Shown here: piece after piece, positions 1 through 64,000 of the stretch
How positions within the stretch are numbered: the stretch's first letter is position 1
Layout: each line of letters starts with the position of its first letter
Virus record (IMG/VR): IMGVR_UViG_3300017971_000032
Coordinates: 1-64,000 of that record
Length of the DNA: 64,000 nt
Strand: one strand, 5' to 3'
Source: a virus
Translations under genes and position numbers: made by a program
The notes under the pieces: generated by a model
What the model was told of the DNA's origin: nothing
The model's database searches: none
Seen by the model: the letters and a program-made list of their open reading frames with translations, nothing else

Positions 1-3
1 GAT

Positions 4-3000
4 GTGGGTGAGGATAATGTTAGTGCTGGAATGACTTTATGGGTAGGTTCAGCTGCTGGTTTGTATGACGTAGGGCGTGTGCGTGTGAGATCCATAGACA
101 CGGCCACTAACACGCTTACGGTAGCTGAAAACAGTGAAATAGAATGGGCCGATGATTTATACCTGATGTGTCCAGGTGCATATGGATTCAGAGAGCTTTG
201 GGGTGTGTATCCACGTTTAACGGAGACTGCGGGTGTGGTCAATTTCTTGATGGACTATGATGAGGATTTTACCAGTCCACAAGACACGGTTTTGCCGCCG
301 AAAGCCAATGCTGGTCCGCCTGCCGTTGCCTGGATTGATAGCGTTACAGGCTTGGCAACGTTACATTTTACAGGCGATCGCAGCTACTCTACTGAGGTAG
401 GGGCTTCTATAGATAGTTACGGATGGAGATTTCCGGGAGCATTTCCGGGTGATTTGCCTGTAGTTGCTCCATACGCGTGGTGGAGTGCGGATGATATTAC
501 TGGGTTAGCTGATGGTGATCCTATAGCTTTATGGAATGACTCGTCTGGGAATGGTTACAATGCCACTCAAGGTATTGCTGCCCGTAGGCCTACTTACCTA
601 ACAAACCAAGTCAACGGGCATCCATGTGCCAGGTTTGATGATGACTACATGGATGTGCCTGCTGGATTCAATAATTTTACTGGCGGTTTGACAATATTCA
701 TAGTCACGAGGTCACATACTAAGGTTGGTGCAGAGGGTTGGTTTGATGTTGGTAATGGTGGCGCGAACAACGACATCGTGCTACTTCGCTCGAACACTGA
801 GGATCTGCGCTATCGGGTATATGATGCTGGCGTACAGACGGAGTTAGAAGGAACAGATGTAATAGAAGAAGATGTGTGGGAGTTGTATGAGATTGTACAA
901 GCTGGTGGTGTTGGTGGCGCTCCATCTAATGCGGATATGTATAAGGACGGATTGTTCGTAACTAATGGTGCTGTTGATGTGCCTAACAATGTTGCTAGAA
1001 ACAATAACTATCTAGGGCGTCAACAGGGTGGGCCCAAGAACTTGCGTGGTGACATAGCGGAGTTGATCATATACGATTATGATTTGACAGATGCGCAAAG
1101 GCTAGATGTGGAGCAGTATCTGTCTACCAAGTATGATTTGCCGTTGTCCAAGGAGGGCACATGTGCGGATCCCGTCACGGTACAGTGGGACACGCCAGGA
1201 TTCTACTACGCTTCTCTCACGGTTATAGATGACACTGCGCAGGCAAGAGAGGCAACGGTTTACGTGCCCGTATGGATCTTCGATGAGTCAAGCGACAACG
1301 CATATGAGAAGCCTTTCAAGCTTCATCAAGTAACTAGTCAGGATGGGGATGAAGACAATGGTTGGAGATTGGCCGTAAAAGCCTTTCAAACCAATTCAGC
1401 AGATGAAGACCACATATATGGTTGGCCAGATGGGGCACTAATTGTACTGTTCACTCGTACATGGTTTGGTGGTATCGAGACAGGCGTAGGTGGGTGGTGT
1501 ATGGCATCAGACAAACACTACCGTGATAACATCAGGTTCGTTGGATGGTTGCTTGGGGAGACGCTTCAACATGATTACGCTTCTGGCATAGTGGAATTTG
1601 AGGCTGTAGCACATGACGGCATAATGGATTTGATACCAGGTTGGCCATTTACTATTGAGGACATAGATGGAGTACCAACTGATTGGTATCAGTTGTCAGA
1701 TCTAAATGTAGATCGCGCTTTGCATTATTTGTTGGAGTATTACAGTACGGTGAATCAGGTATGTCATGTGGAGCGTGTAGGTGAGGGTGATGCTAGAACA
1801 GTGAAAATCCAGTCTTATTCTGGTGAATCATTAGCATCCCAGGCCAGGGATGATTTGTTAGGTGATGCATGTTGTAGGTTGCTGAGTGACCGTCAAGGTA
1901 TATTGTGGGCCACTCGTGACCCACAATTCATGGACGCAGCTGACAGGGCTGGTGTGGATGTAGCATGTCATTTGCTCCAAGCTGATTGGATGAATGACTT
2001 GAGTGAGGAGAAGCCACACAGACCTGAGACTGGTATGGTACGTATAGGCGGATTTGCCTATGACGTGCCCTTGTTGTCCAGGGCGCCAGGAGCAGCGCCA
2101 GTTCAAAGTGCTGGCGATGAAAGACCTGATGGGTTTATATTACAGAACCAGGATGAGGCTAATTTATGGTCCGGTTTGATGTTGACCAGGGCCAATAATG
2201 ATTACCCTCAATTGCCCTTGGAATTGTCTGGTTATTGGCCAGTGTTTGATCCGGCATACCAGGAGTACATACAGCTAACCACCACTGACCCGTTGGGCAG
2301 GTGTGATTGGGCGGATCAGAAGTTTATTGTGCGTGAAGTCAGTTTCAGGGATGACGCAAGCAATAGCACTTGCATCACTTCGCTGGTGCTTGAGAAAGCG
2401 AGTGACATTTTGATTGGTGAGACGGTGGAAGTCCCTGAGACACCAGATCCTCCAAACCCACCTAGACCGTCACCGCCAATTCCTCCTCCACCTTGGGGTG
2501 GTGATTTGAGGCATATGATTTTGGTTACGACTCAAGGCATCTTCATCACAGAGAGCTTTGACGAAGATGAACCGGTGTGGTACGCGGCAAATGGTGGTCT
2601 CAGTACAAATCAGCGTACCAACATCAGAGACGCAGCTTTCGACTTCGCGCATGGATCGCGCATGTTCATGGTTAGCGACCACGCCACGGATGGAGGTGCT
2701 TTCCGCATAAGCGATCTGTGGAGCCGAACTGGCTGGACTCAGCAGTTCACGCCAGCAGATGCTACGAATGCAATTAACGCAGATGGCGGACAGTGCACGC
2801 CACATGTTTGGACGGCATCACAGTGGTCGTGTATCTGCTGTGACCCGATTGACGGCACTGTGGAATGTATTGCTGGCGGATCTATGGCAGGGCCATATAA
2901 CTGTGATCAGCACAAACGCGCGTTCTATAGCAATGACGCGCTAGACACCGTGACCGTCGGTGACATGCTAACCCACGATCCGTTCGTGGGTTGCGCCGCG

Positions 3001-3651
3001 GACCATTGCTCAACACCCTGGGCAGGTTGCGTAACAACGGCGGGCGGCATCAGTACTTACACCTACGTGTGTGGCTGGGCGGCAGGTTCAGACCAGCACG
3101 TGGGCATAAGCTACGACCATGGCAATTATGTAGATACTACACCGGGCCAGATCGGAGCGTGGGCAGCTCGACCAGTTTACCACGCACGTGCGGGTGCTAC
3201 GGTTTACTTCTTTGTTGAGAATGGTAACAATCTCTACTACTCAACAGACAATGGCGCTACGTGGGTGAATGTTGGCGGTGGCGGCGCTTTGCCTCATGGT
3301 GTGCCTATTACAGCTTACAACGACAAACAGGTATTGACTGTGCACAATCTCGAACTATCAAACCTGCTGTACTGTGGTGGGGCTAACCTTCAACTTAGCA
3401 CAGATGGCGGCGCGACTTGGGCAGCTACCACCACCAACGTGGCCAGTTCGTGCAGTGCGGCACCTGCGATGGTTGCTGGGTATCCAGAGGGAGAGGCTTT
3501 CATCGTGGCGACCGGTGCTGCACCTTGGGTTTGCCTTACTGTTGACTTGGGCATTTCATGGGAAGACAAGACGGGCAATCTCGGCACATGGTTGGGTGCG
3601 GGTGATGCTGTCTATGGAATCTTTCCTGTACAGGAAGGATTGGTGGTATGA
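4..3651 (+). CDS. Large tail/baseplate protein, 5'-truncated by the window edge; LamG/ConA-like domain, Pro-rich linker, C-terminal BNR/beta-propeller repeats
   Basis: WWSADDI...WNDSSGNGYNATQ...GDIAELIIYD LamG-like segment; SxDxGxTW Asp-box repeats; adjacent to tail fibre. Confidence 0.7.
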   Translation: MGEDNVSAGMTLWVGSAAGLYDVGRVRVRSIDTATNTLTVAENSEIEWADDLYLMCPGAYGFRELWGVYPRLTETAGVVNFLMDYDEDFTSPQDTVLPPKANAGPPAVAWIDSVTGLATLHFTGDRSYSTEVGASIDSYGWRFPGAFPGDLPVVAPYAWWSADDITGLADGDPIALWNDSSGNGYNATQGIAARRPTYLTNQVNGHPCARFDDDYMDVPAGFNNFTGGLTIFIVTRSHTKVGAEGWFDVGNGGANNDIVLLRSNTEDLRYRVYDAGVQTELEGTDVIEEDVWELYEIVQAGGVGGAPSNADMYKDGLFVTNGAVDVPNNVARNNNYLGRQQGGPKNLRGDIAELIIYDYDLTDAQRLDVEQYLSTKYDLPLSKEGTCADPVTVQWDTPGFYYASLTVIDDTAQAREATVYVPVWIFDESSDNAYEKPFKLHQVTSQDGDEDNGWRLAVKAFQTNSADEDHIYGWPDGALIVLFTRTWFGGIETGVGGWCMASDKHYRDNIRFVGWLLGETLQHDYASGIVEFEAVAHDGIMDLIPGWPFTIEDIDGVPTDWYQLSDLNVDRALHYLLEYYSTVNQVCHVERVGEGDARTVKIQSYSGESLASQARDDLLGDACCRLLSDRQGILWATRDPQFMDAADRAGVDVACHLLQADWMNDLSEEKPHRPETGMVRIGGFAYDVPLLSRAPGAAPVQSAGDERPDGFILQNQDEANLWSGLMLTRANNDYPQLPLELSGYWPVFDPAYQEYIQLTTTDPLGRCDWADQKFIVREVSFRDDASNSTCITSLVLEKASDILIGETVEVPETPDPPNPPRPSPPIPPPPWGGDLRHMILVTTQGIFITESFDEDEPVWYAANGGLSTNQRTNIRDAAFDFAHGSRMFMVSDHATDGGAFRISDLWSRTGWTQQFTPADATNAINADGGQCTPHVWTASQWSCICCDPIDGTVECIAGGSMAGPYNCDQHKRAFYSNDALDTVTVGDMLTHDPFVGCAADHCSTPWAGCVTTAGGISTYTYVCGWAAGSDQHVGISYDHGNYVDTTPGQIGAWAARPVYHARAGATVYFFVENGNNLYYSTDNGATWVNVGGGGALPHGVPITAYNDKQVLTVHNLELSNLLYCGGANLQLSTDGGATWAATTTNVASSCSAAPAMVAGYPEGEAFIVATGAAPWVCLTVDLGISWEDKTGNLGTWLGAGDAVYGIFPVQEGLVV

Positions 3652-6600
3652 CTTCTGTAGCAGATCGACTAAGGCTTAGAAGATTGTTGGAGAGGCCATC
3701 CTCTGACAAGGAAACTACGCCAAGACGATTTACAGCTAAATTGGGTGATGGGCAAGGCAATGTGGAGGTGCCGGGCAAGCACTCAACAGTATACATCCGT
3801 AGAGGAGGCAGGTCACGGATCCAAGAAGCGCTAAACGTGCACGTGCCAAAGTGGGATGAACTGCCCGTCATCGTTGGCTACGAGCAAGAGAACCCCGACA
3901 CTTTGCAGGTGCTGAGGGTAGATTGGGGCGCGCTCAAGAATGGCGGCAATCTGGCTTTCGTCCCAAGCCATCACGAAAACCACGAGCTCTTAAACCCTGA
4001 TGGCGGTGGGGATGTGGTTTGGGTACGCAAGACGCAAGTCATTCCCCTGGCACCATTCCCGACTAATCCCCCGTCAATGCAGCTTTGGATTCAAAAAGAC
4101 TTCTACCCCTGGGGCGCAAGCTGGAAGTACTGGCCCGGCGGTCTCACTGCGGATCTTTCCGCCTACCTTCCACACGCCTATAGTGGTGTTTATGTGCTTG
4201 TCACGATCGACGGCGCGACCAATGCCCTACAATACACCAGCGGCACAGAATACCCCTATTGGCCTCCCCTGGCAGAGGAAGACGCAATCCCAGCAGCACC
4301 AAGTGGAAGCGTGCCAATTGCAGCGGTTTACCTCTACTCGAAACAAAACCTAATCCCCAATTCCAACTTCTTGCTCTTTGCATCGTTTGAGGCATTGGGT
4401 GGGGCGCCACCAGTGTTTTTCAACTGGACTGACGTGTTAGGTCTGGGCGTGCTGGCTGCTGACAACGTGACGAAGCGCACCGGCGCGCGATCATGCACCA
4501 TCACGGAAGGTGGTGGCGGTCGTGACACCGGATGCTACCAAGATTTTGCGGTCATAGAAGGACACCGCTACCAGATTCGTTTTTGGAACTACGGCGATGG
4601 TGGCGCTAATGACGGCGCTTACCGCGTTTATGACGTGACGAATGGTGTAGACATCATTGCCACCACAGGGACGGGGCACACGGCGGCAGCTTGGCAGGAG
4701 GTAGCCACATCATTTGTGGCTCCGGATGGTTGCGCCACGGCGCGACTCTATTTCTACTGCCCGGCAGCGGGCGGTTCCCAAACGTGGTTCGAGGATGTGA
4801 CCGTCACCGAGGTCAACACGTCCTTGGACTGGGACAGCTTCAGAGACATGCGCCTGTTCAACCAGCCAATGCCAGGCAGTATTGCACCAGCTGTTGATGA
4901 CTGGATTGGCATCACGGCATCTAACGAGGTCGTGTTCCAGCCTGACAATGTAGCGGTTTATTTTGACGCCACTGATACGCTTGTTGAATACGCAGATCCA
5001 GACGATGCTTTCGCAGTGGCGGGCGGATTCGATGTGATTTTAGTACCACCAGGGCAGCACTTCCTTAGTTCTTGTCACGCTACCACAGCCAGTATTGTGG
5101 GTATGTTTGGGACACAAGCTGGATCATCCGAACCGGATTGTGAACTGTACGGGCATAATGCCGGTGGCGACACGCTGATTAGCGTAACCAGTGGCAATGT
5201 ACAAAATGTGTCTGTGAATTACATTCGGGATTCAGGCGACGCCACCGCGCTGGAAATTACAGACGGCGGTGCGTTCAATGTGTTTGCTAGTGGATACAGC
5301 AAGGATGCAGATGGTATAGGCATCAAGGCGGACGACTCGGAGCTATACCATTGTGAGGGTGTTGGTTTCTCCCTCAACTTCGTTGATTCTGTAGGCATCT
5401 GGGCCAGTGATTCGGTACTCTGGGATTGCTACGGCCATGCCAGTTCTGAGGAAGCCACAGCGGTTAATGTGTTCGGTATCTACATAGACACCGCCAGTTG
5501 CATACTGCATTATTGCAAGGGTGAGGCAACCGATGCAAACGGCATCCGCTACGGGATTTGTGCGGATGCCGTCAACGCGTACCTCTACCATTGCTATGGC
5601 AGTGGTGCGGATGGTGACATAGCGGCGATTAACGCGGCGGTGGTGTATGTCTACAGTGTGCAGTATGACTCAAGTGTGGGCACCGTCACCCAAATGTCAG
5701 GCGACCGGGCAGGGATTGCAAGAGACGAAACCATCACGGGCACATGGACTTTTGAAGAGGAGATCACGCAGGCAGAGCAAGCGGGCGATCCGGGCGCACC
5801 AGGTGCGGGCTATGCTAGGCTCTATCCGAAAGACGATGCGGGCCAGACCAAATACTACTTCCAAGACGACGCCGGCAGCGTCTACGAAATCCAAGGCATC
5901 GTGGAAGATCTAACCGTCACGGTCGGTGGCGCTGGCGACTTCGCCGCGATACAAGCGGCGGTCAATTGGCTCAAAAATTGGATCATCAAAGGCGATTGCG
6001 TCATAGACTGCGACGCGGCGGCCTACGATGAAGCGGTAGAATTTGCGGACTTGCTCATTTGTCCCGGCAGTACCCTGACGCTGGAAGGCGACACACGCGC
6101 GCTTGTCGGAATTAGCTACGTAGACGGGGCCTCGATGAACCAAGCAGCGATTGCCAACGGCGGAAGCGGTACATGCGCACTGGCGACGAACGCAGCAAGG
6201 GACCAAATCACGGTGACCGGCACGGCTGGTAATCCGGATTTTTCAACGGCTGGTATTGTGAACAGTGACCGCATTCTTGTCTATGCAGACGACGGCAACA
6301 GTTACGAGCGCATTGTCAACACGGTAGATCCGGGCGGCGCGGGCACGAACATTATAGAAATCACGGTTGCGCTTCCAGTTGGCGCAACTCTTGGCAACGA
6401 TGCAACGGCGATTTGCCTACTACCAGACCGCAGCGTTGAGAGAACGGCAGCGGGTGAGTGTGTTGAGGTTAACACTGTGCGCGGCATCGTGTTGGCTGGC
6501 TGGTACTTGCAACCGTCAACCGGCGCGGACTGCCATGGCGTCTACACACACAATCACGGCGCGGTGACGTGTGAGAATGTGGCAGTTGAGGCAGAAGACT

Positions 6601-7040
6601 ACGGGTTCTACGCGCTCGATCAGAATTCGTTTTTGTACGCTGAGGATGGTGCGTGCTCTGCCTGGAACTGCGAACGCGCGTTTGTGGCCGGTGGTCCGCT
6701 CGGCGGTGTTGCTGCGCTGGACGCTACTTATTCAGTTGTCATCAATGCAAGTGTGTTTGGCTACTACGCAAACAACTTCAGTTACATTGGCGCTGACTAC
6801 ACAATCGGGGCAAACTGCGGTCAGGCCTACCGCGCAAATCAATTCTCAGAGATTTATTGCAACGCTGCCACTGCCAGGCAAAACACTTCTGGGTATGTGA
6901 GTTACTACAGTTCGCTTATTCAGGCGACGAACACCAACAACAACAACAATGGCAATGGTGCAGATTACTCACCATTGCCAGGTGCGTTTCCAGGCAGCAA
7001 CCAGGGTAACCATTACGCGGTAATTTACGCAAGCAATTGA
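3648..7040 (+). CDS. Tail fibre/tailspike with CBM4/9-like carbohydrate-binding domain and pectin-lyase-like beta-helix regions
   Basis: NLIPNSNF...GHRYQIRFW...WFEDVTV CBM-like motif; TVGGAGDFAAIQAAVN tailspike motif; G/A/C/N-rich repeats. Confidence 0.7.
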   Translation: MTSVADRLRLRRLLERPSSDKETTPRRFTAKLGDGQGNVEVPGKHSTVYIRRGGRSRIQEALNVHVPKWDELPVIVGYEQENPDTLQVLRVDWGALKNGGNLAFVPSHHENHELLNPDGGGDVVWVRKTQVIPLAPFPTNPPSMQLWIQKDFYPWGASWKYWPGGLTADLSAYLPHAYSGVYVLVTIDGATNALQYTSGTEYPYWPPLAEEDAIPAAPSGSVPIAAVYLYSKQNLIPNSNFLLFASFEALGGAPPVFFNWTDVLGLGVLAADNVTKRTGARSCTITEGGGGRDTGCYQDFAVIEGHRYQIRFWNYGDGGANDGAYRVYDVTNGVDIIATTGTGHTAAAWQEVATSFVAPDGCATARLYFYCPAAGGSQTWFEDVTVTEVNTSLDWDSFRDMRLFNQPMPGSIAPAVDDWIGITASNEVVFQPDNVAVYFDATDTLVEYADPDDAFAVAGGFDVILVPPGQHFLSSCHATTASIVGMFGTQAGSSEPDCELYGHNAGGDTLISVTSGNVQNVSVNYIRDSGDATALEITDGGAFNVFASGYSKDADGIGIKADDSELYHCEGVGFSLNFVDSVGIWASDSVLWDCYGHASSEEATAVNVFGIYIDTASCILHYCKGEATDANGIRYGICADAVNAYLYHCYGSGADGDIAAINAAVVYVYSVQYDSSVGTVTQMSGDRAGIARDETITGTWTFEEEITQAEQAGDPGAPGAGYARLYPKDDAGQTKYYFQDDAGSVYEIQGIVEDLTVTVGGAGDFAAIQAAVNWLKNWIIKGDCVIDCDAAAYDEAVEFADLLICPGSTLTLEGDTRALVGISYVDGASMNQAAIANGGSGTCALATNAARDQITVTGTAGNPDFSTAGIVNSDRILVYADDGNSYERIVNTVDPGGAGTNIIEITVALPVGATLGNDATAICLLPDRSVERTAAGECVEVNTVRGIVLAGWYLQPSTGADCHGVYTHNHGAVTCENVAVEAEDYGFYALDQNSFLYAEDGACSAWNCERAFVAGGPLGGVAALDATYSVVINASVFGYYANNFSYIGADYTIGANCGQAYRANQFSEIYCNAATARQNTSGYVSYYSSLIQATNTNNNNNGNGADYSPLPGAFPGSNQGNHYAVIYASN

Positions 7041-7049
7041 GGTGGCCAA

Positions 7050-7421
7050 ATGTGGCTCATAATTCGCAACTCAGACAGCGCGGTGGTAGGAACCAACTAC
7101 GCCACGCAAGCACCAGCGGCGCCAAACGGGCATACTGTAAAAGAGTGGTTTGGGCCAGAGCCAGCTTTACATGATCCGGTGGAAGGCGTAGAGAGCTACG
7201 ATCCAACGCTTGACGATCCAGATTGGAAGATCTTAGCAAACTTGCGCATTGATTTTGACGCGCTGGCAGACAAGGCAGACAACGAAGTGGCGTGGCTAGA
7301 AGCTGCCATACCGCAGATTGAGACTGCCAACCTAGATGAGTTGCGCATGTTACTATCAAGATTGATGCGACAGAATACAGTAATGATAAAGGCATGGCGT
7401 TATATAGTGCGCAGGTTGTGA
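7050..7421 (+). CDS. Small protein after tail fibre (possible assembly chaperone)
   Basis: GAGGTGG RBS; position directly after fibre gene. Confidence 0.45.
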   Translation: MWLIIRNSDSAVVGTNYATQAPAAPNGHTVKEWFGPEPALHDPVEGVESYDPTLDDPDWKILANLRIDFDALADKADNEVAWLEAAIPQIETANLDELRMLLSRLMRQNTVMIKAWRYIVRRL

Positions 7422-7430
7422 TTGCTGACC

Positions 7431-7442
7431 CGGTTTAGTATA
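7431..7442 (+). promoter_or_regulatory. Phage promoter motif CGGTTTAGTATA copy 1 (predicted leaderless start at ATG 7445)
   Basis: Exact 12-mer recurring at intergenic sites. Confidence 0.75.
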
Positions 7443-7444
7443 AT

Positions 7445-8824
7445 ATGAGAGTGAAGTTCATATGCCAACCGTTGTATACACAATTCAAGTGTGGGGATGC
7501 CGGGGCCAAAGATATACTAGAAGTTATTCAGGTTGTAAGGCATGCCACCAGTGCTAGACCTGAAGGCTATAGGTATATGCCCAGGTACCGTGCTGGCACT
7601 TGGGATGGTTATATACAACTATTGAAGGGCGAGAAATTCCCTACAGGCTTGTTGGGCCTAGTTGTGGATAGCCTACGCGACATCGGCATTAGTAGTATAG
7701 AGATAGTACATTATAATACTCCAGACCGCGATCCGCATTCTGTAGTTCCCCATTTGTTTGAAGATATTACATTGCGTCCATATCAGGTGAAGGCTGCACG
7801 CACCATGTTGAGTTACGGACGTGGTGTAGCTAACATGGCCACTAATGCAGGAAAAACGTTAGTGTTTGCCTCTATGATAAAGCAAGTTAGTTGTAGTGCT
7901 TTAGTACTAACAACTGACTTGGATTTATTGTATCAAACATCCTCCAGATTGTCTATTAGGTTGAATGAAGATATAGGCTTAATAGGGGATGGACATTGGG
8001 AGTTGAATAGGGTTACTGTAGGCACTATCCAAACATTGTCCAGACACTTAGACAGAGCCAAATCAGATTTTAATAATCTAGGTATGATAGTATTTGATGA
8101 GTGTCATCACATACCTAGCAAGACTAGTCAGGCTGTAATGTATAATGTGCCCGCACCACTCAGATATGGGTTCTCCGGCACACCTTTGAGCAACGATAGA
8201 TTGACTGATTTGATATTGATAGGTGCTACAGGCCCAGTATTGGTAGAAGTATCTAATGCCCAACTGATATACCAAGGCATATCAGCTGAACCTCATGTTA
8301 TGATGTTGGTAGTGACTGATGGATCTATGTATGATCTCAAATGGAGTGATGCTTACGATGAGTTAATAGTGCACAATGATGTGCGCAATAGTAGATTGGT
8401 GGATGCTGTTATGGGTTATGGGGCAACGTCCACTTTGATACTAGTGGAACGTTTGGAGCATGGAGTATTATTGGAGCGCATGATAGATGGATCCAAGTTT
8501 GTGAATGGCGGTTCAGAGGCTGACGAGCGCCAAGCGGCATTAGATAGTTTGCGTGAAGGTGAGGGAGCCGTAGTCATATCTACGCCTATATTTGATGAGG
8601 GTGTAGATGTGCCTGCTGTGAGTATGCTTGTGTTGGCAGGTGGAGGTAAAAGTCCACGCAAGTTGTTGCAGAGATTGGGACGTGGCATGCGGCGCAAAGA
8701 GAATGATAATGTGTTACATGTATTGGATTTTGTGGATGATACTAATGAGTATTTACTGAGACACAGTCTGCAACGTGCAGAAGTGTATGAGGAGGAAGGC
8801 TTTAGTGTGGAGATAGTGGAATGA
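7445..8824 (+). CDS. Superfamily 2 DExH helicase (UvsW-like)
   Basis: ATNAGKT, DECHH, SGTP, EGVDVP, QRLGRGMR motifs. Confidence 0.9.
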   Translation: MRVKFICQPLYTQFKCGDAGAKDILEVIQVVRHATSARPEGYRYMPRYRAGTWDGYIQLLKGEKFPTGLLGLVVDSLRDIGISSIEIVHYNTPDRDPHSVVPHLFEDITLRPYQVKAARTMLSYGRGVANMATNAGKTLVFASMIKQVSCSALVLTTDLDLLYQTSSRLSIRLNEDIGLIGDGHWELNRVTVGTIQTLSRHLDRAKSDFNNLGMIVFDECHHIPSKTSQAVMYNVPAPLRYGFSGTPLSNDRLTDLILIGATGPVLVEVSNAQLIYQGISAEPHVMMLVVTDGSMYDLKWSDAYDELIVHNDVRNSRLVDAVMGYGATSTLILVERLEHGVLLERMIDGSKFVNGGSEADERQAALDSLREGEGAVVISTPIFDEGVDVPAVSMLVLAGGGKSPRKLLQRLGRGMRRKENDNVLHVLDFVDDTNEYLLRHSLQRAEVYEEEGFSVEIVE

Positions 8825-9324
8825 TAATCCACCCATTAAAGCAAGCATATATTGATGTGGTTTGGGAGCGCTATGGTGCTAGACTAGGCAGAGGAGACAA
8901 GAATCCGGAGCGCACAGAGGTGATAGCGCAGAAGGTAATTGCACTAGGCTTGGATTATAATGTGTTTGTAAGCCTTGCAGTAAGGATGTGGGATGGGTGG
9001 GCAGATAGGCAGGGATGGCCGTATCCTTATTGGAATGTGGTTACTGGTGATGCCACATTCCAAAGATTGGAGCAATTTATAGATCTGGGTGGAGACACGC
9101 TGGATATTGATACAGCCTCAGATTTTGAGGCTGAATTGATGTTTGCTGTGTCTTATGTGAAATGGGTGCGTGGGTTGCATGGTAGCAAACCTAGGCGTAT
9201 TAAGGATGTATGCATTAAGATTCAAGTTGCCGTGGCGGAGCACATATGTAGACAATATGGTGTGCCTTCGATTACATCTGACTTGAATTACATAGCGGAG
9301 CAATTAGGAGACAAACTTGACTGA
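8821..9324 (+). CDS. Hypothetical protein in replication module
   Basis: Overlap-coupled to both neighbours. Confidence 0.6.
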   Translation: MIIHPLKQAYIDVVWERYGARLGRGDKNPERTEVIAQKVIALGLDYNVFVSLAVRMWDGWADRQGWPYPYWNVVTGDATFQRLEQFIDLGGDTLDIDTASDFEAELMFAVSYVKWVRGLHGSKPRRIKDVCIKIQVAVAEHICRQYGVPSITSDLNYIAEQLGDKLD

Positions 9325-10552
9325 TATGGTGGCTAACACAGCAGAATTCAGAATGACAATATTAGCTATGATGGCATTCTCTGATTGGTTGTCACGCTAT
9401 GGTACTATATTGAGGCCTGAACACTTCCCATCTAAAGATGAGCGTGATGTGGTTAAGTGGTTGAATGACTACTACGCCACGTACGGGGTTGAGCCTAGTG
9501 ATGTGGATGTTGTGGAAGGATTGAGTGATAACCCGCTGTGGGATGCTATAGTAGCGGCCATCCCAAGCGTGACGGATCATACTGTGGATATGGCTGTCAC
9601 ATTTGCCCAAACGCAGGCTATGATTTGTGCTATAACTACATCCGTGGAGGACATACGTGCGGGTGATTTATCGAATGTGCGTGGACGCATAGAAGAGGCA
9701 TTGAGGGTAGGCCAAGATCTGACGGAGTTGGGTCAGGAATTGGTGAGGGATGCTGATGATTGGTTGTACGAGGAGACCACAGCACGTCATTATCCTACTG
9801 GTTGGGTGTCTATAGATAATGCGTTGAAGGGTGGCATGGTTGGTGGAGAGTATGGTTTGATATTAGCGCCAACAGGTCATGGCAAGACTACTGCATTGAT
9901 TAATATAGGGTATGCCTTGGCAGGTTTGTATGGCAAGGCAAATGTGGTTCATGTGACTTATGAGATGCCGCAGCACAAAGTGTTGAAACGTTATGCGGTG
10001 CGTGTGGTGGGCCATGGGTACGATAGGGATGAAAATATTAAGCCTTATGTGAATGAATTGCTCAGTCGTGCCAAGGTTAGTTTGAGGGCCAAATTGCGGG
10101 TGGTGAGTGGTATAGATAAGACATTGAGTGCCCTGAGACAACTTATTGACAATCTTGCTAGTGATGATTTCTATACGGATGCATTGATTGTAGATTATGC
10201 GGATTTGATGCACCCACCTCACAAGCGTAATGAGTACAGATTTGAGTTGAGTGATATAGCCAGAGGCTTGAGGGCTGTAGCAGAGGATTACGACATACCA
10301 GTGTGGAGCGCATCACAGGCAGGGCGTCAAGCTATAGGTAAGAATTGGGTGGACGTGTCGGACATAGCTGAGGACATAGGTAAAGCCTCAATAGCGGATG
10401 TGATAATAGCTATATGTCGTAGCAGTGATGAGATAAAGCTTGGGCAAGGAAGATTGTTTGCGGCCAAGTTGAGGGATGCCAAAGATCATTTCCCAGTGCC
10501 TGTGAAGATAGATTTTGCTAGACAATTGATAGCGCAACGTTATGACAAGTGA
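9317..10552 (+). CDS. dnaB: DnaB-like replicative helicase
   Basis: APTGHGKT Walker A, TYEM, IVDYADLM, VWSASQ, AKLRD. Confidence 0.9.
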   Translation: MTDMVANTAEFRMTILAMMAFSDWLSRYGTILRPEHFPSKDERDVVKWLNDYYATYGVEPSDVDVVEGLSDNPLWDAIVAAIPSVTDHTVDMAVTFAQTQAMICAITTSVEDIRAGDLSNVRGRIEEALRVGQDLTELGQELVRDADDWLYEETTARHYPTGWVSIDNALKGGMVGGEYGLILAPTGHGKTTALINIGYALAGLYGKANVVHVTYEMPQHKVLKRYAVRVVGHGYDRDENIKPYVNELLSRAKVSLRAKLRVVSGIDKTLSALRQLIDNLASDDFYTDALIVDYADLMHPPHKRNEYRFELSDIARGLRAVAEDYDIPVWSASQAGRQAIGKNWVDVSDIAEDIGKASIADVIIAICRSSDEIKLGQGRLFAAKLRDAKDHFPVPVKIDFARQLIAQRYDK

Positions 10553-10903
10553 TTACGATGCTTATTGCAAGGAAGTACTAGAAGACAGCCTCATCATTAC
10601 CCATGCTTGGCAACGCAGGTTGGTGCTTGAGATGTTGCAGGAGTTATGGGATAATGATGTGATAGTGGAGTATGTATGGGCTATGTCTTCAGGCTATCCT
10701 ACCATAGTAGTGAATGCTCTGGCTGTGGATACTGACAATTCGGAGTGCGAGGTTGTAGCCACTTGGGCTTATGATAAAGAGTTGCAGTCTGAACCGGACG
10801 CATGGCCGTGGATTATGGTGGATTTGGAGTTGAAGGACGTAGCTTCTGAGGCAGAGATTGACAATGATGATTGATAGCGCAACGTTATGACAAGTGATTA
10901 CGA
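10525..10903 (+). repeat. 34-bp exact direct repeat (10525-10558 and 10870-10903) marking the tandem duplication
   Basis: attgatagcgcaacgttatgacaagtgattacga occurs twice. Confidence 0.9.
10542..10874 (+). CDS. Acidic hypothetical protein, tandem paralog 1
   Basis: Shares MTSDY..YC, LEML.ELW, VEYVWAMS, MVDLEL with the next ORF. Confidence 0.7.
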   Translation: MTSDYDAYCKEVLEDSLIITHAWQRRLVLEMLQELWDNDVIVEYVWAMSSGYPTIVVNALAVDTDNSECEVVATWAYDKELQSEPDAWPWIMVDLELKDVASEAEIDNDD

Positions 10904-11222
10904 AGATTATTGTGCGGATGTTATAAATAGTAGTGGTGTAATAACTACTGCCAGACATTGTATGCTAGCATTGGAAATGCTGGCAGAGTTGTGGAACAAT
11001 GATGTAGTAGTCGAGTACGTGTGGGCCATGTCATGTGATTTTGATGGTGTGATTATGTATGCAGTGGCTATAGATAGTAATGATTTGGAGTGCGAGGCAA
11101 TATGTCGTTGGAAATATGATGAGGCTGATCGCAAAAGTGCAACATGGCCAGCTAAGCCATTGGTGATGGTGGATTTAGAATTGAGGGATTTGGAAGATGG
11201 GATAGTTGACAATGATAATTGA
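10887..11222 (+). CDS. Acidic hypothetical protein, tandem paralog 2
   Basis: Paralog of 10542-10874; 345-bp period. Confidence 0.7.
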   Translation: MTSDYEDYCADVINSSGVITTARHCMLALEMLAELWNNDVVVEYVWAMSCDFDGVIMYAVAIDSNDLECEAICRWKYDEADRKSATWPAKPLVMVDLELRDLEDGIVDNDN

Positions 11223-12117
11223 TTGGTTGGAGAGCAGATTTGGTGAGGTCAGGCCTACTTCTAATGGTGAGGAGTATAGGATATGTTGTCCATTTTGCAG
11301 TGCCAAGGTAGGCAAATTAGACACCAAGTATCATATGTACGTTAGTGCTGTAAGGCCAGTAGCTCATTGCTTTAGATGTGAGTGGAAGGGCCATTATATG
11401 AGTTTAGTCAGAAGTGTAGATGGGTGCTCTTACTCGCAAGCCTTGGAAGCTATAGATGGGGTTGTGGCCAATGCACAACGATTGGATGCTTTGCTCAACC
11501 CTAAGACCTCAATGACTCAAGATAGTTACAGTGAGCCTAATGGGTTTAGATTACTGACAGGTTTGGAACACCATCCAGAGAAGTCTGCATCATGGAGATA
11601 TTTACGCCAACGTGATGTGCCCATAGGCTTGATAAGATCTTGTTTTGGGTATGTGCCTGGATCTATGAGGGTGTGGATGCTGATAGATGATAATTGGTGG
11701 CAGGGTAGATCATTGACTAAGATGGAGCCTAAGTACATATCTCCACCATGGCCAAAAGGTGATAGTTTGTGGAACGGCAGAGCGCTTGAGACACATGATA
11801 ATATTGTATTGTGCGAGGGCGTGTTTAGTGCGATAGCTGTAGGCAATGGCGCAATAGCTTTATGTGGCAAGACCATGAATGAGCAACAGGCTGCACGCAT
11901 ATCCAGATCTACGAGTGATGATACTGAAATCACCATCATGCTAGATGCTGATGCAATTGATAATGCTTATGATATGGCCAACGCATTGAGATTGAGCGGA
12001 TTCAATGGAGACATCAACATACAATATATGGATAGTGGCGATCCAGCTGATGGTGTGATTGGCAATATAGTTAGGTGGGATTGGAGTGCTGAAATTAAGC
12101 ATGCCCTGGCGTTGTAG
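11212..12117 (+). CDS. DNA primase (Zn finger + TOPRIM)
   Basis: CPFC...HCFRC Zn finger; CEGVFSA and LDAD TOPRIM motifs. Confidence 0.85.
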   Translation: MIIDWLESRFGEVRPTSNGEEYRICCPFCSAKVGKLDTKYHMYVSAVRPVAHCFRCEWKGHYMSLVRSVDGCSYSQALEAIDGVVANAQRLDALLNPKTSMTQDSYSEPNGFRLLTGLEHHPEKSASWRYLRQRDVPIGLIRSCFGYVPGSMRVWMLIDDNWWQGRSLTKMEPKYISPPWPKGDSLWNGRALETHDNIVLCEGVFSAIAVGNGAIALCGKTMNEQQAARISRSTSDDTEITIMLDADAIDNAYDMANALRLSGFNGDINIQYMDSGDPADGVIGNIVRWDWSAEIKHALAL

Positions 12118-12118
12118 C

Positions 12119-12175
12119 ATTTTAATAAATTTCTAATATAATTCTAATGTAATTATAACGGGCAACCGTTATACT
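12119..12175 (+). promoter_or_regulatory. Promoter with four 11-bp-phased ATTCTAAT-like boxes and TATACT -10
   Basis: Boxes at 12119, 12130, 12141, 12152; TATACT at 12170; same geometry as the 118-bp repeats. Confidence 0.65.
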
Positions 12176-12218
12176 AAGGCCACGACATAAGGAGGTATCA
12201 GCAAAAAAGGAGAAGTCT

Positions 12219-12887
12219 ATGAATGCCTTACCCGATAATATCAAGGCAAAGACTGCAGAGTGGTACGAGGAACTTCATAACCTCATGTGGGCCATGTGCT
12301 GGGACAGAGCCAATGGGGATTATTGGCTCCTGGATCCGGAGGAGATGTTTGCGGAGCTGAGTGTAGAGTTGGTACATTTAGTTCAGCGTTATGGAGGCAA
12401 TGGTAAGTCTAGGGATGAGGTGAAACGCATTCTCATAGTTAGTATGCGCAACCGCATAAGTGATTTGTGTATCATGGCATACAGAACGCATCGCAGTGCG
12501 GAAATTGGCGCTTTGAGATTGTGGGATGGCAGTATAGAATCAGATAATGATAATAGCCTGAACCCTGATGACGAAATGCCCATGGGGGCAGAAGTGGAAT
12601 GGACTAGTGTCAGTAGCGTGCCTATGCACAGCTACGTGGATATGGAGGACGACATTATAGATCTATCCAGTGATGCGCAGGAACTGTTGTACATGGCCAT
12701 GTACCAGGATGACGAAAGACTGCACCAACAAATGGAATTGGCCGAGATGCGTAAATTAGCCACTACATCCAAAAACCAATGGAGCATAAGACCTACACCA
12801 TTGATTTTCAGGCGTGCCTTAGGATGGCCCAAGGACAGATTCAAGGCAGCTTGGAATGAGGTGGTGGATTTTGTGAGTGGACTATGA
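12219..12887 (+). CDS. Phage sigma-factor-like transcription regulator
   Basis: Region-2-like EEMFAELSVELVHLVQRY...SMRNRISDL; C-terminal HTH-like RRALGW. Confidence 0.55.
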   Translation: MNALPDNIKAKTAEWYEELHNLMWAMCWDRANGDYWLLDPEEMFAELSVELVHLVQRYGGNGKSRDEVKRILIVSMRNRISDLCIMAYRTHRSAEIGALRLWDGSIESDNDNSLNPDDEMPMGAEVEWTSVSSVPMHSYVDMEDDIIDLSSDAQELLYMAMYQDDERLHQQMELAEMRKLATTSKNQWSIRPTPLIFRRALGWPKDRFKAAWNEVVDFVSGL

Positions 12888-12890
12888 TAG

Positions 12891-12902
12891 CGGTTTAGTA
12901 TA
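12891..12902 (+). promoter_or_regulatory. CGGTTTAGTATA copy 2
   Basis: Followed by ct-AGGAGG-aa-ATG. Confidence 0.75.
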
Positions 12903-12912
12903 CTAGGAGGAA

Positions 12913-13896
12913 ATGATGACAATCGTGAACGGAGGTGAGCATGACACATATCCAGATTGCTTTGGCTATCATGATGTAGGTGACCCGTCGTGCCGCAGAT
13001 GCAATTTGGCAGAGGAGTGTGTGGAGCATCAGGACAGCATGTTGCCAGAGTGTTTTGGGAAGTTGTACGATGACGAAGAAGTAGAATGTAAGAATTGTTT
13101 ATTCAGTTCAAGATGTGCAGATGAAATGGAGGATAAGGATAAAATGACGAAGCGAAGACGTGTGAGGATGCGCAGAACCGCTACCGCTGACGTTGAGCCT
13201 GAACCTGAGTCAGAAGAGGAAGTCGAGTTTGAGGAAGAGGCTGGCGAGGACGTTGACTATGCGGATATGCGTGTGAGTGAGTTGCGCGAAGAGTGCGAGG
13301 ATCGAGATCTGGATCCTGTTGGCCGCAAGTCCGTACTTATTCGCCGTTTGATGGAAGATGATGGTGATAAGGTGGAAGACGAGGATGATGAGAACGAGCC
13401 TGAGCCGCAGATCAAGCGGCGCAAGGTTGCCAGCAACAAGTCCAATGAGCCTCCTCCCGGATCTAATGACAATCCTGTCGTGGGATTCTCCCTAGATGAT
13501 GTGGTGGATGCACTTGAGGCAGGCAAGTCGATCATCGTGACGGTCACGGAGAAAGGGTATGTCATCAGTATGGGCGGCACTGTCACGGCTCAGCAGGCTC
13601 AGGAGGAGCCCAAGCCCAAGCGCAAGGGGTTGCGTGGGGATGAGTTCTGGCGAGAGGTTCTCACTGAGGATTACTACGACTTCAATAAGGTGGACTGCGG
13701 CACCGGCAAGCCTTGGGAGAAGATGTCCAAGGAGGAGAAGGTAGAGTTCGCTGAGGAGTTGGATGTCACGTGGGAGGAGATGGATTCGGATCTTGTCACC
13801 ACGATGAATATGGTCAAGGCAGTGTATGCGGAGTTGGGCATCGAGAAGTACAAGGAAGAGTACAAGTCGCCTTCCGCTCGCAAAGCGCTGCGGTGA
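12913..13896 (+). CDS. Acidic protein with two N-terminal CFG..C..C..C repeats and a SAP-like DNA-binding motif
   Basis: MRVSELREECEDRDLDPVGRKSVLIRRL matches the SAP pattern; own promoter and terminator. Confidence 0.65.
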   Translation: MMTIVNGGEHDTYPDCFGYHDVGDPSCRRCNLAEECVEHQDSMLPECFGKLYDDEEVECKNCLFSSRCADEMEDKDKMTKRRRVRMRRTATADVEPEPESEEEVEFEEEAGEDVDYADMRVSELREECEDRDLDPVGRKSVLIRRLMEDDGDKVEDEDDENEPEPQIKRRKVASNKSNEPPPGSNDNPVVGFSLDDVVDALEAGKSIIVTVTEKGYVISMGGTVTAQQAQEEPKPKRKGLRGDEFWREVLTEDYYDFNKVDCGTGKPWEKMSKEEKVEFAEELDVTWEEMDSDLVTTMNMVKAVYAELGIEKYKEEYKSPSARKALR

Positions 13897-13913
13897 TCTA
13901 TAGGTGTTGGCTT

Positions 13914-13949
13914 GAGGAGAGACAGGGTATTGCGCCCTGTCTCTTCTTT
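13914..13949 (+). terminator. Rho-independent terminator
   Basis: ggagagacaggg/ccctgtctcttc stem followed by ttt. Confidence 0.7.
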
Positions 13950-14003
13950 GGGATAGTGTGCTGTGGGATAGGGTAGGCAACTTGAAGTGGATTTGATAAT
14001 TTG

Positions 14004-14840
14004 ATGTACACTTGGCAGACATTTGGCCGGGAATTGATAGAGACTGAAGACCTGGATCCAGTGTACGTCATGCTAGTGGATTCCAAAGCGCTTATGAATG
14101 ATAATCTGTTGAAGCGCTGGTTGCTGGCATATTGGTGCTATTACAGTTGCGGTGTGGCCTCGCGCATAGCGGAGTCGGATGACTTTTATGCATCCATGTG
14201 GCAGGGCATTCATGAGAAGTGGCCCAGAGGGATGGAGCGTCGGTACTTCTGGGGTCGGCAGGCTGAGAATGCAATCCAATATCTCCAAGAGTGGGGTGAG
14301 CCAGAGGCTGTAGTAGATCATATGACAATCCATGATACGTTCCAGGAAGCATCCGATGCCGTTCAAGAGTTTGTGGGGTTTGGGCCTTGGATGGGCTGGA
14401 AGATTGTGGACATGGCTGAAAGGGTATTGGCTATTCCGGTTGACTTCTCTGAATCCACGTTAGGCATTTATAAGGATCCAGTTCAAGGTGCAGCGTTCGT
14501 GCGGTTTGGGGATTGGAAGCATCCTATCACTGAGGCTGAGTTGGATGAAGAAGTCCAGCGCCAGGTGGAGGAGTTCAAAGATCTATTGGCGCCACCATTC
14601 TATGATAGGCCACCTAATATCCAAGAAGTTGAGACTAATTTATGCAAGGCTAAGGCATCATTCAAGGGATTTTACCCGATGGGAAACGACACGTACCATG
14701 TACGTGAGAGCTTGAAGGGTTGGGGTGACTTAGCTCAGGAGCTGTTAGGGTGGTGCCCTAGGATGCGGGATGGGTGGGTGGATGAGGACGGCAACTTATT
14801 GCGGGCGAACAGGGTAGAGGTGGTGGAGACATATGGCTGA
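14004..14840 (+). CDS. Amino acid:DNA transferase (aGPT-pyrophosphorylase clade 2, M6/YuA-like), thymidine hypermodification
   Basis: DLDPVY, WLLAYWCYY, WPRGxERR, GFGPWMGWKIVDMAERV, QEVETNLCK motifs. Confidence 0.85.
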   Translation: MYTWQTFGRELIETEDLDPVYVMLVDSKALMNDNLLKRWLLAYWCYYSCGVASRIAESDDFYASMWQGIHEKWPRGMERRYFWGRQAENAIQYLQEWGEPEAVVDHMTIHDTFQEASDAVQEFVGFGPWMGWKIVDMAERVLAIPVDFSESTLGIYKDPVQGAAFVRFGDWKHPITEAELDEEVQRQVEEFKDLLAPPFYDRPPNIQEVETNLCKAKASFKGFYPMGNDTYHVRESLKGWGDLAQELLGWCPRMRDGWVDEDGNLLRANRVEVVETYG

Positions 14841-16254
14841 TAATGACAATCATGGGGTGCAAGAGTTTCATAGGTTGAATGAGCCTGTGGGTGAGGGTGA
14901 GGATGAGCATGGTCATTATCAGCTCATACCTTTGAGCATGGTGCGTGGAGGCAAGGCCAAGCCTTATAAAGTGTACACGAAGCCGATGAAGCATTTACTC
15001 AGAGACACTACGCCTGCACCCAGAGGCTGGTACAAGCCAAAGCACCCTGAATCTGACCGTGTGCGGGCAAGACCTTGCTACACTGAAGCACTTCTTACCA
15101 CACCCTATGGTGGATTTTGCCCTGTTAATTGCGCCCATTGCTATGTGAATAACGGAACACGCGGATACCGTGCTACAGGATTGCCGGTGGCACATTACAA
15201 ATATCCGGAGGCAATGCGAAAATGGGTTTCTAAGCTGTCTATCTCTGGTGCTGCATATATTACCTCATTCAGTGAACCGTTTCACTTCTTAGAGCCAGAA
15301 TACCACGTTACGCAGAATCTAGCGCAGGTCTTCATTGACGAGGGTTTGCCGATGTTCTTCCTATCGCGCAAGATTCCGCCTGATTGGGCTATGGATGCGT
15401 TGCTTGAAAATCCATATAGCTATATGCAGTGGAGCGTTAACACATCCAACCCCGATCACTACAGGCGATTCTCGCCAGGCAGCTTTAGTTTGGATGAGGT
15501 GTACGAGGCTATACAGCGCTTCCATGACAATCGCATCTTTGTTAGCATTCAATGCAATCCCATCATAGCGGGCATCACCACGCTCCAGGAGATTGTAGAT
15601 TTGGTGTATGAATTGGAGTATGCGGGTGCTGATCACATCATCTTCAAGTTCGTGGAGCAAGTGGCTAACAATCGCAAGGTGCTGCTGGATGCGTTCCACA
15701 GGCGTGGATTGCCGCATGTGGACGCATTTGACAATCTATTCAGCCAAGTGATTGGTGGGGTGTACACGATTAATGAGGATGTGCGTGTGGAATGGCTGGA
15801 AGTGCTGTTGGAGGAAACACGCAAGGCAGGCTTGACCATGAGCTTGTGCTATGAGTACTATGATGATGGTCATGCTGGCGCCAATTTGGCTCCTTACTAT
15901 ACTACGGCGGATCAATGCCATGGGCGTGGGGTGCCTATATTCTATCGTCCTGAGCCTGGAGCACGCTTCCAACCGTTGCCTGGGTGCTACCGCAAGGGTT
16001 GTCTGTATTGTGAGGAGTACGGCACGCGTGTGTGTGAGAATGATAAATTACTAAGCGCTTCAGATTTTCAGTATAAAGATCTGCGCACTATTCAGATCGA
16101 AGGGCACGAGTCTAATTGGGACTTGCCAGATAGTTGTGTCAGTCCTGATGAGCTGACCTTTCACGATAACTGCACATTTTCGGAACGACTACGGTTTGGC
16201 AATCCGAAGCTACAAACGGATGCTGAGATGTGGGGATGGGATGACGAAGTATAA
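14833..16254 (+). CDS. Radical SAM enzyme of the hypermodification cluster (glycyl-T isomerase-like)
   Basis: CPVNCAHC CxxxCxxC motif, extra C-terminal Cys cluster; adjacent to the transferase. Confidence 0.8.
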   Translation: MADNDNHGVQEFHRLNEPVGEGEDEHGHYQLIPLSMVRGGKAKPYKVYTKPMKHLLRDTTPAPRGWYKPKHPESDRVRARPCYTEALLTTPYGGFCPVNCAHCYVNNGTRGYRATGLPVAHYKYPEAMRKWVSKLSISGAAYITSFSEPFHFLEPEYHVTQNLAQVFIDEGLPMFFLSRKIPPDWAMDALLENPYSYMQWSVNTSNPDHYRRFSPGSFSLDEVYEAIQRFHDNRIFVSIQCNPIIAGITTLQEIVDLVYELEYAGADHIIFKFVEQVANNRKVLLDAFHRRGLPHVDAFDNLFSQVIGGVYTINEDVRVEWLEVLLEETRKAGLTMSLCYEYYDDGHAGANLAPYYTTADQCHGRGVPIFYRPEPGARFQPLPGCYRKGCLYCEEYGTRVCENDKLLSASDFQYKDLRTIQIEGHESNWDLPDSCVSPDELTFHDNCTFSERLRFGNPKLQTDAEMWGWDDEV

Positions 16255-16984
16255 GGTTTGTAATAAGTGGGATATAGACATACCAGATAGTGCATTGGTT
16301 GCGGCTGATGATAATCCGGGCAGTATTGCCAGGCCATATACATATTATATAGACCATAAGTTGGCGGATATAGGATATCAGGCCTGGTGCCGGGAGTACT
16401 TGTTGAATAATTTGGAAGGTGTACATAGTGTAGTGGAGTACTTTGGTGGTATAGGTGTGGATGCATCTATAGTAGAAGGCACATTCGATTTGGAAGAGCA
16501 TGTTTTATTGGATTTGGATGCCGGATGTGTGGACATTTTGCGCAGAAACAATCCAGAAGCGGAGAGAATAATACAAGGTGATTTTGTGGAATATGCTGGC
16601 ATAAGAGCTGATTTGGCTATATGTGATTTTGAACAATTCACGATGCTGCACATTACCAGAAATAGGAATGGCATGCGTGAGGCATTAGGCAAGGTGCTGT
16701 CAGCTTGCGATTGTTGTATAGTAACTGGCTCAGCAATTAGTAGGATGCATCTGAATGTAGATATATACTCTGAGGCTTCTGACATGCTTGTGAGGGACGT
16801 GTTCACATATATGCAAGCCATGTCTCATTGCTTTTATGATTTATATGGTTTCTGTGTGGGCATGGTGGCTTATGGGCCTCATGCATCGTTCATTACACTT
16901 CTTCCTGGCAAGCATGACTTATGCAATGCTGCATGTATAAAGGCTCCTAGTAGTGCTAGGGATAGTTTCAGGAGAATGGGATGA
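16241..16984 (+). CDS. Class I SAM-dependent methyltransferase-like protein
   Basis: VVEYFGGIG motif I, LLDLD motif II, IQGDF, ADLAICDF. Confidence 0.6.
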   Translation: MTKYKVCNKWDIDIPDSALVAADDNPGSIARPYTYYIDHKLADIGYQAWCREYLLNNLEGVHSVVEYFGGIGVDASIVEGTFDLEEHVLLDLDAGCVDILRRNNPEAERIIQGDFVEYAGIRADLAICDFEQFTMLHITRNRNGMREALGKVLSACDCCIVTGSAISRMHLNVDIYSEASDMLVRDVFTYMQAMSHCFYDLYGFCVGMVAYGPHASFITLLPGKHDLCNAACIKAPSSARDSFRRMG

Positions 16985-17850
16985 TGCATGACATGGTTTG
17001 TAGTTGGGAGCCTAGTTCTGGCAATGATAATCTTGTAGTGTCCAACACGCCCTGGGAAGTCTATAAGATAGATGGTGTGCCTGTTCATGTCAAGCGTGAG
17101 GATTTGTGTTGCCCACCTCCTGGGCCCAGTTTCTCTAAGATACGTGGTGTCAAGGCATATTTGGAGGAAGTGCCAAATGATACAGTTGTGGGCGTGTTGG
17201 ACACGATCCATTCCAAGGCTGGTTGGGGTGTGGCGTACGTATGCAATGCCTTGGGCTTAGAGTGCGTGGATTTTTATCCTGTATACAAACATGAGCCTTG
17301 GGAAACTGTGAGGCCTATACAAGCCAAGGCTAAAGAATTGGGAGCCACTTTGTATCCTATGAAGGCTTGGCGCTCCTCAGTGATGTATGGCAGGGCGAAG
17401 AAGATCTTAGATAAGATGGCAGATGATCGGGCACTCATGATGCCTAATGCTCTTAAGCTTCAAGCTACTGTAGATGCTACTGCAGAGGAGGTACGGTTGT
17501 ACACGCCCCAAGAATGGATGAGTGGCACTTGGATAGTATCCATATCGTCTGGCACAATAGCAGCTGGCGTGCTGAAAGGTTTGGGTGGCAATGATAATGT
17601 TTGCGTGATCGCTCATATGGGATATTCACGCAGTTCAGATTATGCCCGCAAGTATATGATAGACATGGCCAAGGGTGATGTACCATCAGACATATTGATA
17701 ATAGATGAAGGGTACGAATACACTGATTCAGTGAAGGAGAGTTGTCCATTTGAATGTAACAAATTCTATGATCTCAAGGCTTGGAAGTGGTTGAAGGGTG
17801 TTGTTGCTTCAATTGACCAACCTGTCATATTTTGGAACATAGGAGATTGA
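16981..17850 (+). CDS. PLP-dependent fold-type II enzyme (putative DNA-base decarboxylase)
   Basis: VKREDL...FSKIRG PLP-lysine motif, SSGTIAAG, YDLKAW, FWNIG. Confidence 0.8.
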   Translation: MMHDMVCSWEPSSGNDNLVVSNTPWEVYKIDGVPVHVKREDLCCPPPGPSFSKIRGVKAYLEEVPNDTVVGVLDTIHSKAGWGVAYVCNALGLECVDFYPVYKHEPWETVRPIQAKAKELGATLYPMKAWRSSVMYGRAKKILDKMADDRALMMPNALKLQATVDATAEEVRLYTPQEWMSGTWIVSISSGTIAAGVLKGLGGNDNVCVIAHMGYSRSSDYARKYMIDMAKGDVPSDILIIDEGYEYTDSVKESCPFECNKFYDLKAWKWLKGVVASIDQPVIFWNIGD

Positions 17851-17851
17851 C

Positions 17852-18100
17852 ATGGACATTACCAGCATCAGGGCTGAAGGTTCGGACAAGCATGTTGTAA
17901 TCAATGTGGATGGCACTGGTGAGGATTTATCCAAGTTGGGTGTGAATATCAGCGCTTTGAGATATGATCAGTGGTTCAATGTAGATTTGCAGGTATACCC
18001 ATCTACCTTGGACAAGATCATGCATGTCGAAGCTATTCCGCAGGAGCAGAGAGATCACATTAGACAGTTGGTGGAGGCAGGACATGGCGACGAAAGCTAA
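17852..18100 (+). CDS. Hypothetical protein
   Basis: GGAG RBS, coupled ORF. Confidence 0.5.
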   Translation: MDITSIRAEGSDKHVVINVDGTGEDLSKLGVNISALRYDQWFNVDLQVYPSTLDKIMHVEAIPQEQRDHIRQLVEAGHGDES

Positions 18101-18266
18101 TGATCAAGGATTTGAGGATGGCTTGTTGGGCAGACGCAGGCGCAACAGGCACAGATTTGAGCCGGAGAAGGCAGCTGACTACGATACTGGCTACGATGAT
18201 GCCGTGTTGAGATTGAAGGAGATTGGGCGTGGCAGGCCAGTGCGTGTGCGACATTTGACTGGATGA
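18084..18266 (+). CDS. Small hypothetical protein (GFEDG...YDTGY motif)
   Basis: GGAGG RBS, ATG 18084. Confidence 0.45.
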   Translation: MATKANDQGFEDGLLGRRRRNRHRFEPEKAADYDTGYDDAVLRLKEIGRGRPVRVRHLTG

Positions 18267-18270
18267 TAAT

Positions 18271-18867
18271 ATGGCCCTACTAGGTATATATGGCCCGCAT
18301 GCAGTAGGTAAGACTACTGCTATGGACAGACTAATTGATAAAGTGGAAGGCAGGCCTGTCACTATCATCAATGCTGATAACAATCTGGAGCGCTGGTGGA
18401 ATGATAACAGTCTTGAGGAGATGCGCCACAAAGGTCGTGGTTGGTGGAAGGGCAAGGCTGAGGGCAAGCGTGCGCTGTGTGCAGACCTTATAGCTGATGA
18501 TATGCGCTTATGGGTGCTGGAGAGTGTGCGCTTCGACACTCACAAGGGCATTGCCCAAGCATATCAGGACTATGATGGTGGAGCACATGTGATATTCTTG
18601 GTTGCACGTTGGGATGTATTCGAATCATTCATGATAGAGCGCAACGAAGCTAATGGCAGAGAGTTCAATTATGATTATTGGACGCAATCCAAGCTGGCCT
18701 ATGAAGGATATGCTAGGTACATCAATCAGGCTCACAAGTACTTCGATCCATATGGAGTGCCATATGATGTAATTGAGGTCAGTCATGACCGGCATGAGTG
18801 GTCGGAGATTGATGAGCTAATTTGGATGCAAGTGATGAAGCCGTTGGATAGGTGGTATAATGGCTGA
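18271..18867 (+). CDS. P-loop nucleotide kinase
   Basis: GIYGPHAVGKTT Walker A. Confidence 0.7.
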   Translation: MALLGIYGPHAVGKTTAMDRLIDKVEGRPVTIINADNNLERWWNDNSLEEMRHKGRGWWKGKAEGKRALCADLIADDMRLWVLESVRFDTHKGIAQAYQDYDGGAHVIFLVARWDVFESFMIERNEANGREFNYDYWTQSKLAYEGYARYINQAHKYFDPYGVPYDVIEVSHDRHEWSEIDELIWMQVMKPLDRWYNG

Positions 18868-19015
18868 GATTGTAATGAGTGTGATCCTATATCTGGCAGC
18901 TAAATGTTTGATATGGATAGGGTTGTTGCCAGACACTGAATCGGCAATTTTGCTATTATTGTGCCTAGTGTTTGTAGTACTGTCAAACCTCAATTTGTCA
19001 GGGGATTCAGCATGA
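18860..19015 (+). CDS. Small hydrophobic (2-TM) protein
   Basis: MAEIVMSVILYLAAKCLIWIGLL...; overlaps both neighbours. Confidence 0.45.
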   Translation: MAEIVMSVILYLAAKCLIWIGLLPDTESAILLLLCLVFVVLSNLNLSGDSA

Positions 19016-19647
19016 AGCTTGTTCAGATAAAGGGTAGCAATGGTTCAGGAAAGACCACTATAGTCAAGCAGATGCTGGAGTTGGATCCAGATGCTTACTA
19101 TTTGGAATATGATGGCATGATAATCGCAACTGTCATGCCTACGGTGCGGTGGATTGCTGTAGGCAAGTATGATCTTGAATCGAAGATGGGTGGTTGTGAT
19201 AGGTTGTCTAGTGTGGACAAAGTGAAGGATGCTATAGACAGATCGTTGGATTGGGCATGTGAGTTGTCTGATATGGAACCTATGTATGGGATTGTGTATG
19301 AGGGTATGATGATAAGCACCATTAAGACGACTTTCTATGATTATGCTGTCTTAATGGCAAGTCGTTATGATGTGGATCCGTTGTTCGTAATATTAAGCGC
19401 TTCTCCGAAAGGGTGTATGCATCGCATACAAGATCGTGGTACAGCACGCAAAGACCTTAACCATGATAATGTGGCTAACAAGTGTTTGATGGTAAGACGT
19501 CATGCCTTAACGTATGACCCTGAGCTTGTGAGGTGGATGGATGTGGAGCGTATACCAGAGGCTTATATGTTACAAGCCTTTGCGGCATTGGTAGGAGATC
19601 ATGATTTGGTTGCCAGGTTGGTCATAGGAGCAGATTGGGGTGAATAA
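19012..19647 (+). CDS. P-loop kinase, 5-hydroxymethyluracil DNA kinase-like
   Basis: MKLVQIKGSNGSGKTT, GKY...GGCD, VYEG motifs; hypermodification context. Confidence 0.75.
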   Translation: MKLVQIKGSNGSGKTTIVKQMLELDPDAYYLEYDGMIIATVMPTVRWIAVGKYDLESKMGGCDRLSSVDKVKDAIDRSLDWACELSDMEPMYGIVYEGMMISTIKTTFYDYAVLMASRYDVDPLFVILSASPKGCMHRIQDRGTARKDLNHDNVANKCLMVRRHALTYDPELVRWMDVERIPEAYMLQAFAALVGDHDLVARLVIGADWGE

Positions 19648-20395
19648 CATCGAAGTAGGATACATGACCAGTACAGAACATCTCATGTCAATGACAATCT
19701 ATGGTGAATCGTTAGATAGGGATAATGTGCCAACGTTTCCTAATGGTTGGCGTTTAGATCTGTGTGGAGAATGTAATGGGGCCAATGGGGGTTGTCCTGT
19801 AGGCGGGGCACCTCATTATCACCAGCTGAAGTCATCTATCCAAGGCTTTTATGTATTGGTGGTACGCTTTGATATGGTTTGGGCTATCAAATATGGTGGT
19901 GTGGGCAAGGGTGTGAGGCAGTCTAATTACTTCCGCTCTGGGTACGCAGACCGTCTGACAGATTGGTATACATGGAGGCTGTTGCGTAGGCTTGAGGAGA
20001 ATGCTAGTGCTTACAGCTTAGGATGTGGCAATTGTCCCAAATGCTCTCCCAAGAAATGCACTGTCATGACTGGTGCCAAGTGCTTATATCCCGATCAGCG
20101 CAGATACTCAGTAGAGGCTGTGGGTGTGGATTGCTCATCCTTGCACAATATGCTGTTTGGGCATCGTTTGGCTTACTGGTACTATGAGGAAGAATTGCCT
20201 CAATACATGTATCGTTATAGCGGGCTATTTGTGGAGGATGATGTGTGGGATTATGTAGTAGAGGCAGTATTGGCAGATGCTAGTTACAATGACAATCTGC
20301 CTGAGCCGCATGGCTTGCAGAGTGTGGAGTGCGAAGCGCCAGAGGGAGTATATGATGAGGGCATGGCATACCAGGGATACTTGCCCAAGTCCTGA
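19640..20395 (+). CDS. DUF2284-like Cys-rich metal-binding protein
   Basis: GCGNCPKC..KKC....C.YP...RYSVEAVGVDC. Confidence 0.65.
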   Translation: MNNIEVGYMTSTEHLMSMTIYGESLDRDNVPTFPNGWRLDLCGECNGANGGCPVGGAPHYHQLKSSIQGFYVLVVRFDMVWAIKYGGVGKGVRQSNYFRSGYADRLTDWYTWRLLRRLEENASAYSLGCGNCPKCSPKKCTVMTGAKCLYPDQRRYSVEAVGVDCSSLHNMLFGHRLAYWYYEEELPQYMYRYSGLFVEDDVWDYVVEAVLADASYNDNLPEPHGLQSVECEAPEGVYDEGMAYQGYLPKS

Positions 20396-20933
20396 TAATT
20401 ATGTATGCCAAGAATGTGGTTTGTATAAGGGGTTAAATCACCCATTTCAGGGCATGGTAGGCAATGACAATCCACAGATATTGGCGGTGGCAGAGGCTCC
20501 CTGATGTGACACGGAGGAGGTGGGTACCACCTTCATAGGTCGTTCGGGAGAGATACTGCGTAGCGCAATGAAAAAGTTAGGCATGGATGATGTAACAGGT
20601 TATATCAATGTAGTGCGATGTCATCCACCCAACAACAAGTTGCCTGCCAGGTGCGCTAAGTTGTGCGCTAATTTCCTGAGACATGATCTCAAAGCTTTGG
20701 ATGTGGAGGCAGTGATGGCATTTGGAGCTACGGCATCCAAAGCTTTGATGGCACCAGACAAACCTCCGCATGATTGGCCTGGTGCCATATATCAGGTCAA
20801 TGAGATGGCGCATAGACATTTGTTGTTATTGGCATATCACCCAGCATACATTCTTCGTAGGCCTGGTTTGAAGGAGCAGTGGATGAGTGATTTGAGGCGA
20901 TTCAAAGCTATGTGGAGGAGTTGCTATGGCTAA
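20352..20933 (+). pseudogene. Family 4 uracil-DNA glycosylase interrupted by an in-frame TGA (20502-20504)
   Basis: CQECGL...AEAP*CDTEEVGTTFIGRSG...NVVRCHPPNN...YHPAYILR; TGA occupies the conserved Gly of EAPG. Confidence 0.75.
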
Positions 20934-21117
20934 GAGACATGTTCAGCAAAGTCTTAAAGTGATTCAGAAAAGGTGTTCTGTATGCGGACGCGGTATGAGA
21001 TGGGAGGCGGTACGTAACAGGTGTGTGAGAGCAGGCACTAATAGAATAGTGCAAGATGGATTGTGGGTTTGCACTAATGCTGAGTGTGGTGGTGACGATG
21101 TTAACAATGAAAAGTGA
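20926..21117 (+). CDS. Small Zn-ribbon protein
   Basis: CSVC...CTNAEC. Confidence 0.5.
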   Translation: MAKRHVQQSLKVIQKRCSVCGRGMRWEAVRNRCVRAGTNRIVQDGLWVCTNAECGGDDVNNEK

Positions 21118-21430
21118 TCAATCTGCCCACATGGCTGACCGTGTCCACGTTGAGGTGGAGCGTTCAAGGTTGGAGAGTATAGCTTACCGTGTCATCAATC
21201 TTGTGATGCGCAAGAATGCGGACTATGGTGACGCGTGGCAACGTCAGGGCATTAACGGAGCCATGGTGCGATTGGCTGACAAGCTTTACCGCATTGACAA
21301 TCTGTCTGATGGGCGTGAGGTGTTGGTGCAGGAGGAAAGGTTGCTGGACACGCTGGTAGATGCTATCGGGTATGCTATGTTAGGCATATTATACCTTCAA
21401 GATGCGGGAGTGTTGGATGACAGTGAATGA
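21107..21430 (+). CDS. DUF1599/nucleotide-modification-associated (dNTP pyrophosphohydrolase-like) protein
   Basis: KNADYGDAW...RLADKLYRI...DTLVDAIGY. Confidence 0.75.
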   Translation: MKSDQSAHMADRVHVEVERSRLESIAYRVINLVMRKNADYGDAWQRQGINGAMVRLADKLYRIDNLSDGREVLVQEERLLDTLVDAIGYAMLGILYLQDAGVLDDSE

Positions 21431-24035
21431 TAATATTGGTTGCGCAGCCTGTGGTTTATGTGATCAATGCAAGTGCCCTAATATGCCCCCAGGCGAATAC
21501 TTCGATGACTACTGCGATATAATGTTTGTGGGGGAGGCTCCTGGCGCTACGGAGGATGATCAAGGCACCCCATTCGTAGGCAGATCTGGGAAGTTGTTAA
21601 GGGATGCTGTAGATTCTATAGGTCTATATAAATACGGGTACGTGTTTACTAATGTCGTACGCTGTCGCCCGCCCAACAATAAGACACCTACTAAGCGCCA
21701 AATAGGCTACTGTTTGCCTATATTGAAGGATGAGATTGAGCAATACCAGCCTAGGTTGATAATCTTGTTAGGTGGCACTCCGCTTAATGCGGTTCTAGGT
21801 GAGTCAATCGTCACCAATTGGCGAGGTACATTGATTGAACGTGATGGGTTAACATACTTGCCAGTGTTTCATCCGGCATACATCCTTCGCAATACATCAG
21901 CACTAGAAGAATGGGTGAAGGATCTTGAAAAAGCCAAATCCTTTTTGAGTGGTGATGTAGGTACTGGCAATGTGTCAGATGAGTATGAGTTGACGTTGAT
22001 AGAGACTGATGCACAAGCCCAAGATATGTACAAGACTATCAAGTCTATAGGCTTTTGTGCCTGGGACACGGAGACCAATGGGTTGCGATATGGGGACGAG
22101 CTGGTGATGATGAGCTTTGCAGTGGATGAGCCTGTCAAGCGTGCGTGGGCTGTACCAGTGCCGGGTTGCAATAAGGTGTGCAAGAGATTGTTGCTGGATC
22201 CTGACGTGTTGAAGGTGGGGCACAACATTAAATTTGATGTGTTGGCCATACATGGCAATTGGAATGTAGAAGTGCAGGGTATTGTAGGTGACAGCATGTT
22301 AGCGTCTTATGTGCTAGATCCAGTGCCAGGACGTCATGGTCTCAAGCCTTTGGCGGGCAGACATTTGGGTATGTATGATTATGCCAAGAAGCTGGAGGAT
22401 TATCAGGCATTACGCAAGGACACTAATCCTAAGTATGGTGGGGATTTGAGATTGGTGCCTACGGAAGTGTTAGCGGAGTATGCTGCTTTAGATGCTGTGG
22501 CCACATTAGAGTTGGAGTGGCGATTGTTGGATGATATGGAGGATGAGCAAAAGATAGTGTATGAGCAACTGCTCATGCCTGCTTCTGCTACATTCAGCCA
22601 TTTGGAAATGAATGGTGTTGTGATTGATGAATATTTAGTGGAGCGTTACAAAGCTATTTATGCAGAAGCCAGGGATGCTAGATTAGACGAGTTAAGATCT
22701 GATGAAATGATAGTAGCGTATCATAAGTTCAAGGTCAGACATGGGTATGATAAATTTGAGTTCAATCCTAATTCATCCTATCAGATGAGGGATGTGTTGT
22801 ATGGTTGTGTTGTATGTCCTGAGTGCCATAAGACTGTTGCTAATGAAAATGTGAATCAGGGGCGTAGGCATGAGTGTGCTAAGTGTGATACTAGATTTGC
22901 GGCAACCAAAAGCACAATGTTCAAAGGCTATGGATTAGGTATTACAGTCAAAACCAGTACTGGCAGGCCTTCCACTGGTTGGGATGTATTGAAAGAGTAT
23001 GTGGAGGAGTTGCCAATGCTGACAGTATATCGTCAGTACAAGTTGTTGGGTAAGATGCTGTCCACATATTTGGAACCGGCTATAGGGTGGAAGGATAAAG
23101 ACGGGCGTGTAAGGTCTGATTATAAGATTCACGGCACGGATACTGGCCGTGCCAGTAGTCGCAATCCCAATCTCCAAAACATTCCCACGCCTGAGAAGGA
23201 GCCTGGTACACTTTTGCAGTACTTGCCTATTAAGAACATCTTCACTTGCACTTGGCCAGAGGGTGGATGTTTGCTGTGTGCGGACTATAGTGGTATGGAG
23301 TTGCGCACGATGGCATCAGTATCAGAGTGCCAAGGTATGATAGACATATTCCTGCGCGGAGAAGATTTGCATTCTATCGTGACTGAGTTCTTGTATGATA
23401 TAAAGCGCGAGGATTATACACCAGAGGAGTGGAAGCCAATACGGTATAGAGCTAAGTGGACTAATTGGACGTTGCTGTTCGGTGGGAGTGCATACACACT
23501 CCACAGGTTGTACGGACTTGATAAAGAAGAGGCTGACCGTTTAGTCAATAGGTATTATGACTTGTTCCCGGAGGTATTGGAATACAAAGAGCGCACATTG
23601 GCTTTTGCGCGTGAACATGGATATGTAAGATCTATGTTTGGAAGGCGCAAATATTTGCCTTATATCAATGATTGGCATGATGGTAAACGTAAGGCAGACG
23701 AGCGTGCTGGCATAAATATGCCTATACAGAGTTCAGCCTTTGATGTGTTGTTATGCGCAATGATAATATTGGATGAGTGCATGTGTGATGCTAATATGCG
23801 TTCCTTGATAGTCAATACAGTCCATGACTCAATTATGTTTGATGTGTATCCTGGTGAGTTGGAGGAGTTAGCAGGTTTGTGTGGGGATGTAATGGAAAAA
23901 GTAACGAGTGTGTATGGGCCTGAAAGATTTCCAGGGCTGGACTTCTCGTGGTTCACCGTTCCACTGGTGGTGGACATGGAGATTGGCACACATTATGGAT
24001 CTTTGACAAAGTGGGGGGCAGAGAGTGGATTATAG
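21417..24035 (+). CDS. polA: Family A DNA polymerase with N-terminal UDG4 domain and 3'-5' exonuclease (SPO1-like architecture)
   Basis: GEAPG/FVGRSG/HPAY UDG; DTET, HNIKFD, YAALD exonuclease; TGRASS.NPNLQNIP, DYSGMELR, VHDS polymerase motifs. Confidence 0.95.
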   Translation: MTVNDNIGCAACGLCDQCKCPNMPPGEYFDDYCDIMFVGEAPGATEDDQGTPFVGRSGKLLRDAVDSIGLYKYGYVFTNVVRCRPPNNKTPTKRQIGYCLPILKDEIEQYQPRLIILLGGTPLNAVLGESIVTNWRGTLIERDGLTYLPVFHPAYILRNTSALEEWVKDLEKAKSFLSGDVGTGNVSDEYELTLIETDAQAQDMYKTIKSIGFCAWDTETNGLRYGDELVMMSFAVDEPVKRAWAVPVPGCNKVCKRLLLDPDVLKVGHNIKFDVLAIHGNWNVEVQGIVGDSMLASYVLDPVPGRHGLKPLAGRHLGMYDYAKKLEDYQALRKDTNPKYGGDLRLVPTEVLAEYAALDAVATLELEWRLLDDMEDEQKIVYEQLLMPASATFSHLEMNGVVIDEYLVERYKAIYAEARDARLDELRSDEMIVAYHKFKVRHGYDKFEFNPNSSYQMRDVLYGCVVCPECHKTVANENVNQGRRHECAKCDTRFAATKSTMFKGYGLGITVKTSTGRPSTGWDVLKEYVEELPMLTVYRQYKLLGKMLSTYLEPAIGWKDKDGRVRSDYKIHGTDTGRASSRNPNLQNIPTPEKEPGTLLQYLPIKNIFTCTWPEGGCLLCADYSGMELRTMASVSECQGMIDIFLRGEDLHSIVTEFLYDIKREDYTPEEWKPIRYRAKWTNWTLLFGGSAYTLHRLYGLDKEEADRLVNRYYDLFPEVLEYKERTLAFAREHGYVRSMFGRRKYLPYINDWHDGKRKADERAGINMPIQSSAFDVLLCAMIILDECMCDANMRSLIVNTVHDSIMFDVYPGELEELAGLCGDVMEKVTSVYGPERFPGLDFSWFTVPLVVDMEIGTHYGSLTKWGAESGL

Positions 24036-24522
24036 CACTGGCGTCATTAGGGTTGTGTTAGGTGATTATGAAACGGAAGTTGACGTGGATGAAATCACTG
24101 GCATTGACACTCAAGATTTGACACATGAATTTGCTCAACAAGCATCATTGTTGGCTTATGTGTCAACGTTGGCTGCTGAGGCTGAGGCTGAGTGGAACAA
24201 TAGCAAACAAGCGTTTGATAGGGCCAAAGCAGAGATATACCAGGCAGTCAGGTCTGCTATGTTGGCAGATGGTGATAAGGTTACAGAGGCTAGAATAGAT
24301 GCTGCCGTAGTTCAGTCACGTGGGTATGTGGATGCCTCTGTATACGAGGCGGATGCTAGGTTGCAATATCGCATACTGCGCGGCTTAGTAGATGCTATGA
24401 TGGCTAAGGGTAGTATGTTACAGAGTTTGGGCGCGCATTTGCGATCTGAGCTGGAACAAACCGATATGGTCACACGCGTGAAGGGCATTATTGATGGCCG
24501 CACGCCTGGTGCCAGTAGATGA
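24025..24522 (+). CDS. Coiled-coil protein, UvsY-like recombination mediator candidate
   Basis: KVTEARIDAAV...KGSMLQSLGA helical pattern; between polymerase and SSB. Confidence 0.55.
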   Translation: MDYSTGVIRVVLGDYETEVDVDEITGIDTQDLTHEFAQQASLLAYVSTLAAEAEAEWNNSKQAFDRAKAEIYQAVRSAMLADGDKVTEARIDAAVVQSRGYVDASVYEADARLQYRILRGLVDAMMAKGSMLQSLGAHLRSELEQTDMVTRVKGIIDGRTPGASR

Positions 24523-24531
24523 CCGCGCAAA

Positions 24532-24543
24532 CGGTTTAGTATA
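24532..24543 (+). promoter_or_regulatory. CGGTTTAGTATA copy 3 (upstream of SSB)
   Basis: Exact motif, intergenic. Confidence 0.75.
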
Positions 24544-24604
24544 TCAGGTTCGAGTACATAGCCGATTTGCGGCAGTAGTCTATCATCTATAGTTGGAGGT
24601 AAAA

Positions 24605-25378
24605 ATGTCTAGCAGCAAAGCGTATAAAGACTTGTTGGACAAGATCCAAAGCGTGGATTTGGGCACAAGCGGGTTCTGGAAGCCACCTCAAGGTATGAGT
24701 ACGGTGCGCATCTTGCCACCGGTGGGTGACATGGAGTACTTTTTCATGGAGGTGGGCCAGCACTATGTGGGTGGGCAGAACTATATGTGCCCCAATCTTT
24801 GCACGGAGGGTAAGGAAGGGTGCCCGTTGTGCGACGTCAACGAGGTGCTGTACAAAGCGGGTGAGAAGGATGCAGCCAGTCAGTACCGTGTACGGCGCAG
24901 CTTCTGGATGAACATTATCGTGCGGGGCAGCGAGGGTGATGGCCCACAGATCTTCACCCCAGGAGTGACAATCTTTCGCACAATCGCTTCCATCATCAGT
25001 GACCCGGACTATGGTGATGTCACCGACCTTGATGAAGGGTTCGATATCAAGGTCGTGCGTGATGGCACTGGCCTCAGTACGAAGTATGAAACGCGTGCAG
25101 TGCGCAATCCATCCGAGTTGGGTGACGATGCACAGATTGAGGAGTGGTTAGAGAAGGCCACAGATCTGGATGAGTTCGTCTCTGGCCAGTTGTCTGACAG
25201 CTATGATGATCTAGCCGAGGAGAGTGGTGTGTCCCTTTTCCTGGATGAAGGTGACGTCACGTCCTTGATTGTGGATGCGCCAGAAGAGGACGAGGAGGAG
25301 GAAGCCAGCGCTTCGGATCGCATCCGTGATCGGTTGTCCAGAAGGGGGCAGCATCGGCGCAGCAGGAGTCGCCGTTGA
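24605..25378 (+). CDS. Single-stranded DNA-binding protein (gp32-like)
   Basis: VRILPP, H..CP..CPLC Zn site, YGDVTD...GFDI, GTGLSTKY; acidic tail. Confidence 0.85.
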   Translation: MSSSKAYKDLLDKIQSVDLGTSGFWKPPQGMSTVRILPPVGDMEYFFMEVGQHYVGGQNYMCPNLCTEGKEGCPLCDVNEVLYKAGEKDAASQYRVRRSFWMNIIVRGSEGDGPQIFTPGVTIFRTIASIISDPDYGDVTDLDEGFDIKVVRDGTGLSTKYETRAVRNPSELGDDAQIEEWLEKATDLDEFVSGQLSDSYDDLAEESGVSLFLDEGDVTSLIVDAPEEDEEEEASASDRIRDRLSRRGQHRRSRSRR

Positions 25379-25400
25379 TCGTATTCTCCTTCTTTGCGAT

Positions 25401-25433
25401 GGGGGAGGGACTGAGTCGGGCAGTCCCTCCCCC
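25401..25433 (+). terminator. 13-bp GC-rich hairpin after SSB (terminator or stabiliser)
   Basis: gggggagggactg-agtcggg-cagtccctccccc; weak U tail. Confidence 0.55.
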
Positions 25434-25543
25434 TGGTTCTGAACCTGATTTGTTGGGTGATGTGTTGTTGGTAATGTATGTGATAATGTTGTTGGCTGTG
25501 TGGGTGTATCTTATAATAGATTCGTATATGAAGGGGGATTGAA

Positions 25544-25810
25544 ATGAAAATCATCAAATATAGGTCGTGGAGATTCAAAGCATTTATGGACAGTATCACG
25601 GGCAAGATTATTGTAGGCTTGCTTGTGGCATTGCTCTTGTGTGCCGCAGTGTGCGTAGGTTGGATTAACATCAACCAGGACAAGTTCACTGTGGTGTTCC
25701 ATACTGGCCCTACCACTGACCCGGTTGAGATGGACAAGAAGTATGGTGCCATCCTGGCTGAGCTTGAGGGGGAGTTGGGCAGGCCTGTGGAGTTGAAGAT
25801 GGCGGTATAG
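25544..25810 (+). pseudogene. N-terminal fragment resembling the phosphate/phosphonate-binding protein PhnD
   Basis: TM/signal segment then PTTDPVEMDKKYGAILAELEGELGRPVELK, ends prematurely. Confidence 0.5.
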
Positions 25811-25938
25811 GCATGGATCTAACTACTAGTGTAGGGCTGTTCAAATATGGTTGGACGGGTGTGATTATCATTATGATTGTGGCAGTGTCTGTGGGGTTAG
25901 ATTTGCTGAGCAGATATATTAGGAGCAGGTTGGAATGA
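25801..25938 (+). pseudogene. C-terminal fragment resembling the PhnE permease
   Basis: GGIGMDLTTSVGLFKYGWTGVIIIMIVAVSVGLDLLSRYIRSRLE matches the PhnE C-terminal pattern. Confidence 0.6.
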
Positions 25939-26651
25939 TTGGAATTGTATTAGCAGCCGGCAAATCTGAACGTATGAGTGGTGCAATGAATAAGTGCATC
26001 AAACCTTTGGATGGTGCTGGCCACACGATGTTAGGCAGAGTGATTAGTCAATTGCGCAGCTTGGATGTGGCTCCTGTTGTAGTAGTAGGTTACCAGGCTA
26101 AGGCTGTCATGAAGCGTTACTGTGCCAAGGCCACATTTGTCTACAACCCTGACTATGAATCCACAGGCAGCCTGTATTCTCTTTGGCTGGCGTTGAAAAT
26201 TATATATGATGTCAGTGATGTGGTGCTGGCTTCTGGATCTAATATAATTACAGCCTACACCTTGCGCAATATGATGCGCATTGAGGTGCCGAAAGGTGAC
26301 AACATTGCTGTCATGTATCCTTACCCTCATGGCCAAGCTGGTGCCCGCAACATATATCATCGTGTAGTGACTTCTGTGGAGAATGGCGCATTAAGGCATG
26401 ACATAGCAGAAACAGCTCCTCGTGATGAGTGTCCCGAATGGTGTGATGAGAGCATGGCATACTCTCAATTTGGGATAGCCAACAGATTATATTTGTTGCA
26501 TCACATACCGTATGTGCCTGGTTGGCGTACTGCTAGTGTAGGCAAAGCTTTAGCAGGATTCCAGGCTATGAATGTGGGTGTACATGACACGCTAGATGTT
26601 AACACACAGGCAGATTTTAGGTTGGCCAAGGAATGGTTTGGATATGGGTAA
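25935..26651 (+). CDS. Nucleotidyltransferase (LicC/PntC-like cytidylyltransferase)
   Basis: IVLAAGKSERM, VVGY, YNPDYESTGSLYSL, DVNTQAD. Confidence 0.75.
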   Translation: MIGIVLAAGKSERMSGAMNKCIKPLDGAGHTMLGRVISQLRSLDVAPVVVVGYQAKAVMKRYCAKATFVYNPDYESTGSLYSLWLALKIIYDVSDVVLASGSNIITAYTLRNMMRIEVPKGDNIAVMYPYPHGQAGARNIYHRVVTSVENGALRHDIAETAPRDECPEWCDESMAYSQFGIANRLYLLHHIPYVPGWRTASVGKALAGFQAMNVGVHDTLDVNTQADFRLAKEWFGYG

Positions 26652-27417
26652 GATCGCTATCATAGCTGCGGCTGGATGGAAGGGTACCAGTTCAGTCTTT
26701 CCGGAGATTGACAAAGGCATACCTGAGCCGTTGTTGCCTTGCCACGGACAGACGTTGCTGTCTAGGCAAGTGTGTCAGTTGAGGTGTGCTGGGTATTACA
26801 CCATTGCGGCCATAGGACAACCAGGTAGCATATACGCGCAGTGGGCAAGCTTAAGGTTGCGTGAAGGTCATATTGATGTGTCAGGCACTTATGAAGGCAC
26901 TAGACCGCCTGGGCCATGGACTTGGCAGAGGGTGGATTATGTTAGATCTATAGGGGCTGTGCCTGTGTTAATACAGCACCCTGGCTGTCATAACAGCTTC
27001 GATACGGTTACTCAGTGTATGGATATGGTAGGCTATAGTCAGTGGGATGAATTACTGGTAACCTTTGGAGATTATATATTTAGTAATGAGTTACTGACTG
27101 CAATGTTGGAGTTGCCTGCCCCAGTCCAGATTTGGATGGGTGAAGTCAAGGGTGCGCTTCATCATAAGTTCTTGAGATTGAATGTGGAATGTGCCAAGGC
27201 TTATTATGAGTTGCCATCATACGACCAAAACAAAGTAGGACACACATCTCACAATGATAAAGTGCGCAAGGTCTTGGAGGAATTAGGAGCGCCAGTTATA
27301 AATGCGGAACAAGCATTCAAACGTATATACAAACATGGCGAGTATGGTTGGATGGATATTGACTTTCCTTCCAATTATACCAGATTGAGACAGTGGGTAA
27401 AGGATGGTAAGATATGA
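26644..27417 (+). CDS. Sugar-phosphate nucleotidyltransferase-like protein
   Basis: AIIAAAG, PEPLLP, FGD, WMDIDFP. Confidence 0.7.
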   Translation: MGKIAIIAAAGWKGTSSVFPEIDKGIPEPLLPCHGQTLLSRQVCQLRCAGYYTIAAIGQPGSIYAQWASLRLREGHIDVSGTYEGTRPPGPWTWQRVDYVRSIGAVPVLIQHPGCHNSFDTVTQCMDMVGYSQWDELLVTFGDYIFSNELLTAMLELPAPVQIWMGEVKGALHHKFLRLNVECAKAYYELPSYDQNKVGHTSHNDKVRKVLEELGAPVINAEQAFKRIYKHGEYGWMDIDFPSNYTRLRQWVKDGKI

Positions 27418-28289
27418 TAGCTGCTGGATCTGTGAACGTAACGTATCCTGTTCGTATACATGAGGATGCGGACATTTGGGTGTCAGACCATTTGTCCATA
27501 GGCCAGTACACAGTCATCAAGTCCGGGTTCAAGGCCAAGTGTCGCAGTTTGACAATCGGACGTCATTGCTATATCCACGAGGGTGTAGAGATCGGGTTTG
27601 GCGGATGTATGGGCTTGAATGCGCATGTTCACATAGGTGATTATGTAGGCATCTTCCAAAACACGCATATTAACTGTGCGGAGCCTGTCTATATCGGTGA
27701 TTGCTGCGGTCTGGGGCAGGAAGTGAAAATCTGGACGCACGGCACCTGGTTGCCGGTGGCGGAGGGATTCCCTCCGCAGAAGCAGGAGCCGGTGCGCATT
27801 GGTGATAAAGTATGGCTACCCGCACGCACGCAGGTGTTGGCAGGTGTGGAGATTGGTGATAATGTGGTAGTTGGCATCAACTCACTGGTTAACAAGTCAT
27901 TGCCATCAGGATGCTTTGCTGCTGGCATTCCTGCCAAAGTGATAAAAGAGAATGTATATCCTAAGCCTTTGACCACTGAGGAGTTAATGCAAGTTGCACG
28001 TGAATTGTGCGCTGGATATTTGCCCATAGCGCAGGATAAGGGGTTTCAGCCAGATTGTCTTGCCCCGTATTTGGATACAGACAATGGGCATGTGTACATA
28101 GACTTCCAGATGAGTGAGGGCGAGGGTGCTGTAGAGTTTGATTTGAGTGACCCTAGTGCTACATATTTGCCTGGCATTAGTGAGTATGAGGAGGATTTTA
28201 GGGATTATTTGCGTCGCAACGGTTTCAAGTTTCACAATGGCGGTTTCTTCAAATCCATGTTGCCGACAAGGTTCACTGAGGTACGTTGA
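27414..28289 (+). CDS. Hexapeptide-repeat (LbH) acyltransferase
   Basis: PVRIGDKVWL...GVEIGDNVVVG..SLVNK...AGIPAKVIK. Confidence 0.85.
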   Translation: MIAAGSVNVTYPVRIHEDADIWVSDHLSIGQYTVIKSGFKAKCRSLTIGRHCYIHEGVEIGFGGCMGLNAHVHIGDYVGIFQNTHINCAEPVYIGDCCGLGQEVKIWTHGTWLPVAEGFPPQKQEPVRIGDKVWLPARTQVLAGVEIGDNVVVGINSLVNKSLPSGCFAAGIPAKVIKENVYPKPLTTEELMQVARELCAGYLPIAQDKGFQPDCLAPYLDTDNGHVYIDFQMSEGEGAVEFDLSDPSATYLPGISEYEEDFRDYLRRNGFKFHNGGFFKSMLPTRFTEVR

Positions 28290-28948
28290 TGTCGAAAGCC
28301 GAATTTATGGGATACAAAGATGTAATATGCCTGTCCCCACATCCTGATGATGTAGAATATGGCATGTATGGCACGGTGTTGTCCTGTCCTGGCACTACCT
28401 TTTGGATTATCGTAATGAGCCAGGGTGCTCCATCTAATCCTACCTATGGTAAGGTGAGGCTAGAAGAAGTCACCAGGTGCTGGAAGGGTGTGCACAATAA
28501 GACATTAATATTCACAAATGCTAGCAGTCTAATGTCTTTGGCGGAGCGTGAGTGGATTGGCAAGTTGGAGCATGATTATTCAGATGTGCTAGGTATATGT
28601 AGTACTATGATAGTGCCGCCGTTAGATGATGACCATTATGAGCATTCGCTAGTGTCCAGAGTAGGTCGTGCTATTGCCAGATCTAATGCCTATGGGTTGA
28701 TAGAATATCGCACTGCCAGTGCTAGGGAAAGTTGGACACCTAATTTAGTGGTGGATATTACAGACAATTATGTTGCCAAGCGTCAGGCTATGGTGAATTT
28801 TCAAAGTCAGGCCAAGCATGGCTACTTTTCGCAAGCTGGTTTGAATGCCTTTCACATCCATTATGGCGCATCCAGGCGTGGGTATGGTACATGGCATGAG
28901 TTGTTCAGAATAGTGATGATGTATATGGGGGGAGGCAATAATGATTAG
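28286..28948 (+). CDS. PIG-L/LmbE family deacetylase
   Basis: SPHPDDVE, DHYEH, KRQAM..FQSQ. Confidence 0.8.
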   Translation: MMSKAEFMGYKDVICLSPHPDDVEYGMYGTVLSCPGTTFWIIVMSQGAPSNPTYGKVRLEEVTRCWKGVHNKTLIFTNASSLMSLAEREWIGKLEHDYSDVLGICSTMIVPPLDDDHYEHSLVSRVGRAIARSNAYGLIEYRTASARESWTPNLVVDITDNYVAKRQAMVNFQSQAKHGYFSQAGLNAFHIHYGASRRGYGTWHELFRIVMMYMGGGNND

Positions 28949-29609
28949 CAGACCTAATGGGCAGGCTTCTGTAGATGCCATAAAGCATTCTGAGCATATA
29001 CCAACGTATGGCAGTCAGTTGATGTTGTTCCATGATGCTATACGTAGTGCTTTAAAAGGCACGCGTGGGGCGATAGTTGCAGAGTTTGGCGTGTACAAGG
29101 GCAAGACGTTGCAAATGATTAGTGACAGACTGCGATGGCATAACATACATTGCAATCTGTATGGCTTTGACTCATTTCAAGGCTTGCCGGAGGCATACAC
29201 GCCTTATTATGGCAAAGGGCACTTCAATGTGAGTGAATCAGATATGGAACAGGTGCGGCGTGACGCTATGGCTTGTGATGCGTGTCTTATTGAAGGTTAT
29301 TTTCAAGACACGCTTGAGTCATTTTTGTTTACGCATCCAGGCCAGTTCAGATTCGTGCATATGGATGCTGATTTATATCAGCCTACTAAATATGTTTTGA
29401 GTACATTGATGGATTGGCATAGACTATTGCCAGGCTCAGTTATACAGTTCGATGAAATGTTTTATGTCAAGCCAGATGATGGACGTTGGTATTGGGATGA
29501 ATATAAGGCTTGGACAGAGTTTGTATACAGGTATAACATCAAGTATGAGTGGATAGGATCCTACACTCAACGAGGGGCTGTTATGTTGTGGGAGGTAGGG
29601 AATGAGTGA
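28941..29609 (+). CDS. TylF/MycF-family sugar O-methyltransferase
   Basis: EFGVYKG, GFDSFQGLP, GYFQDTL, HMDADLY, FDE. Confidence 0.85.
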   Translation: MISRPNGQASVDAIKHSEHIPTYGSQLMLFHDAIRSALKGTRGAIVAEFGVYKGKTLQMISDRLRWHNIHCNLYGFDSFQGLPEAYTPYYGKGHFNVSESDMEQVRRDAMACDACLIEGYFQDTLESFLFTHPGQFRFVHMDADLYQPTKYVLSTLMDWHRLLPGSVIQFDEMFYVKPDDGRWYWDEYKAWTEFVYRYNIKYEWIGSYTQRGAVMLWEVGNE

Positions 29610-30738
29610 CTATAACCAATTTGATTGTCACCGCAGATTCATCTCGGCCGACAATGGATCGGTTGTGGACAATTTCTGGGATGCATTGCCCTCAGACAAG
29701 ATGCTGACATTGGATCCAGATTATGTGTTTCCGGTGTTTGATATAGGCACATATCGTACCTTGTTCAGTGAGGTGGACGTGGCATTGCCTTTTGATGCGC
29801 TTACTGACAAGGAACTGGAGTTGGTGAAACTGCCTAACGGTTCTAATGAATGTAGCAAGGCTGAGTTGATTAAATGGTGGGGTGATGCTATAGTCGATCA
29901 TATATATAAGGCTTGGGATCCTACTAAATTTCATTTAGTGTTTCACAGCAGTGGGTGGGACAGCCGTGCGGTGTCTGGGGCTGTGTGGCGGGGTGTAAGG
30001 GAAGAGTTAGGTTGGGATTGGGATTGGGATGACGTGCTGTTTGTATGTATAGGGCCAGAGAGTGACGAATTCAAGTGTATTATGGAATACGAGGGTTGGG
30101 AAGACTATCAGTATGTGGCAGTAACTGATATGATTAGCCATTATGATAGGTGTTTGGATTTTCACGATGCTTGGCAGTGGTTGAATGGCCCCATCAACCT
30201 TGGATATAATATGAATTGGGTGTTGATTGAGCATTTGCAGCGCGAGGGATTGGTGCCTGAGCATGATGATGACATCCAACTATTTACCGGACGCAATGAC
30301 GTAGTGTTTGAAGTTAGTGCTGGATCTGATTGTACACTTAAACGAGATTATCTTCACAACTACAGCGCTGTTACCAGTTCTGTGTTGTACAAGGTTGACG
30401 ATTTGGTGTTGCCTCTTATGTCGTATGATGTGGTGCGCACGTTGGCCACATCCACAGCGCGTGTGGGTTATGCCTCCATGCGTCGAGATCTGGTGGCTTA
30501 CATGGATGAAGGTCTGGCCAAGTTCAATCGCATTCAAGATCCGTTCCCAACTATGGAAATAGGGCAGCATGAGCGAGCGATTCAGGATTACAAGGAATCG
30601 TGGTATGGTCAGAATGTGCATCCATCGTTGAAATCATCATCCGCTATATTGTCATATGATGAGTGGTGGAGCAGATGGACGTGTGCTGTTATTGTGGAGC
30701 ACTTGTTGGAAGAAGGCTATGACATCACAATTGGCTAA
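29602..30738 (+). CDS. Asparagine-synthetase-like PP-loop ATP pyrophosphatase domain protein
   Basis: HSSGWDSR PP-loop; no glutaminase domain evident. Confidence 0.6.
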   Translation: MSDYNQFDCHRRFISADNGSVVDNFWDALPSDKMLTLDPDYVFPVFDIGTYRTLFSEVDVALPFDALTDKELELVKLPNGSNECSKAELIKWWGDAIVDHIYKAWDPTKFHLVFHSSGWDSRAVSGAVWRGVREELGWDWDWDDVLFVCIGPESDEFKCIMEYEGWEDYQYVAVTDMISHYDRCLDFHDAWQWLNGPINLGYNMNWVLIEHLQREGLVPEHDDDIQLFTGRNDVVFEVSAGSDCTLKRDYLHNYSAVTSSVLYKVDDLVLPLMSYDVVRTLATSTARVGYASMRRDLVAYMDEGLAKFNRIQDPFPTMEIGQHERAIQDYKESWYGQNVHPSLKSSSAILSYDEWWSRWTCAVIVEHLLEEGYDITIG

Positions 30739-31336
30739 GGTTGCATTGGTGTGCCCTTCTTTGAATCTGTGCAGGGCGCAAGATACGTTAGTTAAGGCTG
30801 AACATACAGCAGGCGTGCCTGTGGAGTTGATCGCATCGCATGACAAACATGGTGAAGGGTTTACTAAGGCAGTGAACAGAGGATGGCGTGCGGCATTGGA
30901 TGTTGACGATGTCACGCACTTGACTGTAATCAATGACGACACGCACCCTGACCGGATTGAGACAGGATGGCTCAGGCGATTAGTAGAGGCTTTGGAAAGT
31001 CACACCAATTTTGGAGTATGCGGGCCAAGTGGCCCATGTCGCACGGATCCTCAGAAGTCAGGCAAGCCTGGAATGCCTAAGCGTGTGGTAGGTGTCCAGC
31101 CCTATAGTCTAGCATTTTTCATGGTGGTTATGAAGCGCCAAGTGATGGATGATGTAGGGTTGTTGGACGAGAATTATATACATTATGGCAGTGATAATGA
31201 CTGGTGCCATAGGGCTGCCAAGGCTGGTTGGCGCGTGGTATGGGTGCAGGATGTGTATATGCCTCACGATGTGGGATCTATCAAACATGAGTGGCGTGCA
31301 CATGATAGATCACTATACCTTAACAAATGGGGTTGA
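30719..31336 (+). CDS. Glycosyltransferase family 2
   Basis: GFTKAVNRG, INDD, VGLLDE...YGSDNDWC. Confidence 0.8.
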   Translation: MTSQLAKVALVCPSLNLCRAQDTLVKAEHTAGVPVELIASHDKHGEGFTKAVNRGWRAALDVDDVTHLTVINDDTHPDRIETGWLRRLVEALESHTNFGVCGPSGPCRTDPQKSGKPGMPKRVVGVQPYSLAFFMVVMKRQVMDDVGLLDENYIHYGSDNDWCHRAAKAGWRVVWVQDVYMPHDVGSIKHEWRAHDRSLYLNKWG

Positions 31337-31992
31337 TGATGCCTAAGTTGGTGGTGTACACAGCCCTGTATGGTAATTACGACACATTGCGAGATCAACC
31401 ACACAACCCTGACGTGGAATATCGTTGTTATGGTGACACGCCACAGCCATCCAAGACCTGGAAGTTCATTAAGCAGAATAGGCATCAACCGACAGTGGTG
31501 AGGGATGCTCGCAGGGTGAAGACATTAAGTCATTATTATGTGACTCAATGCATGTATTGTACTTGGATGGATACTAATTTGCTGTTGTGGGATGACCCAC
31601 TAAAGATTTGCGAGAAGTATTTGAAGGATGCGGATTTTGCCTTGTTCAGACATCCACATCGTGATTGCATATATGATGAAGTAAGAGCTTGTATAGAATA
31701 CCGCAAAGACAAACCAGAGATTATGAAACGCCAGGTGGAACGTTATAGGGCAGAAGGGTATCCAGAACATGGTGGTTTGGCATCTACTGGTTTCTTGCTC
31801 CGCCGTCAGACAGAGGCTGTGATAAGGTTCAATGAGATGTGGTGGGCGGAGATTGAAAATGGTTCGCATCGTGATCAATTGAGCCTGCCTTATGTGCACT
31901 GGAAGACTGGCCTCAAGTTCTCTGTCATACCTGGCAGCATTCGCACAACTATGGATTTGCCGTCTTATTTGCATAAACCTTATAAGGGTTGA
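31336..31992 (+). CDS. DUF616/TOD1-like glycosyltransferase
   Basis: VYTALYGNYD, WMD, HPHRDCIYDE, RDQLS. Confidence 0.8.
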   Translation: MMPKLVVYTALYGNYDTLRDQPHNPDVEYRCYGDTPQPSKTWKFIKQNRHQPTVVRDARRVKTLSHYYVTQCMYCTWMDTNLLLWDDPLKICEKYLKDADFALFRHPHRDCIYDEVRACIEYRKDKPEIMKRQVERYRAEGYPEHGGLASTGFLLRRQTEAVIRFNEMWWAEIENGSHRDQLSLPYVHWKTGLKFSVIPGSIRTTMDLPSYLHKPYKG

Positions 31993-31994
31993 GT

Positions 31995-32552
31995 ATGCCG
32001 CTACTATCTATCGTGACCCGTTGCTATAAGCGTCCTAAGGCATTGAAAATTAACCAGGCATCTGTACTATCTCAAAAAGATGGGGATGTAGAGCATATGC
32101 TTATTGTGGATGATGAGGGACGCGGCACGTTCTGGGCTAATTGCTCGTTTTACCGCAACCATGATAAAGTTCATGGTGACTATGTGTTCATAATGGATGA
32201 TGACGACTATCTGGCGTATGATGGATTTGTAGGGCATTTGCGGGAGATTGTGGAGCGCTATCAGCCTGCTATTATCATGGTCAAGGCAGAGGCTGCCGGA
32301 CGCATATTGCCTACGGACTTGGTGTGGAAACAAGAGAGATACCCTGTGGTTGGGCAAATAGGTTCCGGCAATTTTGTGGTGCGAGCAGATCTGTGGCACA
32401 AGCATATTGAGGCATTTTGCCAGCCTGTGGCTGGTGATTATACTTTTATATGTGATGTGTTTGACGATGTTGGTAATGGGGAGATCTACTGGTTCGATAA
32501 AGTGTGCTTGCGTGCGCAAAGGGTGAGTGATGGAGCACCAGAGCATTCATGA
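31995..32552 (+). CDS. Glycosyltransferase family 2 (paralog A)
   Basis: SIVTRCYKRP, GDYVFIMDDDD. Confidence 0.75.
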   Translation: MPLLSIVTRCYKRPKALKINQASVLSQKDGDVEHMLIVDDEGRGTFWANCSFYRNHDKVHGDYVFIMDDDDYLAYDGFVGHLREIVERYQPAIIMVKAEAAGRILPTDLVWKQERYPVVGQIGSGNFVVRADLWHKHIEAFCQPVAGDYTFICDVFDDVGNGEIYWFDKVCLRAQRVSDGAPEHS

Positions 32553-33156
32553 TGAGTATGTAGCTGGTTTGGACGCTAGATTGTTGACTATAAATTTGTG
32601 GTCAACAGGCCAGAACTTCTTGGGCCATAATGTAGCCCAACGCCCTGTAGACTTATTGTTGTGGGACAGGTTTCTTCAGCGACGCACCAGCCTTAAAGCC
32701 ATCGTGGAATTGGGCTCCGCAGCATTTGGCCTGTCACTGTTTCTAGCATTGCAGGCCAAACAGCGTAGTATGGTTTTCAAGACATTTGATTGCGTGCCTA
32801 ATGATAATATACATACTCCATTGTCTAGGATGGTAGGGTTGGAGGATGACTTTGTGTTAGGTGATGTGTTTGGTGACACTAGGCAGAAGCTGATGGGTAT
32901 GCTGACTAAAGAGTTGCCGCATCCATTGCTTCTATTTTGCGATGATGGAGACAAGCCTCGTGAGTTCCGTGAGTTTGTGCCTTATATGCATGCAGGAGAC
33001 TACGTTGGGGTTCATGATTGGGGTATTGAGATAAACGCGCAGGACGTGCAGATCTTTGGTGATGCTGTGGTTCCGTTGTATTGGCGCGAGTGGGCTTCTG
33101 TAGGTAGCATAACGCGCTTTATGAAGGTGACACGATGCCCTTCCTCTCAATCGTGA
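32530..33156 (+). CDS. CmcI/Methyltransf_24-like SAM methyltransferase
   Basis: IVELGSAAFG, FCDDG, GDYVGVHD. Confidence 0.65.
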   Translation: MEHQSIHDEYVAGLDARLLTINLWSTGQNFLGHNVAQRPVDLLLWDRFLQRRTSLKAIVELGSAAFGLSLFLALQAKQRSMVFKTFDCVPNDNIHTPLSRMVGLEDDFVLGDVFGDTRQKLMGMLTKELPHPLLLFCDDGDKPREFREFVPYMHAGDYVGVHDWGIEINAQDVQIFGDAVVPLYWREWASVGSITRFMKVTRCPSSQS

Positions 33157-33686
33157 CACGTTGCTATAAGCGTCCCAAAGCGTTAAGGCTTAATGTCGTG
33201 TCTGTGGCTAAGCAGACAGACCGCGATTGGGAGCAAGTGTTCATTACGGATGATGAGGGACGCGGTCTGTTGTGGGCTAACAAGAGTTTATATCTCAATA
33301 GGCACCGTGTTAAGGGTGACTATGTATTAATATTAGATGATGATAATATACTATATCACAACAAGGTTGTAGAGCACTTGAAGGCAGTTGTGGCGGCACA
33401 TGATCCTGACATATTGATAGTAAAATTACATCAGATCAAACGCTTATTACCTACAGATGAAGTGTGGGGTAAGCAGCCAGTCTTTGGGCACATAGACACT
33501 GGATGTTTCGTTGTCAGGCACGATGTATGGGTTGACAATATTATATTGTTTGGGCAGCCATATGGGGGTGATTGTGCATTTATAGGTGGGTTGTTTGCCC
33601 AGATAGAATATAATGGATGGAAAGTGTGTTGGCACGATGAGGTCATGACAGCTATACAAAGAGTAAGTTATGGCAAACCAGAGTGA
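33135..33686 (+). CDS. Glycosyltransferase family 2 (paralog B)
   Basis: SIVTRCYKRP, GDYVLILDDDN; paralog of 31995-32552. Confidence 0.75.
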   Translation: MPFLSIVTRCYKRPKALRLNVVSVAKQTDRDWEQVFITDDEGRGLLWANKSLYLNRHRVKGDYVLILDDDNILYHNKVVEHLKAVVAAHDPDILIVKLHQIKRLLPTDEVWGKQPVFGHIDTGCFVVRHDVWVDNIILFGQPYGGDCAFIGGLFAQIEYNGWKVCWHDEVMTAIQRVSYGKPE

Positions 33687-34548
33687 TTGGGATGAGGTAA
33701 GACCTAATGTATATATGTTGGTTAGGTCTGAGCATGTCAAGCCTGCTCCTATTATTGCAAGGTCTTCCAAACCGCGCAAGACGTTGCACCGTGATAAGCC
33801 TGGAGTGAGGCAGCGCACAACCGGCAAATTTGCGTCCATATCTGTAGTGATGATGACTCACAACCGTGGCGGATTGAGATTGCGCAATACATTGGATTCC
33901 TTGTTGTGCCATCAAAGCTATTTGCCTAAGGAAGTTGTGGTTGTAGACACATCTACAGATAATGACATAGCCAATGGCAATAAAGGCATCGTTGCTCTTT
34001 ATCCTAATGCTTATTGGGTGCGCAAGAAGCGGTCAGTGTTTAGCAAATCTTGGGCATTGAATTATGGTATAAGATCTTGCACAAAGTGCTCCACATTTCT
34101 AGCCTGTATGGACGTGGATGTGATGTTAAGTAGTGGGTTCATCAAGACAGCCATTGATATATTGAGACAGAGCAAGGCTTTTTTACTAGTAGATACTTAC
34201 TTGGCCCCCAGGAACATAGACATAGATCCATTTGATAATTGGCCTGTACTATTGAGGATGTGCACTAAGGCCAAACCGCGTGGGCCTGGATCCTTTCAAG
34301 CTTGCGAACGTAGATGGTGGTTCAATACACATGGATATGATGAGAGATTTAGTGGCGGCTTAGGCGGTATGGATGACGATATATGGGTGCGTGCCAAGAA
34401 ATCTGGATTGAATATAGTGTGGATACCATCTGATAAAGCACAAGCGGTTCATCAGTGGCACGAGCGTTCTCCATTGAAAGGCAGGACTAGCCACTTGTTC
34501 AGCCATGATCCTAAAGTTGTAGTTAACCCTAATGGGTGGGGCAAATAG
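33670..34548 (+). CDS. GT2/GT7C-like glycosyltransferase
   Basis: KSWALNYG, MDVD, GYDERF.G..GGMDDD, HQWH. Confidence 0.8.
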   Translation: MANQSDWDEVRPNVYMLVRSEHVKPAPIIARSSKPRKTLHRDKPGVRQRTTGKFASISVVMMTHNRGGLRLRNTLDSLLCHQSYLPKEVVVVDTSTDNDIANGNKGIVALYPNAYWVRKKRSVFSKSWALNYGIRSCTKCSTFLACMDVDVMLSSGFIKTAIDILRQSKAFLLVDTYLAPRNIDIDPFDNWPVLLRMCTKAKPRGPGSFQACERRWWFNTHGYDERFSGGLGGMDDDIWVRAKKSGLNIVWIPSDKAQAVHQWHERSPLKGRTSHLFSHDPKVVVNPNGWGK

Positions 34549-34552
34549 GAAA

Positions 34553-34564
34553 CGGTTTAGTATA
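34553..34564 (+). promoter_or_regulatory. CGGTTTAGTATA copy 4
   Basis: Exact motif directly before a structured RNA. Confidence 0.75.
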
Positions 34565-34566
34565 GC

Positions 34567-34645
34567 GAGGCTAACAGTTGACCGCTGGGCAGGTTGCCGG
34601 AAGCCAAGGGTTCGAATCCCTTGGCGGCGGTCAACTGTTAACCTC
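34567..34645 (+). ncRNA. Structured RNA candidate with long closing stem and tRNA-like T-arm
   Basis: 14-bp perfect stem taacagttgaccgc/gcggtcaactgtta, ggca-ggt-tgcc hairpin, ccaaggg-TTCGAAT-cccttgg; no anticodon arm. Confidence 0.65.
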
Positions 34646-34661
34646 AAAGAAAAGGAGTGCT

Positions 34662-35375
34662 GTGAACTGGTCTACAATTGCTTGCTTGATCCCGACCTAT
34701 AATAGACCTGACATTCTGCCAATGACTATTAAGTTGCTGGATGAGAATTTGGGCTATCCTGGCCGCATCGTGTACTTTGTTGGTAATGATGGGGATATAG
34801 ATGTTGCCCCTGTTTTGGTTGAGACGTTAAGTGAGGACATCAGGGAGAGGCTACAAATCATATGTGGCCCACGGCGTGAGAATGGCAGCGGCGGATTGGG
34901 TGATAATCTGAACAAGTTGTTAAGAGTGACCGCTAATTATCACATAGACTATCTGCTACAAATGGATGATGATCATTGGTTGATTAAGCCTATAGATTTA
35001 GTGCCCCATGTAATTCAACTGATGGATGATGGGGCTGGCTGGATACGGCTAATGGGCATTGGCTCACACCACTATACAGCCACGCTTGAAGGTAATTATT
35101 GGTATGTGCATTGGGATAGCGAGGGGCCGTACAGCTTGTATATCCCATCTAATCGTCCCCATTTAAAGCACAGAAGGTTCCACGACTTTTATGGGTACTA
35201 TCCTGAAGGTATGAAGTTAGGAGAGACTGAGGAGAGCTTTTGTCACCAATGTCGCAGGGCGTGGAGGACTGCTACAGAGAATGACAATCCGCCCAGTGTG
35301 TTAGTGCCATTGAATAACAATTCAGAATCTGCCTGGATGCATGTAGGTGTATCCTGGCAATCCAAAGGAGAATGA
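34662..35375 (+). CDS. Glycosyltransferase family 2 (GTG start after AAGGAG)
   Basis: LIPTYNRP, GNDG, QMDDD, GETE. Confidence 0.8.
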   Translation: MNWSTIACLIPTYNRPDILPMTIKLLDENLGYPGRIVYFVGNDGDIDVAPVLVETLSEDIRERLQIICGPRRENGSGGLGDNLNKLLRVTANYHIDYLLQMDDDHWLIKPIDLVPHVIQLMDDGAGWIRLMGIGSHHYTATLEGNYWYVHWDSEGPYSLYIPSNRPHLKHRRFHDFYGYYPEGMKLGETEESFCHQCRRAWRTATENDNPPSVLVPLNNNSESAWMHVGVSWQSKGE

Positions 35376-35376
35376 G

Positions 35377-36447
35377 ATGCCACAGTTGGAGGAGCTATCC
35401 ATCGAGGTTACCAATGAATGCCCTATGATGTGTATCCATTGCTCATCCGGTTCCAGCCCCAAACGGTTGCCTGATGAGATCTCAGTGGAGCTACAATTGG
35501 ATTTGATTGAGCAAGCACGGGATATGGGCGCAACTGTGCTGAGCCTGAGTGGTGGGGAGCCTTTGGTGTACCCTCACCTTATGGAGCTGGTGCGAAAGGC
35601 TGAACGGTGGGGTTATGATCGCATCCTGTTGTACACTACTGGCCATACGCACGAGCATCGTTGGGTGAATCAGCACCCTCTTGTGAGTAGGTTGTTAAGC
35701 GTGCGCAATTTGACTTGGATATTCTCGCTCCATTCTGCTAACCCTGCGGTTAATGACCACATCATGAACCGTGAGGGTGCTACTAATCACATCAAGGACT
35801 CCGTATCTTGGTTGGTGAGCCAAGGTGCCGATGTTGAGATTCACATGGTGCCAATGAAAATCAACTTCACCAGCATTGCTGGCTTGCGCCAATGGTGCTC
35901 TTCTATAGGTGTGAGTAAGATGAGTTTGCTGCGGTTTGTGCCCCAAACACGTGGTGCGGCCAACAAGGACGCATTGCTGATGGACGTGCCTGATTTCTCA
36001 TTGATGCAGGCCATTATGCATATTCAGACTACCATGTCCGCCAGCCCTACAGACCTGCGACTAGGATGCCCGATTGACTTCAGACACTCTCTTGGATTGG
36101 TGTCGGAGAAACAAAAGCCATGCCATGCTGGTGATGATCTTATTCTTGTGCGGCCAGATGGTGCTGCCCATCCTTGCGCTGCTTGGAAGTCTTTGCCGTC
36201 TGACGCCAACGTGCGGGACTACAGCCTGGAGAGCATTTTCAATGATAGTACGGTGTTCCAAGCCGTACGTCACTTCAAGTACGACAGGGGATGGGATCGC
36301 ATCGAGGGATGCAAGGATTGTAAGTATGTGGAGAGTTGTATGGGTGGTTGCCCTGCTCAACGTCTTCATGCCTATGGCAAGAAGCTGGATGCGTTGTTTG
36401 CCGCCCCTGGCGATCCATTGTGTCACATGGTGAGGGGTAATGTCTGA
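35377..36447 (+). CDS. Radical SAM/SPASM domain protein
   Basis: CPMMCIHC, SGGEP; SPASM C...G...HPC...CKDC...CMGGCP. Confidence 0.85.
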   Translation: MPQLEELSIEVTNECPMMCIHCSSGSSPKRLPDEISVELQLDLIEQARDMGATVLSLSGGEPLVYPHLMELVRKAERWGYDRILLYTTGHTHEHRWVNQHPLVSRLLSVRNLTWIFSLHSANPAVNDHIMNREGATNHIKDSVSWLVSQGADVEIHMVPMKINFTSIAGLRQWCSSIGVSKMSLLRFVPQTRGAANKDALLMDVPDFSLMQAIMHIQTTMSASPTDLRLGCPIDFRHSLGLVSEKQKPCHAGDDLILVRPDGAAHPCAAWKSLPSDANVRDYSLESIFNDSTVFQAVRHFKYDRGWDRIEGCKDCKYVESCMGGCPAQRLHAYGKKLDALFAAPGDPLCHMVRGNV

Positions 36448-37444
36448 GCTATTGAAACATATCACTGGCCACAACCCCAAGACTAGAATCATCACTCTAA
36501 GCAATCAGTCGGCTTTGAGCAAGGTCACGGAGTTCGTTCCAACCGGTTGCCCGCCACTGGATTGGATCATGGGTGGGGGCGTGCCGGCAGGGCGCATAAC
36601 GGAGATCTATGGTGACACTTCAACAGGCAAGACGCTTCTGGCTGAGCATATTCTGGCCGAGACGCAGGCCATGGGTGGCACTGCCGTATTGCTGGATACT
36701 GAAACAGCCATTGATCAGCATTTGGCTGAGACCATAGGCATAGATATAGAAGAGTTGCTGTACGCTAATCCTGAGACTATTGAGGATGTATACAAGACCA
36801 TACAGGAGTTTATCGAAGCCAAGCGCGAAGTTGATCCTGATGGGCTAATGACAATTGTGTGGGATAGTGTAGCTGCTACATCCTCAGAGGAAGAAGTTGA
36901 GAAGGTCAGGAAGGAAGGCTTGGGTGCCCGCACGGTAGCCACGCATGCTCGGCTCATATCCAAAATGTGTCGGGTGATGAGACGTGAGGTAGCATCAGAG
37001 CGCTTGGCATTGGTATTGATAAATCAAACACGCCAGAAGATCGGAGTTTTGTTTGGGGATGACAAGAGTACGTTCGGTGGCCGAGCAATTGGGTACTACT
37101 CATCTGTTAGGCTTGAATTGGCGCAGCGTGGTCAGATCAAGGATCATGGGGATGTGATAGGCATTAAGGCTAGAGCATATGTGGCCAAGAACAAGGTGGC
37201 TCCACCATTTGGCCAATGTACCATACCTATATTGTTTGACGTGGGTATAGACGAGCCTGGGGCCATGTTGGAATGGTTGAAGTCCCAAGACGTTATCACT
37301 ACTGCTGGGGGATGGCATCGCATAACTTTGGATGGAGAAGAGCACTCATTCCAACGCCCATCTTGGCCTGAGTTGTATCTCAAACACAGGTCTGAGATAC
37401 TGAGTTGGATGTTTGATACGGAGGACACTAATGAATTTGATTGA
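36440..37444 (+). CDS. recA: RecA-like recombinase
   Basis: GRITEIYGDTSTGKT, DSVAA, INQTR, GGRA, KNKVAPPF. Confidence 0.9.
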   Translation: MSELLKHITGHNPKTRIITLSNQSALSKVTEFVPTGCPPLDWIMGGGVPAGRITEIYGDTSTGKTLLAEHILAETQAMGGTAVLLDTETAIDQHLAETIGIDIEELLYANPETIEDVYKTIQEFIEAKREVDPDGLMTIVWDSVAATSSEEEVEKVRKEGLGARTVATHARLISKMCRVMRREVASERLALVLINQTRQKIGVLFGDDKSTFGGRAIGYYSSVRLELAQRGQIKDHGDVIGIKARAYVAKNKVAPPFGQCTIPILFDVGIDEPGAMLEWLKSQDVITTAGGWHRITLDGEEHSFQRPSWPELYLKHRSEILSWMFDTEDTNEFD

Positions 37445-37691
37445 TTTGCTCAGGGTTGTGGCATCTTCCAGGACACGCATCAATGCCATGGCCATGACGT
37501 TCGATGGCGTTTACTCTTATCTGGATGATAATTTGCCCGTGGCGTTGGAGCATGATGCCGAGTTCATGCATTATGATCAGGCAGCATTGGCCAATAACAT
37601 TGCAAGTAATCTTAAGCGTGTGGCAGAGCTTATGGATAGTATGGTGGAGGCATTGAACGAGGAGCAAAAGCTGGAGAGCACCTCGCACTGA
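37431..37691 (+). CDS. Hypothetical protein
   Basis: GGAGG RBS. Confidence 0.45.
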   Translation: MNLIDLLRVVASSRTRINAMAMTFDGVYSYLDDNLPVALEHDAEFMHYDQAALANNIASNLKRVAELMDSMVEALNEEQKLESTSH

Positions 37692-37765
37692 CGCATGGGG
37701 GCCATACAGAAGATGGAAGCGTCACAAAGATCAATTGTATCCACCTAAGTGTAAGTCTAGCAAGG

Positions 37766-38689
37766 ATGAAGATGAATCTGATAATCGACGGGACGAATCT
37801 GGCTCACAGGGCACGTCATGCGTATGACCTGTCTTACAGGGGCAAGGATACGTCAACCACATATGGCGTGATGCGCATGTTGGCGGCTTTAGTGAGGAAC
37901 TACAACCCCTCATCCGTGGTATTTGCCTGGGATGGAGGTACACCTGGCTTCCGGCGCAGGCTCGTTCCTGAGTACAAATCCAAGCGCAAGCATGAGGAAG
38001 ATCCAACGTGGCTGGAGTTCTTGGCTCAATTAGGTGAGCTTGAGAAGATCTTGCCATACACTGGGGTGCTTCAGGTTAAGCGCAGAGGCATAGAAGCTGA
38101 TGATATCATGGCCCATGCGGCTCAGATGCTGACAGGTGATAATTTGATAATCACTACAGATGATGATCTGCTACAATGCGTGGATGACGCCACATCTGTG
38201 TTCAAGCCTGGAGGCAAGAAGGGCACTATCTATCGCATGTCTAATTTTGAGGATAAAGTAGGCTGGCCACCATTCAAGTTCGTATTGAGTAAAGTGTTGC
38301 AAGGTGATAGTAGTGATAACATCAAGGGTGTTTTTGGCATTGGCCCCAAGACTGCTCACAAGTTGTTACAACATGACAATGTGTTAGAAGCTGCCTCCCC
38401 CAAACTTAGGGATAGGATTGAAAAGTTCATCGAAGATGGGTCATACGTCAAAGCCTACGGGGCAATAGATCTAAGCCATGATAGAGCAGGTGCTAGATTG
38501 ACTATATTGCGTTCCAAATGGCATCCAGCTCATGTCAAACGTTTGTATAAGTGGTGTATAGACAGGGGTTTTGTTAGCATTATTGAGCAAGAGAGCCTGA
38601 GCGTATTCGGGCGTTTGCGGGAGCCACAGTTTGATAAGTTGTTGCGTCGCACTCCATTGGTATGGGATTATGGCAGAGCAGAACATTGA
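37766..38689 (+). CDS. 5'-3' exonuclease/flap endonuclease
   Basis: IDG, R....PEYK..R, EADD, DDDLLQ, GDSSDNIKGVFGIGPKTA. Confidence 0.9.
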   Translation: MKMNLIIDGTNLAHRARHAYDLSYRGKDTSTTYGVMRMLAALVRNYNPSSVVFAWDGGTPGFRRRLVPEYKSKRKHEEDPTWLEFLAQLGELEKILPYTGVLQVKRRGIEADDIMAHAAQMLTGDNLIITTDDDLLQCVDDATSVFKPGGKKGTIYRMSNFEDKVGWPPFKFVLSKVLQGDSSDNIKGVFGIGPKTAHKLLQHDNVLEAASPKLRDRIEKFIEDGSYVKAYGAIDLSHDRAGARLTILRSKWHPAHVKRLYKWCIDRGFVSIIEQESLSVFGRLREPQFDKLLRRTPLVWDYGRAEH

Positions 38690-38832
38690 TGACGGTTTTG
38701 ATCCTGACAAGGCTAGTGAGAGCTGTGCTGCTTTGAAAGCCTACTTGGAATACATCCAGTGCATAGAAAGAACGTACGAGGCTGTGCTAGGCTATTTAAG
38801 CCTTGCCCTAGAAAGTTATGAAAGGAAAAACG

Positions 38833-39078
38833 ATGGATAACCATAAGCCAGAATCTGAGATGGATAACCCTAAGCCAGAATCTGAATCGTTTATCACATC
38901 CAAGACCGCTGTGGATAAGTGGCCTGTAATATCAGTAGGTGATGAGGTGGTGGTGGGTGACATGCTATTCGTCATCCAAAGGCTGAATGCTTCTAGCGTA
39001 GTGATAAGGCCACAGGTAGACGGTATGAGAGCCAAGGACGCTATGGCAGTGTTGCGCAAAAAGGCTGCAGATGGGTAA
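38833..39078 (+). CDS. Hypothetical protein with a 27-bp N-terminal tandem duplication
   Basis: MDNHKPESE/MDNPKPESE (38832-38885). Confidence 0.5.
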   Translation: MDNHKPESEMDNPKPESESFITSKTAVDKWPVISVGDEVVVGDMLFVIQRLNASSVVIRPQVDGMRAKDAMAVLRKKAADG

Positions 39079-39529
39079 ACGCTCCAAGGAGAAGGGTGCT
39101 GCATTCGAGCGCAGAATATGTAAAATCTTAGGTGACGCTTACGGCATAGAGCTGCGCCGCACACCTTTGAGTGGTGGATGGGCTCAACACTATGATGATG
39201 TAGCGGGTGATGTGGTGGCTGTCAAGGGCACTTTTCCTTACTGTGTGGAGTGCAAGAAGGAAGAGGGTTGGAAGCTGGAGAGTTTGCTTACAGACAGCCA
39301 CGCCTGGTTCGATGCTTGGTGGATGCAAACAGTTAATGCTTGCCCATCTGGGCAAGTGCCATTGTTAATATTCTCCCGCAATTACATGCCCGTGTTTGCA
39401 GCATCTAATTGCGAAGATCTACTATCAGATTTGAGGTATGGTAATATAGATGTGTCTTATGCGATAATTGAGGACATAGCTATCATGTTATTAGATAATT
39501 TTATTGCTTGGGACAAGGAAGAGTTATGA
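39071..39529 (+). CDS. Holliday junction resolvase (Hjc-like PD-(D/E)xK)
   Basis: KGAAFER, RTPLSGG, GD, VECK. Confidence 0.8.
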   Translation: MGKRSKEKGAAFERRICKILGDAYGIELRRTPLSGGWAQHYDDVAGDVVAVKGTFPYCVECKKEEGWKLESLLTDSHAWFDAWWMQTVNACPSGQVPLLIFSRNYMPVFAASNCEDLLSDLRYGNIDVSYAIIEDIAIMLLDNFIAWDKEEL

Positions 39530-39711
39530 AATTAGTGTTAAAAGGCAAATCTCCAATAGTGGTCATAAATAGTACTACCAATGATGATTGGATAAAATCC
39601 TTGCCTGGACACTCTGACGAGGTAGACGTAATTGACGCATCGGCTACGGTTGGCGTTGAGAAAAAAGGCATCAGGTTGGTGAAGGGCCATGATAAAGAAG
39701 CTGAAACTTAG
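39526..39711 (+). CDS. Small protein upstream of the tagged ART-like gene
   Basis: MKLVLKG...NDDWIK; overlap-coupled. Confidence 0.5.
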   Translation: MKLVLKGKSPIVVINSTTNDDWIKSLPGHSDEVDVIDASATVGVEKKGIRLVKGHDKEAET

Positions 39712-40696
39712 GCTTGGTGAGAAAGGTGGTCCAGGCTCCGGTAATTGGGGACATGCGGGTCGTCCTGGGCTAGTGGGTGGTAGCTCTAAGCGCAGCGTAC
39801 ATTTTGGCCCTGGGGATGCTGGTGCTTGGGGTGAAGATTTGAATGCTTTCATGGATGAGCGCACTCCCGAATATGGTGATTGGCGTCGTGCTAGTCACCG
39901 TATTAGAGCTGTAGTGAAGTCGCAAATCACCGATGAGCTTTGTGAACGCACAGGCTTAGACAGGGAATTGGTACGTGATTTTATTAAGCAATGGGCCCAT
40001 TCCAGTAATGATTCAGATATGCGCTCCTTGTCCATTCAGGAGGCAGCCGCAGAGGAATTGGGTGTTGAGTTGAGTGATTGGCAAAAGGCATCCATAGAGA
40101 AAATATTGGATGTCAGTTGGATGGATGAGCAATACTCGCATTGGCCCAAAGAAACACTAGACAAAGCCAAGGCTGATTATTTCAATCGACTTGATCGCAA
40201 GCCCTTGATGCCAAGAGAGCAAGAACGCCAGCTTGTGCGTGCTATGTATGATTATACTCAGGAGGAGTTGGCCAAGGCAGGCTACAAGCCTGATGATACT
40301 ATAGAAGTGTACCGTGGCGTTACATATGGTGACACCAAACCTGATTTTGGTGAGAGTGATGTAATTAACTATAAAGGCAATGCCATTGAATCTTGGAGTG
40401 TAGGAGAGCAAGTGGCTGATGCATTTGCTGCTGGTGGGGGTGAGTTGGGCCCAATTGACCCGATGGGAATATTGGATTATGGGGCAACAATATCTATGAA
40501 TGTGCCGGTCAAGAATATAATATCTACAGCTCATACAGGGTTTGGGTGTTTAAAGGAGGGCGAGGTTATTGTGGCTGGTAACGTGCCTGGCTCCAAAGGG
40601 TTTGTAAATACACTGTTTGAGCCACCTACCCAAGAAGAGATTGATGAGTACATGAACTTGACAGGTGCGAGTGAAGTGATAGATTATTGGACTTAA
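39689..40696 (+). CDS. GGPGSGNWGH-tagged protein with C-terminal ADP-ribosyltransferase-like domain
   Basis: N-terminal tag; VYRG, ESWS, EGEVIV (R-S-E pattern). Confidence 0.65.
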   Translation: MIKKLKLRLGEKGGPGSGNWGHAGRPGLVGGSSKRSVHFGPGDAGAWGEDLNAFMDERTPEYGDWRRASHRIRAVVKSQITDELCERTGLDRELVRDFIKQWAHSSNDSDMRSLSIQEAAAEELGVELSDWQKASIEKILDVSWMDEQYSHWPKETLDKAKADYFNRLDRKPLMPREQERQLVRAMYDYTQEELAKAGYKPDDTIEVYRGVTYGDTKPDFGESDVINYKGNAIESWSVGEQVADAFAAGGGELGPIDPMGILDYGATISMNVPVKNIISTAHTGFGCLKEGEVIVAGNVPGSKGFVNTLFEPPTQEEIDEYMNLTGASEVIDYWT

Positions 40697-40697
40697 T

Positions 40698-41483
40698 ATG
40701 GATGACAAAGCATTAGCTGGCCCAATATCCCCAGAGACAGAGATACGCACTCATCCAGATGGTCAGGATTGGGTGTATTATGCTGGCCAACCTATTGTAG
40801 AGCTTGGCCGCAAGCGTGCGCTGCCTGATGAGCATTGTCATCCTGAGCCTGGGTACACTGTAGGGCGTTGTAAAATGATAAAGCGCAATGGCGAACGTTG
40901 CCGCAACCCTGTGCGCAAGGGTTGGACAGTGTGCCATTACCATGGTGCTGGCTTCCCTTCTAACCCTGGAGGTTTGAACAATAAGCAGATTGTCTCAGGG
41001 CGTCACACACCTCATCTGCCTTCCAGGCTTGTGGAAACATACCTTAACTACGCTAACAGCCCTGAGCATCTCAGTATGGCTGATGAGTTGGCCTTGCTAG
41101 ATACGCGCATGGCAGAGCTGCTGACCAGGCTAGACACGTCAGACGTGAAGCGTGCTTGGTTGAAAGTGAGACATGCACGCCAATTGTTGAACGGGGTTGA
41201 CTCGGATGATAAACGTTTGGATGATGCCATAGGTTTGTTAGATGAGGCTACGGGCATCAAAGGTGAGGACGCTGAGATATGGGATGAGATATGCGCTATT
41301 GTGGAGGAAAGACGCAAGGTTGCTGATTCAGAGCGCAAGCGTGTGACTGATGCTCAGCAAGTCATGACCTATGAGAAGGCCAATATGCTAGTGGCTTTTT
41401 TGATGTCTAGTGTCCAAACCCATGTCCAAGATCCACAGGTGCTGCGTGCCATAGCTGATGATATGAAGCGTGTTACTCTGTAA
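40698..41483 (+). CDS. Terminase small subunit candidate (HGGxSTG-like Zn finger)
   Basis: C...KRNGERCRNP...CHYHGAG followed by helical region. Confidence 0.65.
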   Translation: MDDKALAGPISPETEIRTHPDGQDWVYYAGQPIVELGRKRALPDEHCHPEPGYTVGRCKMIKRNGERCRNPVRKGWTVCHYHGAGFPSNPGGLNNKQIVSGRHTPHLPSRLVETYLNYANSPEHLSMADELALLDTRMAELLTRLDTSDVKRAWLKVRHARQLLNGVDSDDKRLDDAIGLLDEATGIKGEDAEIWDEICAIVEERRKVADSERKRVTDAQQVMTYEKANMLVAFLMSSVQTHVQDPQVLRAIADDMKRVTL

Positions 41484-41484
41484 G

Positions 41485-41496
41485 CGGTTTAGTATA
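41485..41496 (+). promoter_or_regulatory. CGGTTTAGTATA copy 5
   Basis: Exact motif just after the stop codon, before a structured RNA. Confidence 0.75.
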
Positions 41497-41499
41497 GTA

Positions 41500-41586
41500 A
41501 GTGGTGGGGGCAACGTGCCTCCTTAGGATAACCTGCAACGGGATTTGGACATCTGAATGCTTGTACTACTACTTGCCCCCACCACT
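41500..41586 (+). ncRNA. Structured RNA candidate closed by a 14-bp stem; interior contains CCTCCTTA
   Basis: agtggtgggggcaa pairs with ttgcccccaccact. Confidence 0.55.
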
Positions 41587-41653
41587 ACACAAGGTAATTA
41601 TAGCTATTGTAGTAGGTGCAGACTTTAATGTGAATCGGGAGGAGTTGCAGTTA

Positions 41654-44600
41654 TGCCAGATCCAAAGCCAGAACCAAAACCAGAAGAAGTAAAAGAAACG
41701 GAGTCCGCCCAATATGTGGATCGCCATCTTCACTACATCGAAGACATCGACAGCGAGGGAGGTCACCATGGCGATTGGATAAAGATTGAGGAGAATAAAG
41801 ATGAAAGATCTTGAACATTCCGGCCATATAGACGAGGATCAGTTCTACAGCATCGCACTAGGTGTCTTGATTGGCGGAGTGGCCGTTCTGGTAGGATTGT
41901 TGCTTGGCGTGATTGTGGGCCGACTCGGTTTGTTGGAATTGATTCTGGGGATGTGAGGTAACATGAAAGATCCAGCTGTAGGATTCTCGGCAAGGTTCCT
42001 GTTGTATGTGCTGATTCTAATAGCAATAGCAGGTGTAGGAATTGCCATATTTGATTTCTTGGGTCATCAGATCTTTGGCCCTGTGTGGGTGTGGTGATGA
42101 CAAAACACAGAGACGATTACAGGTTGGTCAACGTCAAAGGTTCAGGCATTGGCGTGATAGAGCCTGACACCTGGGCACGGATGCCAGAGGAGCTGAAGAC
42201 TGAAAACCATATTGAGGTTCTTGCTACGAACGAGGAAGTTGTCATCAGAGCAGCCTACCATTCTCATCCAGATAAGTACAACTGGAGGGACTCTGGTCAT
42301 ATAGCACCTAAGAATAAGAAATAGAAAGTGAACGATGACGGGAGGTAAGTGTGATGCCCAAGTTTGATCCTTATGATAATCCTGATTATACGATTATAGC
42401 GGCGGAGCCTGGTACGCCTGAGCATGATGCTATGTGCGAGTTCTACAACGAGGGCAACTATGGGTTTGGTGGATTGTTGATGAGGCTGGCGCTGATTCTG
42501 CTTCTTCTACCGCTTGGCACAGCATGCATATGCGCACTAATGGGAGATCCAGAACTAGTGCGACAAGTGTTAGGAATGTGATATGACCTGCCCATCTAGA
42601 CCCAACTACACTGGGTTGATATGCGTGGTTCTAGGCCTCATTTTCATATGCTGCATGGCCACCATTGCTGCACCAGACACAGTGCTAGACCTGATATTTA
42701 ACCTGGTCGTAAACTGGTGACATAGGAGAGTTTGCTCAGATTTGGGGGAGATTGATGTTCAAGAACTGGAACTTCGATTGGGAAGGAATCAAGAGCTGCG
42801 TGCTTGTTCCTATTGCTCTCGTTCTTCTCATGATCCTAATTGGAATGGTGCTAGGAAAGTGTAGCTAATGGGTGAATGCTAGTGAGTAATGTCAAAGGCT
42901 ACAATCCTGTAGGTGGATGTGGGTGTCTACTATTTGTATTGTGTATTACCGCTGTGCTAGCAATGTGTGTAGTTAACAGCATGAGGTGATTTATGGACTA
43001 CCTATTGGTGTGCGACGATGAGACTGCCAGACTATTGCAAGAGGCTTTGAACGGCCACAAGATCAAGGTAGTGCCTAAGGTTGAATCATTGGGATTCCAA
43101 CATCCTGAGGGTTCTCCTTTGCGTGAGATCAAGCGTGACGGCACTCCCACTTCCCAAATGGACAAACATGGACATAGACGGTAGTGACGAGTATGTGGAG
43201 TTCCCTGACTTCGAGGAATGGTTAGGCTTGAGGTATGGTATGCCGAAGCAGGGAACTGCAGAATATAATGTTCTGAAGCGTTTTGGGCACCGTGTCTACT
43301 TGGACAGAGCGTATCCTGAGATATTCTGCCAAACCGGAGTTTCTAAGCGGGATATATGGGGTTGGCAGCATCACTTGTACCGTTGGTACTGTGTAAGGCT
43401 AATGACCGGAGATGATGACGAGGTTGACGAGGATGCGCTCCTCGCACTTTTAGAGACAGCCCCTGTATATTATGTGCTTAACGACATCTCCGTGCCCGGA
43501 GTCACGAATATCGCGGTCAACACTAAGTGCGTGCCTGTGTGGTGGGATGGGGGCAGGGCTGTTGTGCTGTTTTGCATAGGAGATGACTTAGTACTAGCAG
43601 AAGTGCCGCAGGCTGATCTGAAAGAGACTGACAGCACTTTCAGATCTTGGGAGGATATAGAGTGATGGATGGCAAGTCTGTATACGCATTTCTAGCGGAT
43701 CCTGCTAATCGTGTGGTCAACAATGATTTGTATAATTTGGCCAAAGATTGGGCAAGGCGTGCGCAGAGTTTAGACACTACACCCACTCAGCACGAGACAG
43801 AGGAGCTGGCTGCAGCCTGTACGGCTGTGCTGGCAACAGTGCCTTATATGTATAAAGATTCAGACGAACTGGATGAGGAGTTCCTATAGGTGCGCGACAA
43901 TCACTCACTAGGCGAGATCGTCGTGGCATTGATTATAGTCACAGCCACACTGATAGTGTTGGCCGTGTTGTCGCACGGCGAGATACGTAAACATACAGAT
44001 CCAAGGTGGGTGAGTGCGGCTGCCGACATCATACAAATGGTCATACTTATGTATATAGGCAGCTGGGTGTGGCGTATATCTCACAACTTAGATGCCTTGT
44101 TGGCCATACTCAGTGGTGATGCATCACATCTAAACCCTAACTTGACTGGGTTGGTTGCGCTAGCAGTCCAGAAGTTCAAAGAGGCAGCACAAGAGCTGGA
44201 GGATAATCTCAAAGATGGCGGGAAAAAAGACTAACGTATGCAAAGACATAAAGCAATGTCCTGTATGTGGTGGTACACATCCTAATTTGAGCCTTGCCCC
44301 ATTGCCTGAAGGTGCAATGATGGAGGATTATGGCTGGAGTGAGGAGGTAACGCATTGGGGTATATGCCCAATGACCAATTCTATTATCCAAGTGAAGGTA
44401 GAAGAGGATGGGGGAGATGAGGCCTGACGACAACGAGAAGGGCCCATTGGTAACCTACTATGAAGATCTGGCAGGTGTTACCATCATTGACGTGGCCACT
44501 ATTCCTGCTGAAGTTCCAAGGCAATGCAAGACATATGTTTTGCTAAAGGGCAGGGATAGGGAAGGCAATCCTGTACGATTTATGCTGGCAATGGTTGGGG

Positions 44601-45143
44601 TTAAGAGTGCTTGTCCTGACCATGGCGATATGCTGGATGATATGATTGATGGTATTGACTTCTTTGCCCTGCAAGAAGTAAGGCAAAGGGAGCGTGGGCA
44701 GGCATTGAACAGCTTGCGCTTGCTAAAGGAGCAAGACGGTGAAGGCTGAGGAACCGCTTTCAGAGAAGGTTCTGCGCATAATGTGTGTCAATGGTACCAT
44801 ATACACGCGATCAAAGCGTTCCAATTGGGACAAATGGGCTGTGATATTGATGATTATATTGGTTGTGGCCATAATTGTAGTAAACGCTATTAGCAAGACG
44901 TTTATTTAGTAAATATGGGAGCAAGCTATGAGGCCTATAGATTTTGAAGATGCTCAGGAAACGTTAGCCCAAGAATTTGTTATAAGCGAGATCCAACGGG
45001 TGATCAACGAACATGAAGCACGCAAGCGTTTTGAAATGATCAAAGCACGCAAGCGTTGGGAGCGTCATTGGCGCACACGTCTGTCCAAATGGCTAAGGTC
45101 TGTGGCGCATCATGTAGCGTTGCCGGAGCCGCCTGAGTGCTAG
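41654..45143 (+). other. Run of small hypothetical ORFs, several predicted membrane peptides (e.g. 42351-42581, 43168-43665, 43890-44234, 44408-44749, 44928-45143)
   Basis: Dense coupled short ORFs, no recognisable motifs. Confidence 0.5.
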
Positions 45144-46687
45144 ATATAGAAGCGTTTCAACAGCCTGACCAGCCTGACTTGGCTAACAGGCTAATACAAG
45201 AATGGGCGGACAAGCTCACATTTGGTGGCCCTATAGATGCTAATAACCCTATAGAGTCACCTACTGAATGGATACAAACCAACTTCCTGATTGACAGGCC
45301 AAGGGAGCCGGTTACAGGAAGAGTGTTACCTAAAGGACCAATACGTCTGGCAGAGTATCAAGCCAGGGTTGTAGAAGAAGCGCTACGGCGTGACGCTGAC
45401 GGCAAGCTCATTTACAATACAATAGTGTGGTCAGAGCCAAAGAAATCAGGCAAGACGGCTGTAGCAGCAGGCGTAGGTATGTATATGGGACAGACTAATG
45501 AGGCCTGCCACATATACTGCCTGGCTAATGACGGCAAGCAATCCCAAGACCGCATATTCAATGCAATGGCCAGATCTATCCAGCTACATAATAAGCTTGG
45601 TGGATGCTATGTAGGGCTGAAAGCCACATACTCTCCGCCTACGATAGTCTTGCCCAACCGTACTAAGATTGAAGCTATCCCGTGCGACGCAGCGGGCGAA
45701 GCTGGATCAGAACCATTGATGACGATATGGTCAGAGCTGTGGGGCTATGCTCAGAAGCACAAAGAGCGCATTTGGACAGAGTTGACTATACCTCCTACAC
45801 TTCACGGCTACGCAATGCGTTGGGTTGAGAGTTATGCAGGCTATGAGGATGAATCCACCACTCTTTGGAATCTATATGATGTAGGAGTCAATCATGGCAA
45901 GCGGCATCCCCATTTCTCTGAGTTGCCTGTATATGTGAATGAGGCTGCCAAGCAACTGACATTTTGGTCTCACGAGCCCAGGCAGCCTTGGCAGACTAAA
46001 GACTACTATGCTGCTGAATCGCTGTTGCTGACACCTAATGAGTTCACGCGTATTCACTGCAACCAGTGGATCACATCTGTGACCTCATTGTTTGAGGACA
46101 TTATCACTTGGGACAAGTGTGCTAACCCTAATATTGCCAGACCACTGTTGCCAGGAGATGATACCCCACTAGTACTAGCAATGGATGCAGCCTACGCCAA
46201 TGATTGTGCGGCTATTGTGGGAGTGACACGTCATCCAGATGATGAGTGGGATGCTGAGCACAGACGTGTCATAGAACGTGTAGCATTGGTTTGGGAACCG
46301 CCCAAAGGTGATAAACTCAATTTTACCCTTACTTTAGAGCCAGCCATCATTGAGCTTTGTGAGGAGATGAACGTTTACACAGTTGTGTATGACCCATACC
46401 AGCTACACAAATTTGCCACGGATATGATGATGCAAGGCATTGCCCCATTCAAAGAGTTTTCGCAGGCTGGTAGGCGATTGCGGGCAGACAGACAGTTTTA
46501 CGATATGGTCATCCATCGTCATTACATACATTCAGGCAATGACGATATGAGACAGCATGTACGCAACTGTGCCAAGAAGGAAGAGGGCAAGAACTTGAGA
46601 TTAGTCAAGAAGTCACCCACTAAGCCCATTGACTTGGCCGTGGCCACATCAATGGCAGTGGATGAGTGCTTGAGGTTAAATATCTAG
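45137..46687 (+). CDS. terL: Terminase large subunit
   Basis: RLAEYQ adenine motif, EPKKSGKT Walker A, nuclease AMD...D, VYDPYQ, PIDLAVA. Confidence 0.9.
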   Translation: MLDIEAFQQPDQPDLANRLIQEWADKLTFGGPIDANNPIESPTEWIQTNFLIDRPREPVTGRVLPKGPIRLAEYQARVVEEALRRDADGKLIYNTIVWSEPKKSGKTAVAAGVGMYMGQTNEACHIYCLANDGKQSQDRIFNAMARSIQLHNKLGGCYVGLKATYSPPTIVLPNRTKIEAIPCDAAGEAGSEPLMTIWSELWGYAQKHKERIWTELTIPPTLHGYAMRWVESYAGYEDESTTLWNLYDVGVNHGKRHPHFSELPVYVNEAAKQLTFWSHEPRQPWQTKDYYAAESLLLTPNEFTRIHCNQWITSVTSLFEDIITWDKCANPNIARPLLPGDDTPLVLAMDAAYANDCAAIVGVTRHPDDEWDAEHRRVIERVALVWEPPKGDKLNFTLTLEPAIIELCEEMNVYTVVYDPYQLHKFATDMMMQGIAPFKEFSQAGRRLRADRQFYDMVIHRHYIHSGNDDMRQHVRNCAKKEEGKNLRLVKKSPTKPIDLAVATSMAVDECLRLNI

Positions 46688-46688
46688 T

Positions 46689-46883
46689 ATGAGTACTCCA
46701 GAGACTAAACACACAGGAAAGTTCCGCAGAGTAGGACGTCAATGCCGCCCGCCAGCACAACCACGCCAGCGCACTTGCAAGGGTTGTAATATTCCTATGG
46801 AATGGGTATGCACAGGCCACAATGACCGTACGGGCAAGGCATACGGATATTGGATTTGCCCTGAATGCGGAGAGACCAAATGA
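46689..46883 (+). CDS. Zn-ribbon protein (paralog of 47109-47351)
   Basis: CKGCNIPMEWV...GYWICPEC. Confidence 0.55.
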   Translation: MSTPETKHTGKFRRVGRQCRPPAQPRQRTCKGCNIPMEWVCTGHNDRTGKAYGYWICPECGETK

Positions 46884-47107
46884 GCATAGTAATGATCACA
46901 ATTCCAGACGAGGGCCATCCATTGCATATAGTGGAGTGGGATTCACCAGCAGTGTTTATATACGTCCCACGTGACAATCCAGACATCACTATAGAGCATA
47001 CTACTGAAGGTGATAAGCTCAATTTTACCCTTGCTATAAAGCCGGCTATTACAAAGCTTTGTAATAGCCTGAGACATCTGATTTGCCTGGCACCAGAAAG
47101 GTCATAG
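46880..47107 (+). CDS. Small protein containing a copy of a terminase nuclease-domain segment
   Basis: GDKLNFTLAIKPAITKLC vs TerL GDKLNFTLTLEPAIIELC. Confidence 0.5.
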   Translation: MSIVMITIPDEGHPLHIVEWDSPAVFIYVPRDNPDITIEHTTEGDKLNFTLAIKPAITKLCNSLRHLICLAPERS

Positions 47108-47108
47108 A

Positions 47109-47351
47109 ATGGATGAGCAAACACAATCCGTTGAGATTATTGAACCAAATTTAAGCGTTGATTGCCGTAATTGCGACATTGCTATGGAATGGGTGCCTAC
47201 GGACATAGTTGATCATCCTGAGGACGTAGACGCCAAGTGTCGTATAGGGTATTATCAGTGTCCTGAATGCCAAAGGACCACATGGCTGATAACACCATAC
47301 AATAATCCAGGTGCATATGGTATAGGAGAGGAGCCATTAGAGAATGGATGA
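47109..47351 (+). CDS. Zn-ribbon protein
   Basis: CRNCDIAMEWV...GYYQCPEC. Confidence 0.55.
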   Translation: MDEQTQSVEIIEPNLSVDCRNCDIAMEWVPTDIVDHPEDVDAKCRIGYYQCPECQRTTWLITPYNNPGAYGIGEEPLENG

Positions 47352-47571
47352 GGAAGGACGAGACCCAAGAGTAGGAATGACTATAGGAGTAACAGCCAGT
47401 ATAGGGAACTATCAATCCTTGAAAGTATCCGTATATGCGGAGATGTGCGTACTACCAGGGGAGACTACTACCCGAGCCTTGGACGTATTACAGAAGCATC
47501 TCCTACAGGAGCTATACGATCGTGCGAAGGAGATAGAAGGGGGCTTAAGGGATAACGGTATAGTAAGATAG
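47344..47571 (+). CDS. Hypothetical protein
   Basis: GVTASIGNYQSLKV; last + strand ORF before the switch. Confidence 0.55.
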   Translation: MDEEGRDPRVGMTIGVTASIGNYQSLKVSVYAEMCVLPGETTTRALDVLQKHLLQELYDRAKEIEGGLRDNGIVR

Positions 47572-47886
47572 ATCTAAAGCAATAAGGTATAAGGCTAAAG
47601 GAGCTTATGTCTAGGGGCTTATAGGCTAACATATTTGTAGGGGGCAGAGCATCTCCTATAAGTCCTTAGGTATAGGCTCCTTTATAGTGTATATAGGGGA
47701 GAGGGATAGTATGTGGGGGAGGGGAGTGGGTACGGATATGTATGGGGGTGTAGGAGTATATGTAGTGATGGGATATGGGCATAGGGATGGAGGGAGTGTG
47801 TAGAATAGACAAATATCCCCCCTTGCCTCCCCTCTTGCTAAACGCTCCCCTAGCACTAGCTCCCTCCTATAGGAGCGCAGCACAAC

Positions 47887-47917
47887 AGCCTATCAGTTAG
47901 CCATTAACTGATAGGCT
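47887..47917. terminator. 13-bp hairpin at the convergent strand switch (probable terminator)
   Basis: agcctatcagtta-gccat-taactgataggct followed by ttatttat. Confidence 0.7.
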
Positions 47918-48146
47918 TTATTTATAGCGCTATGTAATTGTACAGGCAATAATTATTGCCTGGCGCGCATGGCATGGGGTGGGGTGTGTTTGTATATTAC
48001 TGTGGTCAGAACAACTCGGGAAAACTTTATACTTGCCAACCAATTTTTGAATACTGGCCCAAGCAAGTATTTATGGGGATATATGGGAATAGGTATAGGG
48101 GAGTATATACAGGGTGTACGTGCTCCCCTATACCTACGGGCACTGC

Positions 48147-48485
48147 CTACTCGTACCGCTCCAATAGACTATTCACAGCAGACCTTATAGAGTGGCCTTC
48201 AGCATGCCCTACTACTTCATGGAGGCTACTTTCCAAGAAAGCGTAGCAGTGTCCTTCACTACCTTCCACTACTACTCTGAGACTCCCATTCAGTACATCT
48301 TCCTCCACATAGCTACTCTTCTCCTCTTGGCGCTTTGGCCTATCTTCTTCTACCGCAGCTTCCCAACCAGCTTGCCAATCATCATGGGCAATCGTTCCTG
48401 GTTCATATGGATTATCCTGTCCACCATACCAATAAAACCGACAACCTTGCCTATAGGCTCTTGACTTCAAGCGTGACTTGTTCAT
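48147..48485 (-). CDS. Hypothetical protein with RMF-like AYxxG..NPY..WxxGW motif
   Basis: AYRQG...NPY...DWQAGW. Confidence 0.5.
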   Translation of the reverse strand: MNKSRLKSRAYRQGCRFYWYGGQDNPYEPGTIAHDDWQAGWEAAVEEDRPKRQEEKSSYVEEDVLNGSLRVVVEGSEGHCYAFLESSLHEVVGHAEGHSIRSAVNSLLERYE

Positions 48486-49291
48486 AGTCCCACCTCCATG
48501 AGCTTGGCCAGCGCTTCCTCTGGACTGTCCTGCCATCCACTGCTACTGACAGCTCCGGCATGGTTGCGGCATTGTTGCGGCCATGAGAAGCGGTCATGAG
48601 AAATGGCCCAGGAGATGCTTGCTATGTACTTGTTGGCCGTCCCTATGGCCCCATTAGTTTGGCCACGGCGAATGCGAATAATGGCATCAGGACGTTCCGA
48701 CATGGCATCGAGAATGGACTGACGCTTATTGGTGTCTACTACTGGATCCTCCAACTGGGACACGCGTGCATCCAACTTGGCCATCTCCTCACCTACCTTG
48801 TCATCCATAACCTCCATGCGATTACACACTTCATTTACATAGTCCTCCAAAATCTCGGAGGACTTCTTTAGATCCAAGAAGAGCTTGTCTACCTCCCGCA
48901 AGGTATGCTCCAACAGGGATACACGTCGGCCGAGCATGTTTAGGATCTGTACATTGTTGGCCCTGGCCTTGTCCAAGGCTGCCATGAGCTTGCGCACATC
49001 TTCCTTAGCTGACTCATGAGGCTGGATGTCTTCTATGATGGGAATAACGTAAGCCTCATGTCCATACTCAACTTCACCCCTATGATTGTCTTTGGCAAAT
49101 GCGGATGGATCTGCCAAGATCTTATGAACGTATTGGCCAACGTCCTGCATCTGCACTGGCTGCTCCAGCTCGATCATAGCATACAGCTCTGGGTATAACT
49201 TCATATGCTTGCCGGGAACATAGTTCGTGATGCTGATGCTAGCCAACTCCCAACTATTTACTGGTGTGACGAATATGTAGTTGTCGTGCAT
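48482..49291 (-). CDS. Coiled-coil hypothetical protein
   Basis: GGAGG RBS, heptad region. Confidence 0.55.
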   Translation of the reverse strand: MHDNYIFVTPVNSWELASISITNYVPGKHMKLYPELYAMIELEQPVQMQDVGQYVHKILADPSAFAKDNHRGEVEYGHEAYVIPIIEDIQPHESAKEDVRKLMAALDKARANNVQILNMLGRRVSLLEHTLREVDKLFLDLKKSSEILEDYVNEVCNRMEVMDDKVGEEMAKLDARVSQLEDPVVDTNKRQSILDAMSERPDAIIRIRRGQTNGAIGTANKYIASISWAISHDRFSWPQQCRNHAGAVSSSGWQDSPEEALAKLMEVGL

Positions 49292-49304
49292 TTTTGGTGC
49301 CTCC

Positions 49305-49550
49305 TTACCAACAGTCTGGTTCTCCAACGGCTGCCAAGCTTGGAAAGACAGCTTGGCAAACCTCATCCTCATGGGCGTGGATGCGCATGCCTTGTGGCGG
49401 AACATCCCCATCCCAATGGCAACGGTACAAGCGGTAGTGCAACTTGCCCTCAACGGATCGAACAACAATGGCCTTGACGATGAACAACATCTCATCTCCT
49501 GGCTCAATGTCATCTGGCGTTACCGTGTACGGATCTACAATCTTAGGCAT
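49305..49550 (-). CDS. Hypothetical protein
   Basis: GGAGAG RBS. Confidence 0.5.
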   Translation of the reverse strand: MPKIVDPYTVTPDDIEPGDEMLFIVKAIVVRSVEGKLHYRLYRCHWDGDVPPQGMRIHAHEDEVCQAVFPSLAAVGEPDCW

Positions 49551-49923
49551 CGTTCTCTCCTTCTCCTACACAATAGTTATACATACTGGCTCTGTACTCT
49601 GGTGAGCCGAACTCATATCCTGCTACGTATTGGTGATATACAAGCATAGTAGGTGGTATGTCAATGAACAGGAATACCAACGTGGCCGTGGTCAGATCTT
49701 GATCAATCGAAAATGGGTCGACAATAACGTCTACCAGTCCTTCAAACGTGATGGGCCCAACCTTGAAGTGGCAGCCTATGTAGCAATTTGATAAGTGTTC
49801 AAACAGCTCCAGCTCCCCTACCACTTGAAGCTCCCAACAGCTTTTCTTATTGCGTTGAGGAGGCCATTTGGCAGTATGACTGACATGTTTGCCAGCCAAC
49901 GTCTTAAGTGTCTTGTAGGGCAT
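49543..49923 (-). CDS. Hypothetical protein
   Basis: Coupled ORF. Confidence 0.5.
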   Translation of the reverse strand: MPYKTLKTLAGKHVSHTAKWPPQRNKKSCWELQVVGELELFEHLSNCYIGCHFKVGPITFEGLVDVIVDPFSIDQDLTTATLVFLFIDIPPTMLVYHQYVAGYEFGSPEYRASMYNYCVGEGENDA

Positions 49924-49932
49924 GTCAACATC

Positions 49933-50988
49933 CTATATGCTTACTAGCCAATCACCCAAGATCTGACGTATGAGTCCGAACAGGTTGTCCAGATCTGCTG
50001 GGTATTGGACGCATCGGTTGGGGACACTGTAATCAGCCCATTCTTCCATTGGAAGGAAGTTCAACACAACTGATTGAAGTGTTCCATCACGACGATCTTG
50101 AATCTCATCGCACTTGCGTACATCGGTGGGATGTTCCATAACCCCATCCGATACAATCAGATCTAAGCGGTAGGCACCCGCATCGCCGTGGGTATTCTCC
50201 CATGATTCCAGTTCTTCCATGAGAGGATACATCCATGTATCTTGCCCATTCCATCTGCTTGGATATTGGGGCAATCTACTGACCGCAGTGCCTAATGGGT
50301 CATCTTCGTCCTCAAATGGGTGGTGATATTCTCCCCAGTAGTTTTCATCGGTTGACAACAACCGTACGTGCTTGCCATCCTCTCCACCTGCCCAAGTCCA
50401 CAGGTTGACAATTAGGCTGTCATCCAGCAGATCCTTGCTGGCAGCGAACAAGCTGAGGTAAAGTGTGCGGATGACGGCCACTGACACGTCCGACAAACCA
50501 TTATACACCATGGAATTGGATACATCCAGGCAAATATTGACTTGTAGCTTGATGCCCTTGGTAGCCCTAACTTCTTCGCCAAATCCGCCCTGCCCTGAGG
50601 CAGCGGCAACCGGGTCATCTATCCAGTCCCCATCGTACAGACCGTGGACTTCTCCCCAACCGATGGAGGCAGCCAGTTCTGACTGGAGGTACCCTGTGGT
50701 GGCTCTGGCTTCGTCTGCTAACAACTGCTGAGCCTCTACATGACGTTGATGGGCTAAGAGTGTTAGTTTGGCCTGCTCAGCTTGGCGCTTCTTCTCAACT
50801 TCATTCTCTGCATCCAAGAATGCCTGTCGTTCCTCCTCACTCATGGCCGCCAACATAGCTTCCCGCTTCTCACGTTCCTGCTTCTCACGTTCCTGCTCTT
50901 GGCGTCTTTCGCGCTCCCATCTGCGCTCGTCCTCCTTGGTCCAGGAGCGACGTCTTCCCTTTTTGATCTTGCGGTCTGTGTAAGGCAT
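49933..50988 (-). CDS. vWA (MIDAS) domain protein, partner of the AAA+ ATPase
   Basis: DVSNSM, VSDG. Confidence 0.75.
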   Translation of the reverse strand: MPYTDRKIKKGRRRSWTKEDERRWERERRQEQEREKQEREKREAMLAAMSEEERQAFLDAENEVEKKRQAEQAKLTLLAHQRHVEAQQLLADEARATTGYLQSELAASIGWGEVHGLYDGDWIDDPVAAASGQGGFGEEVRATKGIKLQVNICLDVSNSMVYNGLSDVSVAVIRTLYLSLFAASKDLLDDSLIVNLWTWAGGEDGKHVRLLSTDENYWGEYHHPFEDEDDPLGTAVSRLPQYPSRWNGQDTWMYPLMEELESWENTHGDAGAYRLDLIVSDGVMEHPTDVRKCDEIQDRRDGTLQSVVLNFLPMEEWADYSVPNRCVQYPADLDNLFGLIRQILGDWLVSI

Positions 50989-52085
50989 CAGTTTCTCCCG
51001 AATTGGACTGTCTGGGCCGTGCTCTTGAGTGTTTCCTTGAGCACCCTGGCCTCAGCCACATTGTCTACCATGTGGACAACGGACGCTTCGAGCGCATCCA
51101 CTACGTCCTCCCCAGCTTTGACCAACGTGATCGCATCCATGAGCCTTCTGGGAGTAATCTGGTAACGACAACGCCCCTTCTTGTGTTGTTCCCAGCAGGC
51201 TATGCCATACTCCACCACCAGGTTGGTCCAAGCCTCTCCCTGTGGCATACCATTGGCTTCTAGCAGAAGTGATAATCTGTAGGCTGAAGGGAACTCCAGC
51301 TTGATAGGGAAGAAGCGGTCTTGGAGTGCTGGGGGCAGTGGCTTGGTGCCTACCAGACCTGGGTTGTAGGTGATGAATAACCGGAAGTCCGGGTGAACTG
51401 GAGCACTCTTGCCGTAAAAGCTCACCTGGAAGGGTGGTGCCAGCTGGTGGTTGAGGTACATAAGTGCATCCGGTTCGGCTGCGTTGATGTCATCAATCTT
51501 GGCCCACCACCCGTTAACGGCTGCGGCCACATACTCGGCGGTCAGGAAATTTGCCCCATTGACCAACTGGTGGCCGACCAGATCGCGACGTCGCAGCCCT
51601 GCATCGGCTGCGACGTTGACCAAAGGCTTGCCACATTCGGCTGCCAACTGCTCCACAGCGGTGGACTTGCCAATGCCTGGTGGCCCCTTGATCATGATGT
51701 GACGCCCTGACCTGACCATAGCCTTCATACGGGCGTACCATTCGGGTGTGCGGAAGTTCTCCATCTGCTCTGCTACCATCGGCACGTCTGGCCAGCGGAT
51801 GATGGGTGCGTAGTCTTTGTCTGGGCTGGGGCTTGCGGCCACGGTCTGCGCGTCAACATGGTCTGCCTGTTGGATGACTGTTTGGGGGATGACATCAGTA
51901 TAGGTGCCACCCCGACGGCTGAGGGTGAAGTTGTCGCAGTATTGGCCAAGCTTGTAGATGGTGTATATGTCATTCCATCCGAAGCCAGCTTCTCGCATGG
52001 CGTCTTGGGACACATCGTCGCTGGATAGAACAAAGTCTGCCAGCTTCTCCAAATCTGTGTCGGGTTTGACTCTGAACGTGTACAT
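50988..52085 (-). CDS. MoxR/CbbQ/CobS-like AAA+ ATPase
   Basis: GPPGIGKS, HPDFRLFITYNPG, ALQDRF, ITPR. Confidence 0.85.
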   Translation of the reverse strand: MYTFRVKPDTDLEKLADFVLSSDDVSQDAMREAGFGWNDIYTIYKLGQYCDNFTLSRRGGTYTDVIPQTVIQQADHVDAQTVAASPSPDKDYAPIIRWPDVPMVAEQMENFRTPEWYARMKAMVRSGRHIMIKGPPGIGKSTAVEQLAAECGKPLVNVAADAGLRRRDLVGHQLVNGANFLTAEYVAAAVNGWWAKIDDINAAEPDALMYLNHQLAPPFQVSFYGKSAPVHPDFRLFITYNPGLVGTKPLPPALQDRFFPIKLEFPSAYRLSLLLEANGMPQGEAWTNLVVEYGIACWEQHKKGRCRYQITPRRLMDAITLVKAGEDVVDALEASVVHMVDNVAEARVLKETLKSTAQTVQFGRN

Positions 52086-52191
52086 GCACTTTCTCCTTCT
52101 TGCTTAGAGTGTGTCGGGTTTGGCTCTAACAGCTACGGAGAATGTCTTCTTCGTAGCTGTAGGGGCCAAACAGCCCCTAGCAGATCTATAA

Positions 52192-52881
52192 TCACTCCTC
52201 CTCTTCCTGTGGCCAGCCATTGAGGGTGTAGAACGCACACACCCCATCCAGTAGCCTTTCGATGGCACGGGTGCTGAATTTCCAGGAGTATCCGCCAAAC
52301 AAGTCCATGATAGCCTCATGCTCCCAGATGGACGTGTCACGCGTGACGCTGTTGGTGCAGCGATCAGCAGTCCAGCTCATAGCGCGGTCTAGCAGGTTGT
52401 CCATAGCATAGTTGCGCCAGAGCCACACCTTGACCGGGTTGTTGGGGTTCTCGTTTATGGCATCTAGGAGAGGTTTGGCGTACTTGAACCACTGTGCCTC
52501 TGCCATAACGATCCCACGTGAGTAAGATTCTATGGCATCCTTCCAGTTCCAGCTGTCAGCACGCTTCAGGAACTCTGCTTTGGCCTTTTCGTATTCCTCC
52601 AAATAGGATTCACAGTGGGCTTGGATCTCGGCAACGGCTTCCTTAGGATCAACTGGTGCAGGAGGCAAATCCATGCGCTCCTCCTGCAACCCTTTGACCT
52701 GTGCTTCCAGTGGGGTGATCTCCCTGGTGATCTGTCCCTTCTCGTAACCGGACAGACCTTCGCGCTCCTGTTTCAGCTGCTTAATATTGGCTTGGAGCAC
52801 TCGAAGCGTTCTGTCTACTTCCATCCTGCGAACCAGAGCATCCCTGATGTAAGTCTTGGCTTCCCAATTGTTGTGAGACAT
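52192..52881 (-). CDS. Coiled-coil hypothetical protein
   Basis: AAGGAG RBS. Confidence 0.6.
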   Translation of the reverse strand: MSHNNWEAKTYIRDALVRRMEVDRTLRVLQANIKQLKQEREGLSGYEKGQITREITPLEAQVKGLQEERMDLPPAPVDPKEAVAEIQAHCESYLEEYEKAKAEFLKRADSWNWKDAIESYSRGIVMAEAQWFKYAKPLLDAINENPNNPVKVWLWRNYAMDNLLDRAMSWTADRCTNSVTRDTSIWEHEAIMDLFGGYSWKFSTRAIERLLDGVCAFYTLNGWPQEEEE

Positions 52882-52927
52882 CTGCTTTCTCCTTATAAGA
52901 TAGCGTCAGGTTTGGCCCCTGACGGAT

Positions 52928-53248
52928 CTATTGATGAGCTTCCTGCCAGTCTTCTTCAGTTTCTGCGGTTGCGCGTCGGATGATGGTCTTCCACAAATTC
53001 AGCTGGTTGCTGGTATAGCCCATGTGCGACAAGACGGTTTTGATGGCCAGGGCTTGGGCTTGTCCCTCTATGCCATTGCTGAGCGTTTCTCCAGGGAATA
53101 GCGGTTCCCCTACCATGAGGCTCACACCGATGGCTGCTTTCTCTTCGTCATCCTTGCCATGTTCCATCGACTCGATAATGACATCTGTGAGTTCGCCTGT
53201 GCCTCCGTGCTCTTGCATAACCTTGGTTAGATCTGACTTTTTGGACAT
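52928..53248 (-). CDS. Hypothetical protein, first gene after the repeat promoter
   Basis: AAGGAG RBS, MSKKSDL start. Confidence 0.55.
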   Translation of the reverse strand: MSKKSDLTKVMQEHGGTGELTDVIIESMEHGKDDEEKAAIGVSLMVGEPLFPGETLSNGIEGQAQALAIKTVLSHMGYTSNQLNLWKTIIRRATAETEEDWQEAHQ

Positions 53249-53266
53249 CTGCTTGCTCCTTATGGG

Positions 53267-53384
53267 CTTGGTCTTGCTCTTGTAAAATCCTACTATGCCC
53301 TTATTATAGCTGAGAAGCATTAGAATCGCATTAGAATTTTATTAGAATTTGTTATGAAATTGGTAAAGAAACTATTAAAACCAT
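53267..53384 (-). repeat. 118-bp promoter-containing direct repeat, copy 1
   Basis: One mismatch to 57396-57513; phased ATTCTAAT boxes, TATAAT. Confidence 0.9.
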
Positions 53385-53509
53385 GCCTGTCCATTCTGAG
53401 CCATTATATAGCCATGAATCCAAACACGACCTTATAATAGCTCATGCGGATCTACACCGAAAGCCAATGCAAAGCAGTACATAGCCGAACTGGCGGTCTT
53501 GTCCTCATC

Positions 53510-55292
53510 TTACTCACTGTCATCACCTGTATGGACATGATAATAGCAGGCTATTCTTGACAGATTTACATCTGGCAGCGGAACCACCTCCTTCAAGCGT
53601 TCACCATAAGCTTGCGGATCTGACAATGCTTCTGATGCAGTTGGCCCTACATCCTCCAGGTTGATCTCACACATGTACACGAGGTGATGCCACCAATAAT
53701 TAGCGTCCACAGGTTCCTCGTTTAATAACCTCACCTCACATTGACTCCAACTCTTAGACAAGCTCCTATTGCCTGCAGGCACTATTAGTAGATACACATC
53801 CATGACAATCACTCCATGTAGTAGAACAGCACATCCACGGTGCGGGCATCCACGCGCTTCATCTCACTGAACTCCCAATACTCCGCATCTTCGTACACTC
53901 TGTTCACGTAAGACCTGGCCCACGCACGCACCTTGTGCATATCATTATTAGGTATAGCATCACCTATGTCTTCCGTGATGATGCGCACACGCAACACTTG
54001 CTCCAAGAACTTGACTGCCAGATCCATTAGCGTGGCCTGTATATCAGATCCACTGGAGCACCGATACGGGACAGCAGCCAAGCCAGCTTCAATGCCTCAT
54101 AAAGTGGCTTAATGACTGTCACTACGCTTCCATCAATCTTACGATACATAACTACACACATGTCACTTCTCCTTTGGCTCAGGCAGTTCTTCAGGGAATG
54201 GTACTGGCTTCTGAACCTTCTTGCGCATCTCCTCACGCTCCTTCAGGATTTGCTTGGCGGTCTCCACTGCACTCGGCACTTTCTTCTTGTCCGCCATCTG
54301 ATACCCTCCTGTCTGTCAATATGTCTTTCATCCTATCAATCTCGATTTGTGGCCCTTTCAAATCCCAATCAGCAGTCTCTATGTCTTGGGCAACTCTCGC
54401 AAATCGCCTTCTGGCATGATTCATGTCATGTAGCTCTTCAACAAGCGTGGCTATGTTGTGATTGATAGCGCGCAATGTGCCTGTGATGGCTTTGATCTCA
54501 TATAAGATTGCGCTAAATTGTGCTCCATCCATGATAACTACTCCTTAAGGATGTGGTCTAGGCTCCACTTATCCTTCATGCGTTGTATGGCTGCATCCAT
54601 ATCCTCTTCTGTCTCAAGCCATTTGCCCTCATGCATGTCGTACAGACCTATAGGCTTGCCTTGGTCATCTACTTCCGTGACGAAGCTGGAGGACATGGAA
54701 GCAGCCATCTTCCTGGCTCTCTCAAAATCGCAATATGGGTATGGGCCTGCTAGATACATGACTAGTAATCAATCCTCCCACGTGTTGATGTTAAGCATAC
54801 GGCAGAAATATCGTGCTGCTTGGCTGTTGGGCCCCTCAGCCCTGTATGCTATCACAAATGCGATAGCACTGTCAAGTGTAGGCCATGAGTGGTGTGTGTC
54901 CTTGCCATCAACAAATGGATGAAATGATGCGTCTTCCTCATACCCATCTCCTCTGTTAGGGTGATAGTATTCCACGATGTCATACACATCAATGGAGTGC
55001 GTGGCTACATATTGGCCCCACTTGAATCCACCCTTCCATCTGGCTCCAACACTCTCTTCCAGATCTGTCTTCGTTTCCTCATTCATTCGAGTGCCTCCGG
55101 GTGACGGTCAGTAAATGAGCCCATCCATTGGGACAAGACAAGACGTGCTGTAGGCTTGTCCAGATCGAACTCCTCTTGGAGATATGGGGCAGCCCCAAAC
55201 ATATTAGTGGAGCCTGACTCGCGCAGGTCATCCAAATATTCGTACATCTCCTCAAGTTCCTCTTCATCAATGATCTTGACTTCAACGTCCAT
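53510..55292 (-). other. Run of small early-type hypothetical ORFs (53510-53812, 53809-54081, 54233-54532, 54538-54759, 54769-55086, 55083-55292)
   Basis: Coupled short ORFs with RBSs. Confidence 0.55.
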
Positions 55293-55306
55293 CTTAACAC
55301 CTCCGC

Positions 55307-55318
55307 TATACTAAACCT
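55307..55318 (-). promoter_or_regulatory. Promoter motif variant AGGTTTAGTATA
   Basis: One mismatch; followed by gc-GGAGGT RBS. Confidence 0.65.
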
Positions 55319-55327
55319 GCGTGAATA

Positions 55328-56971
55328 TTAGCTATCAACGAATCCAAGATAGTCCTTGGATCGTGTCAAAGCCACATACAGTATGTTATCTTCTTGAACT
55401 TGTTGCCAGGGCTGTGTTGCTAACGGATGTGGCATAAGGTCTGGACGTAGAATGTATACTCTCTCAGCCTCAGTACCCTTGGCCCTGTGAACCGATGATA
55501 ATATGATGGCCTTGCGGGTGACGTCATCGAAGATCTTGCGGATGTGATGTCGCAGATCCGACAGATCCCTCATCCCATCGCACAAAGCCTCCAAAGTGTC
55601 GCATCTGTCATACAGGCTGGCAATCTTCTCTTCTTTGTCAGCTGCCTTCAGTCTAGCAGCCTCACGGTGTTTGTACAACCGCAGCTCCGTTAGAAGTGCT
55701 GTAATGGTCTGTCGCTCCGGTGGGGTGTCCCTTAGCAATCTGTCGATCATGTTGTTAAGCATCTGGCCGATGTTGCGTCCACGGATGACTGCCTTGCGCC
55801 CCTGGCGAATGAATGAGTAGCAAGTCTTAACTAGTGGGGCATTGACTCTGCAAAGCACCAAATCCTCTTCTTGGACTTGCTGGTTGAAGGCATATTCTGA
55901 TAGGTGCTCAATTTCACCCTCCTTAGCCCAAGGTGCCGGTTCTGTCGTGATATGGGGGAAGTGTTGACGAACCAGATCCAAATGGGAAGTGGGGTTGCGG
56001 TAGGAGATTGACAAAGGCAGCTCATCGGCTTCGAGCGCTGCCTTCAATCTGGGCATAGCCTCCGTGTCCGCTCCACGGAATCCATAAATGGACTGTTTAG
56101 CATCACCCACGGCCACGATGCGCCCGTCCCCGTTGGTCAGCTTGAGCGCCAATTGGATTTGGCAAGCGTTCAGATCCTGGCACTCGTCAATGAAAACGTA
56201 GTCGTACTTGCCGATGTTTATGTCGAACACGACAGGCATCCAGATCATGTCATCGAAGTCGATGATGTATGTGCGTTCTTTGCACATTTGGAGTGCAACG
56301 GGCAGTAGCTCTATCAGCCTGTCTGCATCCCCATTCAACTCAATCTCGTACCTGGAAGCCATAGCATCCACTGCCTCACGGTCTGTCGGATCCACCAGTG
56401 TTGCTTTAGCCAAAGACACCATCTTCTTGAGTGGTGCCCGCAGGGATTGATCCTTGTGGGTAGGCAGCAGCTCCTTGCAAATGTTCCAGACCTTAGATGT
56501 GTCCAGCTCAGGCCTGCCAGGCAGATAATTGCTCAGTGCCCGTAGCCCTATGGAGTGAAGAGTGCCAGCGCTGACGTGGGGCGGCACTTTGGCTGCCAAC
56601 TCATCAGCCATGTCCTTGCTAAAGGTGCAGTACAGCACCTTGGCGTCTTTGGGCGTGAGCTTGAGTGCTTGAACAGCGGTGGTGGTCTTGCCGGAGCCTG
56701 CATCAGCTCCAACTACGATGTGGCCAGTGCCTTGTTCAATCTTGTCGAAGATGGCTTGCTGGAAGTGGGATGGGGTGAATTGGCGCTTAGGCTTGGATTG
56801 AGATAACTCCAGCATCCGCTTGACTGACTTGACTGACCGCGTGCCTTTGCACTTGGGGTACTTGGAGCATCCGTAGAATGCCCCATAACGCCCATTGCGC
56901 AAGACCATGGGCGAACTGCAATCTGGACAATTAACTTGTATATGCTTGTCGGGTAGCACTTGCTTAGACAT
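55328..56971 (-). CDS. UvrD/Rep-like SF1 helicase with N-terminal topoisomerase-type C4 Zn finger
   Basis: CPDC...FYGCSKYPKC; AGSGKTT, DECQD, VGDAKQSIYGFRGA, HRAKG, YVALTR. Confidence 0.9.
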   Translation of the reverse strand: MSKQVLPDKHIQVNCPDCSSPMVLRNGRYGAFYGCSKYPKCKGTRSVKSVKRMLELSQSKPKRQFTPSHFQQAIFDKIEQGTGHIVVGADAGSGKTTTAVQALKLTPKDAKVLYCTFSKDMADELAAKVPPHVSAGTLHSIGLRALSNYLPGRPELDTSKVWNICKELLPTHKDQSLRAPLKKMVSLAKATLVDPTDREAVDAMASRYEIELNGDADRLIELLPVALQMCKERTYIIDFDDMIWMPVVFDINIGKYDYVFIDECQDLNACQIQLALKLTNGDGRIVAVGDAKQSIYGFRGADTEAMPRLKAALEADELPLSISYRNPTSHLDLVRQHFPHITTEPAPWAKEGEIEHLSEYAFNQQVQEEDLVLCRVNAPLVKTCYSFIRQGRKAVIRGRNIGQMLNNMIDRLLRDTPPERQTITALLTELRLYKHREAARLKAADKEEKIASLYDRCDTLEALCDGMRDLSDLRHHIRKIFDDVTRKAIILSSVHRAKGTEAERVYILRPDLMPHPLATQPWQQVQEDNILYVALTRSKDYLGFVDS

Positions 56972-56972
56972 G

Positions 56973-57167
56973 CTAGCATCCTTTTTGACAATCTGGGCAA
57001 ATGGTCTCAGAGAACAGCCCTTTTGTGCGGGAGCGCCAGCCTTTTGGCAGTGCCGCTGCTTGGCTAGAGCCCTTGGCCTTGGCCTCACCTTCTGCCCCGC
57101 AACGGGAGCAGGTGACCTTGACTGTGGCTATAAGTCTTTGGCGCTTCCTGGTGTAAGTGTTAGGCAT
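56973..57167 (-). CDS. Small Zn-finger protein
   Basis: CSRC...CPDC. Confidence 0.5.
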   Translation of the reverse strand: MPNTYTRKRQRLIATVKVTCSRCGAEGEAKAKGSSQAAALPKGWRSRTKGLFSETICPDCQKGC

Positions 57168-57395
57168 CTTTGACCTCGTCATAAGGGTACAAAATGGGCT
57201 ACTCCATGCATAACTAGTGCCCAGACCGCTTTCTTGCCTTCTCTTTTGTGCTTTTATTGATGGTCAGATTGGACAATCCATAAATCCTTGCGTAATGGTC
57301 AATTATTGCCCTTGCTCTTTTTTCTGTCATCACGTATCCTACATATAGCAATTTGTTTCCTGCGCTAATTTGAAGTATCATCTGCCTGCTGCCTC

Positions 57396-57513
57396 CTTGG
57401 TCTTGCTCTTGTAAAATCCTACTATGCCCTCATTATAGCTGAGAAGCATTAGAATCGCATTAGAATTTTATTAGAATTTGTTATGAAATTGGTAAAGAAA
57501 CTATTAAAACCAT
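57396..57513 (-). repeat. 118-bp promoter-containing direct repeat, copy 2
   Basis: Near-identical to 53267-53384. Confidence 0.9.
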
Positions 57514-57758
57514 CACATTTGCCCGTTGCGTTCCAACAAAGCTTCAGCAGCCAGTAGCACCATCTCCGCTGCATCCCCATCTACAGCTACGCGCAGACCT
57601 TTGCCGAACTTGAGCTCCTCTCCAGAGCGGTGCATCTTCCTCATGTCCAGCCATAGCTTGTCGTACTGATCTATCAATGTTATGCGGATGGGGGACAGAG
57701 AATCTTCCAGCACTGTAACCTCATCCACTACTGTACCATACTTGTCTTGCTTTGACAT
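57513..57758 (-). CDS. PC4/YdbC-like ssDNA-binding or coactivator protein
   Basis: LDMRK...KFGKGLRV. Confidence 0.6.
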   Translation of the reverse strand: MSKQDKYGTVVDEVTVLEDSLSPIRITLIDQYDKLWLDMRKMHRSGEELKFGKGLRVAVDGDAAEMVLLAAEALLERNGQM

Positions 57759-57770
57759 ACCCACCTCCGA

Positions 57771-57782
57771 TATACTAAACCG
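57771..57782 (-). promoter_or_regulatory. CGGTTTAGTATA copy (minus strand)
   Basis: tatactaaaccg on + strand; followed by tc-GGAGGT RBS. Confidence 0.75.
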
Positions 57783-58124
57783 GCAGACATATTGCCTCAT
57801 AAAATCAAACACGACCTTATAAGAGCTTGGCCTAATCCAAGCTATTTGTTGGGCGTTAATGATAATCCATACCAGTCCATGCGCATCACTAGCGGAGGAA
57901 GGGAAGGGGGAGGGGATCCTCCCGTAGGGAGGAGGGGAGGGGGAAGGGATGGTGGTCTACGAGTTCTAGGGCTACGAAGTTATATTTGATGGTATACTAT
58001 TCCTCATCTACTCGTCCTCCCTACGGGAGGACTCCTAGATGAACAGCTTCGCTGTTGGAGGACATGCAATATATCCAAACATACATGAGGTGTTGAAAAT
58101 GAGTGGAAGACCTCATATTCGTAG

Positions 58125-58136
58125 CGGTTTAGTATA
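58125..58136 (+). promoter_or_regulatory. CGGTTTAGTATA copy upstream of the portal/head operon
   Basis: Exact motif. Confidence 0.75.
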
Positions 58137-58175
58137 CTAGCGTCATATTTACAGTGGTGAGCAAGGAGATGTGGA

Positions 58176-60695
58176 TTGAGCAAGAAGCCGTTTAGCGTAC
58201 AACAAGCACAGAATGTCGAGCCATTAGATCTCGGCATGTCTCTGCCAATAACATTCTTCTCCAACCAGGAGATAGCTCCTGAATGGGATGCGGCTGATAG
58301 GGACGCTTGGCTGCGTAAATTTTGGAAGATGTTTGGTAATGACATGCTACAGGGTGTCTTGGCTGCTAGTGTAGCTAAGGTTCAAACCCAGAACTGGGAG
58401 CTGGAAGGGCCAGAAGGTCTGGTTGACTTGTACCATCCTATCATGCGGGATGACGCTAACTTTGGCAAAGGCTATGGCGATCTGGTAGCCAGGGGTGTGG
58501 TTGACTACTACACACAGGATAATGGATGGTTTATGGAACGTCAGCGTTCTGGCGCTAAAGACCACGAAGGCCCCATGTTAGGTTTGGCTCACCTAGATTC
58601 TGCTCGCATGAGACCTACAGGCAATGCTGACTATCCATACATATACATGGATGTGTATGGAGAGCATCACTTAATGCATCGTTCTCAGTTCATAAGAATT
58701 GTGGACATGCCTAATCCTAAGACTGAGCTTCACGGTTGGGACAAAGGATTCTGTGCTTTGTCCAGAGCACTCTCCACTGCTCTCATATTGACAATGCTCG
58801 TGACGCTGAAACAAGAGAAGCTATCAGATCTGCCTCCCTCAGCGCTGGCAATCTTCAACAACCTAACACGCAAACAGTTTGAGAAGGCTATATCACTATA
58901 TGGGGCGCAGGAGGACATGAAAAACAACACTGTTTGGCGTTCTCTCATGCCTCTGTTTGGTATAGATCCAGCCCATCCAGCCAGCGTTCAATTCATATCA
59001 TTACGGGAAGTGTGGGAGTCATATGATGACATGACTGCCATGAATATTGCTGCATACTCGTTTGCGGCTGCTTGGCGCATAGATCCACGTGAATTTTGGC
59101 CGGTCTCTCAAGGCCCACTCGGCACTGGCAAGGAGGCAGAGGTTCAGCATCAGAAGGCCAAGGCTAAGTCCACAGGGTTGTTGTTCACAGAGATTGAACG
59201 TGCCTTCAATGCTCGTGAGAGCTTGCCGGATGGGTTGACATTCAAATATGCGCTTCAGGATGCAGATGAGGAACAGCAACGTGCAGCTATACACCAGCTT
59301 CAGATAGGCAATGTAAAGACTATGCAAGAAGCTGGTGCGTCGTTGACACCGGACGAGGTACGATGGATATTATCTACACAGTACAGGATACTGCCTAGAG
59401 AATTGGCTAAAGTGCCTGCCGAGGGTGAGGAGTTCAATCTGGTCAACGCCCGTATGTATCTGGATGACGTGGAGCGTCAGGCCAAAGAGTATCATGGATG
59501 GTACTGGGGGCCATGTGTAAGGATGGATGCCTACGGCAAGAAGGAGATGGCATCCCCTGGCGGATCCAGGTTGCCTACAGGCATAATGTATTTAGGTGAG
59601 AAGGGTGGTCCAGGTAGCGGGAATTGGGGACATGCGGGTCGTCCTGGGATGGTTGGTGGTAGTGCTAAGCGTGGTGGAGGTATTGCTGGTGTAACTTTGG
59701 TGGATAGGGCCAGTGAGGTAATGCAGGATGATGGTGGTAGTTTAAGATATTATATAATGCCTGATGGGAAACTAGCGGATGTGTCGGGAACTGATGATGG
59801 TGCAAGCGAATGCACCCATGCCGAATATGCGGCAAGGTTTCCAGGTTTATTTGGTATAGACAAGAAGCCAATGACTTTGGAAGAAATATGGCAAACGCAT
59901 ACTGGGTTGAGCGTGGAAGTGGCAAAGGAATATTTGCAGGATGTGAATGATGCAGGTGCTATAACGGTTTTACAATATGGCAATCAAATTGGACTTGCAG
60001 GCAATTTGCCAATCACGACTCCAAACTTACGTAAAATACATTCTTGGTTGGATAAGGGTAAATTGCCTGTAAGACGCAACTCCACATATGCATGGCAAGA
60101 TATGTCGAGCGGAAAATCTGTTACAGTTAGTTATGATGATTTGATAACGTCCAGAAATGTGAGAGATTTGCAAGTGTTATCTAAGGAGCTCAATGACAAT
60201 CTTGTCTTTGGATCCAAAGAAGCATTAACTGATGGTTTGAAGGGGCAATTTACCTGTTGTGAGAGCCATGCGGCTCAGATGTTCCCAGACATAGTCAATG
60301 ATTTGTTTGAGTTAGGCTATCTGTCTGTGGAAGAGGCTTGCAAAGCCAGTATGGCTCCATCTGCTTGGGTGTATGGTGTAGCAGGCGCGATTGCTCCAGC
60401 TACTGCTGGCAAGCGTGATGTCTTGCTGGCTGCTGCCGAGGAAATTTCACGTTGCTTGGGTGAAGTTGAATTTGCTTTGGGGGAGAAGGAGAGCAAGGGG
60501 TTGCAGACCATCAACCAAAAGATAGCATCCCTGCCTGCCCCTATTGCACGCACCGTTCGAGACAATGCCAAACGTTTACAGGGTGCCATGAATTCAACAA
60601 CCAAACGCAGACAGAATGCTTTGAAGGCTATTCCTGATGAGTTGTGGGATGAATGGGTGGCTGAGGATGAGTTGGCAGAGCAAATAGGGACTTGA
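58176..60695 (+). CDS. Portal protein with long C-terminal extension containing the GGPGSGNWGH tag and a cargo domain
   Basis: Portal-like N-terminal ~430 aa (DNGWFME, LAHLDS, AWRIDPREFW); first gene of the head operon. Confidence 0.7.
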   Translation: MSKKPFSVQQAQNVEPLDLGMSLPITFFSNQEIAPEWDAADRDAWLRKFWKMFGNDMLQGVLAASVAKVQTQNWELEGPEGLVDLYHPIMRDDANFGKGYGDLVARGVVDYYTQDNGWFMERQRSGAKDHEGPMLGLAHLDSARMRPTGNADYPYIYMDVYGEHHLMHRSQFIRIVDMPNPKTELHGWDKGFCALSRALSTALILTMLVTLKQEKLSDLPPSALAIFNNLTRKQFEKAISLYGAQEDMKNNTVWRSLMPLFGIDPAHPASVQFISLREVWESYDDMTAMNIAAYSFAAAWRIDPREFWPVSQGPLGTGKEAEVQHQKAKAKSTGLLFTEIERAFNARESLPDGLTFKYALQDADEEQQRAAIHQLQIGNVKTMQEAGASLTPDEVRWILSTQYRILPRELAKVPAEGEEFNLVNARMYLDDVERQAKEYHGWYWGPCVRMDAYGKKEMASPGGSRLPTGIMYLGEKGGPGSGNWGHAGRPGMVGGSAKRGGGIAGVTLVDRASEVMQDDGGSLRYYIMPDGKLADVSGTDDGASECTHAEYAARFPGLFGIDKKPMTLEEIWQTHTGLSVEVAKEYLQDVNDAGAITVLQYGNQIGLAGNLPITTPNLRKIHSWLDKGKLPVRRNSTYAWQDMSSGKSVTVSYDDLITSRNVRDLQVLSKELNDNLVFGSKEALTDGLKGQFTCCESHAAQMFPDIVNDLFELGYLSVEEACKASMAPSAWVYGVAGAIAPATAGKRDVLLAAAEEISRCLGEVEFALGEKESKGLQTINQKIASLPAPIARTVRDNAKRLQGAMNSTTKRRQNALKAIPDELWDEWVAEDELAEQIGT

Positions 60696-60698
60696 CAT

Positions 60699-62279
60699 AT
60701 GCCACCACGTCAATGGGAGCCAATAGTTGAAGATTTCTCTGTGGTGATGAAGAAGGTACACCTTCTCTTTCGCCGTGATCAAGTGGACATTGAAAATATA
60801 TATGCCGAGATCTTCCGTGAGAAGCGTGAGGCCTACGAGGATGGATTGGCAATCCAAGCAGCTAATGTAGGATGTGCTGGCAGACGTGGCATCACTCCGC
60901 CTGATGTGATGAAGGAAATTAGTGATGAGGCTCACACGGAGGCAGCTGGCATAGCTAATACATACAACTACGATTTGGCTTTGGCTGTGAGGGCCATTCG
61001 TACTGAGACGCCACGTGCCAACCGTTGGACATATGCTAAACGTTTGGGTGAGTGGGAAGCCACGCGTGACGAGTGGAAGAGCAAGCAAATATCGCTGTGG
61101 AATCAGATGAAGTGGCAAGACCGTGCCACACGTGATTTCATGCAACACAACCCACAAGCATTGAAGGGTTGGGCCAAGGTTGAGCCATCTGGTCGCGCAG
61201 TTTGCGATGTGTGTCAATATTGGGTCAATCGGGGCAAGGTGTCCATAGATGAGACACGCAAACAAGAATGGCCAGCTCATCTGAATTGTCCTCATTATTG
61301 GGATGTGCATTACACAGGCAAGGTGGATTGCAAGGAGCTGTGGCTTGGCGCACCATTGCGTGAGTGGTGGGAGGGCAAGGAGATTGGAGAGAAAGGTGGC
61401 CCTGGTTCTGGTAACTGGGGACACGCAGGTCGTCCTGGAATGGTAGGTGGTAGTGCTAAGCGTAGCGTGGCCATGTCTATCAGAACTGGTAGAGATTGGC
61501 AGGAAAGACAACAAGCAGCCAAGAAGATGGCCGAAGCTCAGAAGGCATCTGTGGCTGGTGTGGAAGGGGAATGTAAGCGTGCTATTGATGAATTTATTGG
61601 GGACATTAGTTATGGCCCAGGTGCTTTTGATAATCTGGTAGAGATAAATGATGACGACATTAAAGCCATGTTTGGATTGGGTCATATGGATTATAGGGCT
61701 GATATTAAGGTGATCACTGTGGGAGAGCATGGCAATGTGACCAGACTTGAGATAGATTATTATGATGCGGATGGATCTACAGTAGCCAATGTGGCAAGAG
61801 AGTTGCGCAGGATGGGTGGTGAGGAATGGATGGCATACAACGAGCTGTTGGATGTAATGCCTGAGTATCAGGACAAGGGCATAGCAACCAGTTTGTATAA
61901 TAGGCAGATATACACATTAAGGAATGCCGGTGCATCTGAAATTCAATTATATGCTAATATATCTATAGGACGTTATGCATGGGCCAAAAAGGGGTTTGAT
62001 TATAAGGAAGGCAGCAAGAAATATACGTTGAGACGGGTCAATAGCAATTTTAGGAAATGGGCAGATGACAAGGGCATTCCTGAGCCTTCTGGGGGTTGGC
62101 CTACATTTGATTCAGCCCATAGCGTAGCCACATATAGTCACCCCACTCACACAGTGAAAGGATCGGACATATACAATGATGATGTGGCTGATGATTATGT
62201 TATGCACTTAGGCAAAGCGTTCATGTTGGAATTGCATCACGGGCATGGGCCATGGAATGGCGTATTGAAGTTGAACTGA
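60699..62279 (+). CDS. Head morphogenesis (MuF/gp7-like) protein fused via the tag to a GNAT-like domain
   Basis: CDVC...WPAHLNCPH; VMPEYQDKGIAT...GRYAWAKKGF. Confidence 0.7.
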   Translation: MPPRQWEPIVEDFSVVMKKVHLLFRRDQVDIENIYAEIFREKREAYEDGLAIQAANVGCAGRRGITPPDVMKEISDEAHTEAAGIANTYNYDLALAVRAIRTETPRANRWTYAKRLGEWEATRDEWKSKQISLWNQMKWQDRATRDFMQHNPQALKGWAKVEPSGRAVCDVCQYWVNRGKVSIDETRKQEWPAHLNCPHYWDVHYTGKVDCKELWLGAPLREWWEGKEIGEKGGPGSGNWGHAGRPGMVGGSAKRSVAMSIRTGRDWQERQQAAKKMAEAQKASVAGVEGECKRAIDEFIGDISYGPGAFDNLVEINDDDIKAMFGLGHMDYRADIKVITVGEHGNVTRLEIDYYDADGSTVANVARELRRMGGEEWMAYNELLDVMPEYQDKGIATSLYNRQIYTLRNAGASEIQLYANISIGRYAWAKKGFDYKEGSKKYTLRRVNSNFRKWADDKGIPEPSGGWPTFDSAHSVATYSHPTHTVKGSDIYNDDVADDYVMHLGKAFMLELHHGHGPWNGVLKLN

Positions 62280-62286
62280 GGTGATC

Positions 62287-62415
62287 ATGATAGTAGATGT
62301 GCTTGAAGGCGAGGAAGTTGAGAACGACTCGGATATAGAGTTCTGGAATTATGTACTGTACGATGATGATATTGATGTAATGACCTATCAGGAGGAGTTT
62401 GATCTTCCTGATTGA
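62287..62415 (+). CDS. 42-aa highly acidic peptide (candidate immunity/antidote)
   Basis: GAGGTG RBS; MIVDVLEGEEVENDSDIEFWNYVLYDDD... Confidence 0.45.
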   Translation: MIVDVLEGEEVENDSDIEFWNYVLYDDDIDVMTYQEEFDLPD

Positions 62416-62447
62416 CTTGATGATAATCTTAGGAGGAGGTGATATAG

Positions 62448-62717
62448 GTGAATCAAGACATGTCATATTCGGATCCAGAGGCTGATATTGAAGAACTCGT
62501 TGAAGCTGAGGATGAAAAGACTGGTTGGGACTACTTCTGGGACTTGCTCTCAGAGAGTACGCTTGCATCGGCTGCCATTGCACTGACTTTGGTAGGCACT
62601 GCGTGCTACATGTGGAGTGTAGGCCAGGAGGTGCCTGATCAGTTGTACAACCTGCTACAGCTTGTAGTAGGATACTTCTTCGTATCCAAGACAGCAGCCT
62701 CTGCACGTAGGATGTAG
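62448..62717 (+). CDS. Small 2-TM membrane protein (holin-like)
   Basis: GGAGG RBS; two hydrophobic segments, LVVGYFF, basic C-terminus. Confidence 0.5.
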   Translation: MNQDMSYSDPEADIEELVEAEDEKTGWDYFWDLLSESTLASAAIALTLVGTACYMWSVGQEVPDQLYNLLQLVVGYFFVSKTAASARRM

Positions 62718-62727
62718 GAGGTAACAT

Positions 62728-64000
62728 ATGCCGTATTCTAGTATGGAACAAGCTAATCCATCACTCAAAGGCATCGAGCCGCCTATTTCATTGATACAAG
62801 CCAACCAGATAGCAGCGGTGGCAGACAGAATCACAGGCGTGGACAGCCCCTGGGCAGTGGCTATCAGTCAGTTCAAGAAAAGTCATACTGTCAAGGATGG
62901 TAAGTGGGTCAAGAAGGAAGGCAGTGAGTGGGGTGGCAAGAAGGAGTACGTATCTGGGCTGAAGGCCATCGAACGTGATGGTGATCAGTATCTAGTGCTG
63001 TGGACATCGAATGCGTTCGAAGATGACGAGAAGGAGATCTTTGCAACTAAGGCATGGGAGGACTATGTTGAACGTTGTGATGAAAATCCTGAACTGCGTG
63101 GGCGTGTGTGGTTCTGGCATGTCAAATCTACGGACTTCGCAGATGTTGTCTGGCAGGGTATGGTAGGGCGCATTCTTGTGGAGGTGGCTAAGGTTGACAA
63201 TACGGCATATGGTCAGAAGATGTTCCATGCGCTCCAGAATCCAGATGAGCACCCGGACGTGGTGCCGTTTGGGTGGGGCACTAGCCATGGGTATGTGTAC
63301 AAGCCTGGCACGAAGCATATAGGGCCACCAAATGTGTATACGTGGGTTCATAAATTTGAGACTACCGTGTTGCCGTACGACCGGGCAGCGAACAAACACG
63401 GTGGCGTCAAGGAGGTGATAGACATGTCCGTTTCAAAGAAGAAGGTTGAAGGTCTGGCTAGCATCGTTGGTGAGGATCAAGCCAAGCAGCTGTTGGGAGA
63501 TACTGAGGCTGCCAGTGACGAGTACGAGAAGCAGTATGCCTTCAAGGAGAAGGACGAGGCTGGGGATGAGGATGAGAAGGGTGTTGCCAAGCCTGTCAAA
63601 GCGGTGACTGAGGATGAAGAAGACGAGGAAGAAAAGGCTGAGGAAGAGGAAACCGCTGAGGAATCCAAGGAGGTGTGGGAGATGGAGGTGACTGATGAAT
63701 TAATGAAGGAGATTGCCGCCCATGTCCCAGTGGCTGAGGCTGTCGAGGCAGTTGTCAAGGAGCTAATGCCTAAGTATCTGGGCGAGGCACTGAAGGAATT
63801 GGTGCCACAGATGGAAACGGCAGTGAAGGAAGCTGTTGAATCCACCACTGTGGCATCCAAGGAGAGTATTGTCCAACAGGCAGTGGCTGGCACGTTGCGA
63901 TTGACGCCCTACTCTGCTAGCAAGGATGAGGGCAACGTGGTGAGTGAGAAGGAAGTGGATGAGCACTTCAAGGGCAATGACAAAGCCCAGCAGGGTGATG
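62728..64000 (+). CDS. Prohead protease/scaffold fusion, runs off the window; absent from the ORF track because it has no stop
   Basis: AGGAGGT RBS; WFWH, GTSHG, ETTVLP..RAAN protease-like motifs; acidic scaffold-like C-terminus. Confidence 0.75.
   Translation, partial: MPYSSMEQANPSLKGIEPPISLIQANQIAAVADRITGVDSPWAVAISQFKKSHTVKDGKWVKKEGSEWGGKKEYVSGLKAIERDGDQYLVLWTSNAFEDDEKEIFATKAWEDYVERCDENPELRGRVWFWHVKSTDFADVVWQGMVGRILVEVAKVDNTAYGQKMFHALQNPDEHPDVVPFGWGTSHGYVYKPGTKHIGPPNVYTWVHKFETTVLPYDRAANKHGGVKEVIDMSVSKKKVEGLASIVGEDQAKQLLGDTEAASDEYEKQYAFKEKDEAGDEDEKGVAKPVKAVTEDEEDEEEKAEEEETAEESKEVWEMEVTDELMKEIAAHVPVAEAVEAVVKELMPKYLGEALKELVPQMETAVKEAVESTTVASKESIVQQAVAGTLRLTPYSASKDEGNVVSEKEVDEHFKGNDKAQQGD

Follow-up and report, generated by a model that had tools for sequence, protein, structure and literature searches.

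Background

Pseudomonas phage M6 (Yuavirus) makes 5-(2-aminoethyl)-2'-deoxyuridine (5-NedU) by a pathway that comprises gp51 to gp54 together with gp58 (Lee et al. 2018, PMC5889632; 2021, PMC8989533). In this pathway gp51 is the amino acid:DNA transferase (ADDT), gp52 the PLP-dependent C-alpha-glycinylthymine decarboxylase, gp53 the radical SAM N-alpha- to C-alpha-glycinylthymine isomerase and gp54 the 5-hydroxymethyluracil (5hmU) DNA kinase (PMC5889632; PMC8989533). Salmonella phage ViI has two 5hmU DNA kinases, gp67 and gp243 (PMC8989533). A further known system consists of hypermodification clusters initiated by a thymine dioxygenase, Tet_JBP (PMC8989533; PMC13229309).

Here we analyse a window of 64,000 nucleotides from the genome of an uncultured marine phage, for which assembled contigs of two sediment/seawater runs are available. 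Its genome, of 77.5 kb, assembled as a complete circle, with an exact overlap of 123 bp between the ends. It has an M6-type thymidine hypermodification cluster that includes a methyltransferase of an uncharacterised family.

Organization of the cluster

All of the genes named in the first-pass annotation of the window are present on the plus strand, at the coordinates given there. The features of the region, in window coordinates, are as follows.

12891-12902, plus strand: phage-specific promoter-like motif CGGTTTAGTATA, at the head of the block with the cluster and the DNA polymerase gene
12913-13896, plus strand: SAP-domain protein (Pfam SAP, E 3.1e-10)
14001-14840, plus strand: ADDT (Pfam ADDT, PF18724, E 2.7e-18)
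14833-16254, plus strand: radical SAM enzyme (Pfam Radical_SAM, E 2.2e-8; phrog_9252, E 3.7e-85)
16241-16984, plus strand: predicted class I SAM-dependent methyltransferase from a hitherto uncharacterised family (fold and family profile)
16981-17850, plus strand: fold-type II PLP enzyme (Pfam PALP, E 2.7e-7; phrog_7093, E 1e-75)
17852-18100 and 18024-18266, plus strand: two small overlapping ORFs of uncertain coding status (ORF list)
18271-18867, plus strand: second P-loop kinase, K2 (hhalign to 5hmU DNA kinases)
18961-19647, plus strand: 5-HMUDK (Pfam HMUDK_HMUD1, PF18748, E 9.2e-22)
19640-20395, plus strand: Cys-rich DUF2284 metal-binding protein (Pfam DUF2284, E 2.5e-8)
20520-20933, plus strand: UDG-like ORF (Pfam), same transcription block
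21056-21430, plus strand: DUF1599 (Pfam), same transcription block
21402-24035, plus strand: fusion of a family A DNA polymerase with UDG and exonuclease domains (Pfam), same transcription block

The motif CGGTTTAGTATA occurs eight times in the 64-kb window, against 0.24 copies expected by chance, and on the plus strand the next copy after that at 12891 lies at 24532, so that the two bracket the operon. As part of our best explanation taken whole, to which we give about an even chance, the hypermodification operon would be co-transcribed with the phage DNA polymerase gene and its action, of the M6 type, would be post-replicative. The first gene of the block encodes the SAP-domain protein, an acidic, low-complexity protein whose N-terminus is rich in Cys; it probably binds DNA and is not a candidate enzyme. 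ORF 17852-18100 has no Pfam or PHROG match. A large set of glycosyltransferase genes is inserted in the same replication module as the cluster.

The four M6-type core enzymes

The candidates proposed earlier for all four M6 enzymes proved to be real relatives of gp51 to gp54, with 27–50% identity and the catalytic residues kept. The ADDT has 37% identity to M6 gp51 (E 6e-52), and an alignment of 10 sequences, with gp51 and eight others, shows its essential residues Glu211 and Cys215 to be invariant; it is a clade 2 aGPT-Pplase, predicted to transfer glycine onto 5-phosphomethyl-dU. The radical SAM enzyme has 38% identity to gp53 over 410 residues (E 1.5e-85), and its CxxxCxxC motif (C96/C100/C103) is invariant, as is the PLP lysine K53, within FSKxRG, of the enzyme that shares 50% identity with gp52 (E 5e-87). 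The Pfam PALP match of the latter scores 30.7 bits, under the cut-off of 35. The 5-HMUDK scores 77.9 bits to HMUDK_HMUD1 against a cut-off of 27, has 27% identity to gp54 and contains the Walker A sequence GSNGSGKT.

The cluster thus resembles that of M6 in having the same four enzyme families, with their catalytic residues, beside replication genes. However, the gene order is ADDT-radical SAM-methyltransferase-PLP in this phage and ADDT-PLP-radical SAM-kinase in M6, and the present cluster adds the methyltransferase, the second kinase and the DUF2284 protein. No homologues of the M6 dUMP hydroxymethylase gp58, the HD hydrolase gp59 or gp55 were found in this phage.

By homology to the M6 enzymes assayed by others, the 5-HMUDK, possibly together with K2, would phosphorylate 5-hydroxymethyluracil in DNA, the ADDT would exchange the phosphate for the amino group of glycine, the radical SAM enzyme would shift the bond from nitrogen to C-alpha, and the PLP enzyme would remove CO2 to give 5-(2-aminoethyl)uracil. 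The methyltransferase would then use SAM to methylate the free side-chain amine once or twice, to N-methyl or N,N-dimethyl aminoethyl-uracil. The side-chain nitrogen is the proposed site; methylation is placed last because aldimine formation by a PLP decarboxylase requires a primary amine.

The additional methyltransferase

The first-pass annotation described a methyltransferase-like gene translationally coupled between the radical SAM and PLP genes, and this is the case: its first 14 nt overlap the end of the radical SAM gene, and it shares 4 nt (ATGA) with the start of the PLP gene. Since homologues start at the same residue, we take the ATG at 16241 as the true start. Pfam and PHROG searches with this ORF gave no match. 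The Rossmann methyltransferase fold, on which the earlier proposal depended, was confirmed by an AF2 model (pLDDT 95.2, pTM 0.92; 104-sequence alignment) and by structure comparison. More than 400 PDB chains match the model at Z of at least 8, the top ones all being methyltransferases, and the model is that of a class I SAM-methyltransferase fold. The best match is Trm1 (VIA Z 16.0, rmsd 4.1, 213 residues aligned), and further matches include Trm5 (Z 14.8), TrmM (14.5), an RsmD-like protein (13.6) and NRMT1 (about 13.3). The series is flat, with many classes of methyltransferase between Z 16 and Z 13; it also includes TYW2 (Z 13.8–14.1) and the nocardicin 3-amino-3-carboxypropyl transferase (Z 12.4), which transfer an aminocarboxypropyl group and not methyl, and O-methyltransferases are found among the Foldseek matches. 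The fold alone is no guide to whether the enzyme N-methylates or performs other SAM chemistry. With the family profile, matches were obtained to the amine N-methyltransferases EEF2KMT (2.9e-6) and KsgA (2e-4), and a marginal one to M.RsrI (E 0.58).

The SAM motifs E66, G70, G72, D91, D114 and D129 are all kept in the window's enzyme. Across the 104 family members G70 and G72 of motif I (VVEYFGGIG) are invariant, position 91 is D or E in every case, and position 114 is D in 84. Motif IV, after strand 4, reads D-F-E-Q-F in the window, the family consensus being D-[FWY]-[NP]-x-F-T. The enzyme has no (D/N/S)PP(Y/F/W) motif IV, in contrast to N6-adenine and N4-cytosine DNA amino-methyltransferases, and no catalytic Cys, in contrast to C5-methyltransferases. 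In the 247-residue model a single domain is preceded by a short N-terminal hairpin.

Six of the seven family-invariant residues (E66, G70, G72, D129, D163, Y176 and Y190) are kept. The exception is position 163: here the window has Gly (codon GGC, 16727-16729), where 101 of the 104 relatives and 23 of the 24 locus copies have Asp; the Gly is unique to this copy among all of these, and the three closest homologues (69–72% identity) keep the Asp. It is accordingly a real though unlikely possibility that the pathway stops at plain 5-(2-aminoethyl)uracil, as in M6, with a methyltransferase that is impaired by the change or irrelevant to the base. The closest radical SAM relatives (L017–L019, 57–67% identity) have no methyltransferase gene, which makes the gene dispensable for the core pathway and further favours this reading. 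On the other hand, the ORF is intact and coupled to its neighbours on both sides, and the SAM-binding motifs and motif IV Asp129 are kept. The GGC codon stands in an assembly consensus of about 15x depth with no variant listed, although this evidence comes only from contigs and is not independent.

Linkage of the family to hypermodification clusters

The profile search recovered 293 representative clusters of this family, all from uncultured sources. A search started from the methyltransferase alone yielded 14 viral loci, all within hypermodification clusters, and one started from the radical SAM enzyme yielded 80 M6-type loci, 10 of which have the methyltransferase, in nine touching the PLP gene. 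All 24 other placed copies adjoin PLP, radical SAM, ADDT or Tet_JBP genes, and the radical SAM-methyltransferase adjacency recurs in L015/L086. Among all copies placed, the family is dedicated to thymidine-hypermodification clusters, and this confinement makes N-methylated aminoethyl-uracil the most economical prediction.

Nine M6-type clusters (L020, L028, L030, L048, L053, L073, L077, L086 and L096) combine ADDT, radical SAM, PLP and kinase genes with a methyltransferase that touches the PLP gene, and share with the window the subfamily motif D-F-N-x-T ... T-D-A ... H-L-N. Their methyltransferases have 16–28% identity to the window's enzyme, many are without its N-terminal hairpin, and they differ from it in keeping Asp163. 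All but L028 and L077, which are contigs of <6 kb, also have a ThyA homologue, whereas the window has none. In 13 other loci (L002–L014) the same family occurs in the order Tet_JBP-methyltransferase-ADDT-kinase, the first gene being that of the dioxygenase and the last that of a P-loop kinase. These clusters, unlike the window, have a dioxygenase; their methyltransferase belongs to another subfamily (D-L-P-S-S motif), and since they have no radical SAM or PLP gene, it must act on a different substrate there.

For the same reason the family is not tied to aminoethyl-uracil, and the window's enzyme might be active in other chemistry, methylating another atom (in the carboxyl or hydroxyl of the amino acid appended, or in the ring), transferring an aminocarboxypropyl group, or serving as an ordinary DNA methyltransferase on another base that lies in a modification island by chance. 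The TYW2, aminocarboxypropyl transferase and O-methyltransferase matches would fit such a role. We nevertheless consider it decidedly unlikely: in 10 of 11 M6-type contigs the genes for the methyltransferase and the PLP decarboxylase adjoin, a carboxyl target would be lost to the PLP enzyme, and the enzyme has neither a DPPY motif, nor an evident target-recognition domain, nor a catalytic Cys of the C5-methyltransferase kind.

The M6-type pathway followed by N-methylation of aminoethyl-uracil is an explanation that we hold, as a whole, at roughly even confidence. The N-methylated base suggested by the first-pass annotation is favoured by the fold, the four M6-type enzymes and the family linkage; Gly163, the non-specific character of the fold and the failure to find a 5hmU source (see below) count against it. 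If made, N-methylated 5-(2-aminoethyl)uracil would be a DNA base so far undescribed.

Comparison with RNA methyltransferases

In tRNA, the methyltransferase domain of MnmC, or MnmM, converts 5-aminomethyl-uridine to 5-methylaminomethyl-uridine. A parallel between MnmC and the PaMx11 pathway has been drawn previously (PMC8989533). The likeness to the present proposal is a functional analogy only, namely SAM-dependent N-methylation of an aminoalkyl group on uracil C5 in nucleic acid, with RNA as the substrate of MnmC and MnmM and DNA as the proposed substrate in this phage. Neither appears among the PDB profile matches (E up to 10) or the top 50 structural matches, although absence from such a list does not exclude kinship. 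Trm1 (PDB 3axs/3axt, 2ytz), the tRNA G26 N2,N2-dimethyltransferase, is the only structural match that also covers the N-terminal part; it is an N-methyltransferase that acts on a nucleic-acid amine and adds two methyl groups. However, its sequence identity to the window's enzyme is 9%, its C-terminal RNA-binding domain is absent from that enzyme, and its lead is small, many other methyltransferases lying within 2 Z units.

Source of 5hmU

The dUMP hydroxymethylase and dCMP deaminase reported missing from the window are absent from the whole 77.5-kb genome too. The first-pass annotation had called for a search of the rest of the genome for dUMP hydroxymethylase and regarded the lack of a 5hmdU pathway elsewhere as decisive against its proposal; none of the searches run found one. 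PF00303, PF02511, PF12851 and PF13640 had no match in the six frames of the complete genome, nor had a 54-sequence phage ThyA HMM or a 12-sequence phage dioxygenase HMM, both run without filters, and hhalign against 18 unannotated ORFs gave no 5hmU-source enzyme. In all, no ThyA-like protein, ThyX, Tet_JBP, generic 2OG oxygenase, dCMP deaminase, dUTPase or HD nucleotidase was found in the complete genome. As a positive control, a ThyA homologue was present in 29 of 29 contigs of at least 44 kb with an M6-type radical SAM gene.

Either, then, the phage is without the pathway whose lack was to tell against the proposal, or its 5hmU source is of an unrecognised kind. The latter is plausible because thymine dioxygenase-like genes can escape the Pfam model, as reported in 2026 for thousands of contigs (PMC13229309). 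A more specific version strikes us as improbable: an enzyme outside all known families (the Cys-rich DUF2284 protein being the cluster gene unmatched elsewhere) would make 5hmU, which would then be converted to N-methylated 5-(2-aminoethyl)uracil, possibly decorated by the glycosyltransferases. More improbable still is an idle cluster, in which no 5hmU is made and the DNA contains ordinary thymine, the module having moved recently without a dUMP hydroxymethylase and become stranded: the missing 5hmU-source enzymes, dCMP deaminase, dUTPase and HD nucleotidase of the closed genome would agree with this, as would the different genome positions of the module in relatives, which indicate that it is mobile, but seven intact, overlapping genes with their catalytic residues kept are not expected if the module is dead, the cluster forms part of the transcription block of the polymerase, and an unrecognised source is plausible.

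The second kinase and the DUF2284 protein

As first annotated, a second P-loop kinase and a DUF2284 protein adjoin the M6-type genes, by hhalign and Pfam, respectively. In Pfam, K2 matches AAA_14 weakly and HMUDK not at all; hhalign against the 5hmU DNA kinase alignment gives 93.9% (E 1.5e-7), and the K2 profile also matches Ser-tRNA(Sec) kinase (E 9e-4). By these profile comparisons K2 is classed as a divergent relative of the 5hmU DNA kinases. The second kinase was originally read as a sign of new chemistry, a reading that we abandon: K2 recurs in clusters both with and without the methyltransferase, and phage ViI also has two kinases. Homologues, next to either the kinase or the radical SAM gene, occur in L017, L018, L026, L028 and L029. 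ViI, a hypermodifying phage, and the present phage each have two kinase paralogues; ViI, however, appends serine and has no radical SAM enzyme, and K2 is much more divergent.

Among the cluster genes, only that of the DUF2284 protein lacks a counterpart in the 95 other, related loci, where no homologue was found. Its start (19640) overlaps the kinase stop (19647), so that it is coupled in translation to the kinases, and in the Atlas its neighbours are DUF2284 clusters, with many viral ones among them.

An M6-type cluster with an added methyltransferase

Nine plus-strand ORFs, mostly tightly packed or overlapping, fill window positions 14001-20395. Those discussed here are as follows.

Principal ORFs of the cluster (window coordinates)
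14001-14840, plus strand, amino acid:DNA transferase (ADDT; Pfam, E 2.7e-18)
14833-16254, plus strand, radical SAM (rSAM) enzyme (Pfam Radical_SAM, E 2.2e-8)
16241-16984, plus strand, methyltransferase (MT)
16981-17850, plus strand, PLP enzyme (Pfam PALP, E 2.7e-7)
18271-18867, plus strand, second P-loop kinase-like protein (K2)
18961-19647, plus strand, 5hmU DNA kinase (Pfam HMUDK_HMUD1, E 9.2e-22)
19640-20395, plus strand, DUF2284 protein (Pfam DUF2284, E 2.5e-8)

The PHROGs families that contain M6 proteins match far more strongly than Pfam (2.3e-62, 3.7e-85, 1e-75 and 1.3e-24), and the identities to the proteins of Pseudomonas phage M6 (NC_007809) are 37% for gp51 (ADDT), 50% for gp52 (PLP enzyme), 38% for gp53 (rSAM enzyme) and 27% for gp54 (5hmU DNA kinase). 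The ADDT keeps E211 and C215, the transferase Glu and Cys being essential (PMC8989533); the CxxxCxxC motif of the rSAM enzyme, the PLP lysine of the PLP enzyme and the Walker A motif of the 5hmU DNA kinase are also kept. With 27-50% identity and these catalytic residues in place, the four M6-type enzymes proposed in the first-pass annotation are confirmed. The cluster has four of the five testable defining features of the M6 pathway, the exception being a 5hmU source, and, judged from its sequence, its chemistry should resemble that pathway. With the cluster as blastn query, no match was obtained among 50,697 phage records.

Hypermodification protects phage DNA from restriction enzymes and other nucleases; it also hampers sequencing and is a source of DNA-chemistry enzymes. 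The characterised thymidine pathways employ kinases, amino acid transferases, a radical SAM isomerase, PLP decarboxylases, a flavin lyase and an acetyltransferase. No mention of a methyltransferase was found in the papers searched on thymidine hypermodification (PMC8989533, PMC5889632, PMC13229309, PMC13458397); the M6-type pathway itself is already known, and the added methyltransferase appears to be new to that literature.

Identity and fold of the methyltransferase

The ATG start originally assigned to the MT is right, as homologues begin at the same residue; the ORF shares 14 nt with the end of the rSAM gene and 4 nt with the beginning of the PLP gene. The single MT sequence has no match in Pfam, PHROG or PDB sequences (phmmer for PDB), and Pfam has no model for the family. 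Word-based searching across 5.8 billion proteins returned three relatives only (P0002-P0004, 69-72% identity), and full HMMER searching of 1.84 billion representatives returned 293 at E up to 1e-3, nearly all of about 240 residues. Searching 50,697 phage records by tblastn with the MTs of the window and of locus L008 gave no match in any cultured phage record; the profile of the close-homologue alignment found no MT relative in genome contigs or metagenome contigs.

Over the SAM-binding half, the family profile (104 members) aligns with EEF2 lysine methyltransferase (2.9e-6) and the adenine dimethyltransferase KsgA (2e-4), and some members reach the Pfam models RrnaAD (nine) or TRM5/TYW2 (eight). 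AlphaFold with the 104-sequence alignment gave an MT model with pLDDT 95.2 and pTM 0.92, the only usable one, that of AF2 from a 4-sequence alignment having a pLDDT of 30.7. Its best structural match is Trm1 (Z 16.0, rmsd 4.1, 213 residues), followed by Trm5 (Z 14.8) and by PH1948, TrmM, RlmL/K, TYW2, RsmD-like and NRMT1/2 (Z 13-14.6). The model and the Trm1 match confirm the class I (Rossmann) SAM-methyltransferase fold expected for this ORF. The top matches mostly methylate nitrogens of nucleic acids or protein amines; the list is flat and includes two aminocarboxypropyl transferases, so that the chemistry is left unfixed by the fold. Close resemblance to the model in BFVD is confined to two uncultured-phage proteins (TM 0.85 and 0.77).

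Distribution of the methyltransferase family

Linkage of the family to modification clusters was assessed by two independent searches, one started from the MT and one from the rSAM enzyme; the counts are of placed locus copies, and P0002-P0004, like the majority of the 293 representatives, are not among them. From the MT alone, 14 IMG/VR loci were obtained, 13 of which have a common module of Tet_JBP dioxygenase, methyltransferase, ADDT and P-loop kinase (as read by Pfam on L008, with the ADDT recognised by Pfam or BLAST wherever a locus reaches far enough). These 13 represent a few related lineages, including a complete 173-kb T4-like genome, that of L008 (IMGVR_UViG_3300043409_001462).

Module of locus L008
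6661-10454, Tet_JBP dioxygenase, MT-family member, ADDT and P-loop nucleotide kinase 3

The L008 module contains a long ADDT (398 residues) and neither an rSAM nor a PLP gene, and its predicted product is an undescribed methylated amino-acid adduct of thymine. The genes for the gp45 clamp and the gp44 clamp loader come right after it.

The fourteenth locus, L015, is an M6-type cluster in which the MT (hhalign 99.6%) lies directly 3' of the rSAM gene; it further carries a kinase, a ThyA homologue and an HD hydrolase. The search from the rSAM enzyme yielded 80 loci, ten with an MT according to profiles built in this analysis: the MT starts at the end of the PLP gene in eight, precedes that gene in one and follows the rSAM gene in one. 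The window MT is directly upstream of the PLP gene. M6-type copies have the motifs D-F-N-x-T and T-D-A...H-L-N in common, and dioxygenase-type copies have D-L-P-S-S and T-D-S...S-L-H; these distinct sets point to two MT subfamilies. The closest rSAM relatives (L017-L019, 57-67% identity) are without an MT, and the gene order of L018 is that of the window minus the MT. Being present in some clusters and missing from the closest relatives, the MT thus appears to be an optional tailoring module, gained or lost repeatedly. Among placed copies the family lies exclusively in such clusters, in three architectures, and from this at least one novel class of methylated thymine side chain is predicted.

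L086, an M6-type locus of 48 kb on the same contig as L015, has two MT-family paralogues, which might mean two successive methylations.

MT paralogues of locus L086
1505-2311, upstream of the ADDT, with an N-terminal hairpin; the closest locus copy to the window MT (28% identity)
11197-11808, short copy after the rSAM gene

Proposed pathway and position 163

The M6 enzymes have been assayed from the kinase through glycine transfer, N-to-C isomerisation and decarboxylation to aminoethyl-uracil (PMC8989533). As in M6, 5hmU in the DNA would be phosphorylated by the kinase, glycine transferred by the ADDT, the N-to-C isomerisation carried out by the rSAM enzyme, and aminoethyl-uracil produced through decarboxylation by the PLP enzyme. 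The MT would act last, most likely on the free amine after decarboxylation, because it is tied to the decarboxylase gene and because amine N-methyltransferases are among its closest matches in sequence and structure. PLP decarboxylases require a primary amine, and we infer from this chemistry that earlier N-methylation would block the pathway. A functional precedent, by analogy, is the nm5U to mnm5U step in tRNA; no homology of the MT to the enzymes of that step was found among its PDB profile matches or the best 50 structural matches.

The window MT has Gly at position 163 (codon GGC), a position at which Asp is found in 101 of 104 relatives, in 23 of 24 locus copies and in the homologues P0002-P0004. 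Position 163 follows strand 5 and is, with D129, Y176 and Y190, among the few invariant non-glycine positions. Its residue probably lines the substrate pocket, and the Gly163 copy may be weakened or altered. The cluster is present word for word in two public runs, labelled sediment and seawater, whose contigs have the same length and sequence; these are probably one data set filed twice, uninformative on variation at codon 163. No RNA run is listed among the sequencing runs carrying the cluster.

The N-methylated aminoethyl-uracil put forward in the first-pass annotation is therefore strengthened by the linkage of the MT family to such clusters, and weakened by Gly163 and by the lack of a recognised 5hmU source. 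We regard the predicted methylated base as plausible and unproven.

The missing 5hmU source

The 77,500-base IMG/VR virus record, of which the window covers bases 1-64000, has terminal repeats and a CheckV completeness of 100%; its first 123 bases equal its last 123 and one ORF spans the junction, so that the assembly closes on itself. The G+C content is about 47%, and the coding strand has a strong positive GC skew. The dUMP hydroxymethylase and dCMP deaminase already noted as missing from the window are missing from the whole genome too, where six-frame searching was negative for the ThyA family, ThyX, Tet_JBP, generic 2OG oxygenases, dCMP deaminase and dUTPase. With filters off, neither a profile of 54 phage ThyA homologues nor one of 12 phage dioxygenases had a match in the whole genome, nor did phmmer with M6 and L015 proteins reveal a 5hmU source there; the dioxygenase and ThyA profiles, compared by hhalign with 18 unannotated ORFs, reached a best probability of 9.7%. 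As a control, a ThyA homologue was present in 29 of 29 contigs of 44 kb or more with an M6-type rSAM. The first-pass annotation named the lack of a 5hmdU pathway elsewhere as refuting its proposed base; read literally, these whole-genome searches do so.

Two ORFs were rejected as hidden sources on reading their translations: the SAP-domain ORF 12913-13896, acidic and of low complexity with no oxygenase motif, and ORF 12219-12887. The DUF2284 protein is the only cluster gene without a counterpart in the other 95 loci; as a candidate source it is a lead from a single case, nothing more. No function for DUF2284 emerged from the Atlas, PDB sequences or publications, and a literature search gave none for DUF1599. 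Further candidate sources among the unannotated genes of the block are two small ORFs at 17852-18266, ORF 24025-24522 and DUF1599.

We do not regard the module as dead, since all of its genes are intact, overlapping and conserved at catalytic residues. The missing source is a real puzzle, and a complete genome with an intact pathway and no recognisable 5hmU synthesis provides a test case that could reveal an unknown 5hmU route.

The second kinase

K2 is distantly related to the 5hmU DNA kinases (hhalign 93.9%) and is found again in five further M6-type loci, whether or not these have an MT. Phage ViI is already known to have two kinases (PMC8989533). Given this precedent and its independence of the MT, K2 is no pointer to a new base, contrary to the initial suggestion. 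In L017, whose rSAM is the closest relative of the window enzyme (67% identity), the gene order at 9917-13671 is rSAM, K2, ADDT, PLP. No canonical 5hmU kinase was seen in this 21-kb locus, on a contig only about 40% complete, and the K2 type may be its sole base kinase.

Transcription and neighbouring genes

The 12-mer CGGTTTAGTATA occurs eight times in the window, one copy having a single mismatch, where 0.24 copies would be expected.

Copies of CGGTTTAGTATA found by motif search
7431, 12891, 24532, 34553, 41485 and 58125, plus strand
55307 and 57771, minus strand

The plus-strand copies at 7431, 12891 and 24532, the three checked against the ORF list, are each just 5' of the next ORF, and the element looks like a phage-specific promoter. 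With one copy at 12891 and the next at 24532, the cluster and the UDG-fused family A DNA polymerase lie in one block. A stand-alone UDG-like ORF (20520-20933), with ORF 20277-20504 just upstream, aligns to Pfam UDG over profile positions 25-132 only.

An ssb-like gene and recA are separated by about 10 kb of genes for sugar chemistry.

Members of the sugar-chemistry block
25935-36447, MobA-like nucleotidyltransferase, hexapeptide acyltransferase, PIG-L deacetylase, TylF-like O-methyltransferase, at least six family 2 or TOD1-type glycosyltransferases, and a radical SAM/SPASM enzyme

The syntenic L017 has polymerase, ssb, recA and exonuclease consecutively, with no sugar block. UDG-fused family A polymerases have been reported for the glycosylated-thymine phages SP-15 and YerA41 (bioRxiv 10.1101/2025.03.26.645540), so that the block could decorate DNA, or else virion proteins.

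The minus-strand block at 48482-57088, where the GC skew switches sign, includes several unannotated ORFs and the following genes.

Genes of the minus-strand block
50988-52085, minus strand, MoxR-like AAA_5 ATPase
55328-57088, minus strand, UvrD-type helicase with a topoisomerase zinc ribbon

Follow-up and report, generated by a model that had tools for sequence, protein, structure and literature searches.

A conserved glycine-rich peptide that probably marks where a phage head protease frees capsid-travelling proteins

The DNA analysed here, hereafter the window, is a stretch of 64 kb (64,000 nucleotides) from an uncultured phage whose full genome is 77,500 bp long and has a terminal repeat of 123 bp. 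Three genes in the window carry the same glycine-rich peptide tag, each copy preceding a different cargo region (A, B and C), and a prohead protease gene follows the last of them. The features are listed below by window position, with the basis of each assignment in parentheses.

39689..39724, + strand: leader of the free-standing tagged gene, 12 residues, MIKKLKLRLGEK (ends in a candidate protease site, K before GG)
39725..39784, + strand: tag copy A, 20-residue core GGPGSGNWGHAGRPGLVGGS (translation, DNA pattern, HMM)
39785..40696, + strand: cargo A, a helical domain followed by an ART-like beta domain (conserved R209, SWS 235-237, E290-x-E292)
58176..59603, + strand: portal core, residues 1-476, ending in MYLGEK (homologues)
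59604..59663, + strand: tag copy B (translation, DNA pattern, HMM)
59664..60218, + strand: cargo B, ~185 residues, ending in a second candidate site, LVFGSK (homology)
60219..60695, + strand: conserved portal tail with a CCESHA motif and a third h-G-x-K site, LGEK, at residue 768 (homologues)
60699..61394, + strand: MuF-like head-protein domain, residues 1-232, ending in EIGEK (structure search)
61395..61454, + strand: tag copy C (translation, DNA pattern, HMM)
61455..62279, + strand: cargo C, a short 'SVAMSIRTGRDW' module and then a GNAT-like domain (sub-threshold Pfam, PHROG, homologues)
62287..62415, + strand: strongly acidic ORF of 42 residues, directly after the MuF-tag-GNAT gene (translation only)
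62728..64000, + strand: prohead protease with a scaffold-like acidic helical C-terminus (the ORF continues past the window to genome position 64041)

The conserved unit is a 20-residue glycine-rich core, GGPGSGN[W/F/H]GHxGRPGxxGGS, which starts at GG. A preliminary description of this DNA had defined a 26-residue tag, with copies at 39716-39793 (with L and SS) and at 59595-59672 and 61386-61463 (both with M and SA). Translation reproduces these three copies exactly, but only the 20-residue core is universal, and the preceding 'GEK' is a lineage-specific feature that lies outside it. A degenerate DNA pattern for the core matches exactly 3 sites in the window, where 0 are expected from 100 shuffles, and an HMM scan of the genome yields six matches at 38-50 bits, with the next best at 5 bits. 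The system first described with three members has six in the full genome, since the remaining three copies lie just beyond the end of the window, at genome positions ~65.97, 71.10 and 73.98 kb. All six are encoded on the + strand. Exact runs shared by the copies reach ~27 nt; an assembly artefact at repeats was considered and rejected, because all shared exact runs are shorter than 31 nt and the same proteins are found on 2-3 independent contigs of ~77.5 kb.

Differences between the copies indicate that the peptide rather than the DNA is under selection, as had been proposed at the outset. The codon differences among the in-window copies (synonymous/non-synonymous) are 5/1, 10/1 and 9/0, and comparison of the full set of six gives 106 synonymous differences and 8 non-synonymous ones, every one of the 8 being an exchange of L and M. 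Even codon families are switched between copies, namely TCN and AGY for serine and CGT and AGA for arginine. It is because the differences are almost all synonymous, and because these families are switched, that we attribute the conservation to the peptide. At the nucleotide level the cores of the copies are 85% identical, compared with 34-38% for their flanks. Structure prediction gives a disordered leader (pLDDT about 30) and a disordered tag, and the net charge of the tag is only about +1.

The six tagged genes use several kinds of carrier: the portal, the MuF-like protein, a zinc-ribbon protein, and genes that have only a leader. Three are of this last, free-standing kind, with leaders of 10-12 residues that end in K before GG. 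Three tags are on or beside head genes, which run in the order portal, MuF-like, protease and capsid. The other three tagged genes are located outside the head block, one amid DNA-metabolism genes and two amid tail genes. These last two adjoin the tape-measure gene. The presence of three tagged genes beyond the head block counts against a reading of the tagged proteins as head cargo.

The three downstream regions in the window share no sequence similarity with one another, which agrees with the initial claim that each copy precedes an unrelated domain. Cargo A lacks a Pfam match, but its alignment reveals invariant R209, W236 (within SWS) and E292, with E290 also present. Its AF2 model gives a weak fold match (VIA Z 4.8 or less; Foldseek E 0.01), and the ~13 top structure matches are nearly all R-S-E ADP-ribosyltransferases (CDTa, C2-I, Vis, ART2.2, C3 and ExoS). 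The same domain recurs behind the tag on the portal homologues P0082, P0089 and P0126. The gene encoding cargo A is the one located among DNA-metabolism genes (a 5'-3' exonuclease and a PDDEXK nuclease); a PDDEXK endonuclease is its upstream neighbour, and TerL is encoded 4.4 kb downstream at 45137-46687.

The portal protein itself has no sequence match in Pfam, PHROG or PDB, and its identification depends on homologues. One of these, P0079 (42% identity, E 1e-91), carries PF04860 Phage_portal. The assignment also fits the position of the gene before the MuF-like, protease and capsid genes. A total of 119 portal homologues were found, most of which are 460-560 residues long and do not have the extension. 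Nearly all of the extended members are tagged, at residues 450-505 and always after K. Cargo B, which has no match in Pfam, PHROG or Atlas, has homologues in the free-standing tagged protein P0021 and in the cargo of the portals P0038, P0060 and P0066. Because both the tag and cargo B are absent from the 79%-identical portal P0036, which keeps the tail, we conclude that they constitute an insertion in the portal. The tail is common to portals with and without cargo.

No direct Pfam match to the MuF-like domain was found at E<=0.1. In structure comparisons, it matches an ESM Atlas cluster with 47% PF04233 members (TM 0.78) as well as portal-MuF fusion clusters, and a feature search gives 0.93 to a 'head morphogenesis' cluster. 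Cargo C aligns with PF00583 over residues 375-417 only (E 0.0063), at 17.2 bits and thus under the 20.7-bit cut-off, and 'GNAT-like' is used here as a lead rather than as a statement of family membership. Cargo C also matches phrog_27103 and phrog_25452, is related to gp87 of Bacillus phage Shanette, and, taken together with its tag, is 34% identical (E 3e-41) to the tag and cargo on the portal homologue P0051. The ART-like and GNAT-like labels were already given in the preliminary description; both are plausible, but both fall below formal thresholds. The 42-residue acidic ORF that follows could encode an immunity or inhibitor partner, or it could be no gene at all.

The tag is widespread. 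A profile search recovers it in 6,397 protein-cluster representatives (164 at E<=1e-30), and a single protein can have as many as 10 tags; at least 114 stretches in IMG/VR hold at least 254 tags. The flanking residues that the search pattern left free (GG before and GGS after) are 93-96% conserved. In many viral contigs, an N-terminal tag follows a short leader specific to the phage. The preliminary description had proposed tabulating downstream domains by a motif or HMM search, and such a search finds that they vary, comprising, where they can be recognised, ADP-ribosyltransferase, MuF, GNAT and zeta-toxin domains. Among 57 multi-tag proteins, the domains include ADPrib_exo_Tox (8), ART-PolyVal (5), Phage_Mu_F (5), GNAT (2-3), zeta toxin (1) and an XkdF-type protease (1). 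The cargo is interchangeable, as had been suggested, with the same modules occurring in portal, MuF-like and free-standing forms. For example, the ART-like and GNAT-like modules of this phage are found behind the tag on the portal proteins of other phages, and an identical leader and tag in a relative head unrelated cargos.

Several searches of other collections gave little. A tblastn search of GenBank phages with the 26-residue tag gave no match, for which the low-complexity filter is the probable cause, while blastn with the tag DNA gave a single weak match (E 2); neither search found a cultured phage with the tag. A PDB sequence search for the tag among solved structures was likewise without a match. 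In bacterial genomes searched with the DNA pattern, the full tag is present at 1 of the 120 matches listed, in an uncultured Clostridiales genome (L185). The others among these 120 were dismissed as chance matches in GC-rich genomes, and no host range is drawn from them.

The residue preceding the tag behaves as might be expected of a protease site. It is the same within a protein in 82.5% of pairs, compared with a null of 25% (null maximum 30%), and within-protein identity at P2 and P4-P6 is only 10-23%. Module duplication could account for part of this uniformity, but the variability at P2 and P4-P6 speaks against it. Between lineages the residue changes: it is K in this phage, other lineages have R, D or N, or L or A combined with R at P3, and L-x-E accompanies a T4-type protease. 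K precedes the tag in 15 of the 15 tagged members of this phage's portal family, and the sites in this phage take the form h-G-x-K or V-x-V-K. Because the residue before GG is constant within proteins and lineage-specific between them, the candidate cut K|GG put forward in the preliminary description fits the sequence data. Certain tag positions covary significantly with the preceding residue, for example the R class with a GSGHHGH variant. However, this covariation is confounded by lineage and so cannot be used as a sign of contact with a protease.

A candidate for the enzyme is encoded next to the tagged head genes. Residues 76-217 of the AF2 model of the protease match T4 gp21 (5jbl) with VIA Z 11.4 and an rmsd of 3.3 A over 132 of 165 gp21 residues, followed by about 25 herpesvirus assemblins at Z 5-7.8. 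The top Foldseek match is also 5jbl (probability 1.00, E 3.6e-3). H131 and S186, the latter within the motif GWGTSHGY, are invariant in 33 homologues and may form the catalytic pair. The proposal that an HK97-type protease cuts after Lys therefore holds with respect to the prohead-protease fold and the invariant His and Ser, but not with respect to sequence family: the S78 and S77 Pfam models do not match the protease, and PF04586 and PF14550 match neither it nor its 32 homologues. Because there is no S78 or S77 match, the enzyme can be called HK97-type, or said to cut after Lys, only provisionally. Typing by Pfam in 50 tagged viral records identified an S78 protease in 4 and an S77 protease in 1, and the phage's own protease family matched 1. 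In these 6 contigs, which are too few for a sound correlation and of which just one is T4-type, K precedes the tag beside S78-type proteases or the phage's own type, with R once, and the single T4-type S77 contig has LLE|GG. The h-G-x-K site is absent from the capsid and scaffold proteins, which are the expected substrates of the protease, and this counts against a protease reading.

With moderate confidence, we regard the tag as the junction element of a modular system for cargo proteins carried in the phage head. More specifically, it probably marks the point at which capsid-borne proteins are released by the head protease. We infer that tagged cargo is packaged, cleaved and ejected. The modules would be laid out as a carrier (portal core, MuF-like domain or zinc ribbon) or a 10-12-residue leader, followed by a lineage-specific protease site, the tag, a Gly/Ser spacer and a variable cargo. 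The precursor would be brought into the procapsid by its carrier or leader, and the prohead protease encoded from 62728 would cut between K and GG. The freed cargo would keep the tag as its new N-terminus, stay in the head and leave with the DNA.

The near-invariance of 20 residues after the site is not explained by a protease site, and this counts against the proposal. Because the tag is nearly invariant across phages that differ in their sites and proteases, it is likely to be more than a spacer. Our preferred guess is that it forms a disordered substrate segment on the prime side of the cut, with a further role in retention or exit. A broader version, which we put forward only tentatively, holds that the tag is a universal cargo handle of tailed phages, recognized on the prime side by assemblin-fold prohead proteases whatever the P1 residue, and then acting as a retention or exit signal. 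If this is true, any protein placed behind a 'leader-site-tag' element would be loaded, processed and delivered from the heads of a very wide range of phages.

Comparison with known systems reveals which parts of this arrangement are familiar. Phage-type polyvalent proteins (Iyer, Burroughs, Anand, de Souza and Aravind, 2017; PMC5512222) consist of effector domains strung together or placed on MuF or portal domains in phages with portal-terminase packaging, and their packaging and injection are predicted. The paper names portal fusions explicitly, and the use of the portal as a carrier, at first thought to be novel, had thus already been described. Like these phages, the phage studied here has a portal core with cargo and a MuF-like domain with GNAT-like cargo in single ORFs, and TerL is present. 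The tagged multi-domain proteins have the same repertoire (ART-PolyVal, MuF, zeta toxin and GNAT), with the phage's own cargos being assigned at the level of motifs or sub-threshold matches. In contrast, PMC5512222 apparently describes no conserved junction peptide such as the tag, and it proposes processing mainly by zincin-like metallopeptidases, whereas the junction here points to a prohead serine protease. The modules of the present phage are also spread over six genes, of which three are free-standing with only a leader. Neither motif-string and topic searches of the literature nor the text of Iyer 2017, Zhang 2012 and Jamet 2017 yielded a description of the tag, which is apparently undescribed.

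MuF polymorphic toxins of temperate phages (Jamet et al. 2017, PMC5576092; Zhang et al. 2012, PMC3482391) have an N-terminal MuF domain and a variable C-terminal enzyme or toxin, and their genes adjoin a portal gene. A text search of Jamet 2017 found no junction peptide or cleavage described. The possible likeness lies in the MuF-like domain with C-terminal GNAT-like cargo beside a portal gene, and in the small downstream ORF as a candidate immunity gene. The differences are that the MuF domain here is seen by structure comparison only, and that the same tag is also present on the portal, on a zinc-ribbon protein and in leader-only genes.

The internal proteins of phage T4 carry an N-terminal leader of ~10 residues that ends in a prohead-protease site, and the cargo includes an ADP-ribosyltransferase. 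The leaders of similar length ending in K before GG, the gp21 fold of the protease, and the T4-like L-x-E before the tag in one tagged contig with a gp21-type protease all recall this system. To our knowledge, no conserved peptide follows the cut in T4, where the leader alone is the address. In the present system, a universal 20-residue tag after the site would remain on the cargo, and structural proteins are among the carriers. Removal of the targeting sequence of IPI-III and Alt by the gp21 prohead protease has been reviewed (PMC9026906; PMC9958956).

A different precedent is provided by encapsulins. Their cargo-loading peptides are short, conserved, glycine-rich and disordered, and direct unrelated enzymes into an HK97-fold shell; they are usually located at the extreme C-terminus and have no link to proteolysis. 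The tag is likewise short, conserved, glycine-rich and predicted to be disordered, and it precedes unrelated cargo, but the motif differs.

This precedent bears on an alternative that we consider unlikely, in which the tag itself is a loading or retention peptide that docks inside the procapsid on a conserved partner, for instance the HK97-fold shell, scaffold, protease or packaged DNA, with the preceding residue needed only for subsequent trimming. Such a role would suit a disordered docking peptide that is nearly invariant across very different phages and is present even on carriers already in the head (portal and MuF). However, no single conserved binding site is to be expected among capsid, scaffold and portal sequences as diverse as these, the phage-specific leaders of the free-standing cargos look like the real address, and a multi-tag polyprotein needs one address, not up to 10. 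With regard to DNA, the G-R-P core of the tag is reminiscent of AT-hooks, but the charge of the tag is weak for DNA binding.

It is also improbable, in our estimation, that the tag is an exit or entry leader, meaning a flexible N-terminus, formed on cleavage, that leads cargo through the channel of portal and tail or interacts with a conserved factor inside the host cell. A cut before GG would indeed make this disordered, glycine-rich segment the new N-terminus of every cargo, and the two tagged genes beside the tape-measure gene are in keeping with such a role. Threading, however, requires no invariant His, Arg, Pro or aromatic residue, and we know of no such motif in the ejection proteins of P22, T7 or T4, which counts against an exit leader.

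Quite improbable is the possibility that tagged proteins are not virion cargo, with the tag being a self-processing or intracellular signal and the head-gene context incidental. The tagged gene among DNA-metabolism genes, and the fact that most cargo domains have no known function, would be accommodated by this explanation. Nevertheless, the portal and MuF-like fusions necessarily carry at least two cargos into the procapsid, tagged proteins elsewhere repeatedly contain MuF, portal and prohead-protease domains, and the lineage-dependent residue before the tag is what a trans-acting protease would require, unlike fixed self-cleavage chemistry. Finally, the suggestion in the preliminary description of a recombination anchor, under which the tag would be a DNA-level site for in-frame cassette swaps or an inert linker with no peptide function, is highly improbable: although tags sit exactly at module boundaries, the same cargos follow tags on different carriers and the copies share the exact runs noted above, synonymous divergence, including switches of codon family, separates the copies, 20 residues would not persist over thousands of lineages in an inert linker, and shuffling is better viewed as a by-product.

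Proteins that phages inject together with their DNA include anti-defence and host-takeover enzymes, but the way in which unrelated enzymes are directed to the capsid has been worked out in just a few model phages. A junction peptide that probably marks sites of release by the head protease would make capsid loading and release directly testable. A peptide that marks thousands of modules would permit candidate injected effectors, most of which have no known domain, to be listed from metagenomes by sequence alone. The tag could also serve as a transferable means of loading proteins of choice into phage heads, and the lineage-specific residue before it may read out the specificity of prohead proteases across uncultured phages.

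Translation of 39716-39793, 59595-59672 and 61386-61463 yields exactly the shared peptide read there in the preliminary description, and a degenerate pattern for its glycine-rich core (20 residues from GG, hereafter the tag) has no matches in the window other than these three, against none expected by chance. The record of 77,500 bp carries a 123-bp terminal direct repeat, and therefore the genome, of which the window covers the initial 64 kb, is probably complete. Three further copies lie just beyond the window end, such that the earlier count of three holds for the window and becomes six for the full genome, all on the plus strand. A tag HMM scores these six at 38-50 bits and everything else in the genome at 5 bits or less.

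37766-38689: 5'-3' exonuclease
39071-39529: PDDEXK endonuclease (PF24608, E 8e-30), upstream of the free-standing tagged gene
39716-39793, plus strand: 26-residue peptide with the tag, at the N-terminus of the free-standing gene; cargo A (39785-40696) behind the tag
59595-59672, plus strand: 26-residue peptide with the tag, within the portal gene; cargo B (59664-60218) behind the tag
61386-61463, plus strand: 26-residue peptide with the tag, behind the MuF-like domain; cargo C (61455-62279) behind the tag
62728 to past the window end, plus strand: protease
Past the window end, plus strand: 195-residue ORF, fourth tag behind a zinc-ribbon
Past the window end, plus strand: ORFs of 148 and 170 residues, each with an N-terminal tag

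A small-terminase identity for the gene at 39071-39529 was rejected in view of its PDDEXK match.

Codon differences over the six copies comprise 106 synonymous and 8 non-synonymous changes, the latter all L/M at a single position. Serine is encoded by both TCN and AGY codons and arginine by both CGT and AGA. At the nucleotide level the copies are 85% identical in the core and 34-38% identical over the flanking 60 nt on each side. Because of this synonymous excess, the mixed codon families and the drop in identity outside the core, selection acts on the peptide, as first proposed from three copies, and the copies are old. A purely DNA-level role is ruled out by this synonymous divergence, which also weakens the idea of a recombination anchor suggested earlier.

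An IMG/VR pattern scan returned at least 114 stretches. Among the matches listed there are 254 tags in 194 ORFs, with the consensus GGPGSGN[F/H/W]GHxGRPG[E/K/Q][V/R]GGS; the positions not forced by the search pattern (the GG ahead of the core and the GGS behind it) are 93-96% conserved. Tags number 1 to 5 per ORF and at most 9 per locus, and lie 108-695 residues, or one domain, apart. A profile search against 1.84 billion cluster representatives found 6,397 tagged proteins at E<=1e-3 (164 at E<=1e-30), with up to 10 tags and 3,154 residues per protein. Recognizable domains in 57 multi-tag proteins are ADPrib_exo_Tox (8), ART-PolyVal (5), Phage_Mu_F (5), GNAT (2-3), zeta toxin (1) and an XkdF-type head protease (1), a repertoire that is the same as that of phage polyvalent proteins (Iyer et al. 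2017); most modules have no Pfam match. The junction tag is real, strongly selected and very widespread; with six tagged genes and three types of carrier, this phage exemplifies it clearly.

The three cargos are mutually unrelated by sequence comparison. The ART-like reading of cargo A is favored by invariant R, SWS and ExE positions and by structural matches that are weak (Z 4.8 or less) but consistent, nearly every top hit being an R-S-E ART. The GNAT-like domain of cargo C scores under the Pfam threshold. Cargo B has no match in Pfam, PHROGs or Atlas. The proposed interchange is borne out by the same cargos occurring on different carriers: cargo A is a tagged C-terminal module in three portal homologues (P0082, P0089 and P0126), cargo C is a tagged module on another (P0051; 34% identity, E 3e-41), and cargo B stands free in the homologous protein P0021. 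Likewise, a 10-residue leader, MTITLLVRVK, plus tag is identical in two ORFs here and two in viral contig L079, and the four cargos behind it are all unrelated to one another. Downstream domains in homologues thus vary, contrary to the invariance that the preliminary description had named as a refutation. In cargo C the tag runs straight into a second short module, SVAMSIRTGRDW (61464-61500), which also stands right behind the tag in over 10 metagenome proteins that differ elsewhere. In Bacillus phage Shanette (KC595513.2; L116:5317-9862), the adjacent genes gp87 and gp88, upstream of the portal gene, share an N-terminal motif, roughly GKLVKRAVQVKG..GRTFTRMQW, that is distinct from the tag and looks like a second, unrelated tag with the same job in SPO1-like phages. 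The GNAT-like domain of gp87 is the same as that of cargo C.

The portal protein has 839 residues, of which 1-470 have 119 homologues (PF04860 in one of them). Most of these are 460-560 residues long and lack the extension; nearly all long ones carry a tag at residues 450-505. In P0036, the closest relative (79% identity), the tag and about 185 residues at the start of the extension are missing, yet the tail and its CCESHA motif are retained. The tag and cargo B are therefore an insertion, which separates the portal core, ending LGEK, from the tail conserved in the family, starting after FGSK. In the next gene, residues 1-218 superpose on MuF clusters (TM 0.78). Packaging and head modules are split: between the TerL gene (45137-46687) and the portal gene (58176) lie minus-strand genes spanning about 10 kb, among them those for a UvrD-like helicase with a Top1 zinc-ribbon and for an AAA_5 ATPase. 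A protein of 982 residues that combines two GT2 glycosyltransferase domains with one GT4 domain (genome 66360-69308, L001:4361-7309; PF00535, E 1.5e-48) is unusually located between the capsid and tail genes. Among the tail genes, a 493-residue protein whose BNR/Asp-box repeats denote a sialidase-like beta-propeller (genome 71628-73109, L001:9629-11110) could be a receptor-binding protein or depolymerase.

Residues ahead of the tag were compared in 150 proteins with at least three tags each (543 tags). The residue before GG (P1) is identical in 82.5% of within-protein pairs, versus 25% (maximum 30%) after shuffling; P3 is intermediate (33% versus 14% by chance), and P2 and P4-P6 are barely above chance (10-23%). 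By P1, proteins fall into classes with K; R (often V/I-x-R); L or A with R/K at P3; N; D; F; H; and E with L/M at P3. This pattern of constant P1, semi-constant P3 and free P2 looks like the site of a trans-acting protease. P1 is K in all 15 tagged members of this portal family. In a small sample linking P1 to protease type, P1 is K (R once) where the contig encodes a Pfam S78 protease or one of this phage's type, and LLE precedes GG in the only contig that encodes a T4 gp21-type protease. The T4 prohead protease follows an L-x-E rule, with which LLE|GG agrees. Cargo B could be excised at both ends, because such sites occur at portal residues 473-476, 678-681 and 768-771; none was found in the capsid and protease-scaffold proteins of this genome.

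The ORF from 62728 has a prohead-protease fold (VIA Z 11.4 to T4 gp21, then about 25 herpesvirus assemblins), with H131 and S186 invariant in 33 homologues and an acidic, helical, scaffold-like tail. Its earlier label, 'HK97-type', is an assumption, because the ORF matches neither the Pfam S78 nor the S77 model. At its N-terminus (62728-62790), the aligned homologues conserve NPxLKGIxPP, in which the LK before G may be a further cleavage site. The same region holds inserted zinc-ribbons and a PF27290 domain in several homologues. The zinc-ribbon preceding the fourth tag (genome 65753-65944, L001:3754-3945), at the N-terminus of the 195-residue ORF, is homologous to N-terminal inserts in protease homologues P0198 (E 4e-18) and P0158 (E 2e-14), and this module therefore moves between cargo carrier and prohead protease.

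A mere spacer role for the tag is ruled out, since the tag hardly varies between lineages whose sites differ. AF2 predicts a disordered segment (pLDDT about 30), and a sequence search found no tag in PDB chains. The options left are that it docks assemblin-fold proteases on the prime side, signals retention or serves as an exit leader.

MuF-fused and portal-fused phage effectors, and the idea of their packaging, have been published (PMC5512222, PMC5576092, PMC3482391), and therefore portal fusion is not new. Neither these texts nor open-access searches by motif string or topic yielded a description of the tag, although one may exist elsewhere.

In the best-supported reading, the precursor would be taken into the procapsid by its carrier or leader, the prohead protease would cut ahead of GG, and the cargo, now beginning with the tag, would be kept in the head and exit with the DNA. 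The closest working analogue is the T4 capsid-targeting leader cut by gp21. The system can be grouped with protease-processed capsid cargo and polyvalent proteins.
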